A stretch of 64,000 nucleotides of DNA from Phoronis australis (Eukaryota > Animalia > Phoronida): the NCBI GenBank assembly GCA_002633005.1, contig NMRA01000758.1, forward strand, positions 62,001 to 126,000, given 5' to 3'. Shown piece after piece: positions 1 through 64,000 of this stretch. Numbering within the stretch: the first letter of the stretch is position 1; each line of letters starts with the position of its first letter. A program made the translations under genes and the position numbers. The notes under the pieces are model-generated. The model was not told where the DNA came from. It saw only the letters and a list, made by a program, of their open reading frames with translations, and did not search any database.

Positions 1-1162
1 ATGCCTGAACATCTTCACCTAGTTTGGATTGCAATATCAGTAGTCATATGTGTGATCCCTTGTTGTAGACCTTAGAGGCTGTTGACGCAAAAGGCAAAAT
101 TAACAGGATTAGCCAGCAGATGATGAAAGTTTCAAATACTTGATTCTCCTGTCTTGCGGAACGACGTCAATCAATTTCTCATTAGTAAAATTGCCAAATT
201 ACTTCACTCAGCTCACCTCTAAACCAGAGTATATTGTAGCTGTTATTCATATCAGCAATACCACAATATACTTGTGTTGACGTTTCATATGAGAGACTAC
301 TTGTGCGATTATTTGTATGGCTATGTGTGTATACGTATACATATTAAGTGTGTATAACTATGGCATGATTGTATTGTATTGTTTCTATAACAACTCATCT
401 AGGCAATGTTAATAACGAATTGCCCAGATAAAATGTTAATTTTGATTTATGGGATGTAATGTTATCTAATCTATTTACTTAATACTCATGAATAAAAAAG
501 TAGAGGAACTTGAGAAACTCAAATCGCAGCTTAGCCTGTGCTAAATAATGTGAGACTTTCAAATAGCAACTTGGCAACAGGTCACCTGGGACCGGATACC
601 GATGGCCTCTAGAGGATGAGGAGGTACTTTAGAACGCATCACGTCTAAGCATATACATTGTGAATGGGCCTTTTCACAAAGTCGCAGTGGTCCCCTATGC
701 CACCCGCTGCAAACACATGGTAACTCCTGGTACAACTAGGTGGCGCTATGAGTCACCGGTCCTACGTGATCAGCCCCAATTGCTTTCTGAAAGTCTCCCA
801 TTGCTGCAGTTAGATAAAGGTTATCACTTTCCAGGGCCCCAAGACCATCAACAACCATTCTTTACTCGAGACTATACTAAAAATTGACTAATCGTATAGC
901 ATGCTTGAAATGAAGTTTCATATTTCACAGTATGCGATTGGCCAACTTTGTAGTCGAGTCTTCAGAAAAGATGGATGGTCTTGGGCCCATATCACAGTTG
1001 TCCAGGATGGAATATTTACTAAAGCTCCATTCTGGGTAGGCTCTACAAAAAAGAAATGATTCTTTATTCAAACACAGGAAAACTGGTTTACCGTAAATAA
1101 CATGACCAACAACACTCTACGCCTCATTCATCCTGTGACAAAATGTTACATTTTAATTACAG

Positions 1163-1838
1163 GCTGTACAAAAAATACAAGCTGTATGAACCCATCAAAG
1201 CTGACAATGACAAAATGGCATGTAAAACCAGTGATGTGGGATACATTAACCCACTTATGGTCGCTGAATGTGAAGATGTCACCAACAACAGGATTACTAT
1301 AGTCCCAACTGAAGAAACAAATATAACAGAAATCAATGTCAGTGAAAACAATATATCAGCTCTGGACTATGTAAGTTGTAGCCACGACCACCAGAGGGCA
1401 GCACACATTCAGGAGATCAAATCAACACATGAGGAAGAAGAGTGCTTCCAACCTGTTGGCTTCACAACGGGAGGTGTCAAACTTACACACTCCAAGACAT
1501 CCAGTGGCAAGAATAGCCATGACTGCGGCCAAACTGTGCAAGTAAACACTGAGTGCTGTGAAAACTCAGATTTATCAAAATTCACCCATTCTGAATGTAC
1601 CGCGAGTATTCCACAGGACCAAAGTGAGCACGATTGCAAGATCAGTAACAAAGGGACATTTAATCACTTGGTTCACAGGTACTCAAAGAACATTGAGGTC
1701 CCGCTTTGTATTATAACTGATGGTTTCCATGGTGACATATTAGGTCACAAGACTCCTGCAGATAGAGTAGGAAGACACTCCAAGTGGCCACCTTATGCCT
1801 TCGATGGTGTTACAGTCAGTTGTAAAGCTGAAATATGA
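1163..1838 (+). CDS. Probable terminal coding exon (cytoplasmic tail) of an upstream membrane-protein gene (gene A)
   Basis: Long ORF. Acceptor ttttaattacAG ends at 1162 and entry is phase 2, the same (AG)|G Arg junction as gene B's last exon. Reads (R)LYKKYK...GYINPLM...CKAEI*. AATAAA near 2270 and 2365. Upstream exons were not identified. Confidence 0.55.
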
Positions 1839-3207
1839 AGAGACTTCATGAAAAAGTAACTCACAACTGGTCATATGGTTTTGTTTGTGAAGACAGATGT
1901 GACTGGATTGTGGTTTCTTCATTTGTGCACAATGGCAAACCGATGAAATCTTATTTTGTTTAATTGCTTAGCAAAAATCTTAAGAAACAGTGGTAGGTCT
2001 ATGGGGGTTCAATGGTGCCATTGGTTCGGTAAACCACGTTGCTCAAATTATAGATCTGCCCCTGAAAAGATTACTTCAGTCTTAGCATAATTTGCTTTTT
2101 ATGTCACACATGAAAACACTTTGCGCATTTGTAGAAATGTCAGAAACTCTTGAAGAACAGTTAGAAAGTTCAGACAGAAAAAATCAATCATATTTTAAAC
2201 ATACTACTTATTTGTATTTTTGTATCTACCATTTTAAATGAAAGCACTTTAACAAGCGAGCTCTTAGTAAAATAAACGAATGAAAGAAAAAATGACTGAA
2301 AACTAATTGCATTCTGAAATCAACAAATCTTTGAAATTGTCATGAAAATTTGTTTTGAGGCTAAAATAAAAGAAACAAACTGAAGAAAGAGCCATTCACT
2401 GGTCATTTCCTTAAGGCCCTATACTCTTAATACAGGATAAAATGCTCCTGAGTGGATGTTTGCTTGGTGGCCTATATGGTGGGTAAAGAAAAGTATTAGA
2501 GATAATGAGCAAAACAATACAATGACAACATTGGAGACTACAGTACTGAACAGACATCACTAGACCTATGTACATTTGTTATGCAACAACCAGGGTATGA
2601 AACTGAACTCAAAATTACTCAGCCAAATATGCTGACTAATTAAATGTATGCTTCGCATAGCGTTTTTCAACTAATTGAAATGAAATTTACAATCACGCGT
2701 CCATCGTCAATGATTTTATCTTCAAGACCATTGTCATCTCCAGCATCACCAGTGTTGTCATTGCCAGCTGTGTTCTTGTTGGTGTTAGACGACAGTGGGG
2801 TAACCCTATAGGAATCACCATCCCACCACTCACGTAAAACATAAATATTTGATTTTTCTTTAAACCTGAAAACTATGTTTTTGGTAAAACGTGATACATT
2901 ATAAAATATTTGCCAAGGGTATGATTTGAAAAACCTGAAACTATCATGTTCAAATGTGTGATGCCCACATTCCAGAGTAGAGAGATCGGGAGGAGAGTTC
3001 TGGTTTGCAACGGAGTCACCTTGGCCATTGATGTTAGTTTCAGTGACATTCTTATTGTCAACAGCCTTTTGATTGTCAAACAGTTGGCTTCAGTAAAAAC
3101 AGAGTTGTTGACGTCAGCGCTGGATGTGTGGTTGGCTCATTAGTGTAACTGTTCCAGTCGTAAGGACAGTTTATATTGGATCCTAGCAGTAGTTAGCACC
3201 TTTTTAA

Positions 3208-4588
3208 GGTTATGCAAGACCTTATTCCGGCACAAGGCTACGTAATTAGCCAAATATGTATAAAAACCTAGATTTTAACTCAGGTAAAGTACATGTTTTT
3301 AGGTAAAGTACATGTTTTAGGTAAAGTACATGTTTTCTGAAAGAACTTGATGTTTTTACTTTTTACCATGTCTATTTAGTAATTTTATGTAACAAAGAAA
3401 GGTAGCATGACCAAATTTCATTTCAAATGTTCAAGGATCAAATCTGTAATAGTTTTCTAAAATATCACGTGGTCTTTGTTTTAATCAACTTTAGTTTTCC
3501 ATGAAAATCATGAAAGTCCTTCATTTTGATAAACTCTCGTGCAAAAGTGGAATATTTTAAAAACAATACTTCCCGCCATGACCCTGTGTCTCAAAAGGAA
3601 TTTTATTAATAAGAGATCTGATAGCCTTAAGTATACCTGTTGCTAAGAAACAAGCCAAAAATTTCAAAAATATTTTCTGTTGTCGGGGTTGGATGTAATG
3701 GGTGGAAGACCGTCTCCGCCGTTATTGTTTTTACCAGTGCGGTACTGTGGAGTTGTGAGGAAGATCCGGGGAGACCCGCTTTTTTCAGACATTAAAAGGT
3801 GCGTTTGTGGAGGCTATAGTAAAAGCTACTTGACTGAGAACGTCTCTGTGTTCAAATTTCCTATATACGTGAAAGCTGCACAGAAATGGCATCTGTTTGT
3901 GTGCCACACGAGTGTGGAATGTCAGGGTGGAACATGCAATTCAGTTGGGAACCACACTTTGTTTGACACATTTCAAGGAATCGTGTTTCGACCAAACATA
4001 AAAGCCATGTTACACTGAAGGACTTGCCACCTTGTAAGTGCATTTGCAAATTTTATAAATAACAAACAGTTTCCATTGTAGAGCAAGTGATGTCAGGCCC
4101 TCGACCCTGGCCCAGATTGAGTGCCTACGACACATAGGCTTACGCATCGTGTTTAGATCGTGCTCATTCCGTCATGGCAACAGTGAATACAAGTGACTCA
4201 GGTTTACTGCGGCTCACATGTCTGCAGAATTTCTCGTGCAAGTGGGTCGAGTTCATATGGTCTCAAAGCCGACATAACTTCGCTAAGTGGGAAATCAAAT
4301 TCATTGTCGTATTCTTCAAGTACTCAAGTGTGATGCCCGTAGTCCACTCTTCACTTTGTCTGCATAATAACTGACCAGTTCTCGATCAAAATCGTCCTTG
4401 TCTTCTGATCAGCTGTCTTCCGATATTCCAATCATTACATTATTTGGCGGGAAACTTGGGAATAACTAATTTTTCTTCAAAATTAAAAAACATCATGACT
4501 ACATGGCTTATTTAGTTAGATTTTATAGTATCCATTTCAGATTAGCTAGCTGAAACCTCAAAAACTAAAGAAATACAGCGTGGTAACA
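3208..4588. mobile_element. Degenerate Kolobok-like DNA transposon remnant (THAP on +, possible KolX-like remnant on -)
   Basis: 3790-3995 (+) reads IKRCVCGGYS...VSVFKFP...KW..FV, then frameshifted TTLCLTHFKESCFD, a decayed THAP finger. The minus strand at about 4150-4270 has GLRPY-ELDP and TCIHC remnants. TTAA at both proposed ends, but the TIR match is poor and the boundaries are approximate. Confidence 0.5.
3282..3336 (+). repeat. Short tandem repeat, AGGTAAAGTACATGTTTT(T) x3
   Basis: Read directly. Confidence 0.85.
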
Positions 4589-5689
4589 TTAAAAGTGTTT
4601 TGGAAAACAGTGCATAAACCATCATACACGAAAGTTTCGCATGGATACCAACAGTCTGTTCAGAGGTATGCAATTACAAAGTTAACCAATTTCTGCTTTT
4701 TCCAGAGTCCTAAATAAAGTGTGGTCCACTTAATCTTGTTCTCTAGTTTCCAAACCTACGTTATACATGATAAACCAGTCTGCTTGCCTATCAACTTGTT
4801 GCAATACCATGTGTAAAAAACTTTACATAGTGCCTGGATTACAATACGAAATGCCCCAGATTACACAGCGACACTCGAATTTCGGTGTATTTACCCACTA
4901 CGCTGCAATATCTGTCGAGTATTTTCGTAGCCTCGTTTTTGTGTCCCTGAAGTTCCACACGTAATTTGTTGTTTACGTATTCTTTACAAGATTTTCTCGG
5001 TTGCATTTCTCTATTCCTTCTTCCTATGCCAACAAAGTTTTACTACTGTGCTGTGTGCTGCATCTCTGTTGGATGAGTCTGATAAACTTGACAGATATCA
5101 GTGGATGTGTGATGTTAAGCACTTCACCTTCACAACATCAAAGTTCATCGGGTTAATTATGAACTGGACAGAAACCCCTTTCTTGAAATATTTTTAAACG
5201 AATAAAATTGGGGATATTTCCATGGACATACATCTCGACAGTTTCCAACATGACCTCTGAAAATGTGCCAGACATTCCCAAACAAGGCCAATGAAAACAA
5301 CGTGCCCAATTACGACTTTGTGTTACTTACGGTAGTCTACAACAACCCATGAAAATTTGGCAGTTGCAACTCTTTTAACAACATGTGGCCAAGCTTCACA
5401 TGATTCTCAGTATATGAAGATTAACAAGAAAGATCATCTCATTCTCAAGTATAATGGGTGACAGGGCAACATAGAGTAAGTACCTCATCCAGTTCTACAA
5501 TTTTTCTGATCCTCATCTGCAAGCTGCCAGCTGATTTCCATATGACAGCACTACACGTACATTAGCATTGCATTTGGTCACAAGCTAAACCCAACAAACA
5601 TCCATCTCAGTCCAAACTCCTCCAGTTCAAATGATATGAGAATAAATGCTGCCATCAGAAGAGATTACGACCAGGAAATGAATAAAAAG

Positions 5690-5760
5690 CAATGATGATC
5701 ATGATAATGACGACGATGATAATGATGGTGATTATGATCAGATGATGAATGATGATGACA
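5690..5760 (+). repeat. Degenerate (GAT)n microsatellite
   Basis: Read directly. Explains the spurious His/Ile-rich ORFs at 5655-5900. Confidence 0.8.
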
Positions 5761-6261
5761 AAAACAAAGCCTTGTATAAGAAATGATAAACCAATTAAAG
5801 TGCAATGAGGAATCTGACAATAAAAGAACAGCCATGAGAACACAACTAATTGGTAACGGTCGTAAGAAACGGATGACACACATTGCTGATAGCCCTTCAA
5901 AAGATCTATTTACTTACCAAATTTCAGAATTCCTCAAACTAACATGGCAAACGAAAATTCAAAAATAGCTGTCACACCACCATTGTGTGTCCGATTTCGA
6001 CCAAGAAAATATGCCTAGTGCTATTGATGAATTACATGTTGCTTGTAAATTTTATGTTGATTGGTCATAGGAATGACAGGAAAGGTGGTGAACCTGAGTT
6101 GTTCATGATTACTACAATGAAACCTAAAAACTGTACCTGGAACAAAATCATCACAAAATCTTGGATAACTCAAGAACGCAGTTGTAGCAAAAAAATGGAA
6201 GACAAAATCTAGCCACAAACCAAAGTTCAGAAAGATTGCTCAAAGAGGAGCAATGGCTCAG

Positions 6262-6417
6262 CAAAACGTAATCTTGCAACCAATTTACAAAACGTAATCT
6301 TGCAACCAATTTACAAAACGTAATCTTGCAACCAATTTACAAAACGTAATCTTGCAACCAATTTACAAAACGTAATCTTGCAACCAATTTACAAAACGTA
6401 ATCTTGCAACCAATTTA
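6262..6417 (+). repeat. Perfect minisatellite, 26 bp x6
   Basis: CAAAACGTAATCTTGCAACCAATTTA repeated six times with no spacers. Confidence 0.95.
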
Positions 6418-6930
6418 AACTCAAAGAATATGCTTCACACTTTCAGCAAGACATGAGTTATGTCCAAACTTGATGTTGATAGGATAAGAAATATAACCTG
6501 TAGCGTATGAACAAAGAAACAAAAGTAAACTATAAAATATAAACAAAATTTAGTTCCCCAAGTAATAATCAATGCTTTTGCGAACATAACTTTGCTTAAT
6601 TTTTTTAATATCTGATGAACTGAAGTAGCCCAATTGAAAAATATTGACAACAAGACAAATTTGCTGATGTATGGCATCCGATAGTTCAAACTGAACAGAA
6701 TTTAATAAATCTCAGAGACAAGCACGCTCATTTTCTGCCTACAAACTACGATCAATGGAAGAGTTACATGTATTGTAAAAACTATTGATCATACCAGGTT
6801 TTTAGTAAGCTTTACATAGGCATATCTGTATGCGATGGATTTATTGTTGTACCACAACTCTCACTTCCAGAATATTTTTCCAAACACCCAACACCAAATT
6901 TTAAAGGTATTTCTTATTCACCTGGTTAAG

Positions 6931-7189
6931 TAAAACCTCACCAAATTAGGACACAATATAGCAGAAAAAGTGTAAATTTCACGTTTTTATTTTTGTAAAA
7001 GATTTGGATGACTAAATTAACATCTACCTTAATCGTGTTAGTTACCATACCTCAAGTTCTATACCTCAGCTACCATCAAACAATATTTTGCAAATTATGG
7101 CCATTAACCACAATATTAGAACCCTTGACTTGTAAAATGAAAAAGTCCAATTTTGGCAATTATTTTTTTCCGAAATTGATGAGACATTA
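6931..7189 (+). mobile_element. MITE family copy (TIR about TAAAATCTCACCAATT)
   Basis: Starts taaaacctcaccaaatt and ends aattgatgagacatta. Interior resembles 13115-13303 plus 15397-15440. Confidence 0.6.
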
Positions 7190-9039
7190 CAGTATTAAAA
7201 CATTGACTTACTCTTCCATAAGAATAAATCACATCTATCGATTTCAGAGATAATCCACTATGATTTCAACACTTCATTTTAAGCCATTTTTAATTAAATT
7301 TCCGCAATAATCATCAGAGTAGAGGTTTAACTCCAGTACCAGTAGAGCAGTGACGTAAACTGTCAAGTTAGCTGAACCTTCACACCAGCTTCAATAGTTA
7401 GATGACACTGAAGTTATCATACTTTGATGCAGGAGGCATTGAACCTTGAGATATGGTGTTCCAAAATGCCAAGTAGATCAATTTTTTATTTGAAGTATTG
7501 TATAATTTATATAATCAGATAAAAAATGAAATGAAGTGCTTCTGTGGTAGAATGGTGAACATTTGAGCAAAATATGAAATAATACCACAACAAACGCTGA
7601 TTTTGAAGTTGCCACCCATTGACAGTGAAGTTGACCTTTCATACAGCATCAAAGTGATGAAGCTCCACTGTTAAATTCACCTGTTTACTGCATAATTAAC
7701 TTGATAATACCAACCGACACTCCCCAAAACACTGATATGTCAACAGTGGCATGCAAGTACTTCAAACCTGTCGTGAATTTCAAATTAGCATATTTCAATT
7801 GTTCAAATGAAACTGCACCATTGGATTATAATGAAATGTTGTATAATCCTAAAGAATTTGAGGGATATTGCACTTAAGTCATATTCACAAGTCAACATCA
7901 CCTTAACTTCAACTTTTTGAAGCGTAACCAAAAGAATGGTATTTAACCTTTACAAAGCTAAAATAGAAAAACACAACTTCCACTGACAAGTATTTATTTC
8001 AAATATTCGAGTGACAGTTCAAATTAAATTTAAAAACTAATTAATATGAATACATATGTTAAGTACAGAAAGACACAAGAAAGTGTCCAATAAACTGACC
8101 ATTAATGTACATTTTTTTGTCCTAGCAACACTTGATTTCACAGCTCAGATCAGCCCAGAGACTGGCAACTAGAAGGGCTGTAGAAAATAAAAACCCTGGG
8201 TGGCAGGCATTAACAACTACACATAAATAATGGACAGCATGACTTCTTGCTCAAAAATATCAAAAGTTGCGATATTAAAATGCCCCTTCATGAGTCACCT
8301 ATGAATCAGCTTCAAATAAGGTTTGGCTTGCAGACAGAGAAATTGTCCACCAAATAATTGTGTTGAATAAATTGTGAGGTCATGAACTACCAGCTTATCA
8401 CATCTCAAGTACAAGGGCCCCTATTGGCCGGCACAGTACATTGAAAATAATGACAACACCTGGTAAGGGTAAGGTAAGTGATTGTGCACTGATGACTTCA
8501 TAGAAAGCCCAGCTGGTGGTGACGATATAAACTACCAGCATCCCTGCTTACACACTGTTTATAAAGATTGCACATTACCGAGAAATTGTGAAATTGTGTA
8601 CAGTTCGGGCACTGCACTACTTGTGAACGTTACAATCAAAGAAAAAGTGATGGATTAACAGAAGTCACTTACTGGCAGTTTAACTATTTAAATGAATATT
8701 GTTACCATAGAAACAGTGGCTTAGGTGAGTTCAAATGCATATACAACAGATGCCACAATTTCAAGCTGTTATTGGCAATATTCTATCTATCACTTGAACA
8801 GGTCAATAACTGAAGAGGAACAGTGGATTGTTGAACAAATCAACATTACATATCATCAAAAATGTGAAGAAACTCAGAGAACTGGAATATTAAGACTGCA
8901 AGAAAGGAGATGACACACTGTCAATCCACAAAAATTGAATAACAAGCTGTTAATCTTCGTCCTGCTTGACGGTATTGGAGTACAAAAGTTGACTGCTGAC
9001 GGACAGAAGACCTTCAGTGTTGTGAAGACTGAGGACAGA

Positions 9040-9091
9040 ATGAAGTTGTTTACTGTATTCTTACTAATAATCCAGATCCAGTATTTAACAG
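9040..9091 (+). CDS. Gene B exon 1: signal peptide
   Basis: ATG at 9040, MKLFTVFLLIIQIQYLT, then phase-1 donor G|GTAAGT, which joins in frame to the exon at 15975. Confidence 0.75.
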
Positions 9092-12000
9092 GTAAGTACA
9101 TTATATTATACACTAACGGTACATCTTACAGCAGAAGTCGTGAACTTAACATCAATCATTTCTAATAAAACACCTGATATTTGATAATGAATCATATATG
9201 AACCAATTTATTTCAAATTTTTCCAATAAAAGAGAAGATTTCTTGATCATCAAAAACTAAACTATCAACTATGCTATTGAACAATACTAATCAACATGGC
9301 AGAAAAAAATGGGAATCTATAACAATTGATCATTTAGATTTACCCTTGCGTGTAAAAAGCCAGTTATGGCAATTCTTGGATTATTTCACAAATGCAGTTG
9401 CCAAAAAGGTCATTTTTACATTGTTAGATATGATGAAAAATTGCCAAATGTTGTTTAATCACAGCTGTACAGAACAATCTATTATTGTTATTAATGAAAT
9501 CAAATTTTAATGCTCATTTTTGTTGAGAATTGTGACAAAATGAAATTGCAATTGTCAACCACACTACCCAGAATGCCCTCTTTTCCACTCTGAAAGCAAC
9601 CAGCCACTCTGGCTTAACACTCTTAGATACATAACTAAAAACAGAAGCAAATTTATTCATGCTGTTTGCAACACTGGTAACCTGAGCTAGTGATAGCCAA
9701 ACAGCCTTTAAAGTCCTTATCTCAAAGGGCAATCTAGTTAAAAAACATTAAAATTTATACCAAATTAATTAATATGTAACAGGGCTTAATATTCACCTCC
9801 TTTTTGTTATCAAACTAAAAGCCTTTTTGAGCACGATTTTGTACCTCGGCTGAGATCAGAAAATCATCGACTTAATTCCCGTCTACTTCCGTGACCGGAG
9901 TTCCTGTACATCAGTTCAGGAACGATTCTTGAATGGTGGTCATGTTGTCCTTGAAAAAGTATTGACATCACCGTGAGCGTAATTGCGTTGTTACTTTGGT
10001 TGTGATGAACATTAAAAAGAAGACCAAATTCGGCTAACTTTGCAAAATCATATCTAAAAATGACCGATCGGATTAATATGAAACTTTTATATACTAGCCC
10101 CATTCATGTGCTTAACTGAGAACCCCGCATATTCATGGTTTACATAAATCCGCTTTTAATTCTGTTAACGCGAGCATTTTCATGTGTTCAGTTCCTGTTA
10201 AAGAAACCCGCTTTTCTAGGTCACTCCTGTCGTCGACTTTGGTAACTACAGCTCTTGTGGCATCAAACCTAGCACCTACTGAGTTAAATTGGTAGAGAAT
10301 TCGTCAGTAAACCCATCATGGATTCACTCCCGCAGGCAAATGTGACAGTTCATTGGCAGCAGTTTCAAAACACTGAAAACTTACAATAAATTTCCTCTAG
10401 TCTTTTCGCCCATGGGGCATACATCATGATATCCATTTTGGTCTCCGACAGCCCTCCAGAGACTAATAGGACTCAAGAAACGCATAGATTTGTCAGTCCA
10501 CATTTTTTTTCAACTCTGCGGGAAATGTGGCTAGCAATATCGCTTGCGTGAAGTAAGGATTTCCCTTAGCATAATTGCTTCATTTGATATTCACCGCGGC
10601 ATATCAAATAACGCAGTTGTTAGCAGTAATAAACCCCTAAACTTGCCACATACAAGAAAAGTGCTATTCCGAGCATTCACATGTAAGTAACTTTTGAAGA
10701 ATACCACTAATGGAGTATAGCGAGTTTCTGAGTATTTACAGGAGTTTTTACGCAGTAGTCGAGTGCATGTGAATGGGCCTACTATGCTTTAAAGGCATGC
10801 GTCAAACCTATTTAATTTTCATTTTTACGATTTTAATCAGTCTGTATTCATATCACCTCATGCCCGTCCACCACACTGGGACGACAGGTATCACGCTAAC
10901 CTGTGACGACACCAAGGACACAAAATGATGATGTCGATGGATCTTGCGATGAGAGTGTCACTATTTCTGACAATGCAGAGATGCCTCATGTATAAAGAAG
11001 TATCAAGCCCATCTGACTACTTTGCAGTCATGCCTATAGATTTTTTGATGAATAAATTATAATGCATTTTAGGCTTTTTGTTGTTGAAAACTCAAACACT
11101 GCACAAAGTTACTGAATTGTTTTTAGTGAAACTTACTTGGTTTCCAAGTTTGAAGTCTTGTGCAATCAACTTTTGCTTAAAACTGTGCTTTGTGTGTTTC
11201 TTCTCAATTAAGATTGAGAAGTGAGCTTCAAGTTAGCGACATTTACTGAAATTTATTCAGTACTTTTGTTTATTTTTTAAAAACAAAACATCAGAACAAA
11301 GAAAATAATGGACCAGTCATGGTGCTAAATTACTGGGCTTTGGTGCATAATTATATTGCAACTATATGCAAGGAAATAACACAATAACTTAAGGTGGAGT
11401 TTATAAAATAATGTCAGGTCACGTGAGTGACTCATGTAGGGGTCAGCCACTTAAATGTGTTCTTGTTGCATGACCTCTTCACCAGATTTCTTTAAGGCTA
11501 AATTGATCAAAGAAATGAAATTAAGGAGTTAAGTCTTATGGAGAAAGAATAAAACAGATTGTGCAGTTTCATAAATTCAGTTAAGTCAAGTGAGTGATCC
11601 ATATATTTAGTGCCACTGTCGAATATCTGTAGTTACAGACAAACATGAAAGAAAAATGAACGGGAATGATGAGAACTCCACATTACAATATTGGGATATT
11701 TTTACAATTTTTTTTTTATTCATTTGGTAACAGATTTTGGACTTCCAAACACTGCATTAAATGTAGAAGTATTAACTTTTGACAGTTCTGTGATATAAGG
11801 CCTTCCCAGAAAATCCCATATATACCATTTCGTACAGCAGTTATCAAAAAAGAAAAGGAATTTGTAAGTTTAATACAAATATTTTCCCATGGTCATGAAG
11901 GGTTTGAAAAACATACTGTTCATGGGTTGAAATTTAGTGTTTAGAGGAAACATGACCCTAAATGACAAAGGAATGCTGTAACTCCACTTCATGTTTTATC

Positions 12001-13303
12001 ATTCCAAAGGTGCAGTCAGGTTGTATAGTACAAACCTTGATCTCCGAGTTTCTTCTTTCACTACGATAGATAGTAAAATGAAACAAATTTCACCTAAAGC
12101 TAATTATATTGGCAAAATGAGCTTTTTTGGTTCCAGAAAAAACGTTTTACCAAAGCGAGTGCCCATAATTATTTAAAATGATGAATGCAAAGGTGCACAA
12201 GTGGAAACAACAAAGCATTGAATTCGTAATACTCATCAATTTTGGGTAAAAATAACTACAAAGAATTACCTTTTTTTTCAATGCCTGCTATTATTGCTGT
12301 GAATGCCCACAATTTTACAAAATACTTTGAGATGGTAGTTACGGTACAGAGTTTGTAAAGCATTGAATTGATGCCACAAATCTTTTATGAAAAAAATGAG
12401 AAAATAATGTAACAGCACTTTGTTCTGTGAAGGAAACACGGCAAGACCTCTTGACTCCACAGAACCACGCACACTGTATACCACCATGTTGCTAGCATCT
12501 CCAAAAATGCATCAAATTTGACTAAAAAACAATAACTATTTGTGTACCATGAAATTCCTTTGGAGATATCTTTAAACATATTTAAATTACATTGCTTTTT
12601 AAAATAGCCTTTATATAAAGAAGGTATAGATAAGAGTGGCTTGGTGAGAAAAATTACAAGCATTACAGTAAAATCTAATCAATTTTAGAAAGAAATGTTT
12701 GACCCATAATACTCTTTTATCAATGTTCAAGGATTTCTGACAGTGTTGGGAATGCTGCTGATTTTCAAAACCTTACCTGATGGTGGGTGTGGTACAAAAC
12801 TTGGGCATGGACAAGCAAATAATTTGCTGCTACATATCTTACAGTGAATGAAACTTTACTTGTCAGCCATATTGTGTCCTCACTTGGTGAGATAGTACCA
12901 CAGCATCAGGCCAGAAAGCAGCGTATTTGGTTCTGGTCTCTCATTTTTTGATAGTCGAGTCAGATGTGTAGGCGGGGTGGGCAGATGATGCAGTAGATGA
13001 ACACATAGTTCTCAAAATGACTCGGCATAGACACCAAAATCCAATATCCTTTTTAGCTTAGTCACCAATACTTTCTGCACATGTTGCCACGTGTACTGAA
13101 ACTTAGGAGAAAAATGAAAATCTCACCAATTTAGGACACAATATGGCCGACAAGTGAATTTTTTTCGTTATTTTCCAATCAAGACGTGAAGCACCAAATG
13201 AAATGATTTTCCATGTTTAGGTTCTATTTCACAGCTACCATCAAAACTTTGTTTTGAAAAATTTGTGGGCATTCACAACAAGGTTAGGAGCCCTTGAAAA
13301 TTG

Positions 13304-15396
13304 AAACAAGAGCAACACAGAACGTTGAAATGCGCCCACGAATGCATCACAAATGGTGTGCTTTTAGGGTTGTTTATTTGTATCATCAAAATGGCCACTA
13401 GATAGTGCAAAATACATCAAATCCGTCTGAAAACCAGAAAATGTCATCGTTTCTTTAAAAGAAAGCCCTTTACCAAATTTCATTAAAATTTGTCGAGGAA
13501 CTTCAGAGAAACAGAGGAAAATGAAAAAAAAAAATGAAATTGCCACAAGGGGGCACAGAGTTCTTTGGATCCGTCTAAAAGTCGTCATCTTCTCTTGTTA
13601 ACTTCATTTAAATACACATGCTAAATTTAATAAAGATCCTGCATAGGGCTTAGGAGATACAGGTATGGGTGCAAAAAACCAAACTGCCACTAGGAGGCGC
13701 CACAGTAGTCGAAGTCGTCGAAAATTCATCGTCAACCGTTTTCTTCATAGAAAGAATATACATGCCTGACTTTCACAATCATCCTATGAGTGGTTTGGTT
13801 GACAGAGGGACGGACACCAAAAAAAAACTCAAAAAAAACAAAAATGGCCACTAGGTGTTGCAAAATACCTTGAATCAATCCGAAGATGAATGGCTAGCGT
13901 AACCTCAGATGACTATGTGCCAAATTTTCTGGAAATCCGTTGAGGATCTCTGAAGATACATAAAAACTATAATTGCTACTAGGGGGCACACCGGTAAACC
14001 GATCTGTCCGAAAGTCATCATCGTCCGTTGTCAACTTCAAATAAATACATTTGCTAAATTCAATAAAGATCCTGTAGAGTGTTTAGGAGATACAGCCATG
14101 GGCGCAAAAACAAACAAAATTGCCACTAGGAGGCGCAAGAGTAGTCGAAGTCGTCGGAAAATCATCGTCAACTGTCTTCTTCACAGTAAGAACATACATG
14201 CCCATTTTTACAATCATCCTTATAGTGCTTTGGTTGTTAGAGGGGCGGACGCAAATAAACGACTCGCAAATAGTAAAAATGGCCACTAGATGGTGCAATA
14301 TGCCTCAAGTACATCTGAAAACTGGAGGATAGCGTGAACTCATTAATAGATGCCTGTATGTCAAATTTCATGAAAATCGATTGAGGACCTTTGAAGATAC
14401 AGAGATAAACGTAAAAAACTAAAATCGTCACACGGGGCACAGCGNGCAGTGGGCGGTTAAATCGAAATTCACCTAAAGTAGGGGGTGGGCGGTTAACTGA
14501 GCATGGGCGTTAACCCGAACGATTACGGTACATGCCTGACTTTCACAATCATCCTATGAGTGGTTTGGTTGACAGAGGGACGGACACCAAAAAAAAACTC
14601 GAAAAAAACAAAAATGGCCACTAGGTGTTGCAAAATACCTTGAATCAATCCGAAGATGAATGGCTAGCGTCACCTCAGATGACTATGTGCCAAATTTTAT
14701 GGAAATCCGTTGAGGATCTCTGAAGATACATAAAAACTATAATTGCTACTAGGGGGCACACCGGTAAACCGATCTGTCCGAAAGTCATCATCGTCCGTTG
14801 TCAACTTCAAATAAATACATTTGCTAAATTCAATAAAAATCCTGTAGAGTGTTTAGGAGATACAGCCATGGGCGCAAAAACAAACAAAATTGCCACTAGG
14901 AGGCGCAAGAGTAGTCGAAGTCGTCAGAAAATCATCGTCAACTGTCTTCTTCACAGTAAGAACATACATGCCCATTTTTACAATCATCCTTATAGTGCTT
15001 TGGTTGTTAAGAGGGGCGAACGCAAATAAACGACTCGCAAATAGTAAAAATGGCCACTAGATGGTGCAAAATGCCTCAAGTACATCTGAAAACTGGAGGA
15101 TAGCGTGAACTCATTAATAGATGCCTGTATGTCAAATTTCATGAAAATCGATTGAGGACCTTTGAAGATACAGAGATAAACGTAAAAAACTAAAATCGTC
15201 ACACGGGGCACAGCGATATTGGGGTCGGTCCGAAACTCGTCGCCCTCTGTCGTCAACCCCATAGGAACACACCTGCCAAATTTCAATAAGATCCTGCCAG
15301 AGCTTTAGGAGATACAGCCGCAGATGCCGGAGACCAGGCGGCGGACAGAGATGACGTCAATATGCAACCACATATAAATATGCTAGTGCATAAAAA
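13304..15396. mobile_element. Non-autonomous Helentron/DINE-1-like element with internal tandem repeats
   Basis: Begins AAACAAGAG and ends in a TATGCA...TGCATA hairpin plus AAAAA, inserted in an A-run. Internal ~145-bp diverged subunits (CCAAATTTCAT, GCCACTAG, GGGGCAC) form a ~435-455 bp higher-order repeat. Partly duplicated across the N at 14445. Confidence 0.6.
14446..14530. mobile_element. Terminus of a TA-targeting Tc1/mariner-superfamily (Tc2/pogo-like) element
   Basis: Reverse complement reads TA|CCGTAATCGTTCGGGTTAACGCCCA, with repeated TAA(C)CGCCCA motifs. It abuts a TA that is empty in the parallel copy at 13759-13760. Confidence 0.6.
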
Positions 15397-15974
15397 GGCA
15401 TTTTTGGTAATTATTTTTGTCTGAATTTGGTGAGATTTTATCGTACGGTGTTTTTATCATTGGAAACCATGCTTAATTTTTTCAGTTATGGCCTACTTTC
15501 CACTTTTTTAAATTTCAAATTTACAAGATTTGTTATACGTAAAACTGTTGTTGAAAGACTGGCAACAATGATCATGTATTATCAATAGCAGTATGTAAAA
15601 TGAAACCATAAGGTTGTCTACATATAACACATAGCACACAATTGAGGAATTCAGTCAATGATTTCTTCCTCGCACGACTGACTACCCAAATCTAATGTTA
15701 ATTCGATTTCTTGTAAGTCATGTCATCTTTTGTAGTTATCTATACCACTGAAATAAAAAAGAAAAATAAGAACATGAGGGCAACTCAAAAATATTTTATC
15801 TGATATCTTACCAAAGAATTTGGCTTATCTTTTTTAGTTACAAATAGGACACATTTGTTGCAACAAAAATTAGCAGGCACTGACAACTGGAAGTGGGAAG
15901 TATAATAGTATGAACCCACCTACAGCAGAGAAACCAACAATATTTCAAGGATAACTCAACTGATTGCATTACAG

Positions 15975-16304
15975 GTGTTCTGATCACTCAGTCAGCCTGC
16001 GTGGACGATACAGTTAGCCTCTCATGTAATGCAAAGGACTCCATCAAACTGGTACGCCTACAGTTTGGCCGGCCAAGAGATGGCACTTACTGTACAAACA
16101 AGACTGGTGACTGTCTGCTGGTGCTGACAGCGTCAAGTAGCAAGCCATATATCGACTTATTTCAGAGCGTCAGCACATCATGCGCAAACCTGACATCTTG
16201 CAGCGTGAGTGCGTTGGCAATAGGTATACCAGACTGTCAGCTGACCGATCTACCTACCCCAGGGGCTCCCAGTACATATATGGTATTGGATTATGAGTGT
16301 GCGG
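15975..16304 (+). CDS. Gene B exon 2: SUEL/Gal_lectin (rhamnose-binding lectin)-like domain
   Basis: Acceptor ttacAG and donor G|GTAAGT, phase 1-1. Reads SACVDDTVSLSC...QFGR...C...C...SCANLTSC...PDC...TYMVLDYEC, the 8-Cys, (Y/F)GR, (D)PC-like and YLxVxYxC pattern of SUEL domains. Confidence 0.8.
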
Positions 16305-16905
16305 GTAAGTGAAGCAGAGAGACAGATAAAAGAAACTACTCAATCTAACAGTAATTGTAATGCCCATACACTAACTCTTCACTTGTTTTACTATAACTGA
16401 CAAAATGGTCATTCTGGTTTTCAAAGGCTACTTGGCTAAAGATAATGGAAATTCATGTTGCTTTAAGTCATGTGCATAGCACAAATCAAGATAATAATTG
16501 AATGGAATTCCTGAAGCTTATGCTGGACCCTAGAAAAATGTTCAAATTTGGCTATTACTTTGCAAATCATATTTCAACAAATTGGCAGACTTGATTCATA
16601 TGAAACTTTCAAATAAAATGTTTTATGCAATTGTTCTTAAAATGCTCCACTTTTGTATGATTTTCAAGAAAAACAAATCAAAACTTGCATAAAACAAAAA
16701 CAAAACAATTTAGAAAACTAACACTTTTGAAATTTCATTTTGTACGTTTAAATCAAATGAGAATTTGGTAATGTTTTTGATACCTTAGTTTTCCAATTAA
16801 TGAGCCTTTCTTTTTGCTAAATTAAAAAACATAACTGTCACATAACCTAGTTAATGAAAGACTGGGAAAAGTCAAAATCAAATTCTGCAGACTTTCTACT
16901 TCCAG

Positions 16906-17052
16906 AAAATATATACCATTACTGTGTTAAAAGTCTATAGTAAAAATATATACCATTACTGTGTTAAAAGTCTATAGTAAAAATATATACCATTACTGTG
17001 TTAAAAGTCTATAGTAAAAATATATACCATTACTGTGTTAAAAGTCTATAGT
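16906..17052 (+). repeat. Minisatellite, 37 bp x4
   Basis: Unit AAAATATATACCATTACTGTGTTAAAAGTCTATAGTA. Confidence 0.95.
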
Positions 17053-17206
17053 TTTCTACATCTTTGGCTAATACACAGGCTTGTCAATAAGGTCCTACGT
17101 AACATTAATCTTGTTTTGGAGAATTTTGCTGAAATAACCTTTCATTTTTATGTTACAAATGAATGTGTTAAATATGTGAACAGTTATTCCAGTTGCAATG
17201 TGAACT

Positions 17207-17755
17207 AGTAATAATTTAGATTCACCCACAATGAGCCAGATCTATAATAACTTAGATTCACTCACAATGTGCCAGATCTGTAATAATTTAGATTTGCCCA
17301 CAATATGCCAGATCTAATAATTTAGATTCGCCAAAAAATATGCCAGATCTATAATAATTTAGATTCGCCCCCAACAACCCAGATCAGCAATAATTTAGAT
17401 TTGTCCACAACATGCCAGGACTCTAATAATTTAAGAATTGACCGCAGCATGCCAGGTCCGTAATAATTTAGATTCACGCAAAACATGCCAGGTGTATAAT
17501 AATTTAGATTCACCCAAAATATGCCAGATCTATAATAATTTAGATTCGCCCCCAACATCCCAGATCAGTAATAATTTAGATTTGCGCACAACATGCCAGG
17601 TTTGTAATTATTTAAGATTTGACCGTAACATGCCAGGTCTATAATAATTTAGATTTGCCCACAACATGCCAGGTCTGTAATAATTTAGATTCGCCCACAA
17701 CATGCCAGGGCTGTAATAATTTAGAGTTCACCCACAATGAGCCAGATCTGTAATA
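17207..17755 (+). repeat. Diverged minisatellite, ~36 bp x ~15
   Basis: Consensus about TAATAATTTAGATTCGCCCACAACATGCCAGATCTG. Confidence 0.9.
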
Positions 17756-19033
17756 CAAGATTGAGTTATTCCACTATACTGATTACGCTTTATTTATCAA
17801 CGAATTGAATATCAATTGTTTCTCATCATCCCCTCTTACCATCATTAACAATTATTTGAACAGTTGATACCAATGTTTACTTGTCACTTCATAGGATTAT
17901 TATTCAAAACATTACTGACTAGACAGTAGATATGTTCGTGCATTTGTACACTTCAATCAGTTGAAGTACAGGTCAACTACCTGAATGGTTCTTGATAAAT
18001 TAACACACATTTAGAATATATTCCTGCACAACCAAAAAGACCTTTAAAGGAACGTTATAGGAAAGAAAAGTGATTATCTGAGTTCATGGTCAGCACTGCA
18101 TCGTACCTTCAATCCGCAAGTTGCAGGTGCTCTGCTGCCGCAGCTTAACACTATCAGATAAATGGCAAAGTATTCAAGTTGGAGGGCCTTGGTTTCAGTT
18201 AATATCTGGCAGACAACAGCAAGAACTGTAAAACTGTACAAAAAAAACTTTAACTTAACCGATTTTGTGGTTTTATAGTCTTAATCAAAACAAATAATTC
18301 CATGAAGTCTTTTCTAGCCAACAGTAATCCAAAAATGTGTTTTCCGATACCGTCTCTTTTAACATAAAATATCTCAAATTTAGTGTGTGGTACAGTTGAA
18401 GCTAGTGGCTGCTTTTCAATGAATTTTCAGACTATAAATAAATGTACACAACAAAGACGAGAAATTTATAATATGTCGTATCAATTCTTATCCGATAGGT
18501 ATTACAATACGAGCATGAGATACATCACTAGTCAGATACATTATCATATTCCTAAGTGTAAGTAAACTAGACGACAAAGCACAATTACAAGCTTCCTTTC
18601 AGTCATAAATTTATTGTACTAGATGGCAAGAAAATCAGTCATTAAAATTGCGGGCAGAAAGTTCTTAATGAGCATCTTTGCAACAGGTAAACTATTATCA
18701 GCCATGGCAGTATAGAATTATTTTTGATGACAAAGAACATAAAAACCTGCAAAGCAATCTGTTAGGGCAGATCTACGAATTTAGTGATAGGAGGTTTACT
18801 GGATCAATGCCACTATCTTGTTATGCGAATACCCTTTTATTGGAGTTGAAACCCCTTGAATCCACCCGTAGACCCGCCACTAACCGTATAAACCCTCTTC
18901 TCTTAAGAATAATAAGTAGCATACAGCTTAAATATGTACAATGTTTGTACCAGCGTGTTACGTTTTTTATATCTCCATTGAGATACACAAAAGCATTCAA
19001 ACTCAGACTTTGCCCAGATTTAACTACTTACCA

Positions 19034-19428
19034 TAAAATCTCACCAATTCAGGTCTAAAACAATTATAAAAATTGCCATTTTTTCATTTTTAGTAAATAA
19101 AACAAAAATTTCTGTGTCTGTTTCTGTTGACAAAGGAAGATATTACATCCAAAAATTTCAAATTTCAGTTGAACCATTCTTGTTGTTTTATTTACCGATT
19201 TATATTCTACATTTCGTGAAACAATAGTATCCTTGGGAGGATCTGGATCGCCTTATTTAGTTTCAGATTTATTTTCTACGTTATTTTTCATTTTTCAACG
19301 ACTCCAACATTGTTGCCATTCATCCTCGATCTTTCAAAATATTGTCTGGTGGTAGCTATGGTGTAGAAATATAAGAAAATTAAAATTCACTTGTATGCCA
19401 AATTGTGTCCTAAATTGGTGATATTTTA
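19034..19428 (-). mobile_element. MITE family copy (reverse orientation) with an internal segment also present near 34200-34290
   Basis: Ends taaaatctcaccaatt and aattggtgatatttta. Internal tctgtttctgttgacaaagga...ccattcttgttgttttatttacc recurs at about 34204-34277. Confidence 0.6.
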
Positions 19429-21080
19429 CTGTAAGATAACATGAATCATAACAGAACAACCACTACTAACATATACGCACTTATACAGAACAGTCATTTC
19501 ATATGAAGACTACATGTATTGTGACCCTGTGTTACTGTAGGTCATGGAACTGGCAATTTGCCAAACACCTGCCTGCCATATATTTCGTAAAACACCTTGG
19601 ATATTGTTTTCACCAACAAAAGTAAGTTTAACTTCTTTTATTCCCATGACATCAAGCTGCACTGTTACAAGGTGAATAACTTGTTTAGATATAAAAGGAA
19701 TGAAAGTTCTCCCAAAGTTACACACAATTTCCATTTTGGCATTCTGTGCCCATCTTGTGTGATGTCATTTTGAGAAAATCTCAGAGAGGAAACAAAGTGT
19801 TTCTTTCTTCTTTTAGTTACTTCAGAAACTCAAAACGTAACTTCAGAATGTTGACATCCTGACTTCGAGACTATTTTTCTCGAGATACAACCTACAACTA
19901 AATTGAAGAAATCCCACCTACAGTGGTTTGGGTAAATGACCACAAACTGGTCTTAAATTCTTTCATAGCGACTCATTCCAATTTTTCCAAGGCAAATTTC
20001 AGAGGATACCAACAGATCAGCTTGGAAACATATCTAGGTACTTTATCGTCAAATAAAATTTACTAAAGAAACAACTTTACTTGGTTTAAACAGTGTGCCA
20101 CCTGCTGGAAGAATCTTGTGCATTGCACTTCTCTTCTTCATGTCAAGAACTTTGTTTATAAAATGGCAGTTAACTGGATTACATTGACAACTTTCACTTA
20201 CATTTTTCACAAGTTTTTGTTCTGGGAATCCCATGGCAGTTCGGTTTTGATTTGCCATAACAATGAGATGTAGAAAGTTTAAGTGTATCGCCAGCAAAGC
20301 AAATCGTAGACAAAAATACAGAGGACCCAATATCTGCACAAGCGCAAGTATGTGTCACTTCTCCCATATGAAACAATTCCATTCACTCTAGTGAGGTATG
20401 TATTAACTAATAATGTGGCTCGAAATCATTTCAAGTATCAGGTTTGGGTTGAATGATTGCAGCTAATCTGGTAATATTTACAGAATATGATTTCAGCCTC
20501 AAACAGGGCTTAAGGTTAGCTCAAAACTTATTTAGTGACCGCCATTCTAATTCATATATCAAAAAACAGGCTTTGTCCACTAGTGAAAGTATGTATTTTC
20601 TGGAAAAACATAAGAGGTTATAAAAATATGTTTCATATTGGCGCGCAATAATTATTATTACGTTACCACCTTTTTTAAGTCAAAATTCCATTTTTAAGAA
20701 AGGTACATCCATATAGCAAAATAAACCCTGGTAGATTTTAAATTGTATTTGCATACTGTTTAAGATTTTCTTCGATTATTGTCAAGAAAGTTGGACACAT
20801 TAATTTTTAAGTATGGCGGAGATTTCTACATTGCTGCCGCCTAAAATGAATTTCTAAATATTACTACCAAAATGACTCAAAAAAAGGTGTCAAAAGGAAT
20901 GAAATATCTTCCTGGCGTGATCAAAATATTTTAAAAGAGAAATATAAACAAGGAACTCATACACAACTTTTTCTTAAATTTCCTTGACTTCACAAATGTA
21001 CCTAACAACATGATCTGTTATTCTCTTAACTCATATGCTAGGATTAACTTTGAGCTTCCCTTGGTCACACTACTTTTCAG

Positions 21081-21113
21081 ACATAACAACGACAGCGAGT
21101 TCAGATACAACAG
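21081..21113 (+). CDS. Gene B candidate 33-nt micro-exon (DITTTASSDTT)
   Basis: Acceptor tacttttcAG, donor CAG|GTGAGA, phase 1-1, Thr/Ser-rich like the next exon. Confidence 0.6.
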
Positions 21114-21148
21114 GTGAGACACTACCCTTACCGTGACCTACCCATCAA

Positions 21149-21212
21149 CGTTGTTGTTGCTTTTGTTGTTGTTATTGTTGTTATTATCATTATTATCATT
21201 ATTATTATTATG
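21149..21212 (+). repeat. (TTG)n/(TTA)n microsatellite
   Basis: Read directly. Confidence 0.85.
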
Positions 21213-21949
21213 AATGATAAAATTATCCTAGTAAAAAACCCAATTGTGCTTGTGATTTAGTACCTATACTGAACTCCCTTGCATCTTACCAGTTAGTAGT
21301 TCATCCAGTGTACGGCTTAATAGAACCTTGCAAGTTTAGCAACAACCTGCTACAGTTCACCCCAAAATGTCGCTGTGTATGGGGTCTTGTGAATGTTGCA
21401 CAAAAGGGCCTGACCTCTGAAAGTGATACCATGGTATGGCCAAATCTGTTTTGTCTAGTTTTCCCACAAAATAAAGATTTTGACAATTCAAGTCTATAAC
21501 TAGCATGGTTTGTGCTGAGTAGATGTCATGAAACACTCTTGGTACATTTTCTATTATTTATAATAAATCAGCATTTGATCAATGAAAAATGATAATTTTG
21601 TCAATTATTTCAGTGCAAAATAAGTAGAGAATTACATTACCTATTGATTTGTTGTACATAACAGCAGCTTAACATGCTCAAGGCAAAGTCGGATCATCAA
21701 TTTGAACTAAGAAAAATACCAGCATGGAATTTATTATACTGAAGAGTAATTCATATTACATAACAAAAGACATCAATTAATGCATATTTATTATATTTCT
21801 AACTACTCACTGGTTACATAAGAATACAAACCATCATCTCCAAGTACACATGTAAAAGCATGACATTGGTTATATTGTGGGTACAAAAACGAAAATCAGT
21901 AGCAACCAAGTAACAAACAGAATGGTTTCATACATCATTTCATCAGAAC

Positions 21950-22700
21950 TTAAAGCAAATGCTTATATCTTTAAACACAAAAAAAAGTTTATTTCAAAAC
22001 TCATATGGCCATTATCTCACTGTTCAACATATAATATACAAACACTATAATCTCGCCATATCATCAAATACTCAAAATTTTGCTCCTAATTACCACTGCT
22101 TGTTGAATGAATGATGCTGTATTTCTTAAAACATACATAGAATCTGAACTCAAGAGTGCCTAACGTTTCTACTTCTAACAATACACTGTGGTAAAAGATA
22201 ATTCCGTAGGTCCGCAAGGACAGGACAATCAAGTAAAAGGTGTATCTCTGTTTCAATTTCATCCTCGTAACAAACTTTACGAATTCTTTCTGGTCGAGGT
22301 TAATTGTTTCTTCTCCCCAACTCAATCATAAGATGATATGTGGAACACCTCAAATTTGCTGATTTAAAGACAGGCTATCACATAAATACTTTTCACATGT
22401 TAATTCAGATTAAATTGAACCGTAAATATTACATTTATCCCTATTTGCAAATGAAGACGACCAAAATTGAAAATTTATATCCCTAAGTTTTCGCTTAAAA
22501 GAAATTTAAAAAAATCATTTCATGACTTAAATCGTTAAAAGTTCACTATTGAAAAACAGAAATAAGGCATTCTACATCAGATCTTTGAGTTTCTAAACCA
22601 TTTTAGTTGATTTTAGTGAATGATAAAGAACGTCTTCCAAGAATATTTCAACTGGTTATACGCACGTGGATGCCATCTCAATCTGTTTGAACTGAAACTA
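21950..22700 (-). mobile_element. Decayed 3' fragment of a non-LTR retrotransposon (RTE-X/Tx1-type C-terminal CCHC region)
   Basis: The minus strand at about 22200-22365 reads, with frameshifts, ISKF..CS.YHLMIELGR...PERIRKVCYEDEIETEIHLLLDCPVLADLRN, the typical 'LxIExGR..ERxC..C..E.E.H.L..CP..LR' LINE ORF2 tail. Boundaries approximate. Confidence 0.65.
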
Positions 22701-23477
22701 GTTTTGGGTGATGACGATGGTAGAATCCTCACCAGGGGTATAGTCGTAAGGGGAACAGGGCTGTACCTTAACATTTTACAGCCAGGGGACCATATTCCTT
22801 ACAAAAGATTTAATTTTCCACCATATTGTTGTCTAAACTTTAGAAAATTTAATATTACATTTCATTCCTATAGAAATAGCCTTTCTTGTTCAAGTAGTAT
22901 TATTAACAGTTTTATGTCTTCCGATCTTATGTCTAGTGTCACTGCACCCCATGGGGTCCTCCAGGTATTCTATCGGTTGGAGTCACAACTTGTGCCTAGT
23001 ATGATGAAGATAGCAAGCTTCTCATCTATTGTGACTCACTATCTCTAGGACAGTACTCATCACAGTCACCACCCGAAATTTAAGAAATGATCACTTTAAA
23101 CACCCATGCTTGACTTAGTCCCCACCCCCAGTTTACACCAATGAGATTTCCTTAAAACACTCAACTGGTAACTATTTCAGCTCTAAAAATGTACACACTT
23201 CACTTACTTTCGCATAACGGACTGTCAGTACCAGTAGCAGCAACACCTTGTCTGATATTCCAGTGGTAAAATACCCACTTTTTACAGAAGCAGGCTTAAA
23301 ATGCACGTACTAACATTAGCGTCCTTGAGTGAAAATATGGTGAAAGTGAGAGCGAAACCACCATTCGGGGAAAACACCATCCTGACTTCAAAAAAATTCT
23401 GTTTTAAGTGTCCACAGTGATTTTTTAATTTTCTAAATTGAGTGCCCTGGGTATTAACCCAGTCGAGAACTGTACGT

Positions 23478-23857
23478 GATCAGTTGGGCACTCACTTTGT
23501 GGTTGATAAGATGAGGAGGTTGATGGTAGGTTCCTCACACCAAGTTGCCTAGTACCTCAGATCAGTTGGCCACACATGTTGTGGTTTGTAATGACGAAGA
23601 CGGTGATGGTAAGGTCCTCACACCTAGTAGCCCATAACCTCAGATCAGTTGGCCAGAAATGATGTGGTTGATAATGAAGAAGACGGTGATGGTAAGTTCC
23701 TCACACCTAATTGCCCATAACCTTAGATCAGTTGGTCACACATAATGTGGTTAGTAATGATGAAGACAAGTAATGGTAGGGTCCTCATACATAGTAGCCC
23801 AGTACCTTAGATCAGTAGGTGACAAATGTTGTGGTTGATTATGATGAAGACAGTGAA
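23478..23857 (+). repeat. Diverged tandem repeat, ~83 bp x4.5
   Basis: GATCAGT(T/A)GG recurs at 23478, 23560, 23643, 23726 and 23810. Confidence 0.85.
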
Positions 23858-24038
23858 GACAGTCCACACTGGTTATCCTCAACTGTTTGTTTTCCTTAAT
23901 CTTGTTCCTAGATTTTGATGGCAATGAAAACTACTACACAAGTTCATTCCTATAGAACAATAGCTGAGAGTCATCAAAAGGCTGTGTAAATTGTGTTTTG
24001 CTCATTTCATGAAGAAATATACCGATTTTGTTTAATAG

Positions 24039-24359
24039 CACATCAGACAGTGACCAAGCCACCAGAAGACAAAACAACAACTATAACTACGTCAGCAACA
24101 CCAGAAAAGACCATAACCACACCAGAGCTGACCAGTGAGGCAACAACAAAGGGGAAAGAAACAACAAGTGCAGACCAACAAACAACATCAGACCAACAAA
24201 CAACACCAGATCAACAAACAACAGCAGATCAACAAACAACAGCAGATCAACAAACAACAGCAGAAGGAATAACTGACCCAGCAGTGACTACAATGATGCT
24301 ACAAGGAACAACCACTGTAAACAACACAGCTCCAATACCTGGACCATCACAAACAAAAC
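24039..24359 (+). CDS. Gene B mucin-like Thr-rich stalk exon (copy 1)
   Basis: Acceptor tttaatAG, donor C|GTAAGT, phase 1-1. Thr/Pro-rich with five (A/S/P)DQQTT hexapeptides. Confidence 0.8.
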
Positions 24360-24568
24360 GTAAGTAGTCTTGGTAAAAATGGTGAANGACAGTCCACACT
24401 GGTTATCCTCAACTGTTTGTTTTCCTTAATCTTGTTCCTAGATTTTGATGGCAATGAAAACTACTACACAAGTTCATTCCTATAGAACAATAGCTGAGAG
24501 TCATCAAAAGGCTGTGTAAATTGTGTTTTGCTCATTTCATGAAGAAATATACCAATTTTGTTTAATAG

Positions 24569-24889
24569 CACATCAGACAGTGACCAAGCCACCAGAAGAC
24601 AAAACAACAACTATAACTACGTCAGCAACACCAGAAAAGACCATAACCACACCAGAGCTGACCAGTGAGGCAACAACAAAGGGGAAAGAAACAACAAGTG
24701 CAGACCAACAAACAACATCAGACCAACAAACAACAACAGAGCAACAAACAACAGCAGATCAACAAACAACAGCAGATCAACAAACAACAGCAGAAGTAAT
24801 AACTGATCCAGCAGTGACTACGATGATGCTACAAGGAACAACCACTGTAAACAACACAGCTCCAATACCTGGACCATCACAAACAAAAC
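24569..24889 (+). CDS. Gene B mucin-like exon, copy 2 (probably the second haplotype duplicated across a gap)
   Basis: 24388-24916 is nearly identical to 23858-24386, separated from it by a single N at 24387. Confidence 0.5.
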
Positions 24890-24909
24890 GTAAGTAGTCT
24901 TGGTAAAAA

Positions 24910-25110
24910 TGGTGAAGGAGGGAATGCCGGCGGTGGTGGTAGTGGACATAATGGTGGAGGTGGCAGTGGTGGTGGTCGANTGGTGGTGGAGGTGGTAGTG
25001 GAGTTTGGTGGTAGTGGTGGAGGTGGTAGTGGAGTTTGGTGGTGGTGGTGGAGGTGGTGGTGGCGGGGTGGTGATGGTACCGGCAGTGGCAACAATGATG
25101 GATTTAGTAG
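24910..25110 (+). repeat. (GGT)n-rich low-complexity tract containing a gap (N at 24980)
   Basis: Read directly. Confidence 0.85.
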
Positions 25111-25675
25111 AGATGCCAAAGATGGCAGCAGTAGTTATTGTAGTTATGACTGATTGTATAGAGTGTATCTATAACAGAAACTGTGATAGCTGCTGTGATA
25201 TTGACAGTTAGTGCAGAAAGATAACAAAGATGTTAAAGACAATAATAGTGCTTGTGATTGACATTTTTAATGTATTGTGATGATGGTGAGGACAGGGCAG
25301 GAAAGAGGATGGTACTACCAGTGTTGGTGCTATTTAGTGTTCACTATAAGGATTATTATTGTTAGAGTGGAGGTGATGCTTGTACTGGTAGTGCCAACAA
25401 TAGTTATGCATAACTATTGTTGGTTGCTAAGCAACAATACAAGTAGTACTGGTGAGTTCGGTGAAGACAACGCTAATGTTAGTAGAAACAGTGATGATGA
25501 TATTGATGACCTTTAGCAATGGTAAAAATTACAAAATGAGAAATCCTCCAAAAGAGCTTTATACGAAAACTTGATAAATTGTACTGATATTGAACAATGT
25601 AAATGGTTCATTGACAACATAATACATAATCCAATTCTTCCACTAATAGAAGAATCTGATTTTCTACATTTGCAG

Positions 25676-25772
25676 CAAATGACTGGATCCTGCCAACCAC
25701 AATAGGCTCCATAGTGACTGGCAGTGCAGTTCTTATCATGTTGAAATCATTCATAATGAAACTTCTCAACAG
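25676..25772 (+). CDS. Gene B transmembrane exon
   Basis: Acceptor catttgcAG. Reads (P)NDWILPTTIGSIVTGSAVLIMLKSFIMKLLN(R), then phase-2 donor AG|GTAAT. Confidence 0.75.
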
Positions 25773-26599
25773 GTAATGATGGCAAAGATATTTAAACTTC
25801 AGATTAACTTGCCTCAAAGGATAAATTTTCTGGTTATCCTAGACAAATCCCCCTTCGGGTTCTAATTACTTATGTATGCGATGCTATGGAAGTTACATTT
25901 GTGGCCAAGATATTTTCTGTCATTTATATATGGTGATTTAGTGTGAATATCTGTTGACTCCATCTGACATATTTATGAAAAAAATACCGAAATTATTTGC
26001 TGTTGACAAGTGTTCTCGGACAATACTAGATTGAATTAGAACTTGGCTTGAATAGGATTTAGCCATTGTTTGATATGTAATGGACGGGAAATCACTGGAG
26101 TCGACGACTACAATTTGAGACTCAGTGAGAGAAATGGCACACAGTGGAAGTGAAGATGAACTGTATCACAGCCAGGCACCAGGAACCTGTTTGTTTGAAC
26201 CTGAGTACAGTGGCTGAAAATGCAGACACAGGCAGCGAATGAAGCAAGACGTCAATGACTAATAAGACTTCTCAGAGTGTTTTGTCATGCCAATCTCAGT
26301 GGAACATAGGTGTTGATGGGAGTATGACAACATTATATTTTACACTGCTGCGGAATGCAGGGCTGCTGAAAGGTTCTGGGTTGGAGAGTCAACAGCACTG
26401 TACATGGTGGAGCTGTGCTGGTTGCTGGCCGTGCACACTGCAATAACTATTCACACATGCAGATGACAACATCTCTGAGGTCTTGATTCACCAGTTACTA
26501 CAGCTCGCAACACTGCGTGTTTCAAAACGGCACTCCCAGCAGGTGGTGACAGAGCAGAGGAATGATGTGCCAACACTTCAACAACTTTCTTCAGAACTT

Positions 26600-26790
26600 G
26601 TTATGGAGGACCTTTTCTGATCTCTGCTGACATGTCCTTTATAGTAATTTGAAGGTATGAAATGTTTGCTGCACCCATAATGGTTTGGCACCACTTTAGC
26701 CACTGCGTGAAAGGATGACGTTGCAACGGATCTTGTCATCCAATTGAAAAATGGTGAAACAGAACAGTCATATACTCAGCAAGAACTCAT
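26600..26790 (-). mobile_element. Degenerate THAP-domain transposon remnant
   Basis: Minus strand reads MSSC*VYDCS...FHHF...QWLKWC...CSKHFIPSNY, with frameshifts and a stop. Confidence 0.45.
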
Positions 26791-27690
26791 AATTTACATA
26801 TTCCAGTATACAACAACCTCCAAGCAGACTGAGTAAACTAAGAGAAAGGCAAATAATAGTCTGTTAGTTGTTATTGTTCCAATGTGACGTGTAAGATGGC
26901 ACTGAAATCAGGCCTCAAACATCTCTTTCGGGGAAATTTGATCAACTTCAAAATTTGTCCGGGATAACCAAAAAGTGTGCAAAGAATGGTGGCCTTCTCG
27001 TTTAAATTACAAATTTCAAGACTGAAGTAGAGACGGAATGATAAATTTCAAGAAAGAGTGGAAAAGTGCTAAGCTGAGCACTGGTGCTTAATCTGAGCCA
27101 GACAGTCACCCGAGCCAAATATGGACTCTGAAAGTGAAGTCAAAAGACTCTAAGTTCAAAGAATGTGCTGCAAGGACATTTGCCTACACTACTTTGAATC
27201 AGCGCCCTCTAAAGGACACATGCAGTTGACTGGCTAAGTTATGCAACTCGACCAAGGAAAAAAATGAAGATTGAACAAATTCTGCCAACATTTTTGAAAC
27301 AATCAGTCGCCGATGATGCAAAATTAAATAATTGAAACTGTTTTTTGTCAGGAGTTCACATTTTGCAGAACAGACAATTGAAGATACCTTATTGTTCTAG
27401 AATACTATAATCAATTGTAAAAAATAATTGACGGACTTCATTGCGTTGGAACTCTTTTTTATAAATAGAAGCACTTGGCTACATTTCGCGCTTAGCACTG
27501 AGACTTTACCATTGCTACTCTAAAATTTATAAATTTTTCAGATGACTTTCTGGTTTAAGGCTAAAGTTTTAATCCGATGATGCCATCATTTGGTTACAGT
27601 TGGCATTTATCATGTCAGAAATCAACTCTGTAACTATTACTTTTAACATATTCACTGATCAATCAAATGATACTGGCTCTGTGATTATAG

Positions 27691-28336
27691 GAACAAAGAT
27701 GTTGCCAATCAAGACAAGCCTAGTGGTAATGCGGGGGTCGACAACCCCGACTACATCGATGCCTACAATGGCACTCCATTGACATCTCTACAGTCATCCC
27801 TTCCTGGTGTTCCCATGACAAAGCTGCCGGTCACAGATCGGATGGTGAACAAAATGACTTCATACCACAAAACAATGGAGATAGACGTGGATGCCCTCTA
27901 CAAACAATTCAATCCCCCCAATAGGTCCAACACAACGAATGGGGTACCAGTGGGTAGACCAACCTCAGAGCAGTTCCAGCGACAGTCACGAATAGCAAAG
28001 CCGTTGCCAGCCAACTCCGTCGTTCCAAACGGTGTCCAACAGCCCAATCAACTACCAGCTCCAACTTTAGCTGTGGTTGATATCAGTCAACTATCTATGC
28101 TACAAGCAGGCCCCAACAACAGATCTGTAGTCACAAATGGTGTTAGACCCGTGCAGCCACGACCAGAGACCAATAGGATCTCCAGACCCGTAAATATGGG
28201 AGTGCAGGAAAACGGATTACCTGCACTGACACCTGCAGATGGTGATCTTTACTATGCTTATCAGCAAATGCCTGAGCAGGACTACTGTTTTTACGGTGAA
28301 CTTTACCCTCCAACAAAGGGTGTCTACAATGTCTAA
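27691..28336 (+). CDS. Gene B terminal exon: cytoplasmic tail with NPxY and C-terminal YNV
   Basis: Acceptor gattatAG, phase 2, in frame with the ORF at 27779-28336. Reads RNKDVANQDKPSGNAGVDNPDY...DLYYAY...PPTKGVYNV*. Confidence 0.8.
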
Positions 28337-29359
28337 ATATGTGGAGACACCTATTGGTAAATTAACATGCTAAACCATATATTCAAGTCATCGAGATTGA
28401 GTACGTAATACTTTTTAATGAAGTAGTTATAGCACTTACTAACTGCACTAATAAGTTTAACGAGCAACAGTCATGTTTTGAGCAAGTAAATACTCTACGA
28501 CAATACTGTTACACTTGGCAATAGATGTCACTATCATACACTGAACTAGTACAGACAGACAAATACTAAAATAATCCTGAACACAAATTTTAAAATCAAC
28601 AGCACATCACAAATGTGAAAATGTGACAGACCTGCTAGATAGTATTTATCTCAGAAGTGACTTTATTTGTTAACTATGTTTTTAACCTTTTCATTTATTT
28701 ATTTATATTGTATTTTCCAGCTCATGTAAATTACTTTAAAGAAAGCATGGGATACATTTTGTCTGTTGGGCATTAATGACACTTACTCCTTGTAGAGTCA
28801 CTTATGCACAGGGCTTTACAGCTCATAAGCAGTTTATTTTTGTAGAGATTCCGTTATTAGTAAGCGGATATTATTTAATTTTGCAACAGTTTGGTTGATG
28901 TTTAATTTCCTAACCGTTAACTAATCTGAGTTGTGGGCTGCTAAGTATTACTTAATAAACATATCTATGACAGGACAGTATTATATAATTTAACACTAAA
29001 CAACAGAAACCACTAACTGAGCATTAAAAAAGTAGCTTTAACGTTTCTTACAATCCATTTCCCATAATAACGGCAACATAATCATCTATGCCTTGTCACC
29101 AGATGGCGATAGCGTAGATGTAGATGTGGACAGTGTTCTGCATTCTGCATGCTTGTATTGGGATTCAATGCAGTGGAATTTCTCAGAGTTTTTCAAGAAT
29201 ACCATGATGACTTTGAATATCCCTTGATGTGCTACGAGATTTAATCAGAAGATTCACATAATAGTATCCAACTTCTCAAAATGTTTTTGAAGGATAGAAA
29301 CTGCCATTGAACTTGTCAAATCAGCACGTCTTGTCCACTTGAATTAGAAACTGCATCAA

Positions 29360-29788
29360 GCTAGATGACTTCTGAGCTCTCACTACACTATCAAGCAAGA
29401 TGGTACTGAGCTCTCACTACACTATCAAGCCAGACGTTAGTGAGCTCTCACTACACTATAAAGTTAGGCGATACTGAGCTCTCACTACACTACCAAGCTT
29501 GACGATAATGAGCTCTCACTACACTATCAAGTCAGATAATACTGAGCTTTCACTACAATATCGAGCCAGAAAATACTGAGCTCTCACTACACTATCAAGC
29601 CAGACGATAGTCAGCTCTCACAACACTATCAAGCGAGACGGTACTGAGCTCTCACTACACTATCAAGCGAGACGGTACTGAGCTCTCACTACACTATCAA
29701 GCGAGACGGTACTGAGCTCTCACAACACTATCAAGCCAGACGCTACTGACCTCTGCCTACACAACCAAGTGAGATGCTATTGAGCTCT
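29360..29788 (+). repeat. Minisatellite, 34 bp x ~12
   Basis: Consensus GAGCTCTCACTACACTATCAAGCCAGACGGTACT. Confidence 0.92.
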
Positions 29789-32700
29789 TGTTTCGCACAA
29801 ACTAAATTAAATATATTTCCCTGATAGTAGGGGTGTGCCAAACCATTGTAATATTAATGACGATAATAAAATACTACTAGACCAGTGTTAATTAAAAGTA
29901 GCATTATATTAAAAGCTAACAACCAGAATCTAAATCCGTACACTTGTGAATTTTAGTCACAAAAATAGTATTTTGCACATAAAATACGTACATATAAACG
30001 ACGAATGGGTGCTAAAACTATTAAAATTTCCCAACATGTTGCAGGCAATATAGTTCTTCCTCACTGAGCTACCCAAGAATACAAATATATCTATACATAT
30101 ACCTATACATGCTTAATAATAGCCATCCTAATGAATGAGAGTCACATTGACTATTTCTGTTAACCATCTGTAAGGTGAATAGGAGTGTTTAATTACAGTC
30201 TTGACATGCAAACTACAACCTGATTGACAGGGGTTGTCAATCACTATATTGAGTTGATCCATTCTCATTAGCTATGATTTCCTTGGGGTCACATGACTGC
30301 GCAATTAGACACATTCTCAGTGAGTGCACCCTCATAACATGTCAGGTATTTCAATGTGTGCTAGCAGCAGATGCTGGCACTGGGATCAAAGCATGCCTTG
30401 AACTGGGGATGTTGAAGAGACTGATGCTGTCTTTGAAGGCATACGATAAGGACTGAGCTGGAATAACAAAAAATATCAACTCAACGTAAGATGGTGGATT
30501 ATCAATGATATCACAGCTAGCGTCAACACACACAGCAGGACTGAAGGGGGTTCATTGAGATTACAGTTAGTACATACTTAAGCTAGGGAGACCAGCTGGA
30601 GCTTGTTTCAAACGGCTGTACTACATTATAAGGAAAAAACTGCAGGTTTAAAAGACAATTGAGCCATACTGGGCACATGTGCTGTCAATGTTTGGTGCTG
30701 ACTTTAACCAGGTACGTGACTCGACTCGTATTGTTATCATATACATGTGTAACATGAACTTGTCTCCAATGTCTTGAAGCCTAGCAGCTGCATAAACCTG
30801 AAATGTTTGGAGTGTTTCTGTTCTAAAATATCTAAACCGATTGCATTTGTTTTTATAGGTTCTTCAATTCCATGATTAACTTGAAAATTGAATCTTTTAT
30901 TTCAACAGTAATATCAACTTATTCTAATTGAATAATCCACACATGAAGCCTAGTATAGCAAGTTTCAATCCATCAAAAACAACCACACCTTACTCTCATT
31001 CAATTTCATCTACATTTTAGGTTATTTTTCCTTAAATTTAACCTTAAAGCACAACACAAATGAGCTGCTACACCTCATGAACTATGTGCTAGAGAAGTGA
31101 ACGGACTATAATTGAGATAGTCACCTCTAAGGCTCTCGAGTGAAGGATGAGGCATAGAGAATTACATATGACTTTAAACAACTTTAAAAAGTGTGGCCTC
31201 TTTAATGATTCAGCAGAGCAATTAAAAACTCTTTGTAGATTGACTATAGAGTATGGCAAGTAATTTACCTCAAAGAGATCACTGACTACAGAAAAATTGA
31301 TACACGATCAAGCGTTCCTAAAATTAATGGCCAACCAGGAAGCAATGATATATAATTCAAATTTTACGAACAGGAAAAATATGAAGCAGTTACGCCCACT
31401 AATCTTCGTGCAACCATCAGTTTTTCCCATTGTTTACATAAAATTCCAAAATTTCCAGCAAACAGGCCCACCTTTAGATAGGCCCAGCTGGCATACATGA
31501 GGAAAATTTTTCAAAGATATGACCAGAGTATACATTTAGGAAAAATATGGATGGCTGAATCCCAAAACTTTCCCCTAGGTAATGGACACCAAAACCGTAA
31601 GTCAATTTCAACCATAAGGTCTTTTAATATCAAACTGCTTGAAGAATCATGATGAAAAGTGGCAGGTGTGAGAGGAGCATTGCTGACATATTTTGCAACC
31701 CCTAGAGGCTTTTTAACTGTCTTAGCATTGCTCCTTTAAGTGGGAATGTATAAAATAATTATCATACCTTGTGTCTGCGATATATGTAATGCACACGGTG
31801 GGCGCATGTCAACATACTGCGATGCTCTTGTTTATTATGAAGCGCTCTTAACTTCGACATTACCGAATTCCCCAAAATATCAACTTGTTCATGTCCATCT
31901 GAAAGGTCTAATAAACTCCTATCTGTGAGGACAATCACTAATAGACAATACCGTGTATTAGCTCTCTTGCTTTCCATTTGTTTCCAGCTACAATTAACTT
32001 GGCCCAGTGTATATTTGGTCACCTCAAAACACATGCCTGAACATATATTATAAGTTGATTTTCATCCCTAAAGTAGTATTTCCTGAATGTATGCTCGTAG
32101 TATACCAAGGTTTAACTTGCCACGATCTTTCATACACAAGGTTATCGAAGTTTCAATGTACTTAATACGAACAACACAACTGTAGCCGTCGCATAATACA
32201 ACAAAACTTTATGCTCGACTCATTTGCATATGATAGAAACAAGGCGCCCAGATGGGTCAATGAAGCTAGGTTCCTAAATAAAATACTAGGTGCACGAATG
32301 CCATAGAAGTTCATTTATTATGACCATGAATAAGATGAAGTAGTACAAGTGAAAAATACAAACTATACTGCAAAACATAGTATCACATATTGTGCGTAGA
32401 TAGACAATCAAAACACGACATGAGGTGAAGGCAGTTCATGCTCACAGCCAACATGGGGGTTGTGCAAAGTTCAATGGAGATTGTTGATCAATCCACATGG
32501 TTACTGCATGCATACAGTGGCTACCCTTAAAGAAGAAAATTCAACATCAAGGTATTGTAAATGAGATACATTGAAGAAAAGGGGCTCTGGTGAGCATTTC
32601 AATACTTCTACAATAAACAAACTGATCTCCAGATACTAAAAGACTCAACTCTGTATATGATTTGGAGGATACTCCCGACATCTTACTCATGAATGTGTAA

Positions 32701-35700
32701 TATGGGATGATGATGATGAGTGATAGTGCCTGTGTTACTACACAGGGCATGTTCAGGTAGCATTTACCTGGCTAAGCTTAGGAATGGAATGCCAGGTCAT
32801 AAAGCGAGTCTGGTGAACATATTAAAGGCGAGGAACTACTGTTTTACCTTCATGAAGAGGAATGTACGGTGTTAAGTATTTAACAGGTGATTCTCAACTC
32901 AATTGAAACCCTGGACAGAGGCACCAATATTCACAACACACCAGAAAGGGTATAACCAGAGGTTACTGCATAGAACTCTGACTAGAGCACATAGTATTAC
33001 ATTATTGAATGCCCTGAAAACGGACACCCATGGATGAAGATGACACGAAAACGGGAAGAAAAATTAGTGGCCCCAGAGAAGTCAGGTATCAAATGCTAAA
33101 AAGAAAGAATTGCAGTAATGAACAAGAAACAGAAAAATAAGGAAAGACTAAACTCAATAATCCAAACAATTCCTGATACAATTTGTGAGTTTTGTTTATA
33201 TTTCAGGGAGTATAACATATTTTTACTTAGAGGTCAATAATGAAACAAGAGTTTTGAAATATTGATGGTTACGTATATTTACCTTGATCAAGTAAATATT
33301 TTGCTGCTATTTCCACATCTAACAACATTTGAACAGATGTTGCAACACCCACACAAGGATAACAGTTCAGTTTTTAATTTGTAATCAGTTGTCATAAACT
33401 AAACAGATTTTGACATCAGGGACAAAAAATATTTCATGTTGCATCAACCAGTTGTGCACCAAGACTAATCATAACTCAAGAAGATTAGCCATTAGAATGA
33501 GTGATTGAATACTTCACAAAAATGTAGCAAAATTCTGCAACTGGAGTCTTTTTTTCAACAGCCAAGCAACAAATACGTTTTACTTTCTTCTAGTTTGAAC
33601 AAATACTGGGCTAAAAAATATGAGGAGAGATAACCCACTAGAAAAAATTAGTAAATGTTAAAGTAAACACACATAAAATCTTTTTGTCAATGACAACACT
33701 TCAACTGTGGACAAAGGCACAGCAGAAATATGACAGGACTATCACTAACACAGTAAAAGAAAATTGAAATCAGAAAGGCTAAACACATGGTATTGGTTGA
33801 ATACTGGACTCCACCGTCTGCTAAAATTCGAACATGTTTATAACATTTCCCTCTTGCACAGAATTTGATTAACTACAGTGACAAAAAAAGAAAAAATATC
33901 AGAGAAAGGATCAAGTTAAAAATATTTAAAAAATGCTAAAAACTGGGAAATTTTCGGGTTCTCTGCGGCCTTGGCTATGAAAGTACCATAGGGATAATAA
34001 AACAATTATCTTCTCTGCCAGAACTATACACCCTATTTAAATGTGTATTTAAATGTGTATTTGCGTGTTCCTAACTATATAGAACCTCATGGATTGAACA
34101 TAAAAACTTCTTAAAATATGTCATTGAATCTTTTACGCAAAAATATATCATATTCATTACACCATATCTTAAATGTCAATATAGTGTTTGATTTTACTTT
34201 ATTTCTGTTTCTGTTGACAAAGGATGTTATTACATCCGAAAATTTCAGTTAATCCATTCTTGTTGTTTTATTTACCTATTTATTTCCTAACTATACTAAT
34301 GTATAGCAGGAACTAAACGACGATGCTATTTGAACATCATCTATGCTAAGCAAATTGCAGTTGTATTCATTGACAACTTGTAAATGTGAAATTCTGCAAA
34401 GAGATGACCTTTGTAGTAATAACTTGGGGTCACATAGTGCCATTTTGCAGTGTTATTTTCCAAAACCACGTCATTTTGACACAAAACTCGTTTTTAAAAA
34501 CATTAGGCAATTTTCAACCTACTTCATATCCACATCGTTGCTATATGTACCGTATATTTCTAACTAATTTGGCCAAGCAATCAAGGAGAAAGGGAATTAG
34601 CCTCCGAGTTCCACTTTAAGCTGCGTTTACTTAGTATACGCAGACCAAATGCGACAGTTGTGTGACTAAACGAAGGGTTCAAACATAAATCACTGACATT
34701 GCATGTCAATTTCAAAAGGCTTATTGTCTACAAACAACACCTATAATTCACAGACGGGGGGGGGGCCTCACAAATTTCTAAGCCACTATTCAGACTAGTT
34801 ACCCCTCTCCTCTACCCAAAATGTGTTTTATAAACCAGTGATCTCATTTCATTAACTTTACATTAGAAAAGATAATTGATGCGCAATCACCTTTACATGG
34901 TGATAAATTAAACTTGGCAAAGAGCCCAGCAGTCAAGCGTTTGAAAACCTATTATTTTAATAAAGGTAATGCAAAGTGATTTTTTTTTTAAAACCACTGG
35001 TTTTTCAAGGTCACTGGAAAATGACTCAACCAGGTCATTAGAGCATCACCTGTGGGAAAAACAAGCAAAACCAAAATGAAAATATTTTTACAAAATTTAG
35101 CAAAAATTTGAACTTTTTAATCTACAAAAATTGTGGGAGTCACAAGATTGAATTCCTTTATTCGTAATAACTTATGCAAAATTTGTTGTTTATACCCGGT
35201 GTTTTGAAAGCATTCAAAATAAGGACTTTACAATCATGTTAAATGTTAAAGAGCAGTTTGCCACAGAATGAATAAAAAGCAACTTGATTTGTATTGTACA
35301 TGACATATAAAACAAAAACATATCACTCAAATGCATTGATCCTGAATGCAAGACTGGAAATAGAAACAGGGCTGGCTAATTGAAAGAATGGTGACATGCA
35401 CTTGGTGTGACAAACCACTGACCCATAGCAAGATGTTAGTGGAGGCTGACAATAACTAGTTACAACAGCACTCCAAATGTTTGTAGTCAATTCTGTTATG
35501 CTAGATTATTTATTATCTCTTCTGAATAATTTGTCAAAACGATATACCCCTGTCACTGTGCTGTGGTTCTGAAATCGGGGGATTTACGGAGTATCATATC
35601 ACTGAAAAGGTGCATTGTATTTTTGTAAACTGGATCTTGGGGTAGGAACAGTCTGCTCTAATACTGCAGTTTTAAGTGATTATGGGAGGTTTCCTCTGTG

Positions 35701-36722
35701 CACTAGGTATTCTGTAACATTGGTTAAAGTTTGGTTTAAAATCCTTGTGAAGTGACTGACAGATATACAAAGGCAGGCAGCTTACCAGAAGGTCTGTAAA
35801 TTAGACAGTAGTGGCACATCTAAGTATATTAGGCATAGTCAGTTACAAACATGTTACCGAAATATTGCTTCCATGAAGTATGATTAAACCAGGGAGTATT
35901 TGCAAAGAAACCTTTTGATACTGTTTTCACAACGACTAAATGACTGTTATATACAGAGTTGGTATTCAGACATTCAGAACAGACAATTATATTATTTTAC
36001 AAACTATAAGGAAAACTTTGCAGTAGAACAGTACTCAGAATTTAGTTTGTCACAAGTTTTCGCCCTACCTCATGACTTTGTTGTGGAAACCACAGTTTAC
36101 TAGTTGCGAGTGGTAGGCATTTAAAAATTGACTACGATGGTAGAATAAGCCCCAGAAACTGTGTTGATACACTTTGTTGTTTGTGATGCATTCCATGATA
36201 CCAGGAAGATGTTCGCACCACAGCGTTTTGGAGTTTTCCAACCTTGTCATTTTTGCCGAGTACAATTTTTAAGCTTTGAAAAGAAGAGAAGTTTAATTCA
36301 GAGTAATGTTAGAAGTTTAATATTTATGAGCCTGAAGGCTATTACTGTAATGTGCATCTCTAGCCTCTAATACAACAGAAACGAACATATATGATAGATT
36401 ATTTATCAGGTTGTCTTATTATTCAATTCAATTTGCAAGTGCCAATAGGTGGTGCATGCATGCATGCGTGCGTACGCGTGTGTGAAAGGTTATTTAAGAA
36501 AATCAACAACAGAGAAGAATGAACATGAAGAGGAACGATACTAACAGAGATGCAACTGGCAAATCGGATAATAGTTGATAATTAGTGTGTGATAGACTAA
36601 TTACTTGATGCAACCACTTGGTAGAAGTAGAGCGTTGAGTGGAAGATGGTGATGAGTAAATTATTGATTTCAGAGGCCTGCCTGCACACTGTGATTATCT
36701 GGTGAGAGAGAGGGACATGTAG

Positions 36723-36786
36723 ATGATGTTAGGCTCACTGGGTCTTCATGTTCTGCTGGTATGGGCTTATGTCATGGCAGTGACAG
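36723..36786 (+). CDS. Gene C exon 1: signal peptide
   Basis: MMLGSLGLHVLLVWAYVMAVT, then phase-1 donor G|GTAAGA, in frame with 39612. Confidence 0.75.
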
Positions 36787-39611
36787 GTAAGATGGATATA
36801 CACGTGCTGTACTAGCCTGGCATGCATGTGTCCTCTTGTGTAATATGGCTGTACCAACTGTAACTCCTGGCAATCACTGGATAACTCCTTGTCTTATGTT
36901 ATTCATTTTTTCACAAGTCAAGTTCACCATTGAAACTTTTACTTATAAATTACTTCATCTAATGCTAGATTTGAGTTTAAATAATAATGATAAGAGTAAT
37001 AATTATAATACTAATAAATATAAGCAAAACAGGTAATTATAGCAATAACAATTAAATCAAAAAATGTTAATTAATCATTAAAACAGAATGACTTTCATAA
37101 GTAGAAATATCAATGACGTGTCAACAACACAACAAGGAGTTTTACATGAGGCAAAGCTTGATAATACCTCACATTTGGAGTTTTGTTACCCCTACGCTTA
37201 AGCAAGCTTAAGTCAAACTGCGCCTAACCCGTCCTAATCAATTCACAAATTGACGCGTGTGGCTTAGCCAAGCTGCTGAAGAAATCCTATTCACTTAATT
37301 TCTCATATAATAAACCCCCACGGCAATTTCGCTGAAACTAAATGTTGATTTAGACCACTTACACTGTAAAACGGGGCTGTGTTCAGTAATGCTAGGACCT
37401 ACGCTAGTACCTAGCTAAAAAATAGCCAAATTTATGTGTTCTCATGTGAAATACACGGCAGTATCTCACGTAATCTCGCAAAATCTTGCTTTTTAGCGAG
37501 GTCCTAGCGTTACTTAATGGAAGGCTGGTCTCTGTTCCTTGTTCAGATGACGTGATTTGTGGTCTAGCATAAACAACAGACCACCGTTGCTAATAACACA
37601 CCACAGCACATGTTGTACATCCTGGTCTCAAGCAAAATCAAACTGCTAGTTCTTTCGAAGCCTAGGAATCACGGCAAATTTTGATTATGGAAAATTTGAG
37701 ACCTATTTTATAACAGTACGTAGTCTAAATGAAAAACTGTTATTTATGATCGACATATGTCCCGAATGATATATAATAGTTCGTGCATCACAAGCTCGTT
37801 ACCAGAGATGAAACAAAGACCGGGTTTGGTGATATAAGGTCATTTATTATGACTAATACAATTACAAGTAGAGTTATTTATATGACTAATACAATTACAA
37901 GTAATAGGTAGTGACTAAACATAAGTAAGGTAAAAAATACTAATCTCTGGTAAGATGGGCAAATGAAAAGCGCCACAAGAGATGTTGTAAGACAGCTCAT
38001 GCCCATCCTAAATATCAGGTTTTTAACTAGATAAAGCATTTTAAACAAGCGTTGCGAACTTTTGACCTCTTGTTTCTTACACAGCAAAATGCAGCCTATC
38101 TGTAAACAATGAATGTGAGTCACTATTTCATTAAAGGTCAAACTTGTACATCTTTGCACTAGTTGTCGCTGTTTACTGTGCAGGTGAATTACCCTCTTTT
38201 TCGCAAACTTCTGGTAAGAAATTGGGGTGAATTTCTAAGTTACACCACATTTCAAAAAATTTCCCAGTGCTCGGAGCCTCTGTATCACTTGGTCGTGTTA
38301 GGTTCTGCTTGTTGTGTATTGATAAACTACTTTTTCCGCTTACTTCTGATTCTATTTCATGCAATGACGACATTGAGTGAGGCACCGTGGTCAATATAAG
38401 ACAAACTTAGCATCATGGAGTCGCAGAGACTCAAACATAAACATCCACAACACAAAATCATCTAAAATAGTTTTTCAAACAATTATTTTGCTTAGTTATC
38501 AAGCCTTAGCACACTAGAGTCGAATTAGCTCTAACAAGGTCAGCACATCGCTGGACGATACTGTTACTTTGTAATTACTTGGCGAAATTCTTCGAATTCC
38601 GACAAGTATGTTGCTCTGACGTCAAGTATTTTTTTTGTTGGCACTCTACAGTTCGCAATTTTCATCCGACTCGCATGAAATTCACACACGACGTGTAGAT
38701 CTGGAAGTCCTGGGAGCCTATTGTTTATGGTCATTATCGGATTCATTCGGTTACAGTTTCAGATCCAAAAGTTCATAGAGGCCGCATTTTTCAACGTAGA
38801 GAGCTGAAACGTGGTACGATTATTACAGAACATAAGTACTACAACTGCGTAAATCGTTGACTTCCGGTCAAAGATGGCGGAAATATCGACCATAGCGCAT
38901 GCACACCTCAATATCTGGCCAAAAATGTTTTCTCCTGTAGAGGGCGCATTGGTGAACCAATCATTTTCAATCTCGTCACCTGTTTGTTTCGTTTTGTAAA
39001 TTTAATTATCAGACTAATGTCAAGGCTTGGAAAAAGCTGCTATAGTAATGATAAGTTTTAATCGCCATTTGGCGACACACTGGAATATATAATCATCATT
39101 TCTGTATTGGCTGTCGCCAATGGCAATGAAAAATGGGACTTTTCAAGCACTGATTAGTAATATGCTTTGCCTGGTTTCCCTCTAAATTTTTGCTATAACT
39201 TTGACAAAGCCTGGCGAATTACGATGAAATTTGTAAAGTTGTTTTCAAAACTGCTGTTTGTAGTATAAAAGTGCATCAATACATCCAGTTTTCAGAGCCC
39301 CAAATAACTGCAACTTCAAGACAGAAACAAGTTTGAGACAGTTCAACATGTCAAAAATACTGCATGTAAAAAAGCTTTATCCCAGAGTAGAACCGAGGAA
39401 AAATATATTGAAGTGGAGAGTTAACCTGAACTACATCAGCACTTGAATCACTTGTTAAGACGGACACAAAATTAAAAACATAACAAGATTGATCTGCAAT
39501 AATAGCGACAGACTAGTTTGAGTCCCAGATGTGCGGCACCGTTTCATTTTAAAGAACAAAGATATGATGTATAAAAAGAGATATAACTCTGACGTGGTGT
39601 AACACATATAG

Positions 39612-39890
39612 GTGTCCAGCACAGCAGTAGATGTCATGACTCCAACTCTATACCCCTTGACATACGATGTGATGATGGCTACATGCTGCAGATAGTGAAA
39701 GTACTGCATGGTTACAATACACGTCATGACTGCACGTTCCGGCCTGGGGACTGTGAGAACATGCAGCGCCAGCGTTACGACTGTGTGGGCACGCAGCGAT
39801 GTGCATTGAACGAAACACGGGATGCGGTCTGGATACCACGGTGCAGGAAGAAGAGTAACTTTGTTCAAGTCGACTACAACTGCATAAAAG
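39612..39890 (+). CDS. Gene C exon 2: 8-Cys SUEL-like domain
   Basis: Acceptor atAG, donor G|GTAAGA, phase 1-1. Reads RCHDSNSIPLDIRCDDGYMLQIVKVLHGYN...DCTFRPGDC...DCVGTQRC...RCRKKSNFVQVDYNCI, with the same Cys order and terminal VxYxC as gene B exon 2. Confidence 0.75.
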
Positions 39891-41334
39891 GTAAGACTTA
39901 TTTACTAAAGAATATATAAAATGGATAAGGACCCTCGTATGCCTGAAAACATCTAGAAAGTTGTGCACTAATTACAATAAAGGTAATACTTATGAAAACC
40001 TGACATGCCCTGAGACATTGTCTAGTTTGGTATTCATTCTTGAATTACGTACTGCCTGTTCAATGCAGAGCAAGACTTGCCCTGAATTGCATAGACAGTG
40101 TTCACCCTTCTGGTAGTTAAATATCGTTATATCTGCACTTCCACATCATACACACATACACGCTGAAACAAACAATCCGCTTATTTTAAATATATTTTAT
40201 TATCTAAAAATGCAAACCATAAGGCATAATAAACAGACATAGAACAAGAAATATGAAGTATCAGAGAGTTAGCACCAGATTTAAAGAAGAATGCCACCCA
40301 AAAAACAACCTATTTTGTATCGATTTAGATCGAGTAGTTCCACTCGATAACAGCAAGTTAAGTTCCTTTACCTGACCCCTGACGGCAGACGGAGGTGTTG
40401 AAATTAACAAATGATATCAGAGGTTTGAACGCAGTCTGTTCAGCAATTCACAGCACGCTAACTGGTGTCAGCTTATCATTTGAATTCATCATTTCACATC
40501 AATAAATCATCAAAATTCGATTAAAAACCTTACAAACATATCCATTTCTTGAACAAATGTGCTGTTTAATTTCGCTGTTACGGATTTATAGACATTTGAA
40601 CGTACCTTAGCCTACAAAGTTTGTAAGTAGACCAATTTACCAAGGGCAGTCGTGGGAGTTTGGGGTCTATTCGATGATAAACTCGAATCATTCTTCCGTG
40701 AAATACAGACTCGCGATTTTTCAGTTCTAAACACACAAAACACTGGTTATTCCGGCCAGTGGCTCAGAACCCAATCAAGCGGTGTCGCGGCCAGATTAAA
40801 AACACTACAGCCAAAGTTGGAAACTAAACTTCCAATCACAAAAAGACTATACCAGTGAGCCAAAGAAATAATGTGCACGTGACTATTTTGTTGAATTAGT
40901 CGCAGAACTGCAAATCTACTTACTCCTCGGGGGCTGCGACTTAAAGTCAGGTTCCCCAACCGTCACGGCAAAAGTTGTACAGTAATAATGATTCGAATAA
41001 TGCATACTTTTATGTATATCTAAATCGAGACTCCCAAAACATCTGACCAGGATATACAAAAAATCGAGTTAGCAGTTTTCTGCTAGCAAAAACTGAATAA
41101 GCATGCACTCACACGTCTTCAGTGCCCGATCAATTAGCTTTATTGCATCTAAAGCCGGCAACGCAGTGATTTATTCATTGCTGGCTTCTCAAAACATTTG
41201 CACTCACGAACACTCAACTTCAAAGGTAATACAAATTGTTTCTAATGAGACAGACTTTGTTTCAGTTTTATCAAGCATTGGTTTAAGTGAGAATAATTCA
41301 TTTTGAAACAGAACACAAAATAATGAACGTCAAC

Positions 41335-41769
41335 ATGGCAACATGCAATCCCGACTTAGACGAGTGCTCACCCAAGGAAGACTTCACAGGTTGATCGTTA
41401 GGTTTAATAGGCTATCAGTTCAAATCGGATTACACTGATCAAGAAATACAAGAGAGCCACTGTGAATTGCGTGCACACTGACAATGGAACACGTGGACTG
41501 AGTTCCAAAACCATTTGAATGACTTGTCATGGTGTCATTGCGCTAACTGCGCGATAATGAAAACGACTGACACTTGCGTTTGCTGCGACGAAATTCCGCA
41601 AGTGAAACGCCTTCTTGGAGAAGCGCAAAAGTGTCTCACGTACGATCCCAATTTTGCACCGCATCTAAACAGAGGTGTGCTCATGACGTTTTTTAGGGTT
41701 GGGAAAAAACTGGCAAAAACATCCTACACCCAGTGGAACAAACAGAAGCCTGATGAACGAGGTATATAA
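41335..41769 (+). pseudogene. KolX / P2X7 C-terminal-like cysteine-rich protein remnant
   Basis: MAT...GLIGYQFKSDYTDQEIQE...LSWCHCANCAIMKTTDTCVCCDEIPQV...KCLTYDPNF...LNRGVL, with an in-frame stop. Confidence 0.75.
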
Positions 41770-42024
41770 AACAATATGTTCTCATGCCTTGAATTAATTG
41801 TAATTCATTCATTTTATGTTTTCATGGCCAACAACGCCATAATCAAAAACTGACCAACAACTGATCTGCGTTTCTTTGTCTCCTGCCTGCCCGGCGAACG
41901 CAAACACACTAAATTAATTGGCAAAGCAGCTGATTTCAGCCTCAGTCTCATTTTCTGCCCTGGCATGAGTTATTTCACAAGCCGACATTCGTCAGCGAAA
42001 TCATAGACTATTAATAACGAATAT

Positions 42025-42237
42025 CTATGGTGAAATCACTGTCGACGAAATGCTGGCCACAGACACGGAGATGTTTCACTGCCTCATACTTGGTATTAAC
42101 GGCCTACTTTTCATTCTTCACTACCACGAGCCACTTCCGAAGCATTACGGGCTCTAGAGGAAATTGAAAAAAAATGATATAACCACTTTGCTCACAGCTT
42201 CACAGTTCGCACAAGAGGGAACAATACACCACACCAC
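42025..42237 (-). pseudogene. THAP zinc-finger N-terminus of a Kolobok transposase (remnant)
   Basis: VWCIVPSCANC...ISFF/QFPLEPVMLRKWLVVVKNEK*...HLRVCGQHFVDSDF, the C2CH signature with the conserved P, W and F. Confidence 0.75.
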
Positions 42238-43771
42238 AACGGCACTCACTCTGTAGAAGAACCACTGACGTCGCTGCATCGTTTCTCACATTCCTCAAAG
42301 GTTAAAGGTAACCTTTTTGCATGTCATTTTTAACAAAAATAAGGTTCGTTGATTATCCCAGACATATTTTTCATTTAATTACGGCTTTTTGTAATTTAAA
42401 CAATTACTCATCCTTTACTCAGAAAGTGACGTTTTGGGAGGCAAGTATTTCGCGCCAATTTCTTTTCATATAGTCCGACTGTGAGAGCTGCCGAGTCAAT
42501 CATTGTTCTTACTTCTGTTGGGATTATTTCGGTGGTCGTTTGCTTTTGTTTACGAGTCAGTCAATATGACACACATAATATCGAGCGTATAAGAGGTAAT
42601 GTGGATATAGACAGATTAAGACGGTAAAAAGACTAATTAAATCAGGAGGCATTCTCCTTTAAATTAAATAAGAAATCTCCCATTACGGACTGGCCTCTCA
42701 ATACGAGGCATTTTAACAGCAGAACAGAAATTCTCCCAAATGCCAGCGCAAAATGGCTGACAGCTGTTGTATATTTTCTTTCCAGTTGGCTGTTAATGTA
42801 GCCTTGATAACCAGAAAATCTATACAAATAACATTTTGAAAAGCCTGCCAGGTGTACACATGCTCAACCAAGTGATTACCTCAACAGTAACTTCAGATCA
42901 CTGAGCACTGACTCTGTATACATGATCTTTCAGTACCCTACACATGTTCTGGGGCCCCTTAGCTGATACTATCAAAAGGTGCTGGGCCTTCTTATTTTTC
43001 TTTCATACAAGTCAGTGACATATACATCGATTTCTAAATTCTGTACAACATGAAGTGAGTGAAAGAACAGACAAGTCAAATTCATTAGACACCGTCAGCA
43101 TGTCTTGGCATTTTAATGGTGACAGCTTATTTGTTCAACATACAATGACCACTTCCTGAAACACCACAACTCTGCAATATCTGATCACTCTAAAGTTCTA
43201 CACTGCTGCTGTGTTTACTCCTACTTTGCATTAATATGAGCAAGCCATTTGTCACAATAAAGTTTTTCTGTTGCCAAGTCAGTTGCCAAAGATATCAAAA
43301 AAGTTGAGTGATGTGTAATGAACGAATCAGTCAACTCCTCTCACAGGTCATGCTGCCATATTTTTTGTAAACTAGAGCAACCAAACAAAGTGCAAAAGAG
43401 GACAGTTGATGAAGGAATCAGATCTCTTTTAAAATGTAAGAATTGAAAATGTTTGCTACAAGTAATAAGACACTCGACCATTTCACAGCACCTTGCACTA
43501 CTGTTGGTCAATAAATTTGCACAATAACCACAGGAACACTGAAGATCCTATTGTATGTAGTAGGCCAAATACCACATTTATAGCTCTGACTTGGCAGATA
43601 TAAAACATTGGCTAGAATAAATTAGAATATTGTGGACTAAAACTGGTGATTGTCCAAAATATTTGACTTCTGAAACTGAATTCCTCGACCTCAAGTTAGT
43701 CAAGGATCACCTTTAGCTGAAGAGATGCAATAAAGAATGAACACATTAGATGCATTACGTTTAAGTTCTTT

Positions 43772-44065
43772 GGTTCCCAATGTTGAGACAGCATCCATTA
43801 GGTACCCATTGTTGAGACAGTATCGGATTTGGTACTAATTGAGACAGTATCCACTTGGTATCTATTGATGAGACAGTATTCATTTGGTACCCATTGATGA
43901 GACAATATCCATTTGGTACCCATTGTTGAGACAGTATCGGCATTTGGTACGCATTGTTGAGACAATATCCATTTGGTATTTATTGATGAGACAGTATTCA
44001 TTTGGTACCCATTGATGAGACAATATCCATTTGGTACTCATTGTTCAGACAGTATCCACTTGGTT
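43772..44065 (+). repeat. Minisatellite, ~29 bp x ~10
   Basis: Consensus TTGAGACAGTATCCATTTGGTACCCATTG. Confidence 0.9.
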
Positions 44066-45471
44066 TTAGCAGAGAGTAATGTAGTCCTAGGTTTTAGAAA
44101 TTCTTTGAACCATGGCAGATAATTGACCTTCAAGTCCTTATGCCAGACAGTAAAAACCACATGAAGGCATAACTGAGGAATTATTAGGTTGTTATCTGGA
44201 CCTTTTTGTCTCAATTTAGAAACCTTTGTCATTTGTAGTAGAAACCAAACAGTAGCTTCTAGCATTGTTCCAGCACAAACACAAGTTATTTCAAAATTTG
44301 ACAAACCTATCCCGATCAGACTGTTCTCCTCAACTTAAAGACTGAAAGTCTAGCTAAGCATATAAATTTATTTGAAAATCTCTGAAGGAGGGTCCCTCAC
44401 ACTGGTAGGATGGGAGAAACTCCAGTTCTGCCCAGGGAAGGTACTGAGAGATGAGAGATACTTAGTAGACAAACAGTCACACCCAGCTGGCTTTGAGATT
44501 GATCATCATGACTCATTCACACTGTCAGACTTAGATGAATACATTGTTTATGACCTTAATTCCCTTAAAATTTATATAGAAACCTAGAAAAATGAGCAAA
44601 TTTGGTTAAATTCTGAACAAAATATCTCAAAAATGACTTGTCGGGTTGATATAAAACTTTGAGATAACATGCACTGTTCTTCACAACATTGTTAGGAATT
44701 GTTTTTGAAATTTTCACTATTCCACAAATGGCTAACAAAAATAATGAGTTTCAAAATTTGCATACAAGAAAATAGCGTTTTTGAGATGTCATCTTGTACA
44801 TCTATATCAAACACCCTATCCTCAAGTTATTCTCAGATAACGTTGTACTGCAATCAATGTACCTCTCTTCCTGACGAATTTTTACTAAAAACACAAAAGG
44901 TCACGCGACCAAATTAATGGCAGATTGGTATGAAGGTAAAAATCAACTTGTACAGACTTTAGGCTCTCAGAAATATGAACATTTAAATCTACAGCTTTGT
45001 AGATATTGGGCTCAATACAAAGACATGTCAATAAGGGTCTAGGCACTGTAGCCTGCCTCATTAGGATTAACACACTTCTGAGGCAAGGTGGAGAAGTCAA
45101 GAATGATTAATCATGACTCATGTTTTCAAACATTTTTATCCCTACATTGCAGTTCATATGTAACAGCAACCACATCAAAACGGCAATGACATTAATTTTA
45201 ATGAAAAATAGTGATCTGTGCAGCAGGTGTTTTAAACTAAGGGGAAAGCACCCTACTGACCACCAGCATTGTGGGTTAAAACCATAGAATAAGAGATGGC
45301 GCTAGAGTTGCATTTTAGCGTTATGACATAGCAACACAAAAACAGTAAAAACAGCAACTACAACATAGCAGTAGACAAGTATGTATGTAAATGCCAATAA
45401 TGATCTAGTACTTCTAAGTCCTGTCCACACACAGCCTACCCTAGCACATATTGAACTAGTGTAAGTTACCC

Positions 45472-45511
45472 CACACGCACACACACACACGCGCACACTT
45501 ACACACACACA
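45472..45511 (+). repeat. Interrupted (CA)n microsatellite
   Basis: Read directly. Confidence 0.85.
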
Positions 45512-46904
45512 TCTGATAACTAGGATAAGGCAGAAGTTGTCCCTCTGTGCGTGACAATGAACAGCTAAATGTGAATATAGGGTGCACAAGAAGACCAGTC
45601 TGTATGTAACAACAGCTAATACATGCTTCTGCCTTGCCCCAGGTTTGCAGTCACACAGTGATTAGAAGTGGTGCAAGTTACCCTAGAAAAAGTTACCGTA
45701 TCTCAATAAGGTGAAGTAAGTTGTTTCAAGTGCGATAAGTTGCACTAGTTTAAATAGCGTTCACATAGCCACCAAACCTAGCGACAACTTGTTCCCACAG
45801 CCACCAAATCTAGCGACAACTTGTTCCAAAAGTAACTTGTTCTAGGGTAAGTATACCACTTAAGTCTTAAGCAGGGTAAGGCTGAGTGATCTGCTATATG
45901 CTCAACAAATGTCACGGTATTTAAATTTAATCTTGTCATGTCCAACAAGAACCATGTCATGATGCCTTGAATTAATGACTTTAATTTAAACACAGCAATC
46001 AAGAGCAGCCAATGGATCGATTCATCACTCATTCTTTTCTAAGCAGAAACACAGAAAAGCTTCTCCTTTAAAATCAAATTTTCTCTGGCATTGAATGCTC
46101 GAAGTCTATTACCAGCAAATGCCATGAGGCTGCATTATTTGGTTCTGCTCTATGCGCACATCGTATTTGAAGCTGCGCATAACTACTTAAAAAGCACATG
46201 CCCGCCTAACTTTTACCATTTTATTCAAAAGCCTCACAAATGTATTCCCGTTACTGTTTAAGGCAGTGACCTGGCAACTCTGTAATATTACGCTAAATAC
46301 AGACTTGTTGATAAAGTTCTACATGACTTAGAGAGACCTTTGAAAATTTTCAGTTTTGTCCAACTTGAGAACATCATAACTCAGCACTGATTCATGTGAA
46401 ACTTCCATTTATTATGCTCTATGCACTGTTCTCAAAAATGCCTTTAGGAATTGTTTTGAAATGTTCCATTTTCACACGAGAGACTGTCAAAAAATAGGAT
46501 TCATATGAATTCTGTGAAAAAATTTACAGTTGCTTAAAACGAAAACTGAACATTATTGTGACTTTATTTTGAAGATTTATATTATATGAAATTTGGTCTT
46601 GTTATTCATCTTGATGTTTTGCTATGAAGTTATGATTGTAACTTCCTATTTTCTTAAATTTTACTACAAACTTGATCCCTTGTACCTATTAATAGCAGAC
46701 TGATATGAAGTAAACAGTCAAATTCTACGAAATCTCTGCTTTCAGAAAATATATACTTTTGCTTTGTTACTATAGTATAGTTTGGTAACAAACTTCGTTG
46801 AAAATATGACTTAACTTTCTGTTTGAAAGCTTGAAACAATCTTTCTTCAGGTGTGCAGCTATGTAGTAAAACACCGAGAGACATAACAAACAAACAAATT
46901 AAAA

Positions 46905-46948
46905 CACTAGCTATATTTCGAGACTTCATGTCTCATCATCAGGCAATA
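46905..46948 (-). ncRNA. Minimal type I hammerhead ribozyme-like motif (inverted copy)
   Basis: Minus strand reads UAUUGC-CUGAUGA-U-GAGAC(augaa)GUCUC-GAAA-UAUA-GCUAGUG. Confidence 0.5.
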
Positions 46949-46965
46949 AGTTGTGGGCTTCCTAC

Positions 46966-47009
46966 CATTGCCTGATGATGAGACATGTAGTCTCGAAATA
47001 TAGCTAGTG
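46966..47009 (+). ncRNA. Minimal type I hammerhead ribozyme-like motif
   Basis: CAUUGC-CUGAUGA-U-GAGAC(augua)GUCUC-GAAA-UAUA-GC(U)AGUG: conserved core, 5-bp stem II, plausible stem I and a palindromic minimal stem III. Confidence 0.55.
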
Positions 47010-48192
47010 TTTTAATCTGTTTGTTTGTTATGTCTCTCGGTGTTTTACTACATAGCTGCACACCTGAAGAAAGGAGGCTGTTCCTATAATACAAGTGAAT
47101 CAGTATCAAGCTTTCAAACAAAAGGTTTAGTTGTGTTTTCAACAAATTCTATAACTAAAACTGTACAGACTTGTCACTAAAGCCCTACATAACCTTATGT
47201 GGGCCAGTCACTGTTCTATTTCATCTTCATTCTTTTCTACACAGAGAGATGAAACAAAAAGATGACTCAATCAATAGACTAGCAAGGTTCAACTTATTGA
47301 AACTGCTGGGGAAATTCAATTACTAGCCGTTTGTATGCTGTGATGGTGTTATCACAGAAAACTAATAACATAGAGCAAGAGAAAACAAGCTGAATAGACA
47401 AGTGTTCACTTTCCCACGGCAAAAAAATGGATGATGGCAAATCAGCTCAGTCCATGTAAATGTGGTCTTGTTCTAATGAAGGTGAAATGAAATGGAACAG
47501 TGTGAAAAAGATGTCTCTGTTATAAGCCCTTTCCTTATGATAACCAATATTTTAAAACACACTCGGCAATTATTAAGCAAAATCTAAATTGCCAATGGCA
47601 AATATGTTTGCTGGGTGGCAGAAACTTTACCTGCAAATGCAATCAATGAACTGAACTCAGTCCATAATGCAATCAAGGAAAATTAGGAATGCAAACTTCC
47701 TGTACAGAAATCTATGAGAGGTTTCCATGCCAATACTTTTTAAAGATGACACGGCATGAGTTGTGGGTACAGTTATATTATGGGAGTCAAACCATTCAGA
47801 GCAGAATATAGCAGTGTAGATATGCTGTCTTAAGTAACCAGAGATTTATCTGTTAAATGTCAATAGCATAACACAGCTTTAATCATTTAGTGCACAATAC
47901 ATGATCTGCGTATTAGTCTTTTATATAGAGACATATTTATTTGAAACAATTGTGTTCCATATTGTTATACATACGCATGAAAAAAATGTTGCTGCATACA
48001 TGATCGGCCAGGTCCCTGTGTGAGGTACGCATAGGAAGTTATTTTCAGCGGAGTCACGTAGGGTAGCGTACTGTTGTGAAGGCATTACCTACAGTACCAT
48101 GGTGTTGCATAGATTTGCATACGTTTGTGTTGAAGTGCATAACAACAGTGCACTTTCTCCGTTCCATCTAATCACTGACCATATCATTACAG

Positions 48193-48537
48193 CCAGCTTG
48201 GTGCATAACATCTGTGACAACACCAGTACACCACTGACAGACCAGCAAGGATTCATCGCATCACCCAACTACCCCAACAACTACCCACCATCTCTCAAAT
48301 GTCACCTCAAGGTACAAGTTGACCAGGGTCAAACGTTAGAGTTCCATGTCATAGACTTAGACCTGCTTGACTCTAAATTTCGTGACTGTCTGATGATGAA
48401 TGACCATATCAGCAGTCATACCTGGTGTAACAGATTCGCAAACGAAAAGGTATTTCAGTCGAGGAGTAACAAAGCAAGTATCAGGTTCACCACCAATGAC
48501 CAACAGCAAAGTAAAGGCTTCTGGATGTATTATAAAG
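48193..48537 (+). CDS. Gene C exon 3: CUB domain
   Basis: Acceptor cattacAG, donor G|GTAAGT, phase 1-1. Reads C...QQGFIASPNYPNNYPPSLKCHLKVQV...DLDL...DCL...WC...FQSRSNKASIRFTTNDQQQSKGFWMYY. Confidence 0.92.
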
Positions 48538-50066
48538 GTAAGTAGGTCCAATACACCTAGACATGTCCATATTGTCGTGTGAAAGAGCCAACCAAAGTTT
48601 AACCAAAAAAGTGATACTGGGAGTCATTGTGCAAATCTCTATAAGATGGCCAACAATCACATTATTTATATAAAGATTGTCAGGGTTGAGTAATCTAACT
48701 GTTGGTCTGTTTGAAAACGGGAATTTCTGAAAGAGAATCCACTGCAGGTTTCAGAAAAGCAACTAACACTATTCATAACTGAAACATTTTTTACAAAAAT
48801 TATATCGATGGGGAGGAATTAATAGTGCTCCAACATCAAATATCAGATCCAAGCGTAGACTGAAATACAACTATTCTCATTTCCAGGAAATGTCAGAGCA
48901 CATAGTATGCTGACATACACCCACTACCACAAAAGTGTCATTGGACATTTGACAAGCATTGGCATTCAAACATAGTGACCAATAGACTGGATTATTTACA
49001 TAAGGAGTAGCCACTCACTAATACTAATGAAGGACTAATTAGTGCTGACTAAATGTCAATAGTTGTTAACTTGAGGCTAATGAGTCAACAAAGACTAGGT
49101 CATGTAACACCAACAAGTCAATAGGTATGTACCTATACCAGATACAACAACACTCACTTAGCCTTCAAATCAATAAACAACACCATATAAACTTGCGTAA
49201 GGTAAACACATGCAGCCAATAACCCCCACCAGCCTAGCCAGGTCCTGGAAGGGACCTCACGTGCCTGCCACTAAGTTAAGTACAATGTATTGATTTCTCC
49301 GTTTTATGACGTAGGCTTGTACTTGACACATCTAAAAGTCCTTTATCATTCGCTACTTGCACACTTTGGAGGCGCTGCAAAAATGATTGTTGTTTAGGCA
49401 CAACGCCTCATTTTAGCAATTTTAACAATACAAACATGAAAGTATGCAGGTTCCAAACATGCAGAACCATTGTAGCTGGGACATAACACCTCGTTTTCAA
49501 GTACAATGGCGAATTCGTGCAAGTAGTGAATACGGTTAACTCCGCTACTTTCAAAGCTTCGATGTTAACTATAGTTAACCGAGAAGTTATGAGTTAGTAT
49601 TCCCATCATCTTCCCAGTTGTTGAGAAAACTAGTTCAACATAGATATAAAATATACAAAAAATACATATAAACATATATTTTATGATAAATAAATTTTTT
49701 GCGCGTATCAAGTCAGTACCACATTCTCAAACCTGAATTCCAAAGCGTGTGAGGGTTGGTTCTCCTAATAGAATACAAGCATGTAAGGCTTGGACAAAAA
49801 GTTGACAATCTTTGCAACCACGACAAGTTTGTTTTGTACATCAATGAGTTTCAAGTTGATTTAGTAACTTCCACTCACGGTATTAATGATAAAAACAGAG
49901 GTTTGAAATGATGTTGTCAATGACAAAGATAAATCACTAATGCTAATCGTTGCTTACATGTAGAAATTCAAAACTAAAAAATGGATGAAATCAGTGTACT
50001 TTAGAATTCAGAGTGACTCTGAAAATTCAAGGAGTTTGATCAAACATTCAGTACTGCTATTTTCAG

Positions 50067-50330
50067 CCAGTCCACCAAGACGAGGTAGAAACCAGAACAC
50101 CACACCATTTATACGGACAACTCCAGCCCAAACAACTACAGGAGGCATTGTAAGAGTGCCCACATTCACAACCAATGAAGTTCCCCCAACAACGACAACC
50201 ACGCAAACAGTGACGGACAGAAAAACAGAGACAGAGTCAGAAACAAAAAAGAGTCAAAAGAAAAATGTATCCAACAGCTCACAAAACAAGCAACATGGAT
50301 CTAATGAGACATCAGACACATTGCCAATAG
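50067..50330 (+). CDS. Gene C exon 4: Thr/Ser-rich stalk
   Basis: Acceptor ttttcAG, donor G|GTAAGC, phase 1-1. Reads ASPPRRGRNQNTTPF...TSDTLPI. Confidence 0.85.
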
Positions 50331-50625
50331 GTAAGCATATATTCATGGATTGTTGGTTGAAATGAATGTAGTTAATAATGGGTTAAAAAACACCAACTTG
50401 TTCCAACAGACTTAAAGGGTGTCTTTGACAAGCGAACACTCAGTAATCTGCTGTCAGTCAGTTCGTGAAAGACTAACACTGTGTAAGTTGGCTGCTGTCA
50501 TTTTTTATTCTCTCTTATATTGGAAGTGCTAAGTTATCGTTAACATTAAGCCAGATGAACTAATATATATCTGCTACTTATCCTCCAATAATACATCTAG
50601 GTTAATCAGCAACGCTTCATTTCAG

Positions 50626-50756
50626 GAACAATAATTGGTGCCGTACTTGGAAGTCTTGTGCTCATAATGGCCATATTAGTGGCTTTGCTTGTCGTAAGGA
50701 GATTGAGAGAAAAGCGGCAGAAACAATCAGACTCCCTTCACATGATCTTCACATGA
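50626..50756 (+). CDS. Gene C exon 5: transmembrane helix and short tail
   Basis: Acceptor catttcAG. Reads GTIIGAVLGSLVLIMAILVALLVV-RRLREKRQKQSDSLHMIFT*. The five exons total 1083 nt, or 360 aa plus stop. Confidence 0.85.
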
Positions 50757-51369
50757 GTGTGTAATGATCAACAAATAACAACAACAGATTTTCAACCAGA
50801 GCGAGCACGTCGCAGCCACTGAAAAAGTTCATGTGAACTTCAAATGAGTGTATACTGACCTAGTAATAACAAACGATCTTCTACCTGACTGTGCACAGCA
50901 CATTCACTAAAGAAAGTTCATGCCATCTTCATGCAATTGAGAAGAATGGGAGATAACCACTAGCAGAGCCACAACATCAGGGGTCAGTTTCATGAAATTG
51001 ACTTAAGACAAAAATTTGTACATGTGCTACCATTTCACAACTGCTGAAAAATGGTTTAGCCGAGCAATTATAAAAGCATCAAAATCTAAAAATAATTTGC
51101 ATAAATTACCTCAGTAGCCTAACGAGCAATTGTGTGCATAATTTCAGACACATTGCACTTTAGCTAAAGTGAGATTATAATTACCTTTCAGAAACAGTTG
51201 TGACGAGCGTAAGACCAAATTTCTGATTTAATTCTAAAGACACGTTTCATGAAACAGAAAACAGACGCGTGGGCAAGAATAAGTACACAACCACTTTCAA
51301 TCTACATCAGTTTAACCACTAAGACAGGAGGTTCATAACTGAAATGAGGTTTAGGCAAAAAGAGCACGT

Positions 51370-51610
51370 TAAAATCTCACCAATTTCGGACAAAAATTAT
51401 TGCTATAATTACTTATTATTCAATGTCTCTTAACATTGATGTAAATGACTCCTTTTTTTTCAAAAGCTTGTCGTTAGTGGCTGTGGTACAGAGCTTGAAC
51501 AAGGCACAACATTAGTTTGGTGCAATGTACTTTTATGGAAGAAATGAGAAAATTGAGAAAATAAACTTCAATTTGCCCGCCACCTTAAGTCCTGAATTGG
51601 TGAGACTTCA
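51370..51610 (-). mobile_element. MITE family copy
   Basis: Ends taaaatctcaccaattt and gaattggtgagacttca. Confidence 0.55.
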
Positions 51611-53309
51611 GTGAAATGGTCAGTTAATGTTCTGGAATAGAACAATGTCTCAAGACTGAGACAGATTTGGATCAACTGTTAAAATACAACATGATCTCAT
51701 TCAGCTTGGAACATCGCATGAAAACCATTATGAAAACAAGAGTGATAAGATGATAGAGGGCGCCACTAATGAAGTGCTCCCTCTCAGTCATCTAGAAATA
51801 CAACACATCACTAATTGATGAAACAGTTCAAACAATAAAAGTACCAATAATATTCAACTGAATTAAAAGGGACCACTAAATAAAGGAGTACATAAATATG
51901 CATTTGATACGTGTTGTAAGTTCTAGTTTTAGGCCAAAGTAATGACAGAAAATAGCACTTTGGCATGAAGCAATGTCAAACTTACGACACGCACACCCAC
52001 ACATTTTGTTTCCTTTCCACTGATGATGGTGTGACTTAAAACAACACATTGAAATGGGGATAGGTATTTTCTGTCGTTGTTCAAAACCAACAGCACCTAT
52101 ACTCTGTTGATATATGTCGGTTTGATTTTTCTTTAAAATTTGCATAGTCTTCATCAGGACTCTTGCTCTTTGTAAGAAAAGACTGGCTTGGAAAGAGTTT
52201 ATTAGTCATATGCAGCCATTGTATTTCCTGTTCTTTGATAAGAGAGGGGTGTGAGAGTTGAGAGATATGTGAATCGGTTTGGAGAGTCAAAATTGTCAGT
52301 GATATTGGTGACTCACATAAAATAAACATGTGTAGAGTATGAGATGATACAGTGTTACATTAGTGTAAGGACGAATTAAAAATAGTAATTATATCATGTG
52401 GCAGTCACATGCATTAATGGTGTTCGGACATCATGTGGCTGTCGCATGTACTTTGCTCACATATCATGTGACTGTCACATGTACTAATTGACCTATCGCA
52501 AGCTCTGCCCCCTTGCAAAAAGTCGACAAACAAACAATAAGTTTTACCCAGCAACATGTTGTTTGTCGGGTAAAATGAGGACTTGGAAATGAATGTGTGT
52601 CAAGAACGATGCGTTCTGATTGGTCAGTTAAGCCGTCACTCAAAATCCTGCTGATAGGTCAATTGTGTTCAGGCTGACTGACAGTCAAAATTAAACAGAG
52701 GAAATTTAATAATATTAAGCAATAATGTAAGATAGGATTGTTGTGTTTACCTAAGTGCGCTTGTATGTAAAACTATGGTTGTAACAGCTCTTAAAAAGGT
52801 GGATGGGTACAAGGCACTGTGCTCTCGGTATTAACTTGTTTTTTAAGACTAACACTGAAACCTTTAAATGGTACTTACATTTTGATTGAGAGCGTTATTG
52901 TTTCTGTTATTACATTTTTCACATATGAAAGTAAAGTATACCATTTATTTATTTATTTAACATATTAAAATGTATTTATGATAGTATATGTTATTATTCT
53001 CATTTCGTATTTTGAAGTTTGACCGTGAAACTTACAACACATTCATCACATCAAAGCTATATGCTGCACATGCTTTCTAAATCATTGGTGCACAACTTCT
53101 AACATGCAGCAGTGTTCACTAACATGTCACTGTGATTTGAGCACCCCCTTTTGGGCAGAAGAAAACACCCATTGCAGTCAAATGACCACAATACGTTCAC
53201 ACACTAACACATCTACACGTGCTCACACAAAACCTGCAGCCAGAAAGTGCCATTGGGAATTGTGATTTCAACACTAGACCCAACAAATTGTATTGCCTAA
53301 AGCTGAAAT

Positions 53310-53430
53310 GAACTGCAGTGAGCAGACCTTCAAATGCAGAGGGCAGATCTTCAACTACAGAGGGCAGATCTTCAACTGCAGTGCACAGACCTTCAACAGC
53401 ACAGGGCATATATTCAACTGCAGAGGGCAA
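53310..53430 (+). repeat. Diverged 21-bp minisatellite x ~6
   Basis: Consensus AACTGCAGAGGGCAGATCTTC. Confidence 0.85.
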
Positions 53431-53547
53431 TAGAATTTCTGCTTGTGGCAGTTTTAACTGTGGACATGCAGCCCTCAACTGCCGTACGGTGGTTTATGGC
53501 AGCAGTCAACCCCTAGCATGTGCACCTCGCACAAAAATTTGGCTTAC

Positions 53548-53673
53548 CTTGGGTTCATGACCAGCCGTCTAAAGAAGTAGGTCCACGTGATGTAGTCCAT
53601 GGCATCTTGCTTGGATTTGATGGTCCCAGCCACGATCTCAGCATTCATGTGATCCGGCAGCACCCCTAACAAG
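53548..53673 (-). CDS. ASCC3: ASCC3 exon (last one visible in transcription order)
   Basis: (S)[41 protein letters not shown], ending AG|GTAAG (phase 2). Confidence 0.93.
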
Positions 53674-54757
53674 CTGCACAAAAACAGGGTAAGGAAATGC
53701 ACCTCAAGGTTGTGTAACAAAAACACATGAGCATACAGTGAAGCCAGCTTAATGTCATAACCTCAGTTTCAACATAAATTATGATATAAGTCATTAAGTG
53801 GGTTTCGACTTGGTGGTGATCGTAACTATTCTTCCAAGCTAATCATGTTAAGAGGAGAGTCTCAGAGTAAGGCAGGTAAACAGGAAAATTACTGAAGTTT
53901 ACCCTCAGCGCTAAAAACCAATAAGACAAATGAATTTAAGATGAATTAGGTTGATTTTTAGACAGAAAACCAACGACACACAAGTGACCATATTCGGAAT
54001 ATGACGATAAATCATGACATGATGCACTTATTTTACATGAATGATTCGGGTTTTTTGACATTTCATGACAATAAGCAGGCTAGTGTATTATTCAGTACAG
54101 TATGACATTAAGTGGTGTCCACTGTACTAGAAAATCCAGGTAGTCAACAATACCTACAACTATTACACAAAAGGAACAATAAATTTGCTCATTATGACAT
54201 CTATTGGTCACAAATCATATTCACAACAATTTCTTCTTCACAGTAAAGAGTTCTTTCCCGACAGCAGTTTGAACCTGTCCTGGTAGTTATGTTGATTAGG
54301 TTTAACTTTTACAAGCAATAGCTGCACGCTTACGTATGTCCTTGTTCAGAGACATCATGTGAAATGAGTGAAGACAATGGCATGAAAAGCACTCCTGTAC
54401 ATTGTCCATTGTTTTAGAAAAGTATATCCTTGTTATCTTTCTTTAAAGCATTTGATGCTAACATGCAAAAAGGGATGTTAAAAAAAATCAAAGGATCTCG
54501 AAATTAGACTTGCATGTTTCTCTTTTTTGCTTCTAGTCTGAATTATCATACAGCAATTAGCAGTGAAGTAGATGAATGGTTGATATTGCAACAAAAACCT
54601 AACCAGATGAGAGTCAATATTAGATGGAAGTTAAGTACTCTAGTCTTTCATTTATGTGTTATCCTCAGGTCAGATGATTGTTACACCGTAACACCTACAA
54701 AGCACGATATGTATTATGATGCGCGCTCAGAAAACTTAAAAATAGGGAATAAATCAC

Positions 54758-54890
54758 CTGGACTCCACAGGGAAAGGCTCATACAGGAACTTCTTGTAGA
54801 AATGTTTCTTGATGTCATGAACAAGAATGACTGCCACGCCCTGGTCATCAAATTGTGGCCGTCCCGCCCGGCCCATCATCTGGAGCACAT
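54758..54890 (-). CDS. ASCC3: ASCC3 exon, helicase motif VI
   Basis: [48 protein letters not shown] boundaries, phases consistent. Confidence 0.95.
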
Positions 54891-55462
54891 CTGTTGGTGG
54901 CGTGAGATGTTAGTGCAGTGTATTAAAATACAGTAAAACAGATGTAAGTACCATGTGCACGAGTCAGATTTGCGATTAACAATTAAAGACAAAATTCCAC
55001 CAAATAAGTCGACTTAACCTTACTTATAAAATCTCTCTGTCTTGTTTTTCCTTTTAATGTGATTTTTAACTGTTGTTTTGAAATAAAAAATGTCTGTGTA
55101 TGCCCTAAATATAAGTCTGATATTATTTTGGTTGGTTATGAATTAAAGAGCTTGTTTTGATAACGTCATGGTATTGCGATCAGGACCATTCAAAAGAATC
55201 AGATAAATGTCATGAACTAAATATTGGTTTTCAGTGTCTGTTGGCAACGGAAATCAAGTTCTATTTTTGTAAGGATTATTATGAGACCAATTTATGAATT
55301 TAACAGGCTTAACACCATTTTCCATTTTTTGGCAGCTTAACAGGATGAAACACAGCTTTAACAGCATTAAATCATAGTCCCTCCATTTGGTGACAGACAG
55401 GCAGATCTTGCACCAGGTGTCCGTTTACTCAACAAAGCCGTAACAAACACAACCATACCGAC

Positions 55463-55583
55463 CTGTAATTGGGAAGTCCACATAGCGGCATAGCTTGCCA
55501 TCAAAGTACTCTGTACCCTTGACAACCACCAGGTGAGCAGGGAAGTTGACACCCCAAGCTAAAGTACTGGTGGCAACTAACAC
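55463..55583 (-). CDS. ASCC3: ASCC3 exon, motif V
   Basis: [40 protein letters not shown]. Confidence 0.95.
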
Positions 55584-56361
55584 CTGGTAAAGAACACAAA
55601 TTTTTTTTAAACAACATTGTAAAACAAAGTATACTTCTAAGACAAACAGTACATTCCTTATATCTTTAACAGGCATTGTCTGAATAAATTGCCAAAAGAA
55701 TTTATAGGCACAACTTCCTTGAAGCTATACAGAGCACTGTCTCACCAGTTACCAACTTCTGAATCAAACGAAGTAAAATAAGAATTACGCAGTTCATAAG
55801 CTAGATGGCTCCATTCCAACCACAGCGTAACAAGAAAATAAGAAGTGTTTACTCGTCCTATATCACGGCTCGACTTTTGCCGTGTGTTGAAAATTAAAAC
55901 TGAAACAATAAATATTCATCACAGTGAGAAATGGGATGTCCCAAGGTAATAGCCGTGTTACCAAAGCAGCACTTAATAAAGCTTTGAAGTGTCCAGGTTG
56001 GTGTCACCACAAAGAATTTCTGAGATTCAAAGATGTTGACGGTGTGCTCACCACTAAGTAATAGTTTATGGCAAACATTCAGTCTGAGGTTTATTTGTCT
56101 ATAGTACACGAAGTGGCTGATGTACCTCTCTGTGTGCAATCACACAAATCGCTAGTTTGGGTGCATGTCCAATCTCAACAATCCGATATTTTCTTGATTG
56201 AAAGTCTAAGGCACACCCGCTCCTTTGTGAGTTTCCCAATTCAAACACTCTCGGCATTTACTAGGGGAAATGTGGAAAATAATATTAAGTTCTTGAACAA
56301 TACACAGTAGCTGGTTGTTCATTTTCTATTAATGTGGTAGCCTAATGCAATATTGGTTCAC

Positions 56362-56499
56362 CTGTATCTTGGAGTTGACAAACAATTCTTCCACTGTCTT
56401 CCTGTCCCGCTCATGAAGACCAGCGTGATGGATGCCAATACCGAAGGCCAGGGTGAGCTTCAAGTTGGCGTCATGAATGCCAGCTATGATGTTCTCCAT
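56362..56499 (-). CDS. ASCC3: ASCC3 exon
   Basis: MENIIAGIHDANLKLTLAFGIGIHHAGLHERDRKTVEELFVNSKIQ. Confidence 0.95.
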
Positions 56500-56792
56500 C
56501 TACAACAATCAGTCATTACCAAGAGAAAATGTCAAGCACTAGCTCAATTTTGCACAAAATAAAATCTTGATGAAAAGAAACGACACACAGACGCACCTTT
56601 GCACAACACATTGACAGAAAGTCAGTGTCCTATTGTTCTAAATCAAATATAATACAATTGCTCAGAGCACCACACAGCTTTGTCATGCATAATTACACAC
56701 TGCTTTCGTTTTAAAGGAACTCTGCACTGCTTTATAACTGTTCCTCTCCTGGTAAAAGTTCCCACAAATTTTCCCTACATTCCCGCACATAC

Positions 56793-56935
56793 CTCAATCT
56801 CCGGGTTGTGTAGCCATTGTTTAGGGTTGTCCTCAGCAGCTAAGAAGGCAATCAGGTCAAGAGCCGTGAGTCTAGTTTGGCGACGAGATGACACAAACAC
56901 CAACGCAGGCTTAGCAGGGGAGTGGGTACGAATGG
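56793..56935 (-). CDS. ASCC3: ASCC3 exon, motif IV
   Basis: [48 protein letters not shown]. Confidence 0.95.
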
Positions 56936-57477
56936 CTGAAAATGATCAAACAGACCAGTAACAATTCTGATCATCTATGGAAAAGGTTTCATGGCTTACA
57001 AACAACTGAGTAGCAAAATACAGCTAGACGAAGGCTGGCTTACTTTTGATGGCAATACATTTTGACTCTACTGGTCAAATGTATTCACTCTTCCCACCTG
57101 TATGGCACTCAGATACACTGATGTTTCCATACACCCTTGGCAACTTAGAACCATTCAGTGGAAGTACTAGCAAGGCAATAGGAAGAATGAAACACAGTAA
57201 CGTTCCCTGTACTTTCAGTAATTGTGAAGTTTGCTACCCAATTTTAATTTTAAAAATTCAAGTCTCAAATTCTTTATACAAGAATTGCTTATATACCAGA
57301 ATCACTAGCTTATTTCAACAGACCAGTCACCATATGGTAAATCACCAGGCAACTTTTGGATAAAATTATCACAATATAGTTGACTGCTGCAATTTGTCGC
57401 TTGTTTTCATAAATATTTTGTGTGGTTTGAATCGTGTATCTAATACCACCTGAAAGTTGGGTACATTCAGGTCTCAC

Positions 57478-57598
57478 CTTGAAAGGTCGGTTTATTCATG
57501 GTAGCCATTCTTGGGCAATAGTGTTTGCCAGGGAACCCGTTGATGTGAACCTCAAGGGGCACAGGGCGCACTGAGGGGCGGAAGTTGAACAGGCCCAT
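57478..57598 (-). CDS. ASCC3: ASCC3 exon
   Basis: [40 protein letters not shown]. Confidence 0.95.
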
Positions 57599-57859
57599 CT
57601 GAAAAGGCACACAAAACTGATCACGTGTTATAGAACCTAATCACTTGCTAAAGTAGTAAACAAGTTCAAGGAACACAGACTGAAACACCCACAATGTTAA
57701 AATGCCCCTCACATTGATACTTTGATAAACTACCTCAGTAAAGTTTTTAGACTGAAATGCTTTTGGGAGGTATGTGCATGATAACCAGAGATTTCAGAAG
57801 TCTCAAATTAAAAACAATGTGAAAATGGATATTAATTTCTGTATAAGCATTGACCAGGG

Positions 57860-58050
57860 CTATTTACAGTCCGTACCTGTTTAATACTCAACCAATCTGC
57901 CAGGTCATGTGTACTGACCAGTAATATTTACTGTCCATGCCTGCTCAATGGTCAACCAATTTGCCAGGTCACATGTTTTTATCAATAATATTTACAGTCC
58001 ATACCTGCTTAATGCCCAACCAATCTGCCAGGTCACGTGCGTTGGCCAGT
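57860..58050 (-). repeat. 64-bp tandem triplication spanning an ASCC3 exon/donor junction
   Basis: Equivalent exon-end positions at 58005, 57941 and 57877. Confidence 0.85.
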
Positions 58051-58150
58051 GCTGTTGACAGTCCGACCACACGTACTTGAACACCAGTGTGTGAAGAGAT
58101 GAAGTTAGTACGTGATACAACTACTTCCAGCACAGGACCACGGTCAGCAC
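58005..58150 (-). CDS. ASCC3: ASCC3 exon, motif III
   Basis: [49 protein letters not shown]. Confidence 0.95.
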
Positions 58151-58841
58151 CTAACGATTACATGTGAGATGTTATCCGACAAACATTCAGAAACTAAGAG
58201 GACGATTCCACAGTATTTGTCACCTCCTATATAAAAAACTATCGAGTAATCAAGTATCTGTTAAACTTGTTGGACAAGTTGACTTTCGATTGTTTTTTCC
58301 CTATAGTGACAAATGTATAGTGAGGATAAGACTCTTTCTCAACAGAACTTAGAGAAAATAAACACCACTGAGTATCTTTGTGCGTAACAAAAAAAAAAAT
58401 GCAAAGGAATCATTCAATATTGGAAAGGACGAGTATGCTTGTGCCTTAGGAAACACAAAAATTCTTCTCCTCGTTTGACACTACTTTTCGCCAACCAACC
58501 CCTCACCACTAATACCTCGCCATTAAGTGGAATGAGTGATTTCCAGTAATAAATAATGAATTATCTCCCTCTGCACTAGCAATGAACAAGATCTTAGTCA
58601 CAACAAGGGCACTACTTGATCTCATCATGAAGACTGCTAACTTATAAGACCATCCAGCAGCAGAGTGCTTGAATGAGTTGAAATTGATTCTAACTGAGAA
58701 GGCAATTTATTTTCTTTCGGCCTCCTGAGAAGAATTTCATGCGATATTCAATTATTTTAAGAGGAAACGCAGCCTCAAAACCATACAATAATCATGTTGT
58801 TTACACCTTCATGTTGTTTAAGCTGGATATGACCTACATAC

Positions 58842-59008
58842 CAAGCAGATGTATTTCATCAATGACCAGTAAAGCTACTGCCTGCACATAACCCCTGGTC
58901 TGCCAGCTACGAGAGATACCGTCCCACTTCTCAGGGGTGGTTACAATCAGGTCGGCACTGGCTACAGCTCTCATGTCAGGTGTAACATCACCTGTCAGCT
59001 CAACCACT
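58842..59008 (-). CDS. ASCC3: ASCC3 exon, DEIH box
   Basis: [55 protein letters not shown]. Confidence 0.96.
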
Positions 59009-59159
59009 CTGTAACATACCAATATACAATGATGTCAGGTACAACGCTCATGTAAGAGGTACCATAATACAAGTTTAACTACTCTGTAATACACCATCAA
59101 ACAATGACTACAGTCTGCACTTACTTTCCAATGATTCCCCACATTCCATAAACAATCAT

Positions 59160-59308
59160 TGTCATAAAATAACCTAACTACTCCTCACTACTGTATACAT
59201 CAAGTTCATTGCCATAAAATAACCTAACTACTCCTCACTACTAACTACTCCTCACTACTAACTACTCCTCACTACTAACTACTCCTCACTACTGTATACA
59301 TCAAGTTC
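59160..59308 (+). repeat. Compound tandem repeat (17-bp CTAACTACTCCTCACTA within a ~51-bp duplication)
   Basis: Read directly. Confidence 0.85.
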
Positions 59309-59363
59309 TTGCCAACATGTTACAACACATTACAACTACTATTGATCATTTTCACTCTCCCAC

Positions 59364-59449
59364 CTTTTGCCCAGTTTCTCTTCCAATCGTTTCTTCCAGT
59401 CTTCAATTCTTTCTCTAACCAATGCCTTCAGAGGAGCAATGTACACAGC
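59364..59449 (-). CDS. ASCC3: ASCC3 exon, motif Ia
   Basis: AVYIAPLKALVRERIEDWKKRLEEKLGK. Confidence 0.95.
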
Positions 59450-59682
59450 CTGCAACAGATGTCACACCTGTTACTGATTACAGTAACAGCAACTGATTAC
59501 ACTAACAGTATATACAAAACCCATCAGCAATAATTGCTAACCTAACTAAAACAAAAAATGCGAACAGAATTTCAATAAATCATAAGTTCACGTTTTGTAC
59601 ATAAGATACAACAAAAACCCCAATAAAGCAGGAACAATTATGACAATCAGCGCATTTTGTACAAAATCTCTGCAAGTCCAAC

Positions 59683-59903
59683 CTTTGCCTTAGGTTGTTC
59701 CCTGAAGACCCTGAAGATAGCCATCTCAGCAGCCACCGTCTTGCCTGAGCCTGTGGGTGCTCCAAGCAGTACATTACAGTCAGTGTGGTAAAGAGTGTGG
59801 AAGATCTGGGTCTGTATAGGGTTGAAATGAGTGAAGCTATAAAGAGCCTCCAGTTGGGGGTCATCTAGCGCAGACTTGGGCAGTGGCTCCAGGTCCAGCA
59901 GGT
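59683..59903 (-). CDS. ASCC3: ASCC3 exon, Q motif and Walker A of the C-terminal cassette
   Basis: DLLDLEPLP...[46 protein letters not shown]. Confidence 0.96.
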
Positions 59904-60383
59904 CTGTAACAGGAAGTGGCTATGTGGACTGTGGTCATTATATAGTCAGTTACAATATGTGAAGAGCTGTCCCTAACATACAGCAGACATACTAACTAGT
60001 TTAAAATTATAATTAGACATGTTCTCTTTATGTCTCCATTCACAACAAATCCAAGGAAAGTTCATTATTGATACATTTGACAAATAAAGGTAGAACTTTC
60101 ATGTTTTACTCACACAGACACTGACGGGTGTGATGTCACAAAGTTAACACAAATTCAAAAAAACATGATTTTTGAGCAAACATAAAATTGGCACAACACA
60201 TTGATTCAACTTCAACTGCAAATATGTTATAGCACTGGTCTCATACTTTAAAAAGTTTTTTTAATCCCATTCCATATATTATAATTACACTACTTTAACA
60301 AATCTATAATTGAATACAATGAAAACATGTGATCTCTCAACAATTTCAACTAAATGTCGATGAGATCAACACAGCAGCATTAC

Positions 60384-60552
60384 CTGTGTGTGGTGGGTGT
60401 CTCTCAGGTAAGATCAGGTGTTGAAATGATATGGCGCACATGGAGCTCGCCCCTAGCCACCTGTCTGACTCCGCCCTCACATAGTACTGGGTAGGGAGGG
60501 GCTCAAAGATGGGTATAGTGAACACCAGGTGTTGGGGCTCCTGATTGACCAC
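60384..60552 (-). CDS. ASCC3: ASCC3 exon, end of the first Sec63 unit
   Basis: VVNQEPQHLVFTIPIFEPLPTQYYVRAESDRWLGASSMCAISFQHLILPERHPPHT. Confidence 0.95.
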
Positions 60553-61560
60553 CTGTAGGAAAGATGAACAGATGAGGACAGATGATGTCCAGGATACATA
60601 CATTCTAAAATCAATATGCCTGGATGCACTGATCCACAGCTGACTAACCAAAGTATTAAGCACCTGTCCACTCAATTGTTTCTCAATCTTATTAATAGGC
60701 AACTTGAAACTCAGTAGGCTGCATTAGTGTATCAAGGGTTCTGGCCACAGAAATGCATGAATTCGGGTAGTCACGTGGGACTTTCATTTTCCGATAAACT
60801 GTCTGCTCACAAACTATTCAGATGATCAAAAGAGCAGTCTTACTTAACTACCACCATTTAGTGAGTACCTAGTCCTATATAAAAAGTTAATAGAACTTGA
60901 GGCTTGCAAGTCTGATCCACTTTCTTTCGCACCTTTGTATGTACCTTGAGTGTCAACAGCAGCAAAAGTGCTTCATTCACTACAAGGTTTGTTATTCCGA
61001 CATCTCACCTAACTATGTCATTACCACAATTGGTACCTTAGTTTCAAAGCCACTTGTCGAAACTCAAGACTACTGAATAGAGGTTTACTTGCACGTTTAG
61101 TTTATATTATACAAGCCACCATAGAGAAATCTTAAACACCAGGAACATAAATGAAAACTTTTGAATCTCTTGCATCTACCGAAAAGCATCTGTTGGTGCT
61201 AGCTAAGTAAATTACTTTTTGGAGATAACAGTGTAACTACAAAATAAATTAAAAGTATCTAATATTTAATGGGATACTTGCAAAACATGTCAACTGCTCA
61301 CATGGTACTGAAGACCACTACTCAATGCTGCCATTTTGTTGTGTACACAGGTACTTCTCCTTTATAGTGGGAAATACAGGATAACGTCTTTGAGTTGATG
61401 GAAAGAACATATCATTGTGTAATAGAATACTTGAGACACCAGAACAGCAATGTACCACTGTTTTCAGGTACAGGGCAATAAGAGTTTCAGGCTTTAAAAT
61501 AGTAGTCACCGTCCTATTGACTCTCTACATAAGATGTTTCATAAAAGCCACAATACATAC

Positions 61561-61814
61561 ACTTTTCTTGGTTAGCATGAAGTATTCAGAGTGATACATA
61601 TGGTTGTTGTCAGGATCCTCCACCCAGATCCAGAACGACTCGGAAGTCTTGCCATGCACCCTGTCATTCCAAAGGAACTGTGCAGTGATGGTCAGGCTAA
61701 CTCTTAGTACCGTGCGTGTGATTGGCTGAATTGTGGCCTCAAGTTCCAGGTCAGGAATTTGATTGACACACTCTTTGACACGCCCACCCATGCGCACATG
61801 ATGTATCAGGTGAC
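61561..61814 (-). CDS. ASCC3: ASCC3 exon, Sec63 unit
   Basis: GHLIHHVRMGGRVKECVNQIP...IQPITRTVLRV...WNDRVHG...FWIWVEDPDNNHMYHSEYF. Confidence 0.95.
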
Positions 61815-62027
61815 CTAAACATCAATGTATAAAACATTTCAAAATTATACAAGGAAGTTACATCCGATAAAAAAGACATATTTTAAAGTGACAAATGAGT
61901 TAAAAACTTGTGCTTGATGTTGAAATTGGTAACTTGCCAGGTCAGTTGTAGAGATGATTAGTTTATTTAGAGACAGAAGTTTTTGCCGGGAACCAATCAA
62001 AGGTCTTCGTCCACAGACCCACCTCAT

Positions 62028-62348
62028 CTGGTGAGCATCAAGACAATCAATGAAAGTTTACTATTGTGGAAACGATATCAAGCCTACAAGCACGTCTTAA
62101 TAACAAGCATGTCTATAAAGTTTCAGCCTAAGCTTCCCAGGTGGAGAGCACGTCTTAATAATAAGCAGATCATTAAAATTTAATAATCAAGTTTAAGCTT
62201 CCCAGGTGGTGAGCATGTCTTAATAATAAGCAGGTCTTTAAAATTTAATAATCAAGTTTAAGCTTCCCAGGTGGTGAGCATGTCTTAATAACAAGCAGGT
62301 CTATAAAGTTTAATAATCAAGTCTAAGATTCCCAAGTGGTGAGCACAC
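62028..62348 (+). repeat. Diverged ~57-bp tandem repeat x ~5 next to an ASCC3 donor
   Basis: Unit about GGTGAGCATGTCTTAATAATAAGCAGGTC...AAGCTTCCCAGGT. Confidence 0.8.
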
Positions 62349-62360
62349 GAGACTATTCAC

Positions 62361-62586
62361 CAATTTCATTGGCTTCCATTTCCTTCAGTCGACTAACAGT
62401 CAACTTGTGTCTCTCAATCTTTCCCAGTATTTCTGGTGACAAAGTGGCAAACTGTCGCAGAGGATTCTCAAAAGCCCAAAGTCTTTTATCGACCACTTTA
62501 CTGAGTGTGAGTAGGCGACCAGCCATTATTGGCCAGCCTTTACGAAGGACTATCTCAAACAAAGCTCTCAGAATCCTTGCGGAGTT
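62361..62586 (-). CDS. ASCC3: ASCC3 exon, Sec63 unit
   Basis: NSARILRALFEIVLRKGWPIMAGRLLTLSKVVDKRLWAFENPLRQF...MEANEI. Confidence 0.95.
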
Positions 62587-63067
62587 CTAAAAAAACATGA
62601 AATGAACATTATTTTACACTTAAGTTTCAGCTTTGAATATGTAACATGTAAGAAGAAGAAATGAAATAAAGTGCAATAAATACAAGGGGAAAATATTATT
62701 AAAATGATTAAGTAAAATGAATTGAAAATGACTTTAAGGAAAGGACGTTGCGGGTCAGTTTTAATGGAATAGTCAACAAATGTTGAATTTATAAAGAATA
62801 AAGCAGCATAGTTTCGTATCTTAAAATTCAGAAAACATTAACAGAATAAATACTTAAGTATTGAAACAGTTGCTAGGATGACAAAAATCCATAAAATTGT
62901 TCCTGAGTGACTGAAACTGTAAGAAACACGTATTTCGATAAATGAAATGCTAAAAAGTGAAATACATAGACAGCAGTCGGTGAAGCAGCATAATTCTTAA
63001 TAAAAATCTGCCATTTGAATTCAATGATGTCAGTATAAGATAAAACATAACACCCTATCTAGCATAC

Positions 63068-63244
63068 CTGCGCTGTGTAGGCCATGTCAGAGACCAGAGA
63101 AAAGCTTTCGACATTTGCACGTGACACGTACGTTTGTAGAAGGATGTTCACTTTACCGTACGTGTTCTCAGTGCCACCTGGTGCCGGCATTGGACACGAG
63201 TCCAGCAGGTGGTCATCTAACTCCTGCAGCTCTTCCTCACGCAC
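63068..63244 (-). CDS. ASCC3: ASCC3 exon, Sec63 unit (first one visible; the gene continues beyond the window)
   Basis: VREEELQELDDHLLDSCPMPAPGGTENTYGKVNILLQTYVSRANVESFSLVSDMAYTAQ. Confidence 0.95.
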
Positions 63245-63259
63245 CTGTCGAGGGAAAGT

Positions 63260-63410
63260 GAGATATGACCTGAGTAGAGTTAAGGCATGTGTCCATGAGA
63301 TATGACCTGAGTAGAGTTAAGGCATGTGTCCACGAGATATGACCTGAGTAGAGTTAAGGCATGTGTCCACGAGATATGATCTGAGTAGAGTTAAGGCATG
63401 TGTCCATGAG
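63260..63410 (+). repeat. Minisatellite, 37 bp x4
   Basis: Unit GAGATATGACCTGAGTAGAGTTAAGGCATGTGTCCAY. Confidence 0.95.
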
Positions 63411-63947
63411 GCTGACAGGAATTATACGATAAAATACAACATTTCACAAGAACAGAAAGAGTACAGAAATTGTCCAACTATTCAAAACACAATATGCTAA
63501 ATAAGAGGAATTTCAGCTTTGCCAATGTACAGATACAGAGTCATTAACAAATACAACTGTCTTAACTACACAGTACAGATAACATGAGTGGAACCTTACT
63601 GGCAAGTATTATATACTAAACTAAAATAGATTTTAACACAGTAGAAAGCAGAAAGCCTTTGATTTTTTACCAATCTTTCATTAATTGGGTCACCATGTCT
63701 TTTTAGTAAAAGATAGCAAAACAATAGTTTCAATAACATGTAAATGTTCACAATGAGATCTGAAAAACGCTGTTACAGTTTTCTAAATCATCATCTTGTT
63801 TTCTGTTTGTGCACCTTTAATTTTTTTTCATGAAAATCATAAGTCGCACTTGTATAGCCCTTCATGTAAAAGTGGAAAATTTCTAACGGCATCTTGGAGG
63901 AGAGTATCTGAAAGTTTCATGTGAATCCAATCAGTTATTCCTGAGAT

Positions 63948-64000
63948 ATGATGTTCCCAAATTAATGATGTTCCCAAATTAATGATGTTCCCAAATTAAT
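63948..64000 (+). repeat. 17-bp tandem repeat running off the window
   Basis: ATGATGTTCCCAAATTA x3. Confidence 0.9.

What the first reader, a model, noticed from the sequence alone, without database searches (positions are those of the whole stretch)
1..53547. Cluster of lectin-type membrane receptor genes apparently nested antisense inside one >53 kb ASCC3 intron
Seen: 14 ASCC3 exons with 0.3-1.1 kb introns end at a strong phase-2 donor (AG|GTAAG, 53548) after RRLVMNP. Known: ASCC3 continues with SYY..., the rest of the winged helix and a second Sec63 unit (roughly 400 aa). Neither the ORF track nor my reading shows those exons in 1-53547. Seen: that interval holds three co-oriented plus-strand gene models (A, B, C). 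Inference: the next ASCC3 intron is about 50 times larger than its neighbours and hosts a multi-gene, multi-exon receptor array transcribed against a housekeeping helicase.
Basis: partly seen in the sequence, partly recalled or inferred. Interest (0 to 1): 0.8.

Follow-up and report, generated by a model that had tools for sequence, protein, structure and literature searches.

The report
Ancient gene hidden inside ASCC3 intron
The housekeeping helicase gene ASCC3 splices onward to an exon outside this window, across what is likely one intron of over 53 kb, and an expressed cell-surface protein gene lies on the opposite strand inside it, an arrangement likely shared with molluscs and brachiopods and therefore likely very old.

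Summary
Confirmed and extended. Fourteen ASCC3 exons (63244-53548, minus strand) read as 742 aa without a stop. No C-terminal exon lies in 1-53547. RNA (4 reads in X7, one X5 contig) continues from the 53548 donor in frame into SFYKLENTDH, the expected ASCC3 sequence, which is absent from the window. Gene C (signal, SUEL-like, CUB, stalk, membrane span; 359 aa) is spliced on the plus strand at all four introns. Its 3' UTR ends about 0.6 kb from the donor.

New: database ASCC3 models break at this junction in 21 mollusc, brachiopod and annelid species. Gene C's relative shares a record with an ASCC3 half in 10 of 12 species, and in scallop its accession lies between the halves.

Weaker: gene B is an untested model, gene A is one tail exon with no lectin domain, and the SUEL-like domain lacks the canonical sugar-binding motifs. 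The acceptor was not seen, so the full intron length rests on the assembly. This is an ancient nested gene of a known kind (synapsin-TIMP, NF1) that I did not find in print.

The parts
53548..63244 (-). ASCC3, 14 coding exons: 63244-63068, 62586-62361, 61814-61561, 60552-60384, 59903-59683, 59449-59364, 59008-58842, 58150-58005, 57598-57478, 56935-56793, 56499-56362, 55583-55463, 54890-54758, 53673-53548
   Evidence: 742 aa, no stop, 83.4% to Lingula ASCC3; the last three introns seen as RNA joints
53546..53548 (-). Phase-2 splice donor (AG|GTAAGC), used in RNA and joined to an exon outside the window that encodes (S)FYKLENTDH
   Evidence: loose end (X7 4 reads, X5 1 contig); no match in the window
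1..53547 (-). Long ASCC3 intron (lower bound 53,547 nt if the assembly is right; acceptor left of the window)
   Evidence: length beyond gene C's span (from 36.7 kb leftwards) rests on the assembly
36726..36786 (+). Gene C exon 1, predicted signal peptide
   Evidence: RNA joint to 39612 in 8 and 10 reads
39612..39890 (+). Gene C exon 2, SUEL-like domain
   Evidence: Pfam PF02140 E 6.6e-5, below the curated cut-off; match to PDB 5H4S E 5e-4; RNA joint in 4 and 13 reads
48193..48537 (+). Gene C exon 3, CUB domain
   Evidence: Pfam PF00431 E 2.2e-15; RNA joint in 5 and 12 reads
50067..50330 (+). Gene C exon 4, Thr-rich stalk
   Evidence: RNA joint in 7 and 11 reads
50626..52940 (+). Gene C exon 5: predicted membrane span, short tail (stop at 50754-50756) and a 3' UTR of about 2.2 kb that runs through a MITE and ends about 0.6 kb from the ASCC3 donor
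   Evidence: hydropathy 3.1; X5 contig to 52538; plus-strand RNA depth 6.6/20.8/9.0 at 52680-52810 and about zero at 52942-53465
9040..28336 (+). Gene B (predicted): signal 9040-9091, SUEL-like 15975-16304, stalk 24039-24359, weak membrane span 25676-25772, long tail 27691-28336; 481 aa, no CUB
   Evidence: all AG/GT, open frame; SUEL exon E 6e-5 to the gene C family profile; Pfam E 0.003; atlas 0.95 to SUEL clusters but low recognition score; no RNA test
24569..24889 (+). Second copy of B's stalk exon, inside a 529-nt overlap across a single N; probably an assembly overlap
1163..1838 (+). Gene A (predicted): one 224-aa last exon only; no lectin domain in the window
   Evidence: no Pfam family beyond a weak DUF2972 hit, E 0.04; similarity to B's tail not significant, E 0.37
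52486..52665 (.). MITE-like repeat with short terminal inverted repeats inside gene C's 3' UTR; the one repeat between gene C's coding exons and the ASCC3 donor
   Evidence: (depth spike, loose ends, 52534>52595 variant)

Best explanation
ASCC3 mRNA is spliced from the donor at 53548 to an exon outside the window, across what is likely a single intron of more than 53 kb, and a separately transcribed antisense gene for a predicted SUEL-like/CUB single-pass surface protein (gene C) lies in that interval, an arrangement likely inherited from an early lophotrochozoan ancestor. Shown: the donor is used; the next exon is the normal ASCC3 continuation and is not in the window; gene C is spliced from the other strand in the same RNA samples; its 3' end stops about 0.6 kb short of the donor. 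Inferred: the join is ordinary cis-splicing; gene C is the old resident; B (and perhaps A) are later, diverged local additions that, with transposon and repeat insertions, enlarged the intron here. The nesting probably persists by entrenchment, since moving the guest out needs breaks that spare both host halves, and not because host and guest work together. The guest probably acts as a cell-surface adhesion or recognition protein; sugar binding is doubtful.
For:: loose end at 53548 in X7 (4 reads, agreement 1) and X5 (500-nt contig, 114 nt on the exon), same 30 nt, reading S-F-Y-K-L-E-N-T-D-H in frame. Among 116 held homologues the first residues here are S 79, Y/F 115, Y 115, L 100 (positions 1, 2, 3, 5); not in the window; four GT-AG joints of gene C on the opposite strand to ASCC3, at exactly the predicted coordinates. 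An X1 DNA contig from 52624 onwards carries both the UTR end and the ASCC3 exons. X7 depth is similar on both sides of the MITE (19.8, 20.8); of the 120 best C-half-only proteins, 22 rows are named lophotrochozoans (21 species). Fifteen start at the junction (0/+1), 3 align from -3 to -14 through what look like unrelated leaders, and 4 start at a later Met. Of 28 other species-named rows, 0 start at 0/+1 and at most 4 start at about the junction. RefSeq joins the halves in Mizuhopecten, Mya and Dreissena. Guest linkage: equal record length in 10 of 12 species. Mizuhopecten OWF45882 (N-half), OWF45883 (guest), OWF45887 (C-half); Sinanodonta 029590/029591; Mya WAR07337/39/40; Patella caerulea 018654/018657; Physella on one 280.6-kb record; Lingula guest 5' fragment on the 233.6-kb record of the C-half, the geometry expected from a break inside the guest.
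Against: The acceptor and the DNA left of the window were not seen, and no genome is held. Junction support is thin: 4 reads in one run and one contig; X6 and X8 list no loose end there (2 rows were not shown). No single DNA record spans the MITE at 52486-52665, and X1 may be the assembly's own source. Continuity from 36.7 kb leftwards, and genes A and B, were not tested. In other species I saw only protein names, accession order and record lengths, not coordinates or strands. Solemya's guest and C-half are 1,368 accessions apart. Pinctada's are 157 and 299 apart (its two ASCC3 halves are 142 apart, so numbering there may not follow position). Candidula and Watersipora have them on different records. 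Lingula also has a full-length ASCC3 model on a 55.4-kb record and a full guest on a 309.8-kb record, which fits only if those are gap-filled or haplotype copies. Pomacea, Helobdella and Watersipora models are unsplit.
Confidence: 0.8

Rival explanations
1. Only gene C is nested. The window is misjoined somewhere left of 36.7 kb, so B and A lie outside the intron and the intron is shorter than 53 kb (but at least about 17 kb).
For: Draft assembly with three single-N joins and duplicated overlaps; many repeats; region 1-36.6 kb not tested with reads. No relative of B or A was placed near ASCC3 in any other species.
Against: All three N joins fall inside gene B's span, and B's five exons still read in order and in frame across them. 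There is no N between 24980 and 64000. B's SUEL exon matches the gene C family profile (E 6e-5; control best 0.32), which fits a local paralogue. Scallop has three more accessions between guest and C-half, and Plakobranchus twelve.
Confidence: 0.1
2. ASCC3 is made from two separate transcription units joined by trans-splicing at this junction, and the surface-protein genes simply lie between or beside them.
For: The acceptor was not seen. Gene models break at this one junction in 21 species. No intronic minus-strand RNA lies next to the donor.
Against: Both halves share a record in Mizuhopecten, Mya, Dreissena, Bulinus, Pinctada and Ridgeia, and RefSeq joins them as one gene in the first three. 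Gene finders often break at long introns (own knowledge). The libraries show almost no intronic reads in ASCC3's short introns either, so missing intronic signal says little.
Confidence: 0.04
3. Assembly misjoin at the MITE (52486-52665): ASCC3's next exon is really close by, and none of the plus-strand genes is nested.
For: No listed DNA contig spans the MITE; pieces end at 52511 and begin at 52624.
Against: Plus-strand RNA continues in unique sequence right of the MITE at the same depth as left of it. The same guest family sits next to ASCC3 halves in several unrelated assemblies, which a chance misjoin would not reproduce.
Confidence: 0.03
4. The window holds a truncated ASCC3 copy that ends or polyadenylates just after 53548.
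For: Two minus-strand AATAAA lie about 590 nt past the donor (52957, 52949).
Against: RNA splices onward from 53548 with no mismatch group listed on the ASCC3 exons, and depth is about zero at 52942-53465 in 3 of 3 raw-read runs. Depth is low, so a minor or stress-induced isoform is not excluded.
Confidence: 0.03

Closest known systems
Synapsin-TIMP nested pair (PMC2825198, passages read)
   Same: Antisense multi-exon guest at a conserved position in a host intron, kept across phyla, sometimes multiplied within the intron (Ciona 2, sea urchin 10) and sometimes lost (nematodes).
   Different: Different genes. SYN-TIMP reaches back to cnidarians and is shown by genome coordinates. Here the range seen is molluscs, a brachiopod and this animal, and the evidence elsewhere is accession order and record length only.
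NF1 intron holding OMG, EVI2A, EVI2B (PMC4394429, passages read)
   Same: Three protein-coding genes on the opposite strand inside one intron of a large gene.
   Different: The passage describes human only. The guests here are longer (16-19 kb, five exons each for B and C) and unrelated to those genes.
Insect TipE/Teh cluster in CG18675, and GMC oxidoreductases in flotillin-2 (PMC3240667, passages read)
   Same: A family cluster nested in one intron of a widely conserved single-copy host, with escapes in some lineages and poor expression correlation with the host.
   Different: Insect-limited and functionally characterised. Here the cluster beyond gene C is unproven and the guest has no known function.
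Human ASCC3 long and short isoforms (PMC5332558, passages read)
   Same: Same host gene; a very long pre-mRNA (373.5 kb, 42 exons) whose long form is repressed after UV.
   Different: The human switch uses an alternative last exon within the first 25 kb. Here the long intron is near the 3' end, and no short isoform was seen.
SUEL/rhamnose-binding lectins (PDB 5H4S; latrophilin lectin domain 8DJG)
   Same: Cysteine pattern and length of the domain (family profile vs 5H4S E 2.5e-10).
   Different: YGR, DPC and KYL are replaced in gene C and in nearly all 36 relatives. The domain is followed by CUB, a stalk and one membrane span.

Membership tests
ASCC3 (Ski2-like tandem helicase) | Sequence orthology over helicase cassette and Sec63 units | tested here: met
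   742 aa at 72-83% to named animal ASCC3 among the top hits; best Lingula 83.4%
ASCC3 (Ski2-like tandem helicase) | Complete C-terminal part expressed | tested here: met
   RNA continues in frame past 53548; only the first 30 nt of the continuation were displayed
Intron-nested gene | Host exons spliced across the guest | tested here: inconclusive
   Donor use and off-window continuation shown; acceptor position not seen, so cis-splicing across the guest is inferred
Intron-nested gene | Guest is its own transcription unit, here on the opposite strand | tested here: met
   Gene C: four GT-AG joints with first mates on the strand opposite to ASCC3's. B and A not tested
Intron-nested gene | Guest physically continuous with the host exon | tested here: met
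   X1 contig 52624 onwards plus plus-strand RNA on both sides of the MITE; indirect at the MITE itself
Anciently conserved nested pair (SYN-TIMP type) | Same host intron position across phyla | tested here: met
   C-half models start at or just after this junction in 21 mollusc, brachiopod and annelid species; intron lengths there not measured
Anciently conserved nested pair (SYN-TIMP type) | Same guest inside that intron, antisense, by genome coordinates | tested here: inconclusive
   Same record in 10 of 12 species, adjacent numbers in 4, between the halves in 1; coordinates and strands not available
SUEL / rhamnose-binding lectin (PF02140) | Domain score above Pfam's curated cut-off | tested here: not met
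   23.6 bits (C) and 18.4 bits (B) against 31.4
SUEL / rhamnose-binding lectin (PF02140) | YGR, DPC and KYL motifs (seen in 5H4S and 8DJG; their role in sugar binding is recalled) | tested here: not met
   Gene C has HGY, IPRC and NFVQ; family counts 3, 1 and 1 of 36
SUEL / rhamnose-binding lectin (PF02140) | Sugar binding | not testable with these tools
   Needs a binding assay
Lophotrochozoan SUEL-like/CUB/membrane family (unnamed; 'cubilin', 'CUBN-like', 'uncharacterized' in databases) | Signal, SUEL-like, CUB, stalk, one membrane span, about 350-400 aa | tested here: met
   Gene C vs family profile 300 bits, 28-33% identity to most full-length members. B lacks CUB: not met for B

The most novel reading that the evidence does not exclude
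The long intron and its antisense guest have been kept since the Cambrian because they regulate ASCC3. The intron sits just before the exons for the helicase's last Sec63 unit, so slowed elongation after DNA damage, or collision with the converging guest transcript that ends 0.6 kb from the donor, would switch off full-length ASCC3 or divert it to the AATAAA signals at 52.95 kb. That would be a lophotrochozoan counterpart of the human UV-induced ASCC3 isoform switch, built from a nested gene.
Probability: 0.12. Interest if true: 0.75.

Novelty: new member of a known kind. Interest (0 to 1): 0.52.

Why it matters
Nested host-guest pairs that last across phyla are few; synapsin-TIMP is the textbook case. 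An ASCC3 pair shared by molluscs, a brachiopod and this animal, with the same break point in annelids, would be a new ancient one. It would be usable as a rare genomic character and as a test of whether nesting persists by entrenchment or by shared regulation. It also explains a systematic annotation error: ASCC3 is filed as two genes in many lophotrochozoan proteomes. And it points to an uncharacterised surface-protein family, seen mostly as one cluster per species, that is mislabelled cubilin or lectin.

Tried and rejected
No whole genome is held, so the acceptor and intron length could not be read. One search listed no RNA holder on record; RNA runs came by species label, and only what was laid is used. 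The first read lay did not show the 53548 loose end because repeats filled the table; the narrower lay did. Two scripts used slightly wrong exon ends and gave stops, as did the first plus-strand models; these were corrected. The careful tree did not finish. The quick tree groups the window with Lingula and Ridgeia at 92, with no starred set, so the animal is only 'a lophotrochozoan, nearest Lingula among those compared'. The 'LOW QUALITY' flag on three joined mollusc models was checked for X residues at the junction: none. Atlas searches gave SUEL and CUB clusters only, with no named function. Pfam found nothing at the cut-off for 20 of 21 frames scanned, CUB being the exception. Literature: ASCC3 + nested gene + intron, 0 papers. 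ASCC3 + lophotrochozoan, 1 paper, whose one mention is ASCC3L1. Searches listed 20 of 88, 20 of 24, 15 of 22 and 14 of 16 papers, none on this locus by title or abstract start. Genome-paper supplements and subscription journals were not searched and could hold the synteny. Earlier scan findings: none.
Full report
Observation. The window is animal DNA of about 37% G+C with three single Ns; no whole genome is held. Homologues fetched with one exon map 14 ASCC3 exons on the minus strand. With ends snapped to AG/GT they join to 742 residues without a stop. The 13 introns measure 233-1084 nt (median 542), and the last exon ends in phase 2 at AG|GTAAGC, 53548. Full-length homologues run about 400-435 residues further. 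A profile of 38 such C-termini finds nothing in 1-53547 (best E 0.78; reversed control 5.3; the two better scores are ASCC3's own first Sec63 exons). The profile of the preceding part finds 14 of 14 exons. The best match is Lingula ASCC3 (83.4%). A quick tree groups the window with Lingula and Ridgeia without strong support, so the animal is a lophotrochozoan of unresolved place.

ASCC3 is spliced onward. Runs labelled as the same species were found. On 52680-56590 the last three ASCC3 introns appear as joints. At 53548, four reads of X7 and one 500-nt contig of X5 leave the window with the same 30 letters. In frame after the AG these read S-F-Y-K-L-E-N-T-D-H, matching what follows this junction in 116 held homologues (S 79, Y/F 115, Y 115, L 100 at positions 1, 2, 3, 5). 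The 30-mer is not in the window at up to three mismatches. X6 and X8 list no loose end there (their depth in that bin is about 1; two rows were not shown). RNA depth is about zero from 52942 to 53465 in all three raw-read runs. A truncated copy as the main form is therefore refuted. The acceptor's place was not seen.

The guests. Gene C (36726-36786, 39612-39890, 48193-48537, 50067-50330, 50626-50756) encodes 359 aa: predicted signal, SUEL-like domain, CUB, Thr-rich stalk, membrane span and short tail. All four introns are seen in X6 and X7 (8/10, 4/13, 5/12, 7/11 reads) and in a 3118-nt X5 contig, with first mates on the strand opposite to ASCC3's. Its 3' UTR enters a MITE at 52486-52665 and plus-strand RNA resumes beyond it at the same depth (X7 19.8 before, 20.8 after), ending near 52940, about 0.6 kb from the donor. 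An X1 DNA contig starting at 52624 carries this UTR end and the ASCC3 exons; X1 may be the assembly's own source, and no listed piece spans the MITE. So at least about 17 kb and gene C lie downstream of the donor with read support. Gene B (9040-28336, 481 aa) is an open five-exon model with a divergent SUEL-like exon and no CUB; it was not tested with RNA. Its doubled stalk exon lies in a 529-nt overlap across an N and is probably an artefact. Gene A is one 224-aa exon with no domain and no significant likeness to B. The lectin label is weak: both SUEL scores are under Pfam's cut-off, and the YGR, DPC and KYL motifs of 5H4S are replaced in C and occur in 3, 1 and 1 of 36 relatives.

The junction is an old break point. 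A search for short proteins matching the ASCC3 C-terminus (best 120 of 466 examined, gastropod query) gave 22 rows named to 21 lophotrochozoan species: gastropods, bivalves, Lingula and three annelids. Fifteen start at the junction, three align from -3 to -14 through what look like unrelated leaders, and four start at a later methionine. Of 28 other species-named rows none starts at 0/+1 and at most four start near it. RefSeq joins the halves in Mizuhopecten, Mya and Dreissena. I infer a long intron that gene finders fail to cross; its length elsewhere was not measured. Pomacea, Helobdella and Watersipora models are whole.

The guest travels with it. Gene C's SUEL exon retrieved 41 representatives, among them full-length proteins of the same layout in bivalves, limpets, a chiton, Lingula, a nemertean, an octopod, Owenia and, more distantly, Watersipora. 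A profile search returned 36. In 12 species both a family member and an ASCC3 piece had a record length, and 10 match. Mizuhopecten: N-half OWF45882, guest OWF45883, C-half OWF45887 on one 3.6-Mb scaffold, the order seen here. Sinanodonta: tags 029590 and 029591. Mya: WAR07337, 07339 and 07340. Patella caerulea: 018654 and 018657. Physella: one 280.6-kb record with the N-half. Plakobranchus: 13 accessions apart on 2.46 Mb. Lingula: the guest's first 121 residues on the 233.6-kb record of the C-half. P. vulgata, Pinctada and Solemya share only a chromosome-sized record, with accessions 157-299 (Pinctada) and 1,368 (Solemya) apart. Candidula and Watersipora do not match. Lingula also has a whole ASCC3 model on a 55.4-kb record and a whole guest elsewhere, which I could not resolve. 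These are names and numbers, not coordinates; strand in other species is unknown.

Mechanism. Most likely the polymerase crosses the whole interval on the minus strand and ordinary cis-splicing removes it, while gene C is transcribed from its own promoter on the plus strand, converging on the donor. Both RNAs are present in the same bulk samples. C is probably the ancestral resident; B, perhaps A, and many repeats probably enlarged the intron in this lineage. Entrenchment is the simplest reason for persistence: PMC3240667 (passages) notes that nesting is gained more often than lost and that host and guest expression are usually uncorrelated. A regulatory role like the human UV switch (PMC5332558, passages) is possible but has no support here beyond two AATAAA sites.

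Comparison and verdict. The architecture is of a known kind: synapsin-TIMP (PMC2825198, passages), NF1 with three antisense guests (PMC4394429, passages), and TipE. PMC8878817 (passages) says the role of SUEL lectins in lophotrochozoans remains elusive. Searches found no description of this pair; some searches were for background, and PMC10076317 was seen as a listing only. Supplements and subscription journals were not seen. The Cambrian age of the mollusc-brachiopod-annelid split is recalled, not from a call. Verdict: real; a new member of a known kind; the conserved ASCC3-guest pair is the interesting part, the 'lectin receptor array' less so. Interest 0.52.

Noticed in passing
ASCC3 intron 56792-56500 (293 nt here): Database models often break at this second position, about 179 residues before the main junction: N-halves end there in Pinctada, Patella, Mytilus, Bulinus, Ridgeia and two vertebrates, and about ten vertebrate fragments start there. 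It may be another anciently long intron that is short in this animal.
   Followed up: partly
window 39612-39890: RNA reads of X6 and X7 differ from the window at 10 listed sites in gene C's SUEL exon (4 change a residue); the X5 contig shares 4 of the 10. No differences are listed on the four ASCC3 exons. This could be high allelic diversity or a paralogue; the table was truncated.
   Followed up: partly
window 13759-15215 and 23858-24917: Near-identical overlaps (687 and 529 nt) on either side of single Ns at 14445 and 24387: scaffold joins with unmerged overlap. A third N lies at 24980 in a GGT-rich tract.
   Followed up: yes
window 41482-41766 (+) and 37.3-43.2 kb: Cys-rich frame resembling the P2X7-like domain carried by some DNA transposons (recalled; Pfam gave no such hit), inside a high-copy repeat region by X1 depth, in gene C's introns.
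   Followed up: partly
window 3647-4015 (+): Frame with a THAP-like look (CVCGG...VSVFKFP...W; recalled, no Pfam hit): probable transposon remnant.
   Followed up: partly
window 2670-3136 (-): A 140-aa open frame with an overlapping 87-aa frame, protein-like in composition, no Pfam hit for the longer one; on ASCC3's strand but not ASCC3-like. Unexplained.
   Followed up: partly
window 46841-47073: Inverted repeat, 107-nt arms 98% complementary with a 19-nt loop, inside a larger repeat.
   Followed up: no
window 29304-29881, 17172-17805, 6236-6443, 16869-17052, 43725-44085: Tandem arrays with units of 34, 36, 26, 37 and 29 nt.
   Followed up: no
window 52949-52969: Poly(A) signals on both strands within 20 nt: ATTAAA on + at 52964 near gene C's RNA end, AATAAA on - at 52957 and 52949.
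   Followed up: partly
window 57861-58064, 62129-62345, 63223-63407: Degenerate tandem copies that include ASCC3 exon ends (64-, 65- and 37-nt units), giving decoy splice sites at 58005 and 63244.
   Followed up: no
P0152 / P0028 (Ridgeia): ASCC3 halves are tagged 71g03022 and 71g05055 on one 685.6-kb record; if the first digits are 100-kb chunks (a guess from the naming style), the halves are 100 kb or more apart.
   Followed up: no
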